Assembly: GCA_040954595.2 (NCBI GenBank)
Contig: CM082579.2
Location: forward strand, 4,894,879 to 4,958,878
DNA from: Balanoglossus misakiensis
Lineage: Eukaryota; Animalia; Hemichordata
Length of the DNA: 64,000 nt
Reading direction: 5' to 3'
Shown in pieces: positions 1 through 64,000 of the stretch. Made by a program: the position numbers and the translations under genes. The first letter of the stretch is position 1; each line of letters begins with the position of its first letter. The notes under the pieces were generated by a model. It did no database searches, was not told the DNA's origin, and worked only from the letters and a program-made list of their open reading frames with translations.

Positions 1-619
1 AAACTGACCAGGTCCGTTGTTTTCACCTACTGAGTACCCTATATAATTCCGGTCATCGTTATACAAAAACAAACAGGGCTGGCGATTAACACCCAGCCAG
101 AGCATCGCAACTCTTATGTGATGTGATGAAATACGAGATATTATACATGTACATCATTTGTAAACGGTGGAGTTGTGAAAGAAAATGTTACGGGTAAAGG
201 CAATTGCGCCGAGCCGCACAGCGCCGACAGGTGTGGTCGTAGTTTCAGTTCAGAGCGGGTGTTGTGACTAGCGCCCGAAAACTCACGCCACGGTCTCGCG
301 TTATGAACTCGAATGGTAATCACGCTGGCATGTCGTGAAAACGCATGACTCCTTCGTGGCGTGCAAGCTTACAGGACCCCAGACAATAGGTTTACTTTTA
401 AAGGGTTCTTAGATATTCAGAAACTCTTTCGGGGCCGAAAATTTGAAACATTCGAGATGAATCGCACATAAAAACTAGATGGTTCAATCACGTGACGAAT
501 TTCTAACATGGCGGAAGTAGCAAGTTTACTCGGAACTAAGCTCTTTCAACGGGCCACGGCCAGAGTGACTGTAAACGGGCACACAATCAAATGTTTTCAC
601 GTCAGTACAAATAATGGCG

Positions 620-1072
620 TATAAGCTAACCCGGTGACCTTCTGTCAAAGCTCGACTGCGCTCCAGCACAATTGGTCACAGCCACACAAAACAAAATCGA
701 TCTGAACAAAACTGCTGTCAAAAGAAAAGTAACCTGTGACCGAATACAGGTACGCTCAGCCGACTTCCTTATGGGCCGACGTTTATTGAAGGTTGATATC
801 CACTGTTGTCGGTTTAAGACCTGAACTCAATCTGACATCTGATTTTCCAGTTGATCCATTAAAAAACGCTGGACAAATAAGGCCCAGTGATCATTTGGCT
901 AAACAGTACCGAGACATTCTGACCCAGTTTTGTGTTGGTGTTCTACAAAGGCTATGTGTGATGCATGTCGTTGCGAGGGCGAAAATTGTCGACGTCGACA
1001 GCTTTAAAATTGTTTTGCGTAGCTTTCTTCATTTGCGATTGAACTCGACTGTTTGGGGATTTTTTTTTACAG
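620..1072 (+). promoter_or_regulatory. Putative TATA box, non-coding first exon and 5'-UTR intron of the 1115 gene
   Basis: TATAA at 620-624; donor CAG|GTACGC with GT at 750; polypyrimidine acceptor TTTTTTTTACAG ending at 1072, 42 nt before the ATG. Confidence 0.45.
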
Positions 1073-1114
1073 ACTAGATATCAAGTTACCTTGGCTACAC
1101 CAGTGAAATAAACT

Positions 1115-2698
1115 ATGGCTGGATGGTACACGACCACCAGGTGGCGTTATCCAACGTCCCCGAACACCCCATCAACGCCATTTCCAAGAATAAACACGAC
1201 AACACCAGCGTTCACTGAAAAATGGACGACTGATGACCAGGCTGGTTCTTGCGCCGGTTGCCGATGTGAATGCAACACGGGAGGTGCCGTGGCAGCCACT
1301 TTTTGCGTGACGCTCGTGGTCACGGCGCTGGTTTGCTTCCTTCTCTTTTACTTGTACTTGAAGCGGTACCGGCCGCGGGGTCCGCGAGGGCCCTTGCTCG
1401 GTGACGACGAGAGCAAACCCGCGAGAATTGAGAAGTTGGGCGCTGAAGGACGGAACAACCAAGGAGAGGTTGGCGGCGGCGGCAATGATGATGGTATAAC
1501 CAATAACGTTTTCGTTGACGACGAAACAGACGCGCTCAGCGGCCTCCAAGAGCACGGTGCAAAGAGAAGGAATGAAGAAAAAACAAAAGCCGCAAACGAA
1601 GCTGTCAAAGACGGCGCACTAGTCGAAAGCAGGTCGCCAGATGGCGCCGGCGAAGGAAAACAGAGCATACCGAGCAGGCTGAAGGGACTCGTGTTCAAGC
1701 AAAAAGCAAAAGAGACAACCGGCGCGGAAGACAAAGGAACAAAAGTTAGCCGTATCAGCGAAGGCAAAGACAAGTCAGGAACCGAGGGAATCGATGTCAA
1801 ATATGCCTCGGACAAGAACGCCGACGATCAATTGTACGAGGTGCCGGTGACACTACCTGAACCCCCTGCTGAGAAACCGGCGAACAGAAATAGGAAAGCG
1901 AAAAGACACAGCAACGTCGACGCAAAAACAGATCTGGGGTCCATATCAACGACCAATCGCGAAACAGAGAAAGAGAAAAGCAAGACATTGCCGCAGAAGG
2001 CAAATGTCAAAAGCAAGGACAGAGAAAAGCCACCAAGGAACGCAAACGAACAGAAACAGTCGAAAGATACAAAACCGAAGGTGCCAGAATACGTGAATGT
2101 TCCCGTGGGAAGCGATGTCAAAGCCGAAGTTCCCGCCCTCGGCCGCACCCAAGAAGATCAGTCCAGCTATGAGGAACCGGCAGGTGTGTATGAAGCCATG
2201 GGGAACCCGAACGAAGGTGCTTACGTTGACATGTTATCTGGAGATAAAGGTGGCGACGATGATGGTCACGAGTACATGTATCCTGAGGCGGACTTCAGGC
2301 AGTCGATTATCGGCAAAAGGGAGGAGGAAGACGAGAACGTCTACTGCATTCCGGAGGAATCGAATTCACCTACCGACAAACACCCGAGGCCATCGTTCCA
2401 GTCGTACACGTCGCCGCGAACAGAGCCTTCCGAAGAAAAAGAGGTTTTGCGCAAAATCAACGTGGCGGCGATGGTCGGCGGCTACGAGAAGAAGGACGGG
2501 GACACCCACGGCTACATGAATGTGAAATCTCGCACTCTTCCCGCGCACAAATCCAAACCCAGCACGTCGTCTTCGTCGCGCCCGCTAAGCACGGCCAGCG
2601 GCGTCGGCAGTGGTCAAAAGCCCGCCCCATCAACGACCAAAATATCTACGTCAGCTTCTCAGCCGGGCAAGGAAGTAATCATCATACAGAAGGAATGA
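1115..2698 (+). CDS. Single-pass (type III-like) membrane protein with short Thr/Pro-rich ectodomain and long tyrosine-motif-rich cytoplasmic tail (transmembrane adaptor-like), 527 aa
   Basis: Long intact ORF; in-frame TAA at 1109-1111 just upstream; good Kozak context; no signal peptide; CxxCxCxC followed by TM GAVAATFCVTLVVTALVCFLLFYLYL and basic KRYR; tail motifs YEVP, YVNV, YEEP, YEAM, YVDM, YMYP, YCIP, YMNV. Confidence 0.85.
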   Translation: MAGWYTTTRWRYPTSPNTPSTPFPRINTTTPAFTEKWTTDDQAGSCAGCRCECNTGGAVAATFCVTLVVTALVCFLLFYLYLKRYRPRGPRGPLLGDDESKPARIEKLGAEGRNNQGEVGGGGNDDGITNNVFVDDETDALSGLQEHGAKRRNEEKTKAANEAVKDGALVESRSPDGAGEGKQSIPSRLKGLVFKQKAKETTGAEDKGTKVSRISEGKDKSGTEGIDVKYASDKNADDQLYEVPVTLPEPPAEKPANRNRKAKRHSNVDAKTDLGSISTTNRETEKEKSKTLPQKANVKSKDREKPPRNANEQKQSKDTKPKVPEYVNVPVGSDVKAEVPALGRTQEDQSSYEEPAGVYEAMGNPNEGAYVDMLSGDKGGDDDGHEYMYPEADFRQSIIGKREEEDENVYCIPEESNSPTDKHPRPSFQSYTSPRTEPSEEKEVLRKINVAAMVGGYEKKDGDTHGYMNVKSRTLPAHKSKPSTSSSSRPLSTASGVGSGQKPAPSTTKISTSASQPGKEVIIIQKE

Positions 2699-4678
2699 CA
2701 CTGTAAGATTATAGAATGGCAGATTTTAAAGTCGCAATATTTCTTCACAAATAAACCAGTATTAGCTCACATCAACCGACCCATTAGGGACTCGAACTGT
2801 TAATAAATTGATATTTTATGGCCATAATCACCAACTAGAAGATTTGAGAATGTGCCGAGTTGAAACCAGTTAAACTACGTCATCAGGTTGGATATATTTA
2901 TTATATTACTATTACTCAGTATATGCATTGGATATCTTATATTAATGAACATAATTACTGCGAGCGATCTTTTCCAGGCACGTGGTGCAAAGGCGAAAAC
3001 GCTCCTCAAAATTTATGATAAGTTAAACCGATTATTAACTTCTTGTATCTATTAACATACAGGTGCATTACTAGTCATGTCAGTGTACAAGACAATAAAG
3101 GTTATATTATAAAGGTGAAATGTGTCTGCAGTTTAATTTCCCAGCATGCATCGCATGTAAACGTTTGTTTGTGGTCAAGACAATGGGCATAAAAACATTT
3201 GCTGAGATATTTTTACAAAAATATGTTTAAAATTTTGATACCCAATGATTTGTTTTGCTTGCTTGTTTGTAAGTTATGCCCTAAAACTTGCCATGCGAGA
3301 AACTGATGAGAATATTTCGGAAGAAAGGCGTACACTCAACAGTTCCAGGTAATTTTCATTACGTAATTTGCACTTTGAAGGAAACCTACTGGCAGATCTT
3401 TAACCTTGAAAGGACAGCTTAATATGTTAGGTGGACATCACGTCAAGCCGTCACTACTGAGTGCCCGAAACCGATTTATGGAAGGAGGGGGGGGGGGCAA
3501 AAATAAGGGCGGACTACACACACAAATGTCTGTCTATGCTGCAATTTCTAAATCTTAATTTTGAAGTCACAGAAAAATGACACCATTAAAATGTAATCTT
3601 CAGTGACAAACGTTAATAATTAACTCGGCTCTGCATTCCCTTGTGTTATTTACGCAACCACGAAATCAAATCACCTGTTGCTGACACAAAACAATGTACG
3701 TCTCCGCATTCGGTGTCCTGAGGACTCGCTCCTTCCACGGTACAATGCTGCCACAGTGATTTCAAGGTGTCATCAGTATATCCATCAGATTCCTGTTGTT
3801 GCTGAAATTTCTCTCTGACTTATTAGCTCCTCCGCAAAATACCGGAATGACTTTGAGTCCGGTCAACTTGCGAGTCGACGTGTCGGAAAGAAGACGCTGA
3901 ATAATCTAAGAAGTAAGACGCCCATTTTTTCTTGAAACAGGTGAGTAATTATCGGTTCTTGGTCAGGGGAGATTCATTATCAGGTGAAGGTTCGTCGCTT
4001 TGCGTTGACCATGGGGAATTTTAAATACTGCGCAGATGAGACATGTGCATTGCCTTCACTGGTCTATTTTGATTGGGTTACTCCGCAGTAACTCAGAAAT
4101 AGGCAGCTGTCGCTGTGGAGTGACCGTACTTGCATCAGTGTAATTGTTTGATGACTTAGCTAGTCACCGGCCTCAGGCTGTGGAGAGCGAATAGTCGCCG
4201 TGATTAAATTAGAAACTTTGACATGACAAATGTCTACCAGGTAAAAATACATGTACACGTACTGTAACGTGGTTAAACAGACATGGCACATGTGGAACCG
4301 GAATACATGTACCACGTTCAAGTCTATCTGACCTTGAATTTGTTCGTGGTTGGTACAAAACAATATGGAGAATATTGCTCTTCGATTGTGGTGCGTTTTA
4401 AAGAAATTATTAAAACCAGTCATAAGACCACGACCTGAAGTCTTTGTTTCTTCACATCCTTGTGACGTAAACCGCATATCTTAAATTCTTGATAATCATG
4501 ATAGCGTGAACATGTGTATTTACACATACATGATTATAGTCATCGAATTCCGCCTTCTTTGATGTAGTGGAGGACGCTCCACACACCGTCACAGGAATGA
4601 AAGTCCCGTAAATCTTATTTGCCCCATTAATCGTGCAACATGCTCTCCCATCAGATACGCCGGGCATCGCAGTCGGAG

Positions 4679-6370
4679 ATGAAGCATCCAGGGGCATGGA
4701 TAGTATCCATGTTGGCATCACAGCTCATACTGCTGATCCCTTCTCCGTTGAATTCGGTCGACGGTTCTCTGTGCAATTGCACATCGCAGGAGAGACGGTG
4801 GGAAAATTGCACCAACAGGGGCTTCACTCGTATCCCCGGGAGGCTGGACTTTCTCTCGCTGAGCCTTGAACAGAATGACATCACCATGCTCCGCGCAAAT
4901 GAGCTCGTTCAATACGCCTCGCTCCAGTCCTTGGATTTGAGCTGGAACCTGATTGCGGAGATCGAACACGGCACCTTCAATGGTCTCGTGGAGCTACGGA
5001 CGTTGTACTTGCAGGGTAACCGATTAACTGCCCTCCCGGACGACGTGTTTTCGCCCCTGGCAAGTTTGCGGCACTTGGATCTGTCGCGCAACTCGCTGGC
5101 GGCGCTCTCCGGGAGAGTGTTCGCCGGTCTCCGAAGTGTGCAGACGCTGTCACTCTCGGACAACAGAATCACAGACTTGGACACCGCGCACTTCGGTTAT
5201 CTTGAAAATCTAGCGACGTTGAAACTCGAGGGAAATTCCCTCACCGCAGTAAGTTATTCAGTCGTCAAGTCTCTGCCAAAGCTGTCGTCCTTGAACTTGC
5301 GAGACAACCCACTGCAGTGTCACTGCCGCCTTCGCCATCTTTCAAGATGGAGCGCCAACTCTGAACATGCACTCGAAGGTGCTCGCTGTGCCTCCCCAGG
5401 GAGTTTGAAGGGCCAGCCCTTAAAAAGTCTCTCGGCCCTTAACTTGAATTGCACATTACCCCAGATTGATCATTTCTACGTGAGTAACACTGCCGCCACC
5501 GAGGAAGACAATCTCTCTCTTTTCCGGAACGTCAGCGAATTTTCAACGCCTGCATTTGAGAATACCACACACGTTTCTCCTCACACCACGACGACGCCGT
5601 CCGACAAGGAGTGTCCTCACTGCGACGTGACTGTTGCCGTCGTCGCCACTTTTTTCAGCACCTTCTTCGGCACTCTGATAATCTGCGCGACGTTGCTCTA
5701 CCTTCTGCTGCGGCGCTTTCCAAGTGCACACGCCGAGAATGGAAGCGAGGTTGGAAACCACGCGAGTCTGGTCATTGCAAATCTAGCCGCTGTGCTGAAT
5801 TCCCCGTCGACGGGACGAAATGAAACCGGCGACAACGTAGCAGCCTCGGCGAACGGCTCATCGACGATGACTGAAGCCCAATACAGTAGTATCGGAACCA
5901 TCAAGAAGGACGAGAATGCTCAAAATAACGGCTTCAGCGCTGGCTGTAAGGGTACTAAGAGAATATCCCAACAACCTGTTGACCAAAATCCTGGAAAACC
6001 CAAACCGATTCCTGAATACTTTGAAGTCATTGCGGACGACAGCGGGTCGACGGACAGACCACGTGACGTTACTGAAACACACTCTGGAGGACAAACATAC
6101 CACTATGCGTACGATTTATTCCCTGAGCGTCGTGACCACGAACAGGAAAACGACAACAGGGATGTCGATGCGACAAGAAGAACCATATATGTGGGCGACT
6201 CCGCACAGGACGACACCGCGCCATTCTACGCAACTCTAGAACCGGAAGCGGACGACACAACGGTTGAAAACGATGAAAAAGAGCTGGGTAGCGATCACAC
6301 AGAGACAATACCTACTTTCGTCGGGAGTGAAGATAGTACCATTTACCAAAACTTTCCAATCCCCAAGTGA
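4679..6370 (+). CDS. LRR single-pass receptor (signal peptide, LRRNT, ~7 LRRs, LRRCT, stalk, TM, long Tyr-containing tail, no TIR)
   Basis: LxxLxLxxN repeats; NPLQCHC...CASPGSLKG...C cap; TM VAVVATFFSTFFGTLIICATLLYLLL-RR. Start set at MKHPG (4679) because acceptor TCTCCCATCAG ends at 4654, pairing with donor CAG|GTGAGT at 3941. Confidence 0.9.
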   Translation: MKHPGAWIVSMLASQLILLIPSPLNSVDGSLCNCTSQERRWENCTNRGFTRIPGRLDFLSLSLEQNDITMLRANELVQYASLQSLDLSWNLIAEIEHGTFNGLVELRTLYLQGNRLTALPDDVFSPLASLRHLDLSRNSLAALSGRVFAGLRSVQTLSLSDNRITDLDTAHFGYLENLATLKLEGNSLTAVSYSVVKSLPKLSSLNLRDNPLQCHCRLRHLSRWSANSEHALEGARCASPGSLKGQPLKSLSALNLNCTLPQIDHFYVSNTAATEEDNLSLFRNVSEFSTPAFENTTHVSPHTTTTPSDKECPHCDVTVAVVATFFSTFFGTLIICATLLYLLLRRFPSAHAENGSEVGNHASLVIANLAAVLNSPSTGRNETGDNVAASANGSSTMTEAQYSSIGTIKKDENAQNNGFSAGCKGTKRISQQPVDQNPGKPKPIPEYFEVIADDSGSTDRPRDVTETHSGGQTYHYAYDLFPERRDHEQENDNRDVDATRRTIYVGDSAQDDTAPFYATLEPEADDTTVENDEKELGSDHTETIPTFVGSEDSTIYQNFPIPK

Positions 6371-6986
6371 TGAGTTTATTGCCACTATTTTTCATCATTA
6401 CTCACAATTTAACCGAAATATGTATGTATATGTAAACACATTTCCGCACTTACTTGAACAAAACTCCTGTGTAAACGAAGAACTTGTGTGGTCCAGGTCC
6501 TCTGAATTTTCATGTTACCGGTCTTCTCTACACACAGGACCAAGCTCGAGCTGTGGAAATTACACAAATGGCAAATTCATGTTCACAAAATATACTGTAC
6601 GTTCCAAAGGAACATGTGTTCTTCTCACCCGATCAGGTGTCCCCGTTTCATTATTTTTTGACCACTCCACTAACGTTGGATGCACGTTGTGCTGACGTTG
6701 GCGATTCTGCGGCGACCGCGTGTGGAGTGACCGTGTCCTGTTTGACAGGTGAGGCCGAAAACTCGAGATGCGACCGACCGCGACCGGGCTCCCTCTCCGG
6801 GGCCGATGTGAATGTGCACTCACTTACCGCCGAAATTGATTGATCTGAAGGGTAGGGCCTAGTAACGGTTAGGTCGCGAGCGAACACCACCACAAGCATT
6901 ACGGCTATCAATATAGCCTACAGAAAAATCCATTGGCTATGTTAACTTGACTCAAATAAGACACGCGATGTGGCATGGCATGACAT

Positions 6987-7102
6987 AGCTGCAATGATTG
7001 AAGCGGGGTGCTGCTGGGTTGACGGTGTTGTTCGCAGCACTACTTGTTGATTAGTGCCGCGAATTCGTCCACCTAGCAGCACCCGCTACAATCATTGCAG
7101 CT
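6987..7102. repeat. ~116-bp near-perfect inverted repeat (MITE-like/foldback hairpin)
   Basis: Left arm AGCTGCAATGATTGAAGCGGGGTGCTGCTGGGTTGACG pairs with right arm CGTCCACCTAGCAGCACCCGCTACAATCATTGCAGCT; inner stem TTCGCAGCACTA/TAGTGCCGCGAA. Confidence 0.8.
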
Positions 7103-7704
7103 GGGCGTGGCACGACATGTCAAATATAGCATCGTTGGCAAAATTCTCGCTTACCATAATGAAGGCCCGCTATATATCGTATTTGAGAGGTAACGGTCAA
7201 ATAGAAGCCATTCGTCGGTGAGCCAGTATATTACATGGACGTCCATGGCTAGTTCAACTAGCCACGTACATGTGCCGGTTGTACATCATGGTACGATAGA
7301 TGGCGATGAGGTTTTTTACTGATACTATGGCACTATTCAACAGGTGGTTACTTCCCATGGTTTGTGGTCTCTTCATGTAGGCCCCTTACCCCAGAAGACA
7401 TGCAGCAACGGCGTTCCTTATACATGTAGGCATCTGACAGAAGTGCACCACACAGTCAAGTGACGGAAATGACTTGGTGGCCACGTGTTGCAGTGACGTC
7501 ATGTGAAGAAGCTGTTTGCTGTGTTGGATGATGATGACGAACATGTCATCGCATTAGTAAAATATAACATTCAACATGTTTTTGTCAGTGACACTACAAT
7601 TTCGACATGTGTTTACGCTAATCATTTCATTTAATCTTTCAAATCAACTGAGCCCAACGCAAAAAAAAATCTCACGGTTTAGTAAATTTTGTACCGCATG
7701 TGTC

Positions 7705-7775
7705 GCATCGGTGGTTCAGTGGTAGAATTCTCGCCTGCCACGCGGGAGGCCCGGGTTCGATTCCCGGCCGATGCA
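7705..7775 (+). tRNA. tRNA-Gly (anticodon GCC)
   Basis: 71-nt canonical eukaryotic tRNA-Gly GCATCGGTGGTTCAGTGGTAGAA...CTGCCAC...GGTTCGATTCCCGGCCGATGCA; anticodon at 7737-7739; A/B boxes present; T-runs downstream as Pol III terminator. Confidence 0.98.
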
Positions 7776-8310
7776 ATTGAAGTTTTGTTTTGTTTTTCTT
7801 TCTATACCAGTCAACGAAAACTATTAGTCGAAAATCACCAATGACAGACGGCGGCAGAAGAAACACCGCAAGTTCCAGGCTTATTTTTTTTTTTTTTTGC
7901 ATAAAAACGTTTTATTCACGATAGGTCTGTATATATACGAATGACTTAAAATTGTCCGGCAAATAAAGACTGTTATTCAGGTGTGTCTCTCGTTGATTAG
8001 TCAGTGTACGGGGTGGCGATTGTTAATTAGCCCGAATCTTGGATAACATTAATAGCAATTGTGCAATGCACACACATCAGTTATATTGAGACACACTACC
8101 AGCGTAACAAAATGCGATCATACCCCGCAAGCCTTTATAGCGATCCTGAACAAAATGCAACACCAGTGAAAATAATAAAAGTCATCTGTAATTAAACTGT
8201 GGGGTTTCATCAAAGGACAAATGCTCAGCTATACTTATAGTGATTTTGGTGTTTGTGTGTGTTTCTATAATTTTATCACTGCTTATGTTTTTCTATCGCA
8301 ATGATGGGTT

Positions 8311-9963
8311 TTATATTGTCTCGTTTGTCTGCGACTGGTAACCCGTGGTCCGCTTTCTACGCGCCAGGAAACCGATGCCGATTGTCGCCAGCACGCCCAG
8401 GAAGAAGCAGCCGACGATGATGCCGATCCAGGCTATGGTGTCGAGGCCCTCTTCCACGACTTTGCCGCTCGATACGCACATTTCGCTGAATTCGTGGAGC
8501 GGTATCTCCTCGATGACCTTGTCCTCGTACTCGGTCGGGCTGTGGCACAAGGTTTGGACGCCCGTGTTGTGGCAGCCGGACCAGGCGCGGTACTCCAGCA
8601 TGCCGCAGTCGCAGTGCAGGGGGTTGTCCGTCAGGATGAAGTAGTCCAGGGCCGGCAGGATTTCGAAGATGTCTCCGGGGACGGTGAGCAGCTTGTTGGT
8701 GTCGATGTCGAAGTGCCTGAGCTTGTCCAATCCGGCGAACCACTTCGACTCGAGTACTTCGATCTGGTTGTAGTAGATCAGGAAATTGGTCATGTTCCTG
8801 CAGCAGTCTGTGAAGATGTTTTCCTCGAGCGCGGTCAGGTTGTTCGTGGACAGGCTTATGTACTCAATGCTCGCCAGACCGGTGAACATATCTTTGGTTA
8901 CCTGCGACAGCTTGTTCGAGGCCAGCTGCAGTCGTGTCAGGTGACCGAGGTCGTTAAACGCGCCCGTTTCTATGGAGTACACTTTGTTTGAGTCCAGCTC
9001 GATGTTGTCGATCCTCGGGAGCCCTTGGAACGAGTTCGCCTTCAGCTCTTGCACGTTGTTGTAGCGCATGACGAGCTCCTCCAGCTTGTCCAGGCCTTTC
9101 CAGTAGTTCGACGTGATTTGGCTGATGTTGTTGAAGTTCAAATTCAGATCTACCAGCTCGGGTGTGTTCATGAAGGTGTCCGTCTTTATGGTGGCGATCT
9201 GGTTTCTGTCGACATAAAGGTTTGTGAGAAACTGCAGTCCGTCCAACATCTCGCCTGTAAGCTGCGTCAGCTCGTTGCTCGACAGCTTCAAATAAGTTAT
9301 CGAATACAGGCCTAGAAAACTTCCCTGCTCGATCGAGGAAATTTTGTTCACGTCCAAGCGGAGTTCTGCCAGATTTTTCAGATCGTTGAACGTGTTGGCT
9401 TTCAAGTCCGTTATTTTGTTGTACTGCAGGTGGAGTTCGTCAAGATTTTCAAGTCCCTCGAAGGTGCTTTTAGTCAGAGTTTCGAGCGAATTGTTGTTCA
9501 GGTGAAGGTTCGTCAGTGTATCTGTGGTCTCAAAGGCGCCATCTTGGATGGATGTCAAGGCGTTGTGCGCAACATCCAGAGTTTCGATGCTGGCGAGACC
9601 GACGAACATCTCGCTGTAAAGGGTTGTGAGGTTGTTGTCGGCCAGGTTCAGCTCTTCTAACAACCCCGTCCCGTTGAAAGCGCCCGCGGCGATGGAGTGA
9701 ATCAGGTTCGAGTCCAGCCGCAGAGTTGTCAGATTAACCAACTGGATGAACGAATCCGCCGCCAACATCGCGATTTTGTTCTTCTGCAGGTACAGTGTCT
9801 GCGTGTCGCTCGGAATGCCAGCCGGGACTGCGGTCAGATTGCGCGATGAGCAGTCGACAACCAGAGGAACGCTACAGTTGCAAGCAGTGGGACAAGAGAG
9901 GGCGATGTCGATGAACGCCGCCAAGAAGACCGTGGCAACAGCGACGACCCTAAAAAAATTCAT
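8311..9963 (-). CDS. LRR single-pass receptor, ~17 LRRs, short tail (550 aa, SLIT/LRRC15-like architecture, no TIR)
   Basis: Signal peptide MNFFRVVAVATVFLAAFIDIALS, CPxxCxC LRRNT, 24-aa LRRs, NPLHCDC LRRCT, TM IAWIGIIVGCFFLGVLATIGIGFLA-RRKR. Splice acceptor TTCTTCGCAG lies 4 nt upstream of the ATG at 9963. Confidence 0.92.
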   Translation of the reverse strand: MNFFRVVAVATVFLAAFIDIALSCPTACNCSVPLVVDCSSRNLTAVPAGIPSDTQTLYLQKNKIAMLAADSFIQLVNLTTLRLDSNLIHSIAAGAFNGTGLLEELNLADNNLTTLYSEMFVGLASIETLDVAHNALTSIQDGAFETTDTLTNLHLNNNSLETLTKSTFEGLENLDELHLQYNKITDLKANTFNDLKNLAELRLDVNKISSIEQGSFLGLYSITYLKLSSNELTQLTGEMLDGLQFLTNLYVDRNQIATIKTDTFMNTPELVDLNLNFNNISQITSNYWKGLDKLEELVMRYNNVQELKANSFQGLPRIDNIELDSNKVYSIETGAFNDLGHLTRLQLASNKLSQVTKDMFTGLASIEYISLSTNNLTALEENIFTDCCRNMTNFLIYYNQIEVLESKWFAGLDKLRHFDIDTNKLLTVPGDIFEILPALDYFILTDNPLHCDCGMLEYRAWSGCHNTGVQTLCHSPTEYEDKVIEEIPLHEFSEMCVSSGKVVEEGLDTIAWIGIIVGCFFLGVLATIGIGFLARRKRTTGYQSQTNETI

Positions 9964-11674
9964 ACTTCTGCGAAGAAATAAAGAAATGTGTTTGAGTGGT
10001 ATGGCCGTTTGATCGATCACTGGCCACTCATGACATCAGCAACCACTCGGTACATGCATTTTCGCACGTCGCACGGTGTTGTATTTGCGGTACTTATTCG
10101 TGTAACGTAGCGGTGAAATAAGTTACCAATGCAAAACTGAACATCATATTGTAGGGGAATATTTCAATACCCGGAAAATAAAGTAAAACTAATAAAACTC
10201 CGAAAGCTAGGAAATTTCTTAGAAACAATAACGAAATTTGCACGAATTCCGACGTGTGTGATCATGATTACAACTGCTGTAGCAGTTTGACAACTGTCTG
10301 TAGGTTTTTCAATTGTAAATAGTGTTCCACCTCAAAGAACTATGCAAGTTGACCGAGTCCTGTTAGTACATTAATCGCCGTCTGATCCGTTAAGATGAAA
10401 GCCCCAATGAATGCCTACTCTGTTGTGGGTGCAATCTGCACCTGTCGTTCACACTTTTGGCGCCAATCTTTGTTTTTACATTATGGTGAAGTGTACATGC
10501 CTGGGCGGGTGGTGCACCGTTAATATTGGAATTTGCACTAAAATAGAACGTAATTTTGTTTTGTTTTGATCAGTGCCTGTGCGATTCACATGAAAACAAT
10601 TCTGAGTAGTGGAAATTAGTAACCTAGGTTGATATTAGTTAAACATTAATTTATGAAACGCCGGCCATGTTTCACCTGTCAACACCGAAAAATTATACAG
10701 AAAATAATACCGATCGGTGTTGACGGCTTTGCCGGAGTCGAAAGTCGCCAGTAAAAGCTTCTGTGTGACTTGGACGTTCTGGCGCATTATTCAATGGTTT
10801 TTCGTCGATTTTATCCCGATATCATGTTTGTTGGAAATTCAGAACGCCACGGCGTACTGTATGTCAAACGACACTCGCATGCATGCTTACCTGATGTGTA
10901 CTAGTAATGCGTAACTACCACGGACAAAGAAATCAACAATACACGTCACTGTAGGTGCTAAACGCAGCTCAACCAACCTCCTCGCCTTCCAATCTTGAGA
11001 TACCTCACACTTTTGCTGAACGACGCAGTCGAACGAAAAGCTGCAGATTTACCAACTTGGAGTTCTGACTGTCGGCCTCCCAACTGTCGTCATATTTAGA
11101 CCTCCTGGTATTCTTGTCGATCATTGATCCTTACCGGAATCACGTGACAACTATCGTTAGTAAATGTTTGCATGTAGTAAATCATTTCTTCGAGCCTGCG
11201 CATTGGTGACTTGTTGCGATAAAGAAAATATCGAATTCACGAGGAAGAGCTGCACGTTTCCTTTGAAAACGGACTACTCCCGCCATTTTGAATATCCCTG
11301 GTATTAAAGACATTCAAGTTGACAAAATAAAATTTCAAGGTTTTTAAACTTCCGGATACACTTTCGAAATAATACTATCTACGTATTCTCTATCTTAAAA
11401 CTTCTTTGACAAAATTATTCCTCCTCTCAACAGTATCTAGCTATAGGTTCAATAAACTACGAATGACCTGTTTCGCTTCCTGGTACAATGATCTCTTCTA
11501 CGAACGAAGGTTTGCCCTATTCAACGAATTCAATCACGTGACACACGTAACCTGCCTCTCTTTCGTTATCGGTTCAGACCAGCTTGGAAACGCCGTGCGG
11601 CTGTAGAACTTCTTTGGGATTGCGTCCACATCTCCAATCCTTTTCAATTATTACAAGAAGGTAACGGTTGAAAC

Positions 11675-13882
11675 ATGGCTACGGGAGAAGCGAAGGTTCT
11701 GGCGGCGATCGGTGAGAATTTTCTCGTCTGTGCGATATGCTCCGAGCGCTACAAGAATGCGAAAATGTTGACCTGCCTGCATAGCTTCTGCGAGACTTGT
11801 CTGTGTACGTGGGTGGAGAAAACGGGTCGCTTGGAGTGTCCCATTTGTCGGTGTACGCATGCAGTCCCTGACGGGGGAGTGAGCGGCATTCAAACTAACT
11901 TCTTCCTCAATAATTTGGTGGAGGAGTTTAAACGACGCGAGGCCGAATCGACCGAGTTAAAGCGGTGTGGCGGATGTGAAGACGGCGAGGAAACCGACAG
12001 ATGTTTGGAATGTGCGCTGTACCTGTGTAAAATCTGCACGAAAGCGCACAAGAAAATTCCATTCACGAGAACCCATCGGGTGGTGCCACTTCACGAATAC
12101 GAAGAAACAAAGGTCGACGACCCGACCCTGGCCCAGTCGCCATTATTCTGCCACAAGCACCCGACCTACCCGCTGACTTTTTACTGCGATACGTGTGACC
12201 ACCCGATCTGTCTCGAGTGCACGGCGATAGATCATCCCAGACCCGACCACAAATACAGGTACCTGAAGGACGCCGCCGCGGAGTTCACCAACGAACTCAC
12301 CGAGAAGGCCGAGAAAGTGAAAGACACACAGACTAGAGCAAGGCAGGGCAAAGCAGCGGCCGAAAAAGTGAAAGAGTCCCTGGAGGAACGCTACAGAAAG
12401 GAAGAGTCGAAAATCAACGCCCACATCAAGAGGACGACCGACATGATGTCGAAGAAAATCGAGGAGAAAGGCAAAGAGCTGCTGCGACGCCTGAGAGACG
12501 AATACGAGACTCGGACAGAAAATCTGGAAGCTCAACTGAAAGAACTGGAGAGTGTCGACAGCGTCGCGACAAACGCCCGAGAGCTGGCCGAAAACCTGAT
12601 GCGTTATGGGAACGATGCGCAGCTGATGTCCGCCAAGCGAGGCATCAGGGCACAGGTACAGGAGCTAATGACGTCACAAGTGAAAAGTGAACCGGTGGAG
12701 AGCGACTACGTGGAGTTCACGCCGCGCGATGACTTGCCCGATCTCGGGAGCCTGGGCGAGATCGTGACGTCGGAGGAGACGCTGAAAATCGCCGAAGCGC
12801 CAAAATGGGGTCGAATCGGAGAAGAAATCTCCGTGCAACTAACGAGGGGTGAAAAGACGAAAAGTAAGAGACTGGAAAAGGTGAATGCAACGATGAAGAC
12901 ACCGGACAACCAGACTGAGGAACTGCCTGTCACAGAGAACGAAGACCAAACTCTCTCGGTGTCGTTCACTGGGAAAATAGAAGGTGAACACGAGTTGTCG
13001 GTGTCGGTAGATCGGAATGAAGTTGAGGGATCACCAGTAGTCATCAGGGTTTCACCACAGAAAGGATTCGTGAGAAAGTTTGGAGATGCAGGGTCAGGTC
13101 CCGGTCTGCTGAGCAATCCGCGGGGAGTGACAGTGACAAAGAACGGCAACGTGCTGGTGTGTGATCCCAACAACTGTAGAATTCAGTCATTTTCCGTGTT
13201 TGGCCAACACAGAAAGACGATCAATATGCCAAAGTTTCCAAAGACGGTCTGCCCACGTGATGTCGTTGAGTCGGATGACGGCAATTTGCTGATAACGGAC
13301 AGTGGGAATAAGCAGGTGATAGTCTGTGATAAGAACGGCAAACTAATTCGATGTTTCGGAAATAATCAACTCCAGTACCCGGAAGGTATCGCCATTAGCC
13401 CTGTCAATGGAAATGTGTACGTCTCTGATCAGACGTCACACCGTGTTAGAATTTACAGCCAGGATGGTAACCACATAAAAGATATCGGTGGTAGTCGAGG
13501 CAGTGGGCAGGGGCAGTTTCAGTTCCCGCGGTATCTTGATATTGATGCAGACGGAAATGTCTTAGTGTGCGATGGGGACAACCATCGCATCCAAGTGTTG
13601 AATCCCGATGGCCAGTTTCTGCGCAGCTTTGGTTCGTCCGACGGTCAGCTGAATCATCCTATGTGTGTAACCGCAGGCAAGGATAAGCATTATTATGTGA
13701 GCAGTCACAACAACAGCCGAATCTTAAAGTACGACAGTCAGGGTAAATTCGTCTCCAGAGTCGATTGCGACAATGACGGCTTGAGCTGCCCCATCGGAAT
13801 TTGCGCATTCGGTGAAGAATTGCCCGGTCAACTGGTTGTAGCCGACTACAGCAATAGCTGCATTAAAGTATTTCAACTTTAA
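11675..13882 (+). CDS. TRIM2/TRIM3-like E3 ligase (RING, two B-boxes, coiled coil, filamin, NHL repeats), intronless CDS, 735 aa
   Basis: C3HC4 RING CAIC..CLHSFC..CPIC; B-box1 and B-box2 (CHKH..FYCDTCDHPICLEC); filamin repeat (GEHELSVSVDRNEVEGSP); six NHL-type repeats. Confidence 0.95.
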   Translation: MATGEAKVLAAIGENFLVCAICSERYKNAKMLTCLHSFCETCLCTWVEKTGRLECPICRCTHAVPDGGVSGIQTNFFLNNLVEEFKRREAESTELKRCGGCEDGEETDRCLECALYLCKICTKAHKKIPFTRTHRVVPLHEYEETKVDDPTLAQSPLFCHKHPTYPLTFYCDTCDHPICLECTAIDHPRPDHKYRYLKDAAAEFTNELTEKAEKVKDTQTRARQGKAAAEKVKESLEERYRKEESKINAHIKRTTDMMSKKIEEKGKELLRRLRDEYETRTENLEAQLKELESVDSVATNARELAENLMRYGNDAQLMSAKRGIRAQVQELMTSQVKSEPVESDYVEFTPRDDLPDLGSLGEIVTSEETLKIAEAPKWGRIGEEISVQLTRGEKTKSKRLEKVNATMKTPDNQTEELPVTENEDQTLSVSFTGKIEGEHELSVSVDRNEVEGSPVVIRVSPQKGFVRKFGDAGSGPGLLSNPRGVTVTKNGNVLVCDPNNCRIQSFSVFGQHRKTINMPKFPKTVCPRDVVESDDGNLLITDSGNKQVIVCDKNGKLIRCFGNNQLQYPEGIAISPVNGNVYVSDQTSHRVRIYSQDGNHIKDIGGSRGSGQGQFQFPRYLDIDADGNVLVCDGDNHRIQVLNPDGQFLRSFGSSDGQLNHPMCVTAGKDKHYYVSSHNNSRILKYDSQGKFVSRVDCDNDGLSCPIGICAFGEELPGQLVVADYSNSCIKVFQL

Positions 13883-15572
13883 ACCACCATGGCGTTATTT
13901 CAACGGTTATATCGGTAACAGAGATCCGGTTTTCATGAGACCAGTATCCGGATTCAGAAGTGCTTTCAGCAAAATTCATTGTGAAATTTTCTGAGAGGTA
14001 GACCACTACTGCAAAGAGGGGCTACTGCTAGTATTTATACTGAGGGTTGCAAGTACATTGTGTATAACATACATCACGTCACACCGCTATATGTGTGGAC
14101 GTGATATGCTTCTTTTCTAATAAATCACCATTGATATCTGACTATTTTGTCTTTTTCTCAGTGTATTAAGACAGTTACGTTGAAACAAATGCTGAAAAAA
14201 ACACTTCCATTATCGATCTGTTCTAACCTGTTAATACTATAGTTTCTGCTCAATTATAAAATCGGAAAATGTTGGGTTGTGAACCTCTCAGACAGTGTTG
14301 GTTAGTGTGTTGTTTTGCCCTCTGACATGCTTTCTTGTGTCATGCCTGCGGCACTTTTACCGCGAACGTCGAGAGGGCGCTCTATTCTTAAGAAGGGTCA
14401 ACCTTCGCGTGGTCCTGGGAACGGTATCTCGTTGCAAATATATGAGGCCACGCAGAGGTACAAATTGTATGATTTATGGCGTGGTGCAGCTATTCACATG
14501 ACGAATCTAGTCCGTCGCCAAAGGCCTGAGTAGGAGGGCTGAGTTCTGCGCAAATTCGACAACATCTGTACACAGTTTCCATGACTTCTGATATTACGGT
14601 TGTCAGTAATGTAGTTTTGCTTCCCGAAGTATTGGACGTTTGTCTGAGTTTAAACTGCGAAAGGCACCGTGGAATCGTGTGGGGAAGAGTAATACACACA
14701 GGACGTCAGACAAGTTTGGCCTAAACAAATAACCGTTGTTATCGTGGATTTCGAAGGTAAGTTCAATGCAGCCATAGGCTTGGTTTGGCTATCTTTGGAG
14801 TGGAGAAACAACCTCTTGTATAGAAGGAGCCCCGGGGAAGCATTTCTGAAGCGTGAGTGCGTCTCAGATATCGTGTTCGCTCGAAAGGGTGATCTCTCCA
14901 GTAGGCAGGCGCTGGCGTCCATTATAGTAAATTTGCAGCAACAAAAATGGTGCAGTACTTCCACGCCTGCCGCCAGCTGGCATTTCCATCATAGCTGACG
15001 TTCCACTACGATGAACTAGGGGTGACAAAAAAAATTTCCATGGCAACCATGGTCACGGCGACACTTCCAACCATCGACACCCGGAACCGTTTAGGTTCAT
15101 TGTATGGTACGCTCAATTAGACCACTGCACAGTATGTGTCATCAGAGTTACTAGTATACTGTCAAACGTTTTGCATCTTGCGCAAAGCTATTGGAACATG
15201 TACATGTACGTGTGTACTATGGTCATCGCAAATGAATGCGGCGGGGGAGAAGAACTAGACAGGTTTACAAAACGGAACTGGGCGAATGTTTGAACTGGTT
15301 GCCCACCGTTTATTTGCCCTGTCATCGTCACCTGTGAGTTATTGCAGGTAATATGTAATCTCGCATTCCATCCAGGTGGGCTATTTTTATCACACTAGCC
15401 ATGAGCAGTTTTGAACTGGTAGTGTTGAGTTAATAACGCGCAAAGACTGACTGTCGTCACTTTCGTGTGAAAATTTCTGAACCGATAATGAAATATCGAT
15501 CGTTGAAAAAACACCTGTTGATAGAAACCCGTTTCTCACTTTGATTCTTTCTGTATTCTTTCAGTTGTCAAC

Positions 15573-16550
15573 ATGGGACGTTCCGGTTTCTGCATTATTG
15601 CGATTTACTTGACGGTGGCCGTGGTCGCCGACACCGCGCTTGCTTGTCCCATCCAGTGCAAATGCCACGACTCCACCATCTACGGTTACGTCACGGACTG
15701 CAGCAGGGCCGGACTGCCTAGTATACCGGATGGGATCGAGCAGAGAACCGAGTACCTGGATCTGAGCGGGAACCGCATCGAGAGCGTGGCGCACGTGCAG
15801 CTGCGCTTGCTGTCGCTGGTCAGGACGATTTTCTTGTCCGAAAACAGCATCGCGTCGATCGAAGACGGGTCTTTCCGGGACATGGCGAGTCTGGAGAACC
15901 TGTATCTGCGCATCAACAAGCTGGGGAGGGTGAGCGCCGCGACGTTCACCGGCCTGGGCAAGGTTGGCCTCATCGACCTGGAAGGGAACTCACTCACGCG
16001 GCTGTCCGCGGGGACCTTCACGGCAAACACCGAGCTGACCCACGTGATGCTGCCGAGGAACTCCGTCGACGACCTGAACTACGAGGCGTTCCGAGGTCTG
16101 CTGAAACTGAGGTACATCAACGCGCGACAGAACCGAATCACAACGGTGTCCGGCAGTCTGCTCAACGGGTTGCCGGAGCTGAGGCACCTGGACGTCAGCA
16201 GCAACCCGCTGCACTGCGACTGCAACATGCGGGATTTCAACGTCTGGCTGGGCGTCCACGGCGACGGCGGTTCCATGCCCGACCATCTGTGTGCCACGCC
16301 CTCCAACCTCGCCGGGCGATCCTTGGCCGAAGTGGACACGGGTGATCTGACGTGCCCACCGGCAGGTCTGTCCACAGGGGCGGCTGTTGGCATCGCGATT
16401 GGCATGTTCCTTCTCGGGGGAATTGTGGTGGCTGTCCTCGCATTTCTCTACTTTCGACACAGAGGAATAAAATATGAATCGGACACTATGACACTGACAG
16501 AAAGCGACTCGGCCGAGAAAGCGAGGAACGCAGATGTAGAAAATACATAA
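15573..16550 (+). CDS. LRR single-pass receptor, ~7 LRRs, short tail (325 aa, no TIR)
   Basis: Signal peptide, CPIQCKC LRRNT, LRRs, NPLHCDC..CATPSNLAG LRRCT, TM GAAVGIAIGMFLLGGIVVAVLAFLYF-RHR. Acceptor TTCTTTCAG ends at 15564. Confidence 0.92.
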   Translation: MGRSGFCIIAIYLTVAVVADTALACPIQCKCHDSTIYGYVTDCSRAGLPSIPDGIEQRTEYLDLSGNRIESVAHVQLRLLSLVRTIFLSENSIASIEDGSFRDMASLENLYLRINKLGRVSAATFTGLGKVGLIDLEGNSLTRLSAGTFTANTELTHVMLPRNSVDDLNYEAFRGLLKLRYINARQNRITTVSGSLLNGLPELRHLDVSSNPLHCDCNMRDFNVWLGVHGDGGSMPDHLCATPSNLAGRSLAEVDTGDLTCPPAGLSTGAAVGIAIGMFLLGGIVVAVLAFLYFRHRGIKYESDTMTLTESDSAEKARNADVENT

Positions 16551-16589
16551 ACCCAGAGATTTTGTTTTATGAACTTGCTCCCTGTTTCT

Positions 16590-16646
16590 GTTTGTTTGTT
16601 TGTTTGTTTGTTTGTTTGTTTGTTTGTCTGTCTGTCTGTCTGTCTG
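16590..16646. repeat. Compound (GTTT)n(GTCT)n microsatellite in 3' UTR
   Basis: Read directly from sequence. Confidence 0.9.
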
Positions 16647-18268
16647 CCTGTTGTCTCTCTCTGTCTTACCTTGGATAATTTCACGATAGAAACGTTTTAT
16701 AAATTAAGTTATCGCGAAAATCAAAATTTTAAATTTTTTCTCATATGTTGCTCAAGACAACTTTATATAATTCTCTTATATTGAGAATAAATATTGCTCA
16801 TGATTTTACTTTCAAGTTAATATCTTTATGTCCACAATGATGCCAACTGATTGCTGCCCATATTGTGCGTCTATATCTGTTGTGATCTTTTGGTAAAAAG
16901 AAGAAATCCCAATTTTCATTTTGTTTCTTTATAGAAATAAATCAACCAATACATGCATAATCTTGTGCTAGGTCTTTGATATGATTGAGCTTTGGTGTTA
17001 AATTATTTCAGCGACAGTTTTTGCCACCGCATAAGGCCAACACTGTGGAACAACAAAGCAGCTCATCTTTTGCTTCCTTGCTCAGAACTTATTTGGTGGA
17101 CAAGTTATGCGCTTTCGCTTTTAGTAATAAAGATCTTTTGAACATAGTTCCATATTTTTGCGACTTGCATACTATGAGAAATGGTGTCCACGTCCACTGA
17201 CAGTACACGATTGCGTTGACAGGTGTTAAAACGCTCTCAGCAGTTATTAACTTCGCAGATTGCAAAACGGTTGACGTATACCATCAGATATGGCACTGGC
17301 GACTGATAACAGTTAGCCAGCTATGCACGGCACATTCACTCACGCAGTAATCATTTACAACACGTCTGTCACTGCAGACTTTATGCGCGTTTTGCCGTGC
17401 AATAAAAGTAAGCGATGTTGAATAAACAAGCGCCATCATTTACTCTTGATGCCAACAGGTAGCTTACTCGAATTGAAGAGCCGTCGCGAATTTACTCCGT
17501 TCACGAGAAGTAATATTACAATTTGACGCCATCTGAGGTAAGACTACAAAATTCATATGAAATTTTGTTTTTCGCACGGGAACAATATCATGACGGACCT
17601 GCTGTTAATAAGTATGTGGGCACAGTTATGACTATAGTTTCTGGTAACAACAGTTTGGGTTCTATATATCACTTGACAAGTCGAAGCTGGATACTTGGTC
17701 GCGAATGTTCACCTCATTTAACATTTCTGGTAAGAACAACGCGACATTTCAACTGTGTTGTAAACCAGAGAATAATCTGGGTGGCAAAAGAAAGCAAACG
17801 GATTTTCAGCTTGCTTGTGTGATGTCAGAACAAAAAAATAACATCATGGCCGCCTCGCAAGATTTACTGGTCGCAATCGCGGGTCAAGACCTACGGTAAG
17901 TGTTGAGACCCAGTTCCCAAAAGCAAACAGCGAAAACACACTTCAGTGGTTTATGGCCGATTTTTCTTTGCCTCGATGGTCTGTAACAAAAGTAAATACC
18001 TGACTAGTCGTTTTATAGCCTTTCGACAACTCAGACTTTTAAAACACACATTGCAAGTTTAGAACATTCCACGGACAATATTTGTTGGAAGTGTCATAAA
18101 TTACATATTCCAACAGGTAGCATATATACAAATGCATCACAATGTTGTTGAGCCAATCAAAACTGCAATGGCACCACAAAATATAGCTCGTCTAGCGGTT
18201 TTTGTAAAATAACGATAACTGCATTCTCTCGTTTCAATATACAGGTCGCCAGCTCGATTCCAGTGACA

Positions 18269-18517
18269 ATGATGTACAGTACGAGCACCACCGTCGCCGT
18301 CGCGGTGGGCAGTTTCTTCGTCGGCTTCGGGTTCGCCTTAGTCTTGATGTTCGTCTACTACATTTGCAGGGTGAGCGGGTCGCCCGAAAAGAAGCCGGGT
18401 GAAAAGGGCACAGCGGCGGTGGAGTACGAGAACGCCGCCTACTTCGCGGCCAACAACGATGGTGCCGTGAACAATGCTTCTGACTCGGGCGAATTCGCCG
18501 ATGTCTATAAACCATAG
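18269..18517 (+). CDS. Small single-pass membrane protein (82 aa) with YENAAY motif
   Basis: GC-rich codon-like island in AT-rich flanks; acceptor TTTCAATATACAG ends at 18244; TM TVAVAVGSFFVGFGFALVLMFVYYI-CR; paralogous to the 19914 ORF. Confidence 0.75.
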   Translation: MMYSTSTTVAVAVGSFFVGFGFALVLMFVYYICRVSGSPEKKPGEKGTAAVEYENAAYFAANNDGAVNNASDSGEFADVYKP

Positions 18518-19913
18518 CCCGTCAACTGAAGAAGAAGAGAGACGACCGAATTCGAATGGTTAACTTCAGTTTCGAGATCAACATGATACATTGATGCTCT
18601 CCTATTTCTTTAAGGACACGGGTTCATAAACTCTTGCTTGTGGCAATTCATTTCTTTTCGGCGTAACAAGTTACATGTGAAATAATTAAATGCCAATACA
18701 ACTTTCTGTATCTCACCTAAACCTTACAAATAAAAACACTGTTTTAGTGGTTAAGCTCACACAAGATTTCGATGTTCGCGTACACTGTGATATTCGAAAA
18801 TCGACGCTATACCATGCCCCAAGTCCTTTCATTCCGCCAAGCAGACGAAATCTTGAATTCCCGAACAAAAAGGGCTTGGTAAACCCATGTGAATACAACG
18901 CTAATCACGAATTCCGGCGTTGTCCGGCACCCCCTGACCGTTACAGCAATCAATAACTGTAAAGTGCCAGTCCTAACTGATAAGAGTTGGAAGCGAATGC
19001 TTGTTTTGTGCATAGTGCACATAATACTGTGTCAGAGGCCGAAGAAGTTGTGTGTCTTAGTGGGCATGCGTGAAGGGTGGTGGTTTTTTTATATATTTGA
19101 AACATTGAGGGGAAGTCATATCAACGAAATCTGCCATTACAATTGTTGTTAACGCAACTGAAACAAAGCCAAAGTAAGAGTTGGCCACCGCCACTTCACT
19201 TGTGACGGCGCAAGTTCTTCAAATACAGGTAAGATCGCAAGAGTTCAGGCCAGTGGAAACATTTTCATGTTTTCAATACGGCTGACGATGCACAAGACTT
19301 GGTCATTTCATTAGAAAGTCCAGGGACGAGTGGTTTTACCTTTCGAAAATACGCTTACACAACAAAGAATTAAGCTTAGAGGGATCCGGGTATGCTAATA
19401 GTAGTTTGGGAGATTTTTGTATTTTTGTCTGTCTTGCAAGTCAGATTACATTGCGTATGAAAGTCAAAGTTATTTGAACTTGACATTTCTACCTTGAAAG
19501 TGTTTGTGCCACTTCTCGGATCAACCTGGATAGTTTTGACCTATACTTTGCCATGATTTACATTCTTGGTAAACAAAAGCGTACAAGTCACAAGCGCAAA
19601 AGCGGCCAAGCCAGGGTCAGGATTGACACGTTCGAAGTCTACTACACACAGTTCTGTCGGGGAACTTGGGAGGAGGCTGGCTATTCACAACAATAAAGCA
19701 GTATTTGCTGATATTCCAATATCACCCGAAAGTCTAACCCGCAATCGTCTGTGTGTATTTGCACGATTTGGTTCCAAGACTTTCCGTTTTTCTGAGCAGT
19801 GTAACAACCCCCGGGGCGACTGTTCTCTTTTGTACCGGTGCAGGCTGTGGAAAATATTTCAGGTTTTGTTTTTTTCGTTTCCAGGTACTATAGTAGTCTG
19901 GTTGAAAATCACC

Positions 19914-20240
19914 ATGACTGTCGGATATGACGAGGCGACTGTGCTGGCGATTTCCATAGGCTGTGCATTTGCCGGGTTCGGCCTGGCGCTCGCGTTGGGA
20001 TTCTTCGTCGCCGTGTGCAGGGCCGAAGACAAGGCCAATATTTCCGCAGCGTCGCGCGTACAGTCCCGGTCCAAGGGGAAGCCGAAAGTGCGCCGCCAAC
20101 GGTCAACCAGTCAACTGGCAATAGTTGACGAGGCCAAAGAGCCCGGATTCTACGACCACGAGGGATTCCCCCCTCCCCCACATTATGAGGAGCTCGGTGC
20201 CCCTCCTGTGGAACAGCAGACCGAAATAACCCATCTGTGA
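19914..20240 (+). CDS. Small single-pass membrane protein (108 aa) with PPPPHYEEL (PY) and C-terminal -THL motifs
   Basis: Strong acceptor TTTTTTTCGTTTCCAG ends at 19884; ACCATG start; upstream donor CAG|GTAAGA at 19229; TM VLAISIGCAFAGFGLALALGFFVAV-CR; AATAAA at about 20346. Confidence 0.8.
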   Translation: MTVGYDEATVLAISIGCAFAGFGLALALGFFVAVCRAEDKANISAASRVQSRSKGKPKVRRQRSTSQLAIVDEAKEPGFYDHEGFPPPPHYEELGAPPVEQQTEITHL

Positions 20241-20464
20241 AGTTAATGTCAAGCTGAATCACCTTGGGGAATGACATGAACATCCGCAAATACTCAAAAT
20301 TGCTGTATTTATTCGAGATGATGTTTTCAGTTGTGATCGATCAATAATAAAATATAGGGGTCACTGCTCTTGTTTTTGAAATACAAGGCTGTGAATTTAG
20401 TTTCTTAAGGAATATTCTACATGATTTCTGCTGTCCAATTCCTCCAGGGAACGGTAATTCCTTG

Positions 20465-22810
20465 CTACCTGCTGCTCCCATGTTCAACATGGAACACTAT
20501 ATCTTCCCAAAGACTATCACTGCGTGGCAGTGCTGAGAACCCTGATTCCACCACGCCCAAGTCCTCACCACCACCACCACCACCGTCCGAGGACTGACTC
20601 GTACTCTGCAGCACCCGTCGGACTGTCTCGTTCAGAAACTGTGGCCCTTTCGTCAGGTGCGAGAAACTCTCCGCCAACCTTTCCCAGCCAAAGTGAGGGT
20701 TTTCCGGATATTTTGAATGCCTGAAAGAAAGAGAATGGACAAAAATGTGTAGTTGCAGTCATAACACAAAATAATAGCTCCTTTCCCCAGTCAAACAAGA
20801 CATCTATGCCCACCTCCAAACACTTCTCTGCAGACTGCCATCATACTGCAGTTGCATACACTTTCCCCAGGACATCAGGTGAGCCAGATAGACTCTGAAG
20901 AAAGTAAAGTACTTGGCCGAGAGTTGGCTGAGCAACATGTTGGGTAGCTGCCACACAGCATCACAAAAATCCCCTTGCGACCTGAAATGTAAATTTGAGA
21001 AAAGAAATTGATGTTTTATCAGTTTTTTGTTTAGGTACGGCTGTTCAGACACTACCTAGTCATAACACGAATGTTTGACTTCAATTAAAATACAAACAAT
21101 TCAAATGTATATAGTCAAAAGAACTGATTTGTTTACACACAAAGTCTCCAACTTACACATCAAAGCCTGTCAGCTCTGCACATTTCTGAAGCAGCCACGA
21201 AAGCACCAGTTGGTTGCACTGCTCTGATTCAGCACTCATTCCATGATCTTCTTTCTCTCTCACCAGCATCAATGCAATAGTTTCCTGTAGAGAGCAGAAA
21301 GAAATGGTATCAGTAATTAATCATGCACAGCCACATCAACACACAGGTTGTCTGTTGGTAATTTTTGTTGAAATAATGATGACCCGTGAGAAAAATGAAA
21401 TTCTTACCAGACCATATTTTTTGGAGTACAGATCTTCTAGCTTGCCAGTAATCGTCAGTTTGCTATTATTAAAACAAAAAGTTAAATAGAATATCAATAT
21501 TTCAAATACACATATTTTGCAATACTATTAAACATTGCACAATATAGCAAAAATTGCATGAGGCAAACAATCAATGAATCTTACAGATCCCAAGCTATTG
21601 GTACTGTCGGTTTGCAGACAGAACTCACTTTTCCTTTTGCGCATTCCCCTGAAGCAATTTACACAACTTCTGAGACAGCAACTCTGCTTCTGTCTGGAGA
21701 TACACAGCACTGGCAGAAAGGCCGCATTCTGGATTTAAAAAACACAAAAGACTTTATCAGATTTCAGTAACACTGATAAAACCAGGGCAGGCTATTCAAA
21801 CCATGATAAATTGGGCTACGAAGTAAACCTCACCTTGACCGGCTTGTGAACTGTGGCAAGTTTGAGAGAGTTTATCTTTAATTTTGGAGAGCAACATGAC
21901 AGTGGCTTTACTCTGAGTGTACTTGGTAGCATCCTATTTGAACAATCAGAAGTGGAGGATTATTAATTAAAATCACTTAGATGGCCAAGTAACAGAACCC
22001 ACTGTGATCATGATGTGAGGTGATCAACTCACAAGCAATGAGGGGCAAATGTAGTGACTCACATCTAGGAGAAGGCTAGGTCCAGGCCCCTCTTTTTGAC
22101 TGGTTGAAGGCATGCCACCACTTCGCGTCAGCTGTTCATAGAACTTGATCACATGACCAAAAAGTGATTTATCCAGGTGAGGATTTTGGAGAAGTGACTA
22201 CAAAGAGAAAAGCATGAGAAAAAGGTATGGTTAAAAATGAGGGATAAAAGTTGTGATAAAACTGATGATGAACTGAGAATTCTGTGAATTCTATTAAGTA
22301 CTGTAACCATGCCAACACAGTTATTACTTACTTGAAGGAATACTCTGCGAGATTTTCTGAAGAGTTCAAAGTTGACTTCTTCATTTCCAAGACCCAGTGA
22401 ATATTTGTCCTGATACTTTAGCTTCAAGTGTTTCTCCAGCTTGGAGACAAACACTGGCTTCTGGTGAATCTTGAAGTAAACCTATTGGCATATGCAGCAA
22501 AAGGTATAGTGACATCATCAAAGGAAACGTAGGTGTCTCCAAATTGGTTACATAATCAAAATACCTACTACTAAATTGATGACATCATCTAAGGTCGGGA
22601 GTGAACTCAGTCGTATACATAAGCTATCAAGTTCATTACTGAAATATAAAGCACCTTTGCTTTCATTAATACCTGTTCAAAATACTTGGTCCAATCATGT
22701 GCTCGTTGCAATGCTTCAAAATCCCAATTAGATACACTCTCTGTCCGTGCTGTAGTCATTATTTCAAGTAAATGTCCTGCATTATTTAGTATTTTAACCA
22801 GTTGATCCAT
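20465..22810 (-). CDS. FANCF: Fanconi anemia group F protein homolog, ~9 exons
   Basis: N-terminus ..LLEIMTTARTESVSNWDFEALQRAHDWTKYF resembles FANCF (recalled: VSTWDPATVRRALQWARYL); internal QTEAELL, LSWLL, VYLAHLMSWGK; C-terminal WERLAESFSHL..SLWEDIV. Frame-compatible GT-AG exons 22810-22673, 22481-22332, 22197-22063 and further exons. Confidence 0.85.
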
Positions 22811-23093
22811 AGTCACACACTATCTCGTTATCTATTTAATGATATGGGGAAAAAATGAATTCTTGGCACGGAGTGGCTTTAACATGATTTGTTTTGAAAC
22901 TTCCGCCATTGATTCGTCTGTTTGTGTTTTCTTTTCTCGGCCGGGAATGATGGGAAATATTGTGTACACAACTTTCAAAATGGCTGCGCAGTTGCGAAGC
23001 GCAGGTCACTGAATACCGAAGGAATTTTTTTTTTTTCTGGTGGCCTTGCTGGGGTCATCGAGTGCGGGTGGATGGACTCGCTGTCAGACAACC

Positions 23094-26000
23094 ATGTCCA
23101 TCCGTCATAAAAGGTGAGAAAAAATGCACCAAACTGCATATGGAAGACAAAAACAGCTCTGAGACCAGAGCGACGCACACATAAACAAACGTCCAACGCT
23201 TGTACACAGTACACGGCACAGTGCCAACCACCCACCACTGATGACCCGTTCATAATATAACTGCAAGCCGCGAACAGGAGAACGTGTCGACGCTTGTTTT
23301 TAGATAAAGCGTTGCCATGGGAAGTGGGCTTGCGATGGGGCAGTTATGACGCTGAACAGCGTACAGTCAGTTAAAGATCGGGCGCATACCACAGTGTTGC
23401 GGCCGTCTCTTCTGATTCAGAATTTTAATCCGGTCTCGTCGCATTTCTTGATCCTCTCTGAGAAAGATTCTTTGCGTCAGTGTGTGACACTAGTAACGTA
23501 ACAATCTCTGAGATGCTGCAGTTACAAAGGTTAATTAGGTAGGAAAAGCTGTTGTCTTAGATAAACCTAAATGGCTTAAAATTTATCCGTTCAGACTGCA
23601 TTCCAGATGTCTGCTAAATTTCATGTGAATGCCGAATATCCGACAGTAATCCGAACCATTCCTGGAGGTTGAACCCCCGGTTTTGGATCATACTTTTTTG
23701 TGGTCAAAACAACAAAAGTAACGCAAAAAGTGTAACCAATACAGACACTTTCCAGTACAATCGGTTCACTGTTTTGCCAATGTAACAGTAACAGGTGGGT
23801 GTGGCGAGAGCGATGACTTCAGTTCATTAGTTCATATTTACATCCACACCAGAATTGTAATTGAATTACAAGCTACACGAGTCTTTTCTATTTTTCTCTT
23901 CTAATGCAGTGATTTGAAAGTGGCCAACCTCAGCCAAGAAAATCGGAGGTTGGCCAAGGACATTGAGAAGATGGAAGCTGTGCTGGAAAGACACAGGTTT
24001 ATGTTGGATTCCGAAGCCAAGTCCCTCAGGGGTCAAATCAGGTAACAATTGTTGATAATTATGGGAACTAATTGAGTGTTGTCCACATTGCAAATTAATG
24101 TCATCGAATTTTGAACTTTTGCCTTGATGAGCTGTGTCAGTTGCAAGTAAACATATGGTGAATATATGAAGTGCTGGCAAGATGCCAAGCAGTCTTTCTA
24201 AATGAGACTTTAATGGAGTGTAACTGCTATCAGAAATTTACAAGTTTGATTTGCTTTTCAACATACAGTACAAGTATGATGTGTTGTGATGACATAAACA
24301 TTTGTGATATTAATATAAAAGGTCATAGTTACTTTTTACACATTTAAATCTGTAATTCATGTCACTAATTGTTAGATATTTACCGTTAAAATCTGAAGCA
24401 CCAATAAATATGTGTGTGTCATAAAACCTTGAAACTTCTCAGTTCTGAATACAGGGTGAAGTTTGAAATTTACAGTTTATTATCGGGAAACTTAAAAAAT
24501 AACTTACTACATATATGAACAGTTGAAGTTGTCGCAAGACTAAATATGTCTAATTTGACCATGTAAGGCATGAATGAATTATTGACAAAGCACATCACGA
24601 GATAATGCAGTGTGTTTAAATAAGTACAATGTAAATCAGGACATGATTTATCAGCAAATCTGTTGACCCACAGAAAAGAAGTTGGAGGATCCAAATGGAT
24701 AGCCGGTGCCAAAGGTCAGATGGCCGGTTACAAATCCAGCAAAGCTCTGAACAGGCAAGAGACAGCAGAGTCAAAATCTCAGAAGGAATCTGTAGAAGAC
24801 GGGAAAAAATTTAAAAACCGAGATAATCGTAAATCTCAGAAACCAAGCAGTGGGTCGGGGACTGCCACACGTACCAAAGATGAAGCTCAAAAACTTGAGG
24901 ATCTCAGGCCGATCGTCCAGAAATGTGACAGCGGTTCTGGTGATGCTGAGAGAAGTACAGCAGTCAAGACCTCTACTGCTCCAAAGAAATCATCAGACAG
25001 GCAGGTTAGGACTGTATCGGCCCGTGGCAAAGGCATCAGAACGACCTCTGCCAGGATGCCACCAGGTCAAGGCAGTGGTGGAAGTGAGTTTACAAGTGCC
25101 AGCGACAGGACTGGCAGCAAAGCCAGGAAGGCAGACGAGGAGGCAGTCACGCCATACAGTGAACGGATTGCCGTCTTGAAAAGCAAGGTGCTCAGCAAGG
25201 CCAGCGCTAAAGTCAAGCTCACAGAGAAGAGAAAACAGGGAGACTCTTCTTCGGCAGAGAATAGGAAAGTCTCACCAAGAACAGGTGAGAGCAGAGATGT
25301 CCCCAAAGACAACACTGAAAAATGGCGTGGAGAATCTCCTGCTGGAAACAGCGACTCTGTGACTCTCAGCGATCGGAGCAGCAGCAGCAACGAGACAGGA
25401 AGCGAGAACGGCGCAAAACCTGAAGTGATAAAGACAGAGAAATTGAACAACGTCAGTACTCGCAATGAAGTGCTCAGTGTCACAGTGCCGAGAGTTGAGG
25501 ATTGCCAGGACGACGACGATGAACGCGAGAGCTCATCGACCGACAGATCCGAGGAAGAACAACGTCAAGATAGGCCGATCGTAGACAAGCACCTAAACGT
25601 GACAAGCAGCCGGCAAAGTAGTGAAAGCAACAGCCAGGCAAAGTTGCAAGGAAGCTACGAGGGAAGTGTTAAAGTTATCACCGGACAAAAACTTAACAAC
25701 GAGGGCACAACTAAGAGACAGGCGCAGCCACCCCAGAAGGATCCCATCCTCTACGACCCAGCACTCAGCGTCTGGGTGTACAGTCTGAAACTACTGGACA
25801 CCGACAAATACATCAAGATATTCGTCGACAATGAAGTGACCATGGAAGGCGTGAAATTGCTGGACGAAACCCACTTGAAGGAGATGGGCATTACGGCAAT
25901 GGGACCGCTGAGCAAGATATCTCACGGCATCAAAGTGCTCAGGGGGGAGGTAGAAGAAGGGAGCCTGCCGTCCAGCAGAGGAAATGCTGACGGAGCTTCG

Positions 26001-29000
26001 GAGTCCGTCTCGAAAGAGAATGAACCTTCGCAGAAACCAGCCAGATCTGGAGGCAAGGACGCTGCTGGCAAGGATGTCAATGTACTGAAAGGGTCAAGAG
26101 AGTTTTCAGATTCGACCAAGAAGTCCAAAAACGAAAATGCCGCTGATAGTAAAGCGTCAGCAGGTTCTGAAAGAAGCACGGGTAAATCTGCCAAGACTGC
26201 AGAAGCTGGGAAAGATGGCAGACGAGTGAAGAGCGCCACCACAGTTAGAGGTAACAAGGAAGACGCCAAGAACACAGGCAAATCAAGCAGACCCGTATCG
26301 GCAAGTGTGGCCCAGAGATCACTGGCATCTGGTAAGTTGACTGTGACACCTCAGATTGTACATGAATTGTAAACAGTGAATTTTGAACTAGAAATGAAAG
26401 TTACTGGTTGCATTTGCATGAGAAATAGATGGTTTAAAAACACACTTTACATTTACAATCCCAGGTGTCCGAGCAGCCAGTCACAAACTGAAGAAGAAGA
26501 AGGAATTACAAGAGCAAGAATCAAAGCGACAAGAAAAACTCACCAAGATGAAGAAAGCTGAGAGAGACAAGATGGCTGCCCAGTTTCACAGCAAAAAGCG
26601 GGCCCCAGTTATACCCGAGAGTTCCTCCAGAAAGAGTTCGACGTCAGATGCTGATGGAGGTTCTGGGCATAGCAGCGATGGTGGGGTGGAGGATCTGTTG
26701 ACAGTTTATACCAAAGGTAATGGTCTGTGTACAAGTTTTGACTAGAACAAAGCATGGCAGTGTGAGGCTTAAAAGATGCCTTTACCTGAGTGATATCCTA
26801 TTGCACGTGAAATGCGGTGTATTTGCATGTAGTCACTATAGAAATGCGCACATCAAGAAACATGGGCCTTTATAAAATATAGTCTATGTCATTATCCACA
26901 GGGCTTCTGGGAACACACACCAAATCCAACACCACCACCAGCAGCAAGCCAGACAGTCCAAGCAAAACCAAAACAAGCCTGTACCCTCAGAAGCCTCCCA
27001 AATCAGACCGGGTCACATCAGCTACCGCGTTGGACACAGGTACTTCGTTACTGGTGCAGGGAGATCAGCTGATTGAACCGACGACAACCAGAGACAGTAA
27101 CAGAAGCAGCCGCAGGGCAGAGTCCCAGCACTCTAACAGAAGTTCTGAAATATCACCACTGACCAGCCAAGAGGACAGATTGAAAGAGTTAGAAATTCAG
27201 GTAAAATTTTAACATCATTCTGTCTAGGTGCAGTGCAGAATATACATTTTCTGCATGGCACTGTGACTACACATTGGGTGCTTGTTTTTACACCAATAAA
27301 CAAAGCTGGACAAAAAAAAGTTCAATGGTTTTATATCTTTCTGAAAGGTTCTTGGGCTGCAGCAAAAGGGAACGGACAGCTCCCACCTCACCATTGAAAT
27401 GGTCGACAGGCTGCAAAGACAGCTTCACGAAATACAGGAAGATCTGGCCGGAAAGATGACGCACTCCAACATCCAGGACGAGCAGGGAGGCGAGAAGGAA
27501 GTCGCCACGGAGACGCCGAAGCCCGAGAAGGCCAGGCCCAAGGGGTCAGCCTCGGTCAGCAAGAGGGAACTGATGCGGAAGGTACGGAAGCAGAACGAAC
27601 ACCACCGGAAGCAGATCAGACACCTGGAGGCCGAGCTGAACAGACTGAAACACAAGGACCCCATGAGAAGCTGCGAGATACCCGAAGAGGATGTCAGGTT
27701 CTCGGAGGCAGGTCAGTGCGACTCCCATCATGGGCTACTCCAGCTGTCAGTGCCAAGGTTTAGACCCATCTATGAGTTTGTCCACAGTGTGACAGAGATA
27801 TTTCAAAATATCAATTCAGATGTGTATACAATCCAACATGGAGGCAATTTCAAATATAGAGGATTCATATGATCGGATTAGTAAATAATATCCTGTTCCT
27901 TACAGATTTGATCGGCGAGGGGGCTTTTTCCCAGGTGTTCCGAGGATCATACCATGGATCTGAAGTGGCCATCAAGAGACTAAAGACACCGCTCTCCGTA
28001 CAAGACAAAAATTATTTTGCCGAAGAAGTGAGTGTCGTTTGATATTTGTCCCCTCGTGTCAGAAGTCAGTCACCTGTTGCTTGAAAGATATGTCAATGGC
28101 TGTACTGTACTTTACCAATAAAAATCAACTGTGATTTCTCTCAGGTGAATTTGATGAGAGAGTTGAGGCATCCAAGAGTCGTGCTGCTACTGGGTGTGTG
28201 TACCACGAGCCGATTGCCTTTGATGGTCTTGGAATACATGTCAAATGGATCACTTTATTCATGGCTCCACGATCCTCACAGGTAAGGCTGTATACTAGTG
28301 CTATTCTGATGTATACATTGATGAAATATGAAATAATGAAATGTAACTTTAGGAAATCTACCATCGCATTCAATAATCAACTATTTTACTCATCTGCAAA
28401 CATTTCTCTCTCCAATTCAGACCACCACTAGACCACATCTCCTACTTCCAGGTGGCCAGGGATACCTCCCTTGGAATGAACTACCTGCACAGACACAAAC
28501 CAGTTGTCCTTCACATGGACTTGAAATCCATGAATGTGTTGATTGGCTCACATGGCAGGGCTAAAATTGGCGACTTTGGATTCTCTAAGCTCAGGTGAGA
28601 GAGAGAAAAAGAGTCACTCTCTCTGCTAAACTGTGAGAAATCTTTGAATGTACTGAGTATCTTACCAACAGAAAGAACATTCAGTCCGTAAGATATATGG
28701 TGAAGACGCGTGTTTCACAATTTGCCTCTATTTTTGCATTCTCCATTCCCATTCCCAGACACGACGCTGATGTGGCTGCTTCCCAGTCTGGTGGCAGTAT
28801 GAGAGGAACGCCTGCATGGATGGCACCGGAACTGCTCGACCCCACCATCGGTGAGGTCACCACAAAGGTAAGATCCTTCATTGTCATCATCACAAACTGC
28901 TAGTTTGCCTTAGTAGCCAGGATGCAAGGTTATACAGGGATCACTCAAACAACCTATGAATTTCAGTAATGAAACCATTATATCTCTTGTAATAATAGGT

Positions 29001-30878
29001 GGATGTGTACAGCTTTGGTATCATACTATGGGAGATGTTTACAAGACAACATCCATACCAAGGATTGTCTGTGTTTCAGGTGAGATGCTTTCCAGACTAG
29101 TCTCAGATATTTCAGTAACAGCTGACCATCAGTAAATTAATTAGTCACTAAAATCATGATGAATACAAATGTATCATCAAATTCAGTACAGTGTCTAGCC
29201 AACGAGAGTAATGCAAATGCTATCTGATCTACAGAAGAATAGGTGTAGAGTGCAAAGCTCAAGTGTTATGGTTGAATATGTTTTGGAATTCTCTTTACCA
29301 CAGATCATGGAGAGAGTTCGTCTGAACAAGCGACCGGAAATCCCGAAGAACTGTCCTGGTGCACTTGACAAACTCATCAACATGTGCTGGGAACAGAAAC
29401 CAAATAAGAGACCCTCCTTCAAGGTGACCTATTCAAATATGATCAGTTGCCTCAGTAATGTGATTTTTTGTGTGTAAAATGGACTGCTTGATTTTCTCTC
29501 AGTGAAAACTCAGATCCTTAGGTGCAGAGACCAGTATGTGATGCCATAGAGGGTTCATGAAAGTGGACATAATTCACTTAGGAATATTTTCTTCTTCACA
29601 GGATATTCTGATATCTCTTGAAGGACTCTCTTTTCCACCGGAGTGGAGGGACCTGTTCGCGGCTGCGGGGATTCCCAGGGAGGCCATGGACGATGCCCAC
29701 TCGGCCCGAAGCATCATCGACCTCGTCAACAAATCTGTCGGCATGACGGAGACTGAACTGGCCACAGGGGTGCAGGTGGTTCCGCAGCTTGCGCTGAGTC
29801 TCAGCCAGGACGATGACGATGATGATGTCGGTGTCGGTTTCGGTGAGCTTGCGGCTGAGGGTTTGCCGAAGGGGGACATTGACGTGGACAGCGTGTCGTC
29901 CGATGACGAGTGGGTGGCGAGCGCGCCCGTCAAAGAGAGCATTGATGATTTCGTGTTGAACATCCCGCAGAGTGTACTGGATGCCATGAAGGGTTCCTAC
30001 GAAAGCGCCGACGGGCATGCAACAACGGAGGGCCAGGACTGCCGTGTGAATGCAGAACAGATTGTGGGCGAGGACTCTGGGTTAAGTCGGGGTGGCAAGG
30101 TTTCTGCCAGGTCGGTCAAGAGTGAAAGGGGCACTGGCATTTCGCCCACCTTGGGGAAAAGTCCCGGAAGGTCAGTGAAGTTTGCTGACCAGGATGAAGA
30201 CGAGCTCCCCGGGGGATCTGCAAAGACAGAGAAGTCGACACGATCATCCACGGCCTGGGAAGACGAACCACCACAGGACGCCAAGATGAGAGGCAGTGCC
30301 GTTCCTCCTCCGCCGCCCCCACCAGTCCCCGACCTCTCCCAGTCCCTGTCTGTCACTCAGGGCGCCCGACGAAAACCCCCAACCTCGTTCAAGTCAACGC
30401 AGCCGCTGAGGAGAACCGTGGCCACTGTGGTGGCCCCGACAGCGGGCCACATCACCATTCCCGTGTCCGAGCTGCTCAAACAGAAAGCCAGGTTGAAGCC
30501 GGCGACTGACCCGCACCCCAATCAGCTGGCCGACCTCACCAGGCTCAGCCAGGGCAAGCTGACCAGTATTGCAGAGATACTCAAAAAGGTGGGTGCATTG
30601 CTGATGACCACAGTGAATAAACACTGATGAAAAACAAGCAGTCTTTCAAAGCAAAGCAAGCCAAACATTTTTGGCAAATGTAACATACACAATTTACCTT
30701 ATGCAATGGTCAAAGCTGTATTCAGTAATGTTTTCTTTTTGTGAAAATACTTTTTTTGAAGTCCTGTTTTTTTTCTCGACAGGCTGTTACAGAGAGGAGA
30801 ACAGCAATGAGAGAAGACACGGCCAGCATTGAACACTCCTATCCAAGTGGCGCATGGTCTCTTGAGGAGGGGCTGTAG
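23094..30878 (+). CDS. Large TKL (Raf/MLK-like) protein kinase with N-terminal coiled coil, SAM domain and WASP-like C-terminal region; ~14 exons
   Basis: Exons 23094-23113, 23910-24041, 24674-26331 (SAM: WVYSLKL..YIKIFVDNEVTMEGVKLLDETHLKEMGITAMGP), kinase exons 27906-29422 (IGEGAFSQV, VAIK, HMDLKSMN, DFG, GTPAWMAPE, DVYSFG, CW..P..RPSF), 29602-30588 and 30783-30878 (stop TAG). The junctions checked are phase-compatible; the first exon is tentative. Confidence 0.85.
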
Positions 30879-32378
30879 TAACATTCCAACCAACTGATGA
30901 CTTGAAATATGGTTTCATCGTGAAAGACTGTGGTCCCGATTGGCTGAAAAGCATTATTTTTAGATGAATTATACAATGAGACTACTTTGATCAGGTGCAG
31001 CTACTTATGTACTAGCAGTAGAATCAAGCGATTAAAGAGGACTTTTTTCTGTAACTGCAAGAAACAAGACTTATATAGTGAACAAGCACATTACCCCCAA
31101 ATTACTTGAAGACTACGTGATCTGTGAATTTTTTAGCAAAATCATAGTGTGTACATACTTATGTCATGGAGATGTTTTATCTGTAAAAACTGTGTAACTT
31201 GTTAAATTATTGTGTTGTGTCTTTGAATTAATGTAGAAATAAATGAAGTTGTTTTGACAAGTTTAATTTGTTTGTCAAATGGTGTATACTTTTTAGTTTT
31301 ACCTGATTTAATTAAATATTATCATGGGATATGTCTGACGTTTTTGTTCTCTTTTATTTTCTTGCGGTGTGTGTGATTTTTTTAGATTGATGGCTGTATG
31401 ATATGAAACCAGGGGGCCCCCCTGATATGAAACATGACCAGAGTCAAATTTACCGCCAGTCTAGGGAGGCTGCTGGCATTCTGGGATTTGTGTCACTTCC
31501 TGTTTTGAAACGAGTACGATGTAGGTCAACGAGAGGGAACGACGTACGTAGACGTGATATTGCTTGCTCAAACGTCGTTTTTCGTGGCAGATTCCGGAAT
31601 CTGGAGTGCCCGATGCACATTTGGGTCCCGACTTACTAGTAATTGTGTCTCGCAGTGACGATTGCGGTTCTATCTGCAGGGAATACACTGCAACAACGTC
31701 GCACGGAGGGAGCTGAGTGTGTTGTTGTGGACTTGTGTGTCGATCGAGCGTGGGTGTGTGTGACGCGACGTAACTCTACACGCAGTAATGTACTGTTTCA
31801 TTTAATTTTCTACCGCGAACATGTGAACAGTTGGCGAGGTATTTCGCAGGTAAGTTGCCATGTCATTTGGCGAATATTACATCGTTTACATACATAGTTC
31901 AGTGTCCACATTTGATGTGCGAACTGTGTGCAGTTTTCTGTGACCCCAAGGTCAACCATTGTTTGTCAACAAATGCACATGTTACGCGTAATTCCGTATG
32001 GCGTCCGAGTGACCCCATGAAGAAGTGACCATGGTAAACTTGTAAACTTGTACAGGTCACACAGGTGCCATGGAAGGCCATATATGCTTAGTTAAGAGTT
32101 GCATGTATTTTTATGAGTCATGACGTTAGGTGAGGGATCTTCATAAATCACTCACATTTTACAAATTCAACTGTTTCGGAGATGTCATAATTGTCACCTA
32201 ACAACACGTTTTCATTAATTCCAGAAACGAGCAACCACCCACATCCAGGAGGTGACAGACCAGTGATTGTGTACATCAAATGCATGCACAAGTGATGATC
32301 CTAAGTTCATATCTTCCATGTCAGCCATGAAGCCATACCTTCATACCAAGCCTGGTGTGAAATGAGTGAAGGCGAGCT

Positions 32379-33245
32379 ATGGCTCTCTCCAAGGAGCTCA
32401 TAATGACCATTGGAGGAGAGGGAAGCAAAGAGGGGCAGCTGAAAGAACCCTGCGGCATCACCGCGTGGACGAACGGCGAGGTAGTCGTTGCCGATCGGGG
32501 TAACAGCCGGGTGCAGATATTCAATCGCTACGGGCAGTACAAGTACCACTTCACGTACGAAGACTTCAAGAGGCCCTTTGATCCCGTGGACGTCGCCGTG
32601 ACGAGAGACGACAGCCTGCTGGTGACGGACTATAGCAACTCCAAGATCTTGGTGTTCGACCGACACGGTCAGATGATCGACCAGGTGGGCCACCAGGAAA
32701 TTCACGGACCGTGGGGCGTAACTGTGAAACAGGACGGCAGTTTCTACGTCACCGACCGAGACACAAAGTGCCTGGTCTTCTACGACATGTACGGCTCCTA
32801 CTTGAAGACGGTGGGCGGCCCGGGCAGAGGACCCGGCGAGTTTCGGTTCCCGCTCTACGTAGCCACGTCCCGAGAGGGCAACATATACATCTCGGACAGC
32901 GTGTGCCAGGCGGTGAAGGTGTTCGACGCCAACGGCAAGTACGTGCAACAGCTGGGCCTGCGGGGGCAGAAAGCCGGGCACATCTTCTGGCCGACCGGTG
33001 TGGCCGTGGACAAGGACGGCAACGTGATCGTCGCAGAGTTTCAGGACGTCCTCGGCGGTGGCTACAACCGGCTTCAACGCTTCAAACCCGACGGCGCGTT
33101 CATCGACAGAGTCGACGACGCCAGCCAACACCTCAGCCATCCTGAGGGCCTGGCTGTCAGTTCGTACATCGGCAACACGCAGAAACTGTATGTGTGTGAC
33201 TGGAGCAGTAACTGCATCAAAGTTTATCAAATCTTTGGTCCCTAA
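32379..33245 (+). CDS. Stand-alone NHL-repeat beta-propeller protein (TRIM2/3/71-like NHL domain only), 288 aa
   Basis: Six NHL repeats (GQLKEPCGI, VADRGNSRVQIF, GEFRFPLYVA, FWPTGVAVD); in-frame TGA at 32367 upstream of the ATG; intronless CDS. Confidence 0.9.
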   Translation: MALSKELIMTIGGEGSKEGQLKEPCGITAWTNGEVVVADRGNSRVQIFNRYGQYKYHFTYEDFKRPFDPVDVAVTRDDSLLVTDYSNSKILVFDRHGQMIDQVGHQEIHGPWGVTVKQDGSFYVTDRDTKCLVFYDMYGSYLKTVGGPGRGPGEFRFPLYVATSREGNIYISDSVCQAVKVFDANGKYVQQLGLRGQKAGHIFWPTGVAVDKDGNVIVAEFQDVLGGGYNRLQRFKPDGAFIDRVDDASQHLSHPEGLAVSSYIGNTQKLYVCDWSSNCIKVYQIFGP

Positions 33246-34265
33246 GATTCTTGCAGAATACTGTATTGAATACAGAACACTGCTCACCATTGATTTCCTT
33301 CTTATTGCCACAAAATGATCAAATGATCAAAAAAGATGACAGAAAGAGTAATATTGCGATGTCTTGCATAAATTACATTATGTGAAATCACAATTTATCA
33401 TAGTTGTTTTGGTCATCCTGGAAAAACAACGTGTACTTCTGCAGTATCTTATACAGAAGGCATGAAATAGCCACTTTAATCATATACAGAGTAGGAATAG
33501 GACTTTTGCATGCTTTGACAGTTTAAGTTGAGGGGGAGCTTATACTAGCAAGTATTGTATTTTTGTACTAATTTATGATGTGGTGTGTGTGTGTGAGGGA
33601 AGGGGGGAAAAATTGCCATTTACAGTAGGTGGTAGTGTAGTGCTGTAGTAAAGAAGTCTAGCATTACCTTTCAGTTGTTTCAGACGCAAGCATCAAACCT
33701 GGAAAGATAAACAGAACCGTGATTTTGGTTACTGTGTGACAGCTACAATAGATTGTAGATTGATCATGTACAATGTTTTTTTTTCCTTATTCAAAGCCTC
33801 TTAAAAAGGAATGTTATATTTGACAATGGGATTGAAATGTTTTTAGTGAAGGTTTGCATCACTATAATCATGTACTTTTTTTCTGTATATAATACAAAGA
33901 GATTAAAAAATGAGTATTTGAATTGTGTTTAATCTTGTCAAATTCTCTTGCTCCTTGGACAGTGTTGCTCCAAGTAACCCCCAAAACAAAAGTATTCCTG
34001 ATAGTAGACATTAGGGGCGCTATTGCAAGGACTTAGGCACGCGAGAAAAAAAAAATCAAAATGTACACTTCATCAGATCCCATTTTTATTGCGTTTAAGC
34101 CAAGTGTCCACATGTACTTCTTGAAATTAAATAAACACCACCATAAAACTCTGTCCCACAAATAAATTACCTTTACAGAACTTAAAATATTGGTGATGTT
34201 TCATATCATAATTGCACTGTATTTCATGAACCAACTTGAACTCGGCCCTTGCCCTTTGATCCATG

Positions 34266-37168
34266 TTACTCAATACCAGATAGTACATCTGCAAGGGTGA
34301 ATGTTCTGAACGCAATTGCCTCGTGAGGTTCACGACGCCCCCTCTCATACAGAATCCCAAATTTCTGCACTTGCTGGCTACCTTCGCTGGATTCAAAGTA
34401 TGTCATATCCGAGTAGCCTCCAGCTTCATAATTAATGGTCCAGGGATGACTCCATGTTTTCATTCCGTCTTTGCTGATGCGAATCGAGGTATCCTTCCTG
34501 TCTGTGGTATCAGCCGGGTTGGAAAATAAAACCCACGTCTTCAAAACTTGTTCGCTGACAACTGTTCCCGGGGGAGCAGGAAAGGCAACAATACTTGCCT
34601 GGAAAAAACGGAAAAAATCAGACAACCACAAGTATTGCTACATACAGCTGAGTGAGGAATTGAAAGTGAGATGCACGAGGTTTCCTATTTCACTGTTCTT
34701 TTCAGGAAGCTCTATGCTAAACACAAAGTTGCATCACTATCCACATGACCACACGTTCATAAACTTGCAAGTTGACATTTCAACTAACCTGGCAGCCGGA
34801 GTAGTTCCCAGCTTTGATGACCCCTCTCCTGACCTTGAAACCTGGTTCTATCAGAGATTCGGCCAGCTTGGGAAAGTCGAAAGTGAGGCCGCCATCCCTA
34901 CTGCACGATATTGCACGCGTCTGATACGAACTCAGTGTGCGACTGTTGAGACATATCTCATTATCTTCAAGTTCAACGGCCTGTTTTTAAAATAAAATAG
35001 TTGAAAATAATAGTCTGTCTCTGGGGAAAACTCAATTTCACTTGCGTTACACAAGTTTAAGTTTTATTTAAACATCAGAACTCTTTTCCAAATTGCCAAA
35101 ATGTAATCATCAATGTCCCAAAGTACCGATTCAATTAAAGAGACTTACCTGTGCTTCATTGGTGAGGATGTGATTGCCTAGTCTGTCAGCTCCTAGTGGT
35201 ACACGACCACCCATGTGCCAGCTGTCCCCGCCATCATCACTGTACATGACGAGAGAAAGATCGAGACAACCTAGCTGTGTGGCAGAGGCTGTCGAAGAAA
35301 CAAAAGCGGGGATGTAAACAGTGAGAACTCAATTTTTTTTTCAGTCAATCTGAGGATAAATCTGATACCAAACATCATACAACCAGTTTAATTTGCAATG
35401 CTCTTATCTCCCGAATCAGAATTAAACAACAGGAAACGTATGGGTGTGAACAGATGTTGATGTTTGTGCTTCCGCACCGCTTTCATTCAACTCACCTCTC
35501 TCATCTTTGAAATAGCTGTTGGCAGGAACAATGAGTCTGCCAGATCTCAGCTGTATACCATGGCCAGGCCCTGGTAGGTAAACGAAAATTCATCTGTGTT
35601 ACATGAGGATAAAGAGGAAAACTGGGTAATAAATTCAGAGAATATTTTTTCCGCCACAAAGATATGATTAACACTTAACAGGTATTCCAGCAATTTTGCT
35701 AACAATATAAAGTATTCATTCAATATCAAGTGTTCTATATCTGTTTATAGCAACAAGGCTTGCCTAACTTACCAGGAGCAAATAGCGATGGTGTCTGCTT
35801 CATCCTTGCCAGAGTGCTGGGTGTGATGTCTACCGGCTGGCTCCACGTCAGTCCATTGTCAAGACTCTGAAAAAGCAAGAGAAAGTAGACTGTGGAAAAG
35901 TTGACTACCCTACCAACCAACCGGAAAAGTATGTATGCGCATTCGCCAAAGGATTAGTTTTCCGGCTGATCCTGTGGAATGGATGATGTTGGTGCGGGGT
36001 TCTGGATCTAGTGTTAAAGTTGCATTACCTTCATGTAATGGAGTGCCTGTTCTAAAGTGCCATTCTCCAACAGTGCGAACTGGTTGACGTCTGCTTTGAA
36101 TGAAATGAACACCAGATGCAGACAGTTCCTTTTCCGGTCCACAATGGGCGTTGGATTCATCGCTCTGAAAATGAAAAACCACCATGAATTTCATTGATTG
36201 TTGTAGCATTTGGAGGACATAAATGTGGAACTTCAAAACGCATAAATAAATCAAGGAAAACCACATGCAGTCTAGTCTGACATTGTAACACTGGTATTGT
36301 CTGTGTATGTATAGCTACATACATTTAACAGTAAGAGAATGTACACACCTCCTTCCCGGCATGCTGACCACAATCTCCGCTTCATCCCAGACGACACCAC
36401 TTCCACTCAGCTTTCCTCTCCTGGATATGATGTCCATATTGCCGAGGTCGAGCGCCGTGTCCTTGCGCGCCTCGCAGAATGCGATGAAGGTGCCGTCCGC
36501 GAAGACGAGAGCCGGAATTCTGGCAAATGAGGGGAGTGTTCAGCAAAGCAATTTCGATAACAGAAATATTCTGCCCTCTAAACCCAGTTACTCTATCCAC
36601 AGTCCATGCACTTCAAGATACCCACAATTCCACTTTCCAAGATGGCGCCATTGTAGCCAGAGAAGATTCATTTACACCAGGATTATGAATGATAGCTCCT
36701 CACCAAACCGATCATTTGATGACAACTTCATACCTGGTTGTATTGTATCCTAGGTAACCCTCATAAAACAAAGGTGTATCTGTAATAGGAAACAAGTGTT
36801 GAATATCATCATCTGTTACAGTTGAGGAGGGAGTTATCAAGTCCCTGTCATTTTGTCCAATGAGTTTTTGTGCTTTACCAGAGTCCAGAGATAAATAACT
36901 ACACAGATTCCTTGCAATGCTACAATTAATGGTGATTTTATACAAAGATGAAGACCAGTGGGAACAGACTCTTACCTTCGGGGCCAAAGTAAGGGACGCC
37001 ATCCCCATTGCTGTTTCGGAATACAAACCTCGCTAGGCTTGCATCAACTGCGCGGTGGTTGTCTACCAGACACCTGTGGTTCAGCAGCCACGTTACGACT
37101 ACCAGCGAAAGACACGCGACGCTTACCAAATAAAGAGCTGGTAACAGTCTTACTCGAACTGGCATCAT
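34266..37168 (-). CDS. Sialidase (neuraminidase, GH33) with N-terminal hydrophobic anchor; ~9 exons
   Basis: RIP motif across an exon junction (YNTTR|IPAL..FCEARK); Asp boxes SLDNGLTWS, SDDGGDSW, SRDGGLTF, SKDGMKTWS; catalytic GYSD and LYERG in the last exon. Confidence 0.9.
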
Positions 37169-37693
37169 ATTTTGGACAGTCCTATGTGTTTGTTACAAAG
37201 TGGCTCATCGTTGTAAACTATTTTATCATATGACAACTGCACTCAACTGAGCTGAGCCCGTTTTGCTTACGTGTCCGCGCCGCGGATTTAACCTTTGTGA
37301 AATAAAACTATGCTCAAATGCGAACAATATCATGCAGACTACATCACGTTGTACAACAAAAAATGTTGGCTACCGTCCTCTTCTGTGATGTTATCGACGT
37401 TCTCGTCAAGTTCAAGTTTCAGTTTCTCGTACATCAGCTATGCAATATATAGGTCATTGCGCGGATGCGGGCAGGATGCGGGTCATGGGTCGATCACCAG
37501 GGCAACCGCCCACACGAGGGCGCTATTTCGATTTGTCCGTGACATGACACAGTGCTAGTGACTGCGAGCGCACTGGGACATACGACTCGACCCCTGGACT
37601 TGACGGCATCGCAACTGGGGATTACGGGCACATTCACTTCCAAAAAGCCAGAGAGCTTCTGATTGACGGCGCCAACCAAATAAATAGTTACAG

Positions 37694-40600
37694 ATGGACT
37701 CCAACGGCGTTAAAAGGGCGGAGGTCATCATAGTGGGGGCTGGGATCACTGGTAATCGTTGCATTTTTACGGTTGGCCTATTGCATGTACTTTATTGGTG
37801 CGGCAAAACTACCAAACACGTTTTTACCTCCATGGTGCACAATTTTTCCATAGCTGATATTATGTTTCGCTTTTTTCACCACAATGAATTACGCCAGCTC
37901 CATCTGATACAAAGCAGTGTTTTATGGCGTACTCACGCAGGCGAGGTCAACTAGGGTGCAGTGACGCGATTGCTGTTCTGTGCTGTGTGTTTTTGCGTGC
38001 GCAAGGTCATATTGAGCGGTCACCACCGCTACGTGGTGGCACAGTACAAAAAAGTTTGTCAAACACAAGTATCAGGGGGTTACTTGAGTAACTGAAAACA
38101 CTCTTCTCCACAGGGACAACGGCAGCCAAAGCACTTTATGATGAAGGAATTGACGTCATCACACTGGACGCTAGTAACAGGGTTGGTGGAAGAGTTTATA
38201 CAAAGAAGGTAAAATTAACAAGAAAGTGATCAATAAATTATGCATGGACACATGCAGTTAGAGGAATTTTCATTAACAAATGTCACATGTATATTGTTGG
38301 TTGCTATTAATTACAGACTTCGCTATCCACCTACGCTGATTTAGGAGGGCAGTACATCGGACCGTTTGATCACGATCTCATGAACTTATGCCAAGAAATG
38401 GGTGTTCAGATTTACAATCCTCCACCTCCTACTGGCTGTCTGGCTTTCTACACTCGGGTAAATATCACGCAATGGACTTTATACCTCTTGCCAACCCCTA
38501 TACATGTATATACATTTATAATATTAATAATAGCATTATCCTGACCTCCCATGACCTCCAAGGGGCGCAGTTGTCTGCAGCAATCAAATTCCGCTCTGCC
38601 ATATTGACCCTAGATGGTCGTATTTATGACTTTTGGCCATAGGCGCTTCATTTGTAATCCCATAAATTCACTACAACTGTTTCTAGATTTTTTTTTACCT
38701 ATAGAACTGAAACCAGGCATCTGTATTAACTTCATATTGTGCCACTTTTCAGGGTCGAACCGGACGTTACAGAACAAGTTTACCGATTTGGAACCCCGTA
38801 ATTTGCATGGATTTGAATAATTTCTTTCGTACACTGAAGACCGAGTCATCGAAGGTGAATATTTTACTTTCGGTAGTACGTCATTATAATTTTATGCTCA
38901 AGCAATAAAGAATCATTTTCTCCGAGTTTTTATACTATGATCTTCTTTGAGTTTTTTTATATCTTTCGTTGATATAGGTGCCCTTAAATGCTCCGTGGAA
39001 AGCCAAAAATGCCAGAGAGCTAGACCAGATGACGGCAAAACAATGGATTGAAGACGTGTGTTTTACAGAGTAAGTTCTCTCAGTCTGTTTCAATTTCTTT
39101 TTAAGTTGGTCCTTGCCTGAAAATATCGATATCAGATTTATGCAGTAATCACTACACCGCTGTCATGACAACAAGCTAATATCACCAACTCATCTCTTGC
39201 CTCCGAAGGACAGTCAAGAAGATTGCCACCGCTTTGGTGTCCGTAACATTCTGCGTGGAGCCCGGGGAGGTATCGCTTTTATTCTTGCTCTGGTTTCGCG
39301 GAAAGGCCGGTTGCTTGTTCTACGATTTTCTGTTCTCCGTGCCGCCAAGTTTTGAAGTTGATGTGAGTAACAACCTAGGCTGTGGTGACCAGATCATCCG
39401 ATTTTAGCTATTTTACCACTATTGGTATTGTGATTCATAGTTCCTACCAATTATTATCTTAAAATGTTATATAAATGCATAAATAGTCAAAATGCAATCG
39501 GAAATTCTAGCATTCATGCAATGAGAATATACAGGGCAGATCGTGGCATATGCGATTTTAAAAAGAAAGGTCTGACACTTAGAACTTAGTTTGATTCATT
39601 TTATCTTTACCTACAGGGTCCGAGGTTTGTCGGTGGAGGTCAACAGCTGTGTGAAAAAATGACCGAGGGCTTCGCCGATAAAGTGCTCCTCAATAACCAG
39701 GTTCAAGACATTTCGCAAGACGGGGACAGGGTTGCGGTGAAAACGAGAAATGGTAACATCTATGAGGTACACAATGTCCTTTTGTTTGTACTCATGCTCA
39801 CCCAACAACTTAACGTTCACAAACTACTGCTTTTTTCAAGTTCAAAATCCAATCCTTCTCTGATAACCTATCTCTAGGCAGACTACGTGATCTGTACCGT
39901 TCCCGTGCCAATGGTCCAAGGTATTACATTCACCCCGCCGTTGCCCGGTCTCCAGAGTCAAGCTTATAACAGAATATGCATGGGTTCGTGCATCAAGACT
40001 GTGACCTACTACCGAAAGCCATTTTGGATTGAAAAAGGTGATTATTGCGATAACAAAACCTATAGGACAAGCTCATACGTTATAGTCAGTTAATTTGATC
40101 ACGATTTGCGTCAATTTTTCTCGGTAGTGACTGCATCTGACGCAAAACTAGGCCTATACCATTAAATCGTGTTAATTAATGTTTGTCACCATAGGGTTCA
40201 ACGGTAACTGCGTGGTACTCGATGACGATGAACCTGTCAACTTTATCGTGGATGACACCAAATCTGACGGATCCTATCCCGCTCTGCTAAGGTGGGCAGT
40301 TAAATGAGATCAGATCGTAAGCTTAAGACATCAACGGAACAGAGAGGGAGTAGTCACAAACGTTACATGTTCATCTTCTGGATATCTTGAAAATAATCCA
40401 TGGACGATTAAAAATAAAACTATTCTTTTCGTCTCAACTTAGCTACATCACGGCCAGAAGAGCAACAGTTCTCATGTCGTACACGACGGAGGAGAGGTAA
40501 TTTAAACAACTCAAAATCCTGCAGTAGTTGCACCTATATGCAGTTTGCTCGAAGTTACCCTCAAGTAAAAATACGGAGAAGTTGTTATATTGGAAGAGAT

Positions 40601-41750
40601 GGTGGGTCCACCTATTCACTCACTGTTTGTAAACAAACGGACGGCGGAGTTGCGATCTTGAGGATGACGAACCTTTTTCTTTGGTTGTTAGCTGCATGAC
40701 AAAACAAGCGACATGTCCGACGTTACTGAAATCATTCCCCGAAAAAATGTTATAATATTCGTGTCTCAACGGTGCTGTTTGTTTCTGATTTCTTGTACAG
40801 AAAACAGAGGCTTTGTGAACTGTATGCTAAAGTGTTCCAGACTGAAGAGGCAAAACAGGTAATTATATAAAATTTTGATTACAGCTAGATAGTTTTTCAC
40901 ATACATGTAGCTCAGCCCCAAAATGAAATTGAATTCAGTGGTTGAACAACATCGTATTGCGCATATAATAATATAATTATTAAAATCTTATCTATGTTGT
41001 CTTTGCCCTGTACTGTGCAGCCTGTCGACTACATTGAATGCGACTGGTCTTCGGAACAGTACATCGGGGGCGGCCATGCGTCATTTTATCCGCCTGGAGT
41101 GCTCACAAACTACGCAAGGTAAAATTTCTATTTTGATGAGAAAATCGTCACGGTGTTATGGTATTTCACAGCCACAAATGTTTTTGTGTTCAGAAGAATT
41201 CGATGTTCAGTTTATAATAACCGGTTTGGCCAGAGGTGACGATTTGTCTATTACAGGAGTATGGAGCCATCGTTTGGACGGATTTTGTTCTCAACTGCCG
41301 ACAATATACAGTTGCCTGCTAGTTTCGGAATGAATGCCGCCATTGGTGCTGGGTCCATTGCAGCAAAACAGGTGTGAAAGCGTGTGTGTGTGTTTTAATG
41401 CGTCTACACTGTAGTTGCAACGATTCCTACAAGTGACAATTAGAAACGACCATGGTCTATGATCACCAATAACAATATTTCAATCCATGCGATTCCACAT
41501 TACCTAGTTTAACACGTTGGTATTCTATTGACCACACCCCTGTGCAAACCATTCACAGGTGCTGTACAGGAAAGGCAGAATTTCCAAGGAAGATGTCGAC
41601 CAGGACAACCAAGGGACAGACGTGTTTTCCAAACCAGGGCTCAGTTGGAGAGAAATATTGATTCCTTCGGTGCCGCATTTTGTGCAGGTGGTCAACCTTC
41701 TCCTCATACTGTCTGTCTTTGGATCTGTGCTTTTCAAGTCGAGAAAGTAG
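37694..41750 (+). CDS. Monoamine oxidase-like flavoprotein with C-terminal membrane anchor; ~14 exons
   Basis: VIIVGAGITG dinucleotide fold, RVGGR, DLGGQYIGP, VPLNAPW, MGSCIK..YYRKPFW, DDTKSDGSYPAL, YPPGVLTNY; hydrophobic C-tail followed by KSRK. Confidence 0.9.
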
Positions 41751-43365
41751 TGGACTGCACCATAGACTCTAGACATGTGCTGATCATATCCGGTGATCAT
41801 AGGTCAGACAGAACACGGGGGCAACAAGGTTCAATGTGTAGATAGAGAAAGCTTTGACAGTAAATTTACTTCAAAGCAAATTTCAGATTAGCTCAACTTT
41901 AAAAGCCTGGCAAATGGACTGTTGGGCCGCTAAACTCCGCATCGTCGTAAATCGCGTGCCTCTTTACGACAACGGCTACTGGGAAGAGGAGTTCTTGGGG
42001 CCATAATCGAGCAGTGGTTCGCGAGAATGTGACAGACTCAATCACTCAATTAGAAGAAAGCATACAATCGCGTTGACGGTTGAGCAGGGTTGTCGTCATT
42101 CATTTTGAAATATTCAATAAAAGTATTTTTGCAGTTGGTTTATCGTTTGTTATTGTAGACCCTAAAAATTGTTGAAAATTCTGCCACGCAGGAGGAATGG
42201 TTTTTGGGAGTATGTAATGGCAAAGTTGAAATTCAATTTCAAACGCCAACGCCCAGTGGGTGGGACAGACCCTCTTCATCGAGTGTTGCATGCAGCAAAG
42301 ATTGGCATGAGGTGCTGGGGGGAAATGCGAGGAATTAACAGACACTGACCTTGCCAGAATGGCCTATGCGACATCCACATATTCCAGCTCTCGTTCCTGG
42401 CACGTCCCCCATGCTTTCCACACTCGGTAGACTTCCGCGGGTTGTGTGATACATGCATGCGCACAGCGTGGCAAACTGATGTGCACCTGGATCAGTGCAG
42501 TCAGTCTGTTAGCCAATAAGATAGCGGTATTAAACCATGCTTTTGTGTCTGAACTTCCATCCCTAATGACACCAGGTGTGTAGAGGTGCGATGTATATTG
42601 ATCGGTCTGATGGCACCGCACAGCCAGACCCCTCCCTTTTTGGTTCCGTGTGTTTACAATAATATTCTAAACCTCACAGCTTCCCTTGCCATTATCCTTA
42701 TTTTTGTAGCAGAGCACAGCCAGTGGGAAAATTGAGCCGGGAAAAGCTTGACGTCGCGCCAGTTAACCCCAATCAAAGTCATTCACCTTGACTGTGCGAC
42801 ATATATAGACTTTTGAAGACCTTTGGGGTTAGAAAATGCAACTGGCGCGACGCCAATAGCGTTCCCCTGCCCCCACCCCACCCCATGGTCGCGCTATGCC
42901 ACAGTCGTTGTAAGTTTTATATGACTGACAACATTGCTTGGCATATTGAAAATGTGTTGTCCCTTTTCAGTGCAGGTGCAAGCCAGTGCAAATCAATGTC
43001 ATAGCAGGTTTCGTTTGTGTGTACTGGTAACAGGAAATCTTCTGTGCGATCGGCCTTGTTGCTTGCCCATAGCCCTGATAACTTTGTTTGTTTTGTGTCA
43101 GGTCTTTCGACCTTGCGTGCAGTTCACCTACATGTATGGTTCATTTGCATGGGGTCACATATAGTCTGTAAACCGGATCACGTATGATAGCATGGGCGTA
43201 AAAAATGATAGGTAGACTGTCGTTATTTCCGAATGGCGGAGACACGGAATTCATACTGAGCTCGCCTATGTGATAGAGAAAGCGAAAGGGTTGAAGCCGG
43301 CTTCTATTTAAAAATCGAACTTGAATTTACGTGCCAGTAGCCAGTTGCACTGGCCAGTTGGAAGT

Positions 43366-45604
43366 ATGGCTCTCGAGGAAGGTGAGAATTTCGAAGTGGA
43401 GCTCAGCGCCAACAAGGAACACGGCGACCCTCAAACAACTACATATCCAAACGGTGGCTATGGCTGGTTCATCGTGCTCAGCGCCCACATCAACGAACTC
43501 TTCTTTGATGGCGTTGGAGCAGCGATAGCTGTGCTGCTGGTTAGCTGGAAAAACTACTTCGACGTCAAGGCTGGAAGCATTTCATTGATCGCTTCAATAG
43601 GATTATTTGTTATTCATTGTGGTGGTAGGTATATATTTTCCTCGTGATTGCGGGACGTTTCAGCCTATACTACCAGTATAACACGACTTTCACATGAAAA
43701 TAATTGCAATCGGGACTTATATGACATTGACGTGGCCATTTGAAAGCCTAGACTAAAACAAACCATAGCACAACACAACACAGACAGCAAAAAAAAGCAC
43801 CGAGGAGAGAGTCACTTCTGTAAAGGAAACACAATATGGACCTCTGACCAAAATACCAAGAAGTGATGTCACATGTCAGGTGTTTCGAAAATAGTGAGCA
43901 GATCCTCCCCCAAATTATGCCAAAACTCGCCATCATCATTTTGCTAATTTTTGGACAGTGTTGTGTTATTTTACACCTTTTTGCTTCTTATGTTCAATTG
44001 AAGACTTAGGTCTTTCACCAAATATGATTTCGTTTTTGTTAATTAAGCCCCGATCTCAACTTCACTTGGAGAAAAGTTTGGATGCAGGAAGGTAGCTATG
44101 ACTGGTGCACTCCTGTGTGCCGCCGGACTCTTCATAAGCGGCTTTGTGTATAGTACCTTTGCACTGTACATGACTATAGGAGTTTTGACAAGTAAGTAGC
44201 CCATCATATATCATGATTATTCTTCTTAAACATCCACTTCGTGAATTTCTGACCTCGTTCTTTCCGATATCTCTAGTCCCTCTGCATCTTAAGCTTGTCC
44301 ATATTAACGATTTCATATATTCCATGCATGTCTCACTCTGTTGCTGCTCTATATTTTCCCAATGCAGATTTTGGTCTGGCTATGTCCTACTCACCGGCTT
44401 TTGTTCTGATGGGCAAGTATTTCAACGAACGCTATGCCCTGGCGAACGGACTAGCTGCGGCCGGGTACGGCCTCGGTGTCATGGGGCTACCTCCTCTGTT
44501 ACAAGTCCTCATCGACAAATATGGGTGGCAGGGGGCGTGCATCGTGCTGGCCGGACTCACCCTGAACCTGTGCGTTGCCGACGCCCTTCTCAGACCCCTG
44601 GCTGCAAAGGGCAAGGCAAGTGCAGCAAAATCCCGTGGCTGCAGACAGAGGTGCGGACAAATCGGCCTGCTGTTTGGCCTGGGTCCTGTCTGCTGTCAGC
44701 CGCTGGCGCTTTGCACGGCCGTGGCTACGGCTGTCTACAGCGCGTCCAACGGCACAGTTTGGACCTTTCTGATATTGCACGTCACCGACATCGGCGTGGA
44801 CGCCACCAGGGCCTCGCTGCTGTTCACCGTCGTCGGAGTCAGCTCCCTGGCGATGAGGCTGGTCCACGGATGGTTCGTCGACCTGAGAGTGGTGGCACCG
44901 GTGTGCGTCAACGCCGCAAGCCTGCTCGTCTGGTCGATCCTGGACCTGACATTTCCTCTGATTGTCGAGTACAAGTGGATCGTCTGTTACTGCGTCTTTT
45001 TCGGTCTGACCAGCGGGCTGTTCAATTCACTTTACATCGTAGTGATGAAGGACGTGGTGCAACCAGAACACTATCCGCAGGCTTTTGGCATGCTGTTGTT
45101 CTTCTCCGGAATTGGGAACTTTGCAGGCATAACGATTGCAGGTGAGACCGACTACAAAAAGTACCAAAGCAATACTCCTCCACACTACATTCACAAGTCT
45201 TGGTAACACTATCCTTCAAATAGTCCTTTTGTGACTCTATAACTTCCTAACAACAAGAAAACTAATAGTTCGTAAGACAGAACGTAACAAGAAGTCGTAA
45301 CAAATGGCCATAAATTGCCGTACTGCAAACCGACCCCTTCATTTTATATATTTCAGGTTTATTATACGACGAGTACGAGTCTTCAGCTGTAGCGTTTTAC
45401 GTCGCTGGAATATACGGGCTTATTGCCACACTTCTCTATTTTGCCGTTCATGCACTCCACACTTTTTATCGGAGAAATGAGAGGCGTGGCGCGGAAGATC
45501 CTCAGTGCAAAACTGGTCGGCCTTCACAAGCGGGGTACCTTGAAGTGGTTGCTAAGGAACGCGTGAATGATCCTGGCCCAGAAGAATGTTCCTTAAAGTC
45601 TTAA
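43366..45604 (+). CDS. SLC16/monocarboxylate transporter-family MFS permease; 4 exons
   Basis: PNGGYGW signature, KFGCRKV, YFNERYALANGLA..G, GWQGA, GWFVD, GLLYD; exons ~43366-43624, 44048-44191, 44368-45141, 45357-45604. Confidence 0.9.
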
Positions 45605-46146
45605 TTATATTGTCGATATAACTTGTCAGATGAATTTTTTACACCTTAACGCACATCCATTACTTGACTTGTTCCAAGTCCAAGGGCTTCATGATTTCAT
45701 AATAAATACATGTACATTTAAGAAAATTTTGTTCCGAGTGTCGATCTCTAGCGTTAGACTGAAACAGTCGGCCAGGAAAAGTCCTGGATGTGCGCATGCT
45801 CCGGCTCACCAAAGGCATTCCCGGAGCGCCCTCACACGACTGAATCTTTCACAACTCTAGCGTGTGTGGAGTAAACCACAATCCAATATATTCAGTGTGC
45901 AGGACATGAGAAAAGCAAGAATTTACCCTCATGATGTTCATAGAACTGAGGTTCCTTTCACTGATATATTATTGATTCAGTCTGGATTTTAATCTTCGTT
46001 AAAATTTGCATAAAAATATGAATATAAAACAGTACGGTTACTCTGATCGACTATAATTATACATGTACATGCTTTTCGGGAGCAGTACATAACAAAACAA
46101 ACGGATTTCCAGTTTTCATATCATCGTCTTCATTAATTGCACATCT

Positions 46147-50026
<3,880 letters not shown>

Positions 50027-50869
50027 CCCGATCCCCGTTGAGGTCGACCCCGCCCACCGTCACTTGTGCAGTGACCTTTGTGGTTGACCTTACAACTTTG
50101 ACCGACAATGGCGCCCCCAATGTGAAATTAAATTACCACTTTTGTTTATCTATGTATAGAAGTATATTTACAATATACAAGGTATGAAATCAAGAACAAC
50201 ATTTACAATATTCTTGAAACAATATACATGGGGTATTTACATTAACACTAAACCTGCTGGAATTTTCTTACATTGAGGATTATGAACCAATGAATAAATT
50301 GTTATAATTTCAATAAATAAATAAATTAGATACTTTAATACATATTGAGTTCATTACCAGAACAATTTCAGAATTTGTGAAATGTTTCAGAGCTCTAACA
50401 CAAGGATAGGTTTGTGTTCTTATCAAAAATAAAAGCTACAATTCTTGCATAGTTACTCTATTAAATGTACTGTGTATAGAATTAAGAAATATCACTTCTT
50501 ACCAATCAACAGTAAATTCATTTTATGGTTAGCCACTGACCAGCCCAAGTACTGTTCATGTTATGAAACAAAACCAGTAGCAAGTAAAAAAGTCTACAAA
50601 CTGTAAAAAAATAAACTACATCGATCAAAAAAATGTCGGACCTGGTTCTTGACAGTGCATACTATTTACAAAGAATTTCAGTACTGTACTCTATTGTTAT
50701 TGAGTAAGAAGTAAAAAAATGTGAGCTATTTACAAGGATGTCATGAGGCCGAAAGTTCAAAGTGGACAAAGAAGGATGTGTTACTGTTTACACAAGGTAA
50801 ATTAAGCTGGCCGCTTAAGTTAGTACATGTACATGAATTTGTGATTTCAAGGTTTATTCCACTGGCATT

Positions 50870-53800
50870 CTATCTCTTCTTGTTGATGAGACTTTGTTGC
50901 ACACTAAGTTCCTTCTGCCGACATTTCTTCAATTTGCTGTCGTGTGATCTGAACATGGCCTCCATTGCTGCAGAAAAACAAGGTTTTACATGAGTAAAGG
51001 TTTTCATAATTTGGACAGATACTAGAAGGTATTTCACATAACATACAGCCAACAACAGCAAACAGGGGAAAATAAAAACATTGCATTCAAAAGTACCGGT
51101 ACACAAATAGGTGTATTTTATTAGCACCTTTATTCTCTCTCTGGAGCTGTCCACCCATCCTACTCAAGTTCTTCATCTTCAACTCAAGTCTTTTGATGCA
51201 CTCATCGGCTGCGTCTTTGCTGACTGAGCTTTTATCTGGGAAGAGACAAGGATGTATGGATACAGTTGTTAAAATGGGCAAAACAGGATTTGAAAGCAGT
51301 GTTTGGCAAATCCTTGGTACAATTTGCTGACAATGATGCATATGTGTCTATACTACTACAGACCCTCTATGGCCGTGATACCACCATACCTCAAGAGACT
51401 AGTACAGGAAAGGTTCTCTACTCTAGATCTAGACCTAGCCTGATATGTACAATGTGCATAGTATTGTGAGCTGCATTGACAAGAGGGAGGTCTGTGAATC
51501 ACAACTAAAACATGTTATCTGACCTTTGACTTTCTTATTTTTGGATTTCTTGTTTGTGGCCACCTTTGCCACGGTCGCCGACTTCTTGGTCACTTTGTCA
51601 CTGAGAGACACAGAGCTGGGATCACTGAGCAAGCTATCAATTTCCGATCCAGAGCTGTCAATCACACGGTCTCTTCTCACTTCTTTTATTGCCACTGTCT
51701 CTGAGTGGCTGGTCGGTGAGGTCAGGAGGTAGCTGACCGGCGAGGAGGCTCTTGTTGAGTTGTTAGGAGACGTGAAAGAAACGGACGGAGGCTGCCGGTA
51801 GTGGCCAGTGGTGGTTGGCTTTTTGATGGATGGAGTGTACGATGCAGAAGGGTCATATCCTGATAATTAAACGGTGTAACAGAAAGTTAGCCAAAATTTT
51901 ACATACTCCAGATTTTTTCTCTGAGCACTACAAACAGAGCTAGATTCCGAACAGTACAGATCTCCAATGTTACACAGTAAAATAACACATTCTAAGGAAA
52001 CGTCTTACGCATACCTAGACTCCGGCCAGTACTAACAGAAGACATCCTATACGTCGGCTGGCTGTACATGGTTGCCGTGGACGGAGAAAAGCTGGTCGCA
52101 GAAGAGAAGTACGAAGGAGTGATGCCGGTTGAGCACGTCATGCTCTGATCGGCCTCTGCATCGGTGAAACTGTCGGGCTCCGTTGTCTGAGACTTTGGGC
52201 TGCAAACAAGAAGTTGATGTTAGACATGAACCAGTACTGTGATGTCTGATGGTACCGGTACATGCTGGTCATCTGAATGAAAAAACATCTCCAGACTGAC
52301 ACACATACACATAAAGTACAGTCCCAACTTTCCCTTTGATGACACAATCACAAATTAAAACCAAGCAGAACTGACAGCCATTACCTTTGTTCCAAGCCGC
52401 CACTGGTAAGTTTCGTTGGCGGTGAGGCCTGGGTTTGGGGAAGTGGTTCCTGGTGCCTTTGCTGGCCCTGAGCAATCAGCGTTCTCATTTCACTCAGAAG
52501 TCGTTTCAGGTCTTGGCCCACTTCACTGAACACAGCCAGCTTCTGTATGTGGTCCTATTTGTAAGAATAATGTCAGATTAATGGCATTGGAATTTTGTCG
52601 CATAGCAGAGTGTGAAGTTTGAATCTGATGATCGATCTCTCTCACCTCAGTAGGTTTCTGTGCCACATTGGTCTCTCCAACAGTTGATGTCTGAGTCATC
52701 TGTGTGTTCTTGCCCACCACTGCAGACTCTGCAGACGGGGCCGACACATTGACAGATACATTTTCAGGCAAGCTTGTGTGTTGCTGCTGTTGTTGCTGTA
52801 TTTGTGGTGGTTGCTGTTGAACCTGGCTGTGGTTTGTCTGCTGCAAGAGTGCCGTAGAGTTCGCTGTCACGCCACCAAGGGGCCTGGATGTCAGGAGGGA
52901 AACACTCTTTCTGATGGTCTTGGCGCTATTCACGTGCTGTATCTCCTGAAACAGTGATTCAAAATAATTTCATTAGCGTCACCTTGCACTTTTGTCTGCC
53001 TTTATCCTTAACCTTTCGTTTCCTGTTGTAATTGTGTATTAAAGGCAAAGTAGCCAGTTATTTTTGACAGCTGCCAGCTCTTATCAACAACCCAGCAACA
53101 TCATTCAGGTTCTAGGAACACCATGTCACACAGACATATTTGCATGAACACTTTCCCTCAAAGAGAACAACACTGACACACACAACTACCTTGAGTTCCA
53201 GTTGATGTTTGAGTCTCAGCCTGGCAATGTCTTGTTCCTGTTGTTCAACCAGTGCCTGGGCTGCTGCATGTTTCACTGCTGCCTGTGGATGCAGGTAGAA
53301 ATTTAGTATTACTATGTGTAAAAACAATGGTCAAAGCAGGGTTAGGCTGGGCTAGGCCACATATTGAGTTTAACTGGGAATAGCATGGCACTAGATGATG
53401 CAGACTGAAAGATTCAGTAATTTTGTATTGAAAAATAAACAGTCCAGCATAGTACTTGTTATGCACTGTCAACGCAATGTAAGACTGCCCTTACTTTTTC
53501 AAGGGCAGCTTCCAGCTTGGTGATAAGTTTCTTCTGTTCTTTGCTCTTGTCCAGAAAAGACTGCACTTCCTTTTCCACCTTCTCGTTCTGCAATTCAAGC
53601 TTGTTGAATTTGGTGGCCAGTTTACCCTTCTCCTCTTTGAGGGAAGTGCTCTCCTTGACAGCCAAATTGAGATGCTCTTCTAACCAGTGTATCTTGCTCT
53701 GCAGTGTGTCAATTTGTCCACGCTTAGCTGTCACTTCTTTCTGCATGCTCTCCGCCACCTGAACAGCTGTGGAAACAAACAGTGGGAGACTGAATTACTT

Positions 53801-56800
53801 CACAGTGTGATACAGAGGGGAAGTTTCTATGCAATTTAGAAATCTTACCCAGCTTCATGTTTTGTTTATAGTGGTTGTATGAAAGCCAAGATTTCATCAG
53901 CAGGGTGATCAACAAAAAGATTTACCTTTTCCATCAACAGCATCTCTTGCCTTCAGCGCCCGGTACGCCATATCCCAGTCGCTCTCTATCGAGTGCAGTT
54001 TGGTCACCAATCTCTTCATCTCCTTATCGTTCTCCGCTCCCATCTTTTCGAGTTCTTCCCTCATCTGATCGTTCTCCTGGGTGAGCTTGGCGACCTGGTG
54101 CCGCGACTCCTTCAACTCGGACAGCATTTCGTCCTTCTGCCCGGTCACCTCGGCCAGGTCTTTTGCCTTCTCCTCCGCGTCCTGGGCCAGCTTTCCCCTC
54201 TCCTCTTCCAGCGTGTGGACTCGCTTTTCCCGGATTTTCAGCTTCTTGGCAGTGTCGTCCCTGGACGCGGTGGCCTCCTCCAGTTCCCTGATCTTGGCGG
54301 TCAGCGCCGCCTGCAGGTTTTCCTTCTCCGTCTTGTAGTCGTGGCTGGTCTTGTTGGTCATCTCCACCACCTGGGTCATGTTGACGCTCTGCTCGTGTAG
54401 GGCTGCCAGGTTCCTCCCCCTCTCCTCCAGCTGCACGGCCAGCTTTCCCTTCTCCGCCCGCGCCTCCTCCAGCTCCTTGTTCCTCTCCTCCAGTAACCCC
54501 AGATAGTGATCTCTCTCCCCGGTCACCCTCGCGACCTCTCTCACCTTCCCTTCCAGCGCCGTCTCAAACTCCGATCTCTCTTTCGTCACGCACTGCAGTC
54601 GGTTTGTCGTCTCTTCGTGATTCACACTCAAATCGTCTTTCTGCTTCTGAAGGTTTTCGAGCTCAGTCCTCTTCAGTTCCAGTTCAAGCAGCATCTTCTC
54701 GTATTTTATGTTCTGGCCACTCAGCTGCGAGGACAGTTCCTGTATTCTCTGATCGGCCCTGGATCTCTCCTCTTTCTCTATCTTTTCAATCTGTAACAGA
54801 CACAATGATTGGCTGAGATTGAATGACATCACACATATGATCTCCCAGTAAGTCATAAACAGCATCACTGTATCTGTTCGTAGACAATAGATCTGGATGC
54901 TCCACTCTCAAAACATACCTGAACCTATCTATGTACCCACATTCCATGCCACACTATCAGAATTTCACTGGGGTCAAAAGGACTGCATAATGCAGGCAGC
55001 CCACTCACCTCTTCATGCAAATGTCTCTTCGCTTCCGTCTTGATATCGTCAACCTGTTGTTGAAGTCTCTCAATCTCAGTCACTTTGCTGTCTCGGTCGT
55101 ACTGCAGCTCCGTCAGTTTCTTGCCGTTCTCTTCGTCTCTGATCCACAGCTTCCCGTTCTGCTCCTTCTCGGATTCAAGTTCCGCCTGACACTTGGACAG
55201 TTTTTGCTGTGAGATTTGGCAAACATCGGAAAGGAGGTTTTAGCACTGTCTTTTTTTTTTCATACACTCAAATTCCCGAGAACAGGTTTAAGAAGCATCA
55301 GAGAATTCCCATTACCTTTGTATCTTGACAGTCCGATTCCAAGTCTTTCGTCGCCGCCAGCAACCTGTCACGCTCGTTCCTCATGGCTGTCAGCTCTGAC
55401 TTGGTGTCCTGGACGCTGTACTCCAGTGTTTGTTGTTTCTCTTCTCCACTTCTTCTCAGCTCATCACACTGCTGCCTGGCGGCGCTCAACTTGCTCTCCA
55501 GATCTTTGATGTGTTTCTCCTTGTCCTCCAGCTGCTTGTCTGTCTGCTCTCTGAGCACAAGAAAATACACCACACACTCTGTAAATGTTCTCTTGTGCAA
55601 GAGCTTTCAGTACGCAGAAAGTGCTTGTGAAAAAAAGATCTGAACTAAAATAAATACAGCTGTACTTGACTAAAAATAACAAAACTTGCACATGTGAAAA
55701 AGTACAATAATACTCACTGAAGTAGACTGAGTTGTGATTGCAGACTGGCCGCCTGCTTCCTTGCGTTGTTTGATCTCTCAGTCAGAGACTCCACCTGTTT
55801 CTCATGGTCTTCTGTCATCTGCTCTATCCTACAAGATCAAAATTTCATCACCTGGTTAATTGACATTATTACGGAAGAAGGGGTGGTCTAGAGAGACACA
55901 GAGACAGCTATAATCAGTTTCCCCTTTCTAGAAAGATCCGACTATCACTTCAACGCTGTCTACTTTGTGCACAACGACAAAAAAGAACTCTCACTACCTT
56001 TGTTGGTAGTCTCCCACTGTGCTCTTCTGTTTCTGCTCCGACGTCATCCGAATCTCTTCCAGGTCGGTCTCCAGCTGCTGCAGCTTGTGCTTGGTGACCT
56101 TCAGTTCATTCTCGTTGTCCTGGAAGCACCTCTGCAGGAGGTGGACCAGCATTCCGGGACTCTGCTCAACCAGGTTTTCCGTGTTCAGGGAGGTGTTCCT
56201 GCCCCTCTTTTCCTCCTCGGAGACGAGGGTTCCCTTGAGTTGACTGAGAGCCGAGTTGGCGGCCTGCAGGTTCTGCTGCATCAGCTCCATTCTTGTGTTC
56301 AGGTCGATCAGTGCCTGCATAAAACAGTGACAGTTATAAAACAGTGGGCTCTTTCAAACCTGGCATTAATTTGTCCACACTATGATTATACATTATGGAT
56401 TCTTTTTGGAACACATAATTGTCGATGTTGTATGATTCATAAGAAACATAAAATACCAACCTCTTCTTGGTCTTTATTGTGCAAGTCCAACTCTCTGACA
56501 TTATTCTGAAGTTGATTAATCATTCTTTCTTGTCCAATGGCTTCTTTTCTCCTGAAAAGTGATCACAAAATTCAACACATGCAGTACTCCATCAACACAC
56601 TTATAAAACAGCATGTCTATTCAGTACATCATACAGCTTACCTCAGATCAAGCACAGAGTCCCTCCCGATGACAGTTTCATTGAGTTTGGTCTGCAAGTC
56701 TTCAATGGAGTGTCTGAAATGTCGTCTTTGCTGTTCTGAAATCTCCTGACACTGAAAAATCAGACGAATTCTTTGTTATTTTGCTGACAGAGCTTCATTT

Positions 56801-58241
56801 GGTTGTCATTGCCTTGACCTGTGCAATTTACAAGTAGTGAACATACAGTACTCACACACAGACACAAATACCTGTACAAACACACCTCTTTGAGTTTTTC
56901 TTCAAGCTGGGCCACTGTAGCCTGTGATTCGTGCAACCGTCTCTCCATTGAAGCCCTGTAGGATGCAAATTATGACAGGTGTCAGATTGAACCAAAGAGC
57001 CATCACCGATGCAGGTTATTATCATCGCTATCATTCACGACTTAAATAAAAATTTCTTCTTCACATTATCAAATTCAGTTCAACTATTTATGTTATTGTG
57101 TGTGTGCATGCATGTTCATAGTGAAGATTTTTCCTCTTCTGATGCAAACACAAGCCAGAGAAAATACTCACTCATTGGAATAGTCATACGATTGTCTGAG
57201 GCTATCAATGCTGACGCCCGGCAAGGCTGTGGCCGCATCACTTCTGCGCAGTGTGGCGGACATGGATGGAAGCTTGGGAAAGTCAACCCTTGATGAGAGA
57301 GGGTAGGACGGCAGAGGGGTGTCGACAATTTCACTCCTTAGCCGCTTGTTCTCCTCTGTTTGCCTTTCAAGTTGTTTTCTGCAGTGGACGGTGGGTTTAA
57401 AAATACACAAGAATTAATCCATGTTTCTCAAGATACACGAAGACAGCACCAACATGGTTCTCCAGAATATGAGCGTTAGGAAGACAACAACTGCCCCATT
57501 TATTTACATAATGTATGCTTTTATTTGATTAGCAATATTGACACAACACATACCTCAAATTTGACACTGTACTTCTATCTTCTGAAAGGCTGGACAGTGC
57601 AGCAAGAGGATGTGAAACTGTTGGCAGGACAAAATCGTCTTCTTGCTGTGAAGAAAACAATAATTTCCAACATTACAAATTCACCACCCTGACACTGAAG
57701 ACAGAACTGAAGAAGATGACAAATACCATCAAAATTTTGTTGTGCATCTAATTCTTCGACCAGATTCCTTCTTGATTGGAGGGAAAGTTGTCGGGGGAAT
57801 AAAATCCTACCTGTTGCTTTCTCAGCTCAGCTTTCAAGGTGTTCATCTGTGCTGTGGTTTTACCGAGCTCTTTCTGAAAACTTTTCAACTTGCCAACCTA
57901 TTTTCATCAAAAAATGTAGAAATTAGGGATATGTACAGGACTATACAATAGTCCAAATAATCTCCAAATGTAATGTCAACAGGCCTCCAGATCTGTTTAT
58001 ATTGGCTACTGGCATTTGTCAACCAGTACTGAGAAGTCTGTTATTTCAGCACTGACTTAACATGTCCATGTTGAGACTTCAGCAGTTACTCACTGACCTG
58101 TTCATTCATGTCACTCTTCATTGCATCCAGGTCACTGTGTACTCTACTGGTTAGATCCAAACTGACTGAACTGCTGGCTCTGATCTGATGTCCGATGCCT
58201 TGATCACCACCACCTGATGAAACAGTGAACAATGTGTCATT

Positions 58242-58273
<32 letters not shown>

Positions 58274-59323
58274 ATCACATTCACATCTACTTCAAATTGG
58301 GACTAGCAAGCACAGGTGTGTCTAGCTCTTTTGCCTTGTGGGTGATTGATTTTTCACTGTCAATGTTTACCCATTTGGAGATAGCTTTATTTTGTTGGAA
58401 CACTGCCAACAGTGTCTAGAGCAATGAAGATGTGTAGAAGTACCCCCATTCAATTACCACAGTGACACTACAAGTACTAGTATGAACTATGATAAATATA
58501 CTGATGACATTGGTATTTGAAACGTACATGTGTTTGTACGCATTGGGTTTAGTCGGGGACTATGTGTTAAACATGGGGTTTCGTTTGAAGATTCTGTTGC
58601 TTCTCAGGCTGAAAAGGCGAAACCCAAAACCGATCTATCACCCGATCTTTTGGCGTGAACAAAATAGGCGGACTGGGCGCACATTCAAAAGTATCTCCCA
58701 CCGTGACTGTCTTTTGAATAACTCTTCGTGAGTTTTGTGGGTCAAATAAAACAAGAAATCTACGTGCGTGTTTCGGGTACAGGCGAAACACGGAGACAGA
58801 CAAACACGGGACAATAAGAAGAAGTGGTCAGATCTTCACAATATTATCATCATCACTGTGCTATAAAATACAGCAAAAGGGGCGTGTTGTAACATGTTTG
58901 CCAAGGTTGACCGATCTAGTTTTAAATTCTCCGCCGCCAACGGATAAACTGCTGTAAGCAGGGCGGGGTGTTCTAAAGCAAAAACAAAAAATTAAAAAGT
59001 ATATAGAAACAGGAAAGGTAAACATCCATTATGCACTGAATACGGATGCAAAGATGCTTCCCCAGTCAAATGTATGTACACTCACCGTCTGCTGCGTTGC
59101 CATCATCGTTGGCGTCGGTGGCAACATCACTGGTCAAGTCAGGTAAACTGCACGAGGATTGAAGACGCTTGCCCATTATCTCCAGCTGTCGAATCTGTTC
59201 TCTATAGTCGGTGCTACTCTGACGTTTCTTTGACTTCTCGGACGGAGTCTTGCTTTTAGTCTTACCATCGTTCACCGAAGCTGGTGCAGCAGTCGCCATT
59301 TTCTGTGACCTGGGGTCATCCAT
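50870..59323 (-). CDS. CCDC158: Coiled-coil domain-containing protein 158 homolog, multi-exon
   Basis: HSIEDLQTKLNETVIGRD, IEQMTEDHEKQVESLTERSNNARKQA, MQKEVTAKRGQIDTLQSKIHWLEE and QEQDIARLRLKHQLELK match recalled CCDC158 blocks; first exon (MDDPRSQK, 59323) is tentative. Confidence 0.85.
58242..58273. repeat. (TTG)n microsatellite in a CCDC158 intron
   Basis: Read directly from sequence. Confidence 0.9.
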
Positions 59324-60022
59324 TTGACCGACGACCAGACGTTACGGGAACATGTGAAATTATTTTCCCAAACACGACAAAACCAAAACACACCAACCCG
59401 AAATATTTACGCCTTGAGTAGCCCGATTCTTAGGAAAACCATTCAGTGAAAGCGACAGGGTTAAAACTTTACACTACTCGAAAATATCATAAAAAACAGC
59501 AATGTTTACAATCACCAACGTCCGTATGAACTGTCAGGTGATAGCACTAAGCGCATGCGTAGTATTTCAAAAAGTTTTCCAACAGTTGACCAATCGGTGG
59601 CGTTGTTCTCTCTGTGCAGAAGATTATGATATGATAGCAGACAGCTTTTTAGAACAAAGCAAAAGTAAACGAGGTGTAAACTGCAACGACTGTAAACAAA
59701 ATCGGACAAATACCATAAACTACAATTATTGTCCCCTTTTACAAGAAAACTTTACTACAGAATCAATGGAAAGTGATAGAAGCTGTAACTTGCGAGTATC
59801 GTTTTTTTTATTGTCGGCTGCTGTCTATCTGCGTCCTGGAGATTCGCATAAATATATTTCGAACCATGCGACTGTGATTCGAACTTTAACGCGTGCATAT
59901 TGCCATTGAACGAATAAAATTCATTCTGGAATGTTTCGCCAGCCTCTCTCATCGGACGCGGACGCGAAATAAAAACGATTGAAACAATACGTAGAATTTG
60001 AAGAGGTTTCAGAAAGTCCGAA

Positions 60023-60553
60023 ATGGCCTCAGCAGAACGAATTGCTCCATATTTGTCGACCACGACGAAAAGTATCTCAGTGTGTGTCTCATCTCAGAGC
60101 AGTGGCAGCGGAGATGATCGAGTGCCGCTACCAAAGCAATGGACCCTCGTCAACGAATGCTACATGGAGAGACGAGAACCATTTGAGGTGAGATACATTT
60201 CTATAGACTGTGGTTCTACTACTACCATCTTTATCGATACATCATTACACTTCATATTTCCTTTTGGGTGTAATTTCAGATATTCCGGTCCGGTGTGAAA
60301 CATCAAATAGCAAACATTGGAAGGAAACTGGTAGGTATTGGAGGATCCCAAGTCTTATAATATATGTACATCCATTTTTATTGTGTATTTCTCATTTGAA
60401 TTTTTTCACATTGCACTTCAGAGCCAATCTTTGGTGGAGTTCACCGATCTGAATTCGATCATGCCGCCTGAATCCGACTCTGGTGATGAAGAACCGAAGG
60501 AAGCTCCTGCGTCTAGTAATGGAAGCCAAAAAAGTCCAAGAACGAAAACATGA
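60023..60553 (+). CDS. Small unknown 3-exon protein (~115 aa)
   Basis: Exons 60023-60187, 60280-60330 and 60422-60553 joined by two ~90-nt phase-0 GT-AG introns into one open frame; no family recognised. Confidence 0.6.
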
Positions 60554-62359
60554 CACAACTGACCACATTCGGACTTATTTATAGAACTAACTGACAACTT
60601 CATGACTGAGGATATTGAAATTTGAGTCATTTTTGGTTTTCATTTAGTCAATTATATTTGTCAAAAGTTTCATGGAAAGGAAATGTTAATTAAAGTTATA
60701 TGAATAGAAATGATGTACGTGTCTAGTTGCAATTTGGCGATAAAACTGGTAGCCTAGACCACAGGAATGCCCAGTTTGCCTCAAAATGATTCAAGACCGA
60801 GCACACAATATACTTCATCTGCAGTCAATTTCCTTTTTAATGCTAATAATGAAATACAATAAAGTAACATCTCTGAGTAACACAAATAAATGGAAATGAA
60901 TTCAAACAGAATTGTGTAAATACAAATAAAGATCATGGGAAAAGAAATTGTACTTACAGAATCACAAAAACGTTTAATTTGAAAAAAAAAAATGCCACAG
61001 AATTCATGGCATGCTTCCTACATAAATAGGCTGAATTATTAAATAAAATACAAAACAGTGACTCCACATAATTTTGATGAGCAATCACGTTTCAACAAAA
61101 GAATTTGTTTCATTTAGTTCATTAGACAGAATTTTCACCAATATGGTTAAAAAAACCAACTTAACTTCCCTATCTCTCTAATATTGTAAATGCAAAAACT
61201 CCCACTCATTTTTGTCGAAACTCAAAACGCACACATGATGCATTTTGAACCCCTTCGCATTATTATCTTACAAACCCAGCATTGGGTAGAGTAATTTTAG
61301 AAGCTAGAACAGTAACATTAACATACAATACAAAAAGTGTAGACATCCACAAAACAATTTTTACGGCAGATCCTACATGTCACCCATGCTCCCCTACACA
61401 CACTATTGGTATATGCATATATATTTACCGTTATCTCACACATAGTACCACTTGAAAGAAGTAGCGATGGTATTCAATGCTTTATACAATAGACTAAGAA
61501 TGACCCAGGGCCAATTACATGTACTGAACTCGAGCAATAGTAAGTGGTAGCCATGATTTCATAAGAATACACATATTTTACATGTGGCAAGAAGCAAGAT
61601 AGACACCCCGAAATTTCCACACATGTCACAGTACAGTTCTCAGTGCATATCAACTGTATGGAGGAAAGTCAGAACATGGTTATAAGAAAAGTAAAGGACT
61701 TCTGTTCTTTGATAAGGAAACTGCTTCAAGACAGTGACAAGGTGAAGTCCAAACAAATACCATGACAATGTAACACACTGTATCAAGCAGCTGATACAAC
61801 TACACTACGCAGAAAATAAACATTCACCTGACCAAACCTTGGGATTAAAACTCATCCCTTTACCCTCAAACCTAATTAGCAAGGCAAAAAAAAATCTATT
61901 TAGCAAAAATGTTTCATTGATGTAAATTTGCAAGAATGTGTAATGTCTCTATGTGTCCACGAAATCACATAAGCCTTGCAAGCACGAAAACACATGCTTC
62001 ATTGTACAATCTATTGTTGCATTTGTGCATGCACTATGTTGTAGTAGTTCAAATTCAGGGTCACAGGAGTATTATTTTCTTCTCCTGTAATTTCCTAGGA
62101 GAGTCTGTAAAAACCTTCATAATTTGGGTGAATTTTTGGTCACAGTCTGCAATTTGAGACAAATTTTGGTCATGGCAAGGAACGGGCCATCAACACATCA
62201 GCTTGCAGCAGTTAAATTGAACAAAAAGGAGACTGCATGATGGTGATACAGCTTGATTCCCAATCTTCAGCGTCTGACCATCTCGGTCTCCACAGTCACA
62301 ATTTGAATCAGATTCATTTTCTGATTACACATGATCGTCAATAAATTCCAAGTGACCAT

Positions 62360-64000
62360 TTAATCTGAATCAGGTTCAGTGTCGGACTCCACGCTGTCGA
62401 TGTCCTCGTCGTCACTCTCGTCCGAGGTGTCATCGCCCACCGGCTCGCCAGAGAGGGCGATCCTGGCATAGTCGTCGGTGTCGATGGACTTGCAGAAGTG
62501 GATGGCGTATTTGAGCTTTTCGCGCAGCACTTCCTTGCAGGAATACCTGGGCATCTTCAGGAGGAAGAAGCACGTGTACGACTCGGGCAGAAAGTGATCC
62601 GGTGGGTTGTACTTGTCAAGAACCTGAAACCAAATCAAAGACAAAGTTGATTTACTCTCAAGTGAACATGCCCTTTCAAAAATTTCATTGCAGCCAACCA
62701 GAAGAAGTTGACCTGGAAATGATCGACCCACCTGCAGCACGAAGTCCCTGCCCCTGAAGTCGGCGATGGTGCGCGGCAGACGAGTTCGCCCCCACACGAA
62801 GCGCAGGAAGAGGGATCGTTCAGTGTTGGAGAACTCCTCCATGACTTCCCAGAACCAGAGAACAAGAGGCGCGGAGGCATCCACACCTTTGTAGGTGGCA
62901 ACACTCTTCAGTAAGTGCAGCGGGATATCAGGACTGCCGCAGATCTATTGGCCGAAAAAAAATGTGTTAAATCTCACCATCATGAACATATTTTCACTGT
63001 CCAAGGGAACTGTGGACTGAAAGAGATGCAAAAAACACAGGCACTGTGCTTACCATGGTTTCAAGCTCATAGCCTGTGAAGAAGGACAGCAATGGTACAG
63101 GGATGACTTTAGCCATGCCCTCACGCACCCACTGGACTTGATCATCAAATTCATGCAACCTGGGGAGAAATAAAGTCATATGTGTTATTATATTCTTATT
63201 AAGAATATGTCAAATTTTCTCTAGTGTCCTCACAAACAAAAAATATCAATGAAAAGCTTCCTCACCTGTAGTTAAGAGCTGCCCTCACATATTCGTTCCT
63301 GTTCTCCAGAGTGATGCGTGAATACTTCGAACTGAGCTGCACCTCCTGTCCACTGGCACTCGGAGTGCCGAATGGCATTTCCATCTCAGCGAAGACCAAC
63401 GCCTCCATGTCGCGAATGCACATAAGCCCTGCATTGAGTCAAGACAAAGTGTACTTAAGTAGAACATTTGGATGTAACACAAGCACATGTCAACATACAG
63501 CACTATGTTGTCAAACATTAATCAAACCTTAAAACACTTACCAGGCACATAGTCCTTGTCAACTTCAGTCAAATCAGACACAGTCAAAGGCATACCAGCT
63601 AACTGTTTCCATACTGGCTCAGCCAGATTCAAACTCAGAGGACTGCCAGTACGGATGGCAATGCCCATCAGAATACCTAAAACACAAATTTTAAAAAATC
63701 AGGAAATTCAGTGCACATCTACAGGAGCTCAGACATTGTCCAATAAAGCTGTACGTAACTGCAAAAAGCAGTGATGTCTGTTGTCACTGATTCCATGAAC
63801 AAGACATGAAGCAGAATACAGTTTTGCACATGTTTTCTTTCACTGAGCCTATAGTCTGAAGGCCTGACATATTATCTACACACTCACACCCAGCCAGACA
63901 CACACACGTACATGTACACACAGAGACACACACACTTACCGAGAAACTGGAACATCTTCTTGTGTGTTTCTGTCTTGAGATGTGGGTTGAGGAGAAGACA
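62360..64000 (-). CDS. HERC2: HERC2 E3 ligase, 3' exons (HECT domain); gene continues beyond the window
   Basis: [72 protein letters not shown] and [22 protein letters not shown] match recalled HERC2 sequence. Confidence 0.97.

Follow-up and report, generated by a model that had tools for sequence, protein, structure and literature searches.

How does an LRR receptor with neither a TIR domain nor a cytoplasmic tail of any size pass on a signal? Invertebrate genomes commonly encode TIR-less LRR membrane proteins with short tails, and their mode of signalling is largely open. The locus discussed here lies at the start of a window of 64,000 nucleotides (the whole stretch of DNA which was analysed) from Balanoglossus misakiensis. 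It holds three genes for LRR membrane proteins (L1, L2 and L3) and three for membrane proteins without LRR (A1, A2 and A3), and thus offers named partner candidates, for which a comparison of same-type with cross-type pairing would be a simple test. No previous account of this cluster was found in literature look-ups. A preliminary description interpreted it as a modular LRR-adaptor system, and this interpretation is partly supported. We hypothesize, with a probability of roughly 0.4, that the LRR-less proteins are receptor-derived subunits which pair with their LRR relatives through a retained helix and supply docking sites. If true, the locus would illustrate a route by which membrane adaptors originate, in which a one-exon receptor gene loses its ectodomain; should pairing fail, an orphan paralog cluster of modest interest would be left.

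Organization of the cluster

The six single-pass ORFs and a TRIM-NHL gene are all intact in an ORF check, and their coordinates agree with the preliminary description. Each of the six proteins has one TM. The starts have a purine at -3 in 7/7 genes and an A in six of these. The coding regions had been described as single exons right after a splice acceptor in the 5'-UTR. When 3,898 AG sites are ranked with crude weights, the acceptors of L2, L3 and A3 are among the top 1%, that of A2 among the top 2% and that of A1 among the top 5%; the description is weakest for L1, where the top-scoring acceptor lies 111 nt upstream of the start with intervening ATGs. In A1 an in-frame stop (1109-1111) closes the frame after the acceptor before 1073; the frames of A2 and A3 are open from acceptor (before 18245 and 19885, respectively) to ATG, and the UTR is putative. 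A candidate promoter of A1 with a first non-coding exon is found at 488-749 (+ strand; donor after 749), and it carries what we take to be an E-box at 488, a YY1-like motif at 505 and an ETS-like motif at 512.

The whole cluster is covered by a CpG-undepleted domain (1-20300) which stops shortly past A3. The CpG o/e is 1.01-1.23 in all ten 2-kb bins as far as 20,000, and 0.39-0.90 in each of the 22 bins which follow; for non-coding DNA it is 1.01 in the domain compared to 0.33 in 20,400-22,600. A tRNA-Gly(GCC) gene (7705-7775, + strand) is a bystander within the cluster. NF-kB-like sites are not enriched (5 found, 3.5 expected) and none falls within the region upstream of any of the seven genes; no enrichment of IRF sites was seen either. 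The TRIM E3 ligase noted in the middle of the cluster is an intact, intronless TRIM-NHL gene (11675-13882, + strand) coding for RING, B-box, coiled coil, filamin and NHL parts. It lies head to head with L2, but nothing except adjacency links it to the receptors and adaptors.

The LRR proteins

L1 (4679-6370, + strand; 563 aa; in-frame alternative ATG at 4640) has a likely signal peptide, about 7 LRR, an LRRCT, a Thr-rich glycosylatable stalk and a CxxC (C312, C315), followed by a type I TM (~5627-5707) and a 218-aa tail with 8 Tyr. L2 (8311-9963, - strand; 550 aa) consists of a signal peptide, LRRNT, ~16-18 LRR, LRRCT, a type II TM (~8433-8362) and a tail of 15 aa. L3 (15573-16550, + strand; 325 aa) has a signal peptide, LRRNT, about 7 LRR, LRRCT, a type II TM (~16374-16454) containing a glycine zipper, and a tail of 29 aa. 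Pfam finds LRR families in all three and a TIR in none of them, nor is a TIR encoded by any other of the six proteins. The earlier view of three TIR-less LRR receptors, two of them almost tail-less, was thus correct. Toll-like receptor identity was considered for L1, L2 and L3 and rejected on the missing TIR and the tail lengths (218, 15 and 29 aa).

The best fold matches of L3 are Nogo receptor, SALM, Slit2, GPIb-alpha, Slitrk1 and LRRC26 (rank 44). These matches are spread over neural, platelet and channel-subunit LRR proteins, and they do not point to immunity. The named match which covers most of L3 is LRRC38 (26% identity across 80% of L3). LRRC26 and LRRC38 are BK gamma subunits; the gamma1 TM is described as carrying assembly and function, and gamma3 and gamma4 as differing at a Pro/Phe site of the kinked TM (bioRxiv 10.1101/2023.12.20.572542). 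Together with Atlas leads from A2 to Stannin (0.92, which the tool itself rates as weak), TMEM52 and SMIM35, all of them small single-pass proteins with a regulatory role, these data favour a reading in which the type II proteins, LRR-containing or not, dock on a common third protein such as a channel, a transporter or a receptor kinase; they would be auxiliary subunits resembling BK gamma and would compete rather than pair. L3 has indeed a similar size and layout, but it has one repeat more than LRRC38 (a 24-residue gap) and its TM has no Pro and no Pro kink. Moreover, in a 25-row tree with open deep forks and long branches, L3 joins L2 (86/83, unstarred) and not LRRC38. The tyrosine array of A1 would also be left unaccounted for, and we regard this reading as improbable.

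The proteins without LRR

A1 (1115-2698, + strand; 527 aa) lacks a signal peptide. It starts with a T/P-rich stalk of 57 aa containing a sequon at N27 and Cys at 46, 49, 51 and 53, which is followed by a type I TM (~1286-1360) and a low-complexity tail of 441 aa. The 12 Tyr of this tail include 5 YxxP, 2 YxxM and 2 YxNV. YxN and YxxM are classes of SH2-docking motifs. YxxP is described as a Crk-type SH2 motif (PMC2747914). Nine of the 12 are in SH2-type motifs with a hydrophobic residue at +3, compared to a mean of 2.6 in shuffled tails (p ~0.0002, for a motif set picked after the sequence was seen); for the 5 YxxP the shuffle p is 0.002. Nine tails of outside LRR-TM proteins have together 24 Tyr and not a single YxN, YxxM or YxxP. 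By its tail motifs A1 looks like a docking scaffold.

A2 (18269-18517, + strand; 82 aa) and A3 (19914-20240, + strand; 108 aa) are mini-proteins with ~8 and ~9 outer residues followed by a type II TM (~18293-18364 and ~19941-20015). The A2 tail has one YxN motif and the A3 tail a PPxY overlapping YEEL. In palmitoylated TRAPs (transmembrane adaptor proteins) a Cys motif lies in the inner juxtamembrane part; A2 and A3 have a single Cys at the inner TM end, and A1 none on that side. The synonymous-codon bias is 26.6 bits for A2 and 19.9 bits for A3, and the highest values reached by non-coding DNA are 12.1 (2,384 overlapping windows) and 8.7 (2,248), bearing in mind that antisense frames and another A3 frame reach similar scores per codon. 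The sequences of A2 and A3 look like those of coding paralogs. None of the three LRR-less proteins gave a Pfam family at E 0.05 or a Pfam kinase domain, and homologue searches with A1, A2 and A3 found none. The tyrosine motifs of A2 and A3, one candidate each, are not above chance (p 0.28-0.54 in the main classes). The statement that the three genes are essentially ectodomain-less and carry signalling motifs has therefore to be divided: the first part is true for A2 and A3 and not for A1 with its four-Cys stalk, and the motifs are enriched in A1 only.

The open frames between acceptor and ATG would allow A2 and A3 to be end exons which code for TM and tail and are joined by splicing to an ectodomain further upstream, for instance as alternative ends of L3; a GT at the border between ectodomain and TM of L3 has a phase fitting the A3 acceptor, with a weak consensus. 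This is very improbable. Both starts have an A at -3, and both genes have strong upstream donors of their own (17537 or 17895 for A2, 19228 for A3), with no in-frame ATG-led reading. Both also have their own AATAAA, 211 nt (A2) and 105 nt (A3) past the stop, and that of L3 is found 235 nt after the L3 stop.

Two types of membrane helix

The type I helix is common to L1 and A1, and the type II helix to the tail-less L2 and L3 and the mini-proteins. The TM scores of A1-L1 (65) and L3-A2 (51) are reached by 0/90 natural pairs and that of L2-A3 (40) by 1/90, with core-shuffle p of 0.0005-0.002 for these three pairs. L2-A2 (18; 10/90 natural pairs as high) and L3-A3 (21; 8/90) are not remarkable by themselves. 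A3 had been considered only loosely related, which is not the case: A2-A3 is the top TM pair among all 15 (14/35 identical, score 76). A profile of L2 and L3 scores 38 with A2 and 34 with A3, against at most 11 for nine outside TMs, and a profile of A2 and A3 scores 29 with L2 and 31 with L3, against at most 14.5. When the receptor and mini-protein profiles of type II are aligned with each other, hhalign gives 92.9% (E 3.6e-7). Between type I and type II it gives 0.5% and 23%, i.e. the two types exist as described, but they are unrelated to one another. TM likeness relative to random single-pass proteins was a check set beforehand, and within each type the likeness is above chance (for the type II profiles 29-38 versus at most 14.5) against a small null of nine TMs from other lineages, a result which could also be obtained if such helices were frequent within this lineage.

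It may thus be asked if such helices are simply common across the single-pass proteins of the lineage, which would make the locus an ordinary stretch of tissue-restricted genes without introns. The null drawn from other lineages leaves room for this, the L3 TM region weakly matches the Giardia VSP C-terminus, a generic family, in Pfam (E 0.034), and 7/9 outside TMs have a small-xxx-small motif. On the other hand, the scores are far above those of outside TMs and of composition shuffles, and a HMMER search with the A2+A3 profile against 1.84 billion representatives, of low sensitivity for a 35-residue hydrophobic match, gave just 3 matches with E <=0.001, all spurious repeats; this speaks against a close helix family of wide distribution. 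We find this explanation quite improbable.

The tails of the proteins cannot be aligned; the helix is the part which has been kept, and A1 and L1 in addition have stalk residues and one Cys in common. At the DNA level only two of the 15 pairs, A1-L1 and A2-A3, beat all 300 shuffles. The small-xxx-Gly motif and a second Gly position are kept in all four type II proteins. Strict GxxxG is found in L2 and L3 only (and in 2/9 outside TMs), and A2 and A3 have AxxxG. The TM core of A1 is devoid of small-xxx-small. L2 and L3 have a net-acidic outer flank, and the charge asymmetry is compatible with N-out insertion in 6/6 proteins.

A model for the origin and function of the LRR-less proteins

In the model the small proteins would dock on the receptors in the membrane and supply phosphotyrosine sites, and they may have an immune role. 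Each helix type would have spread through local duplication, in which a one-exon coding sequence lost (or acquired) the signal peptide and LRR block; this we consider probable. It is highly probable that A1 would insert N-out, become phosphorylated on tyrosine and recruit SH2 proteins of Crk/Nck, PI3K and Grb2 type. More tentatively, L2 and L3 would use the small-xxx-Gly face for packing against A2 and A3, and L1 would be linked to A1 by helix packing and stalk Cys, for which the subunits of GPIb-IX are a precedent. A2 might offer a single Grb2 site, and the PPxY of A3 would more likely be a turnover signal of NEDD4 type. The chance that the ligand is microbial, and not a self, adhesion or developmental cue, is about even.

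The main competitor of this model is paralogy without partnership. Tandem duplication alone explains clustering and TM likeness, and the TM is the part of such proteins expected to remain alignable, which weakens the pairing argument. The LRR-less genes would then be truncated duplicates acting alone with an inherited helix, A1 being a general TRAP-like scaffold for another receptor or kinase, and A2 and A3 small trafficking or regulatory proteins. The DNA likeness of A1-L1 and A2-A3 agrees with this, and motif enrichment is not where adaptors are needed: A1 matches L1, which already has a tail with 8 Tyr, and the tail-less receptors match the motif-unenriched A2 and A3. The sections of the TRAP papers cited below do not mention a helix common to TRAP and receptor. 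Against paralogy alone, the glycine positions are kept in 4/4 type II proteins even though DNA likeness between receptors and mini-proteins does not exceed shuffles, and the helix face may therefore be under selection. The combination of receptor and small protein is also seen twice with unrelated helices, which we count in favour of co-assembly. On balance paralogy without partnership seems somewhat unlikely. The most far-reaching form of the pairing model, in which signalling subunits without ectodomain were made twice from LRR receptor genes of an invertebrate deuterostome, is unlikely; here the inherited helix would be a pairing code, its type setting the match of sensor and adaptor in a TIR-free, phosphotyrosine-based recognition system with an origin independent of vertebrate DAP12, FcR-gamma and LAT.

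Comparison with known systems

Adaptors such as DAP12 and FcR-gamma have an ITAM in the tail and depend on a charged TM residue in both adaptor and receptor. This type, suggested previously for A1, A2 and A3, is rejected: D, E, K or R occurs in 0/6 TM cores, and no ITAM or ITIM pattern is found in any of the 6 tails.

The plan of L2 and L3 resembles CD180 with CD19, a TIR-less short-tailed LRR receptor with a separate membrane adaptor; CD19 differs in having an ectodomain, and it is not known to be related to CD180. CD180 (RP105) has a very short tail and is described as signalling via Tyr-phosphorylated CD19 (PMC10353253). An MD-1-like gene was not seen in this window. The Hydra HyLRR-2/HyTRR-1 receptor is likewise an invertebrate two-part system of an LRR TM protein and a signalling TM protein, but works via TIR/MyD88 (PMC13207855), and HyTRR-1 uses a TIR which none of the six proteins has. 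Plant LRR-RLPs are short-tailed sensors in which a GxxxG helix and an acidic juxtamembrane region serve to engage SOBIR1 (PMC12602163), and L2 and L3 have similar features; SOBIR1 is, however, a kinase and has an LRR ectodomain itself, A1, A2 and A3 are kinase-less, and the likeness is an analogy only. In GPIb-IX-V, LRR subunits are assembled via TM helices and juxtamembrane disulfides (PMC8976409). L1 has the layout of GPIb-alpha (LRR, Thr-rich stalk, two Cys, TM, tail), but all GPIb-IX-V subunits keep the LRR domain, unlike the LRR-less candidate partners here.

The TRAPs (LAT, PAG, LIME, SCIMP, GAPT) have an outer part of a few amino acids, and SCIMP serves the LRR receptor TLR4 without a TIR of its own by binding the TIR of TLR4 (PMC4861716; PMC5253658), which L1, L2 and L3 could not provide. 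The LAT/PAG-type assignment made earlier does not apply to A2 and A3, which lack enriched motifs. A1 fits the architecture: it spans the membrane once, lacks a folded ectodomain and has many Tyr motifs of SH2 type in a long tail. It differs in its outer part of 57 aa with four Cys, in the missing inner Cys and in the helix common with a neighbouring receptor, and no sequence homology was detected. The Atlas leads for A1 (LIME1/PAG, SCIMP and vaccinia A36R at 0.80-0.85) are leads only. By itself, A1 makes a good candidate for a TRAP-like scaffold in an invertebrate.

Genes of the cluster

The window is animal DNA and has introns and a tRNA-Gly gene. The cluster contains seven intact ORFs. Three code for LRR receptors, L1 (4679, plus strand), L2 (9963, minus) and L3 (15573, plus), three for LRR-less candidate adaptors, A1 (1115, plus), A2 (18269, plus) and A3 (19914, plus), and one, at 11675 on the plus strand, for an intronless TRIM protein with RING, B-box, filamin and NHL domains. 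The preliminary description of the first six as single-pass genes was borne out, each having one transmembrane (TM) segment, and L1, L2 and L3 match LRR families and are devoid of a TIR domain, as had been stated. The predicted model of L3 is confident (mean pLDDT 86) and consists of an LRR solenoid, a cap and a single helix at residues 268-298. The family search of proteins gave no match for A1, A2 or A3. This anatomy of the cluster is real.

A purine occupies position -3 of every one of the seven starts, and an AATAAA is found at most 900 nt downstream of every gene except L1. In a ranking of 3,898 AG sites by crude weights the acceptors of L2, L3 and A3 are in the top 1%, that of A2 in the top 2% and that of A1 in the top 5%. 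The synonymous-codon bias is 26.6 bits for A2 and 19.9 bits for A3, where non-coding sequence reaches at most 12.1 and 8.7; this is supportive but falls short of proof, because alternative frames over A3 have a per-codon bias nearly equal to its own. That A2 and A3 are terminal exons is very improbable: their frames are open for 8-9 codons 5' of the ATG, but their best donors give no ATG-led reading. The A1 frame is shut by a stop just 5' of its ATG.

None of ten window proteins was found by exact look-up in the protein collection. Word searches gave 0/7,995 candidates at E <=1 for A1 (lengths 289-923) and 0/66 for A2 and A3 (lengths 45-189). With A2 and A3 as query, HMMER against representatives gave three matches, all repeat artefacts, and the PDB sequence search one spurious match. 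A viral origin of the block was rejected; no relative was among the 96 and the 181 pattern matches from viral contigs, and terminal repeats are absent within 1-21,000.

Tyrosine motifs

The tail of A1 has a hydrophobic residue at +3 of 9 of its 12 tyrosines (shuffle mean 2.6, p 0.0002), and these nine are five YxxP, two YxxM and two YxNV. YxN is a motif for Grb2, YxxM for PI3K and PPxY for NEDD4. Among the 24 tyrosines in nine control LRR-TM tails there is no motif of the YxN, YxxM or YxxP type. YxxP is the Crk SH2 consensus according to a Gab review (PMC2747914). The preliminary description credited all three LRR-less proteins with signalling motifs; this holds for A1, but A2 (3 Tyr) and A3 (2 Tyr) have no clear enrichment, nor has L1 (8 Tyr). 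No tail contains an ITAM or ITIM and no TM core a charged residue. From its array of tyrosine motifs A1 is therefore predicted to act like a transmembrane adaptor protein (TRAP) as defined in PMC4861716; Atlas leads agree with this likeness, but with scores <0.9. The several motifs of a TRAP are not found in A2 and A3, which are single-site subunits at best.

Comparison of TM helices

Control TMs were taken from fetched LRR proteins; nine of 14 candidates were kept after removal of one GPCR helix and four near-duplicates. A metagenome scan (12 loci, 25-36% identity) served as TM controls only. The 90 pairs involving control TMs have a maximum score of 43. Four window pairs are above all of them, A2-A3 (76), A1-L1 (65), L2-L3 (52) and L3-A2 (51). 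L2-A3 scores 40, which 1/90 control pairs reach, A1-L3 27 (3/90 as high) and L3-A3 and L1-A2 21 each (8/90 for each); the seven remaining window pairs score <=19. A profile of L2+L3 gives 38 for A2 and 34 for A3 against <=11 for controls, and one of A2+A3 gives 29 for L2 and 31 for L3 against <=14.5. Cross-type profile scores fall within the control range, with the one exception that the A1+L1 profile scores above its shuffle on L3 (p 0.002). By hhalign the type II receptors (L2, L3) and the mini-proteins (A2, A3) reach 92.9%, whereas comparisons across types I (A1, L1) and II give 0.5% and 23%. From the group-level and hhalign scores there are therefore two separate helix types, each present in receptors and in LRR-less proteins, as judged with a small null from other lineages. 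Of the claim that the TMs form two related types, the likeness within each type stands and the relation between the types does not. The small-xxx-small motif is generic, present in 7/9 control TMs, and hence uninformative. Pfam gave only weak, unrelated matches to the six TM regions.

The main weakness of the likeness result is this small null from other lineages, and it leaves some room for the explanation that the helix types are spread lineage-wide, which we consider quite unlikely with 0/90 control pairs as high as the best window pairs.

Descent and proposed pairing

Only A1-L1 and A2-A3, two of 15 pairs, have a DNA score above all 300 shuffles. The A1-L1 alignment passes through a Thr/Pro stalk and a Cys and on into the TM. 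L2 and L3 have a 58 nt stretch in common in the LRRCT (76%). In the tree, from which 13 rows with no LRRCT match were left out, L2 and L3 pair with moderate support, and the three receptors form one clade in 26% of the bootstrap trees. The simplest history would be that the genes duplicated locally and that the signal-plus-LRR block was lost or gained, an easy step where the coding sequence is one exon.

The cluster proteins may be expressed and functional and may work as partners. The reading we prefer, with a probability of about 0.4, is that receptor-derived subunits pair through the retained helix; the type II proteins would pair via the small-xxx-Gly face, and L1 and A1 via helix packing and stalk cysteines. 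Precedents are the plant two-part LRR receptor RLP-SOBIR1 (PMC12602163), CD180-CD19 (PMC10353253), Hydra LRR-2/TRR-1 (PMC13207855), GPIb-IX (PMC8976409) and SCIMP-TLR4 (PMC5253658); PMC10199209 describes an amphioxus LRR receptor with a role in phagocytosis through Grb2.

Against pairing it counts that likeness and clustering are explicable by descent alone, so that paralogy without partnership is a possible, if somewhat doubtful, account. Further, A1, the strong adaptor, matches L1, the receptor least in need of one; two of the four type II receptor-adaptor pairs are weak taken singly; and the A1 and A2+A3 searches found no homologues for gauging conservation. A complex of L3 (residues 25-325) with A2, predicted with no alignments, scored 0.02; the controls did not fold, and the result counts neither way. 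The anatomy of the cluster offers a direct test of the pairing we propose. Two-part LRR receptors and TRAPs are already known kinds; in listings and opening lines of abstracts from the openly available literature, we found no earlier report of a receptor and an LRR-less neighbour with a helix common by descent, twice in a cluster.

Genomic context

The cluster occupies a CpG-undepleted domain (1-20300) with its edge just past A3. The step is sharp, from an o/e >1.0 over the cluster to 0.2-0.5 immediately after A3. CpG-undepleted DNA in invertebrates usually holds genes without body methylation, often tissue-restricted; the domain does not demonstrate co-expression. The window holds three TCACGTGA boxes (1.7 expected), one 5' of A1 and two, at 11140 and 11534, in the L2/TRIM gap (9964-11674). 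The gap also has YY1-like sites at 10662 and 11280; this head-to-head interval is possibly a shared promoter. TRIM, noted before as lying in the middle of the cluster, is head to head with L2, and no further link was found.

The window has no excess of NF-kB- or IRF-like sites. The nearest folds of L3 are Nogo receptor, NGL, SALM, Slit2, GPIb-alpha, Slitrk1 and LRRC26, and its widest named sequence match is LRRC38 (26%). Immunity is not singled out by context, motifs or fold. A common docking of the proteins on a third one, in the manner of BK gamma subunits (bioRxiv 10.1101/2023.12.20.572542), is unlikely.

An imperfect palindrome of ~116 nt (6987-7102), possibly the remnant of a small mobile element, lies between L1 and the tRNA, and a tetranucleotide microsatellite (16589-16650) directly follows the L3 stop codon.

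Neighbouring genes

A FANCF-like gene with several exons (20465-22816, minus) adjoins the cluster; it lies where CpG is strongly depleted and is usable as a synteny anchor. The multi-exon gene at 24720-31000 (plus) codes for a SAM domain, a stretch resembling a coiled coil, and a kinase; the catalytic loop of the kinase, HMDLKSMN, is without the usual Arg. After the kinase comes a segment that to us resembles the autoinhibitory region of WASP, together with a polyproline run and a motif like WH2; Pfam gave no match on 29614-30624. If real, this is an odd combination of kinase and actin regulator. A second single-exon NHL gene, NHL-only and coding for 288 aa (32379-33245, plus), lies 19 kb from TRIM. 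Further along are an MFS transporter (about 43366-45600, plus), an exon of an ALG6/ALG8-type glycosyltransferase (48327-48734, minus), coiled-coil exons (about 51000-56300, minus) and the 3' end of a HECT ligase (62360-62842, minus).
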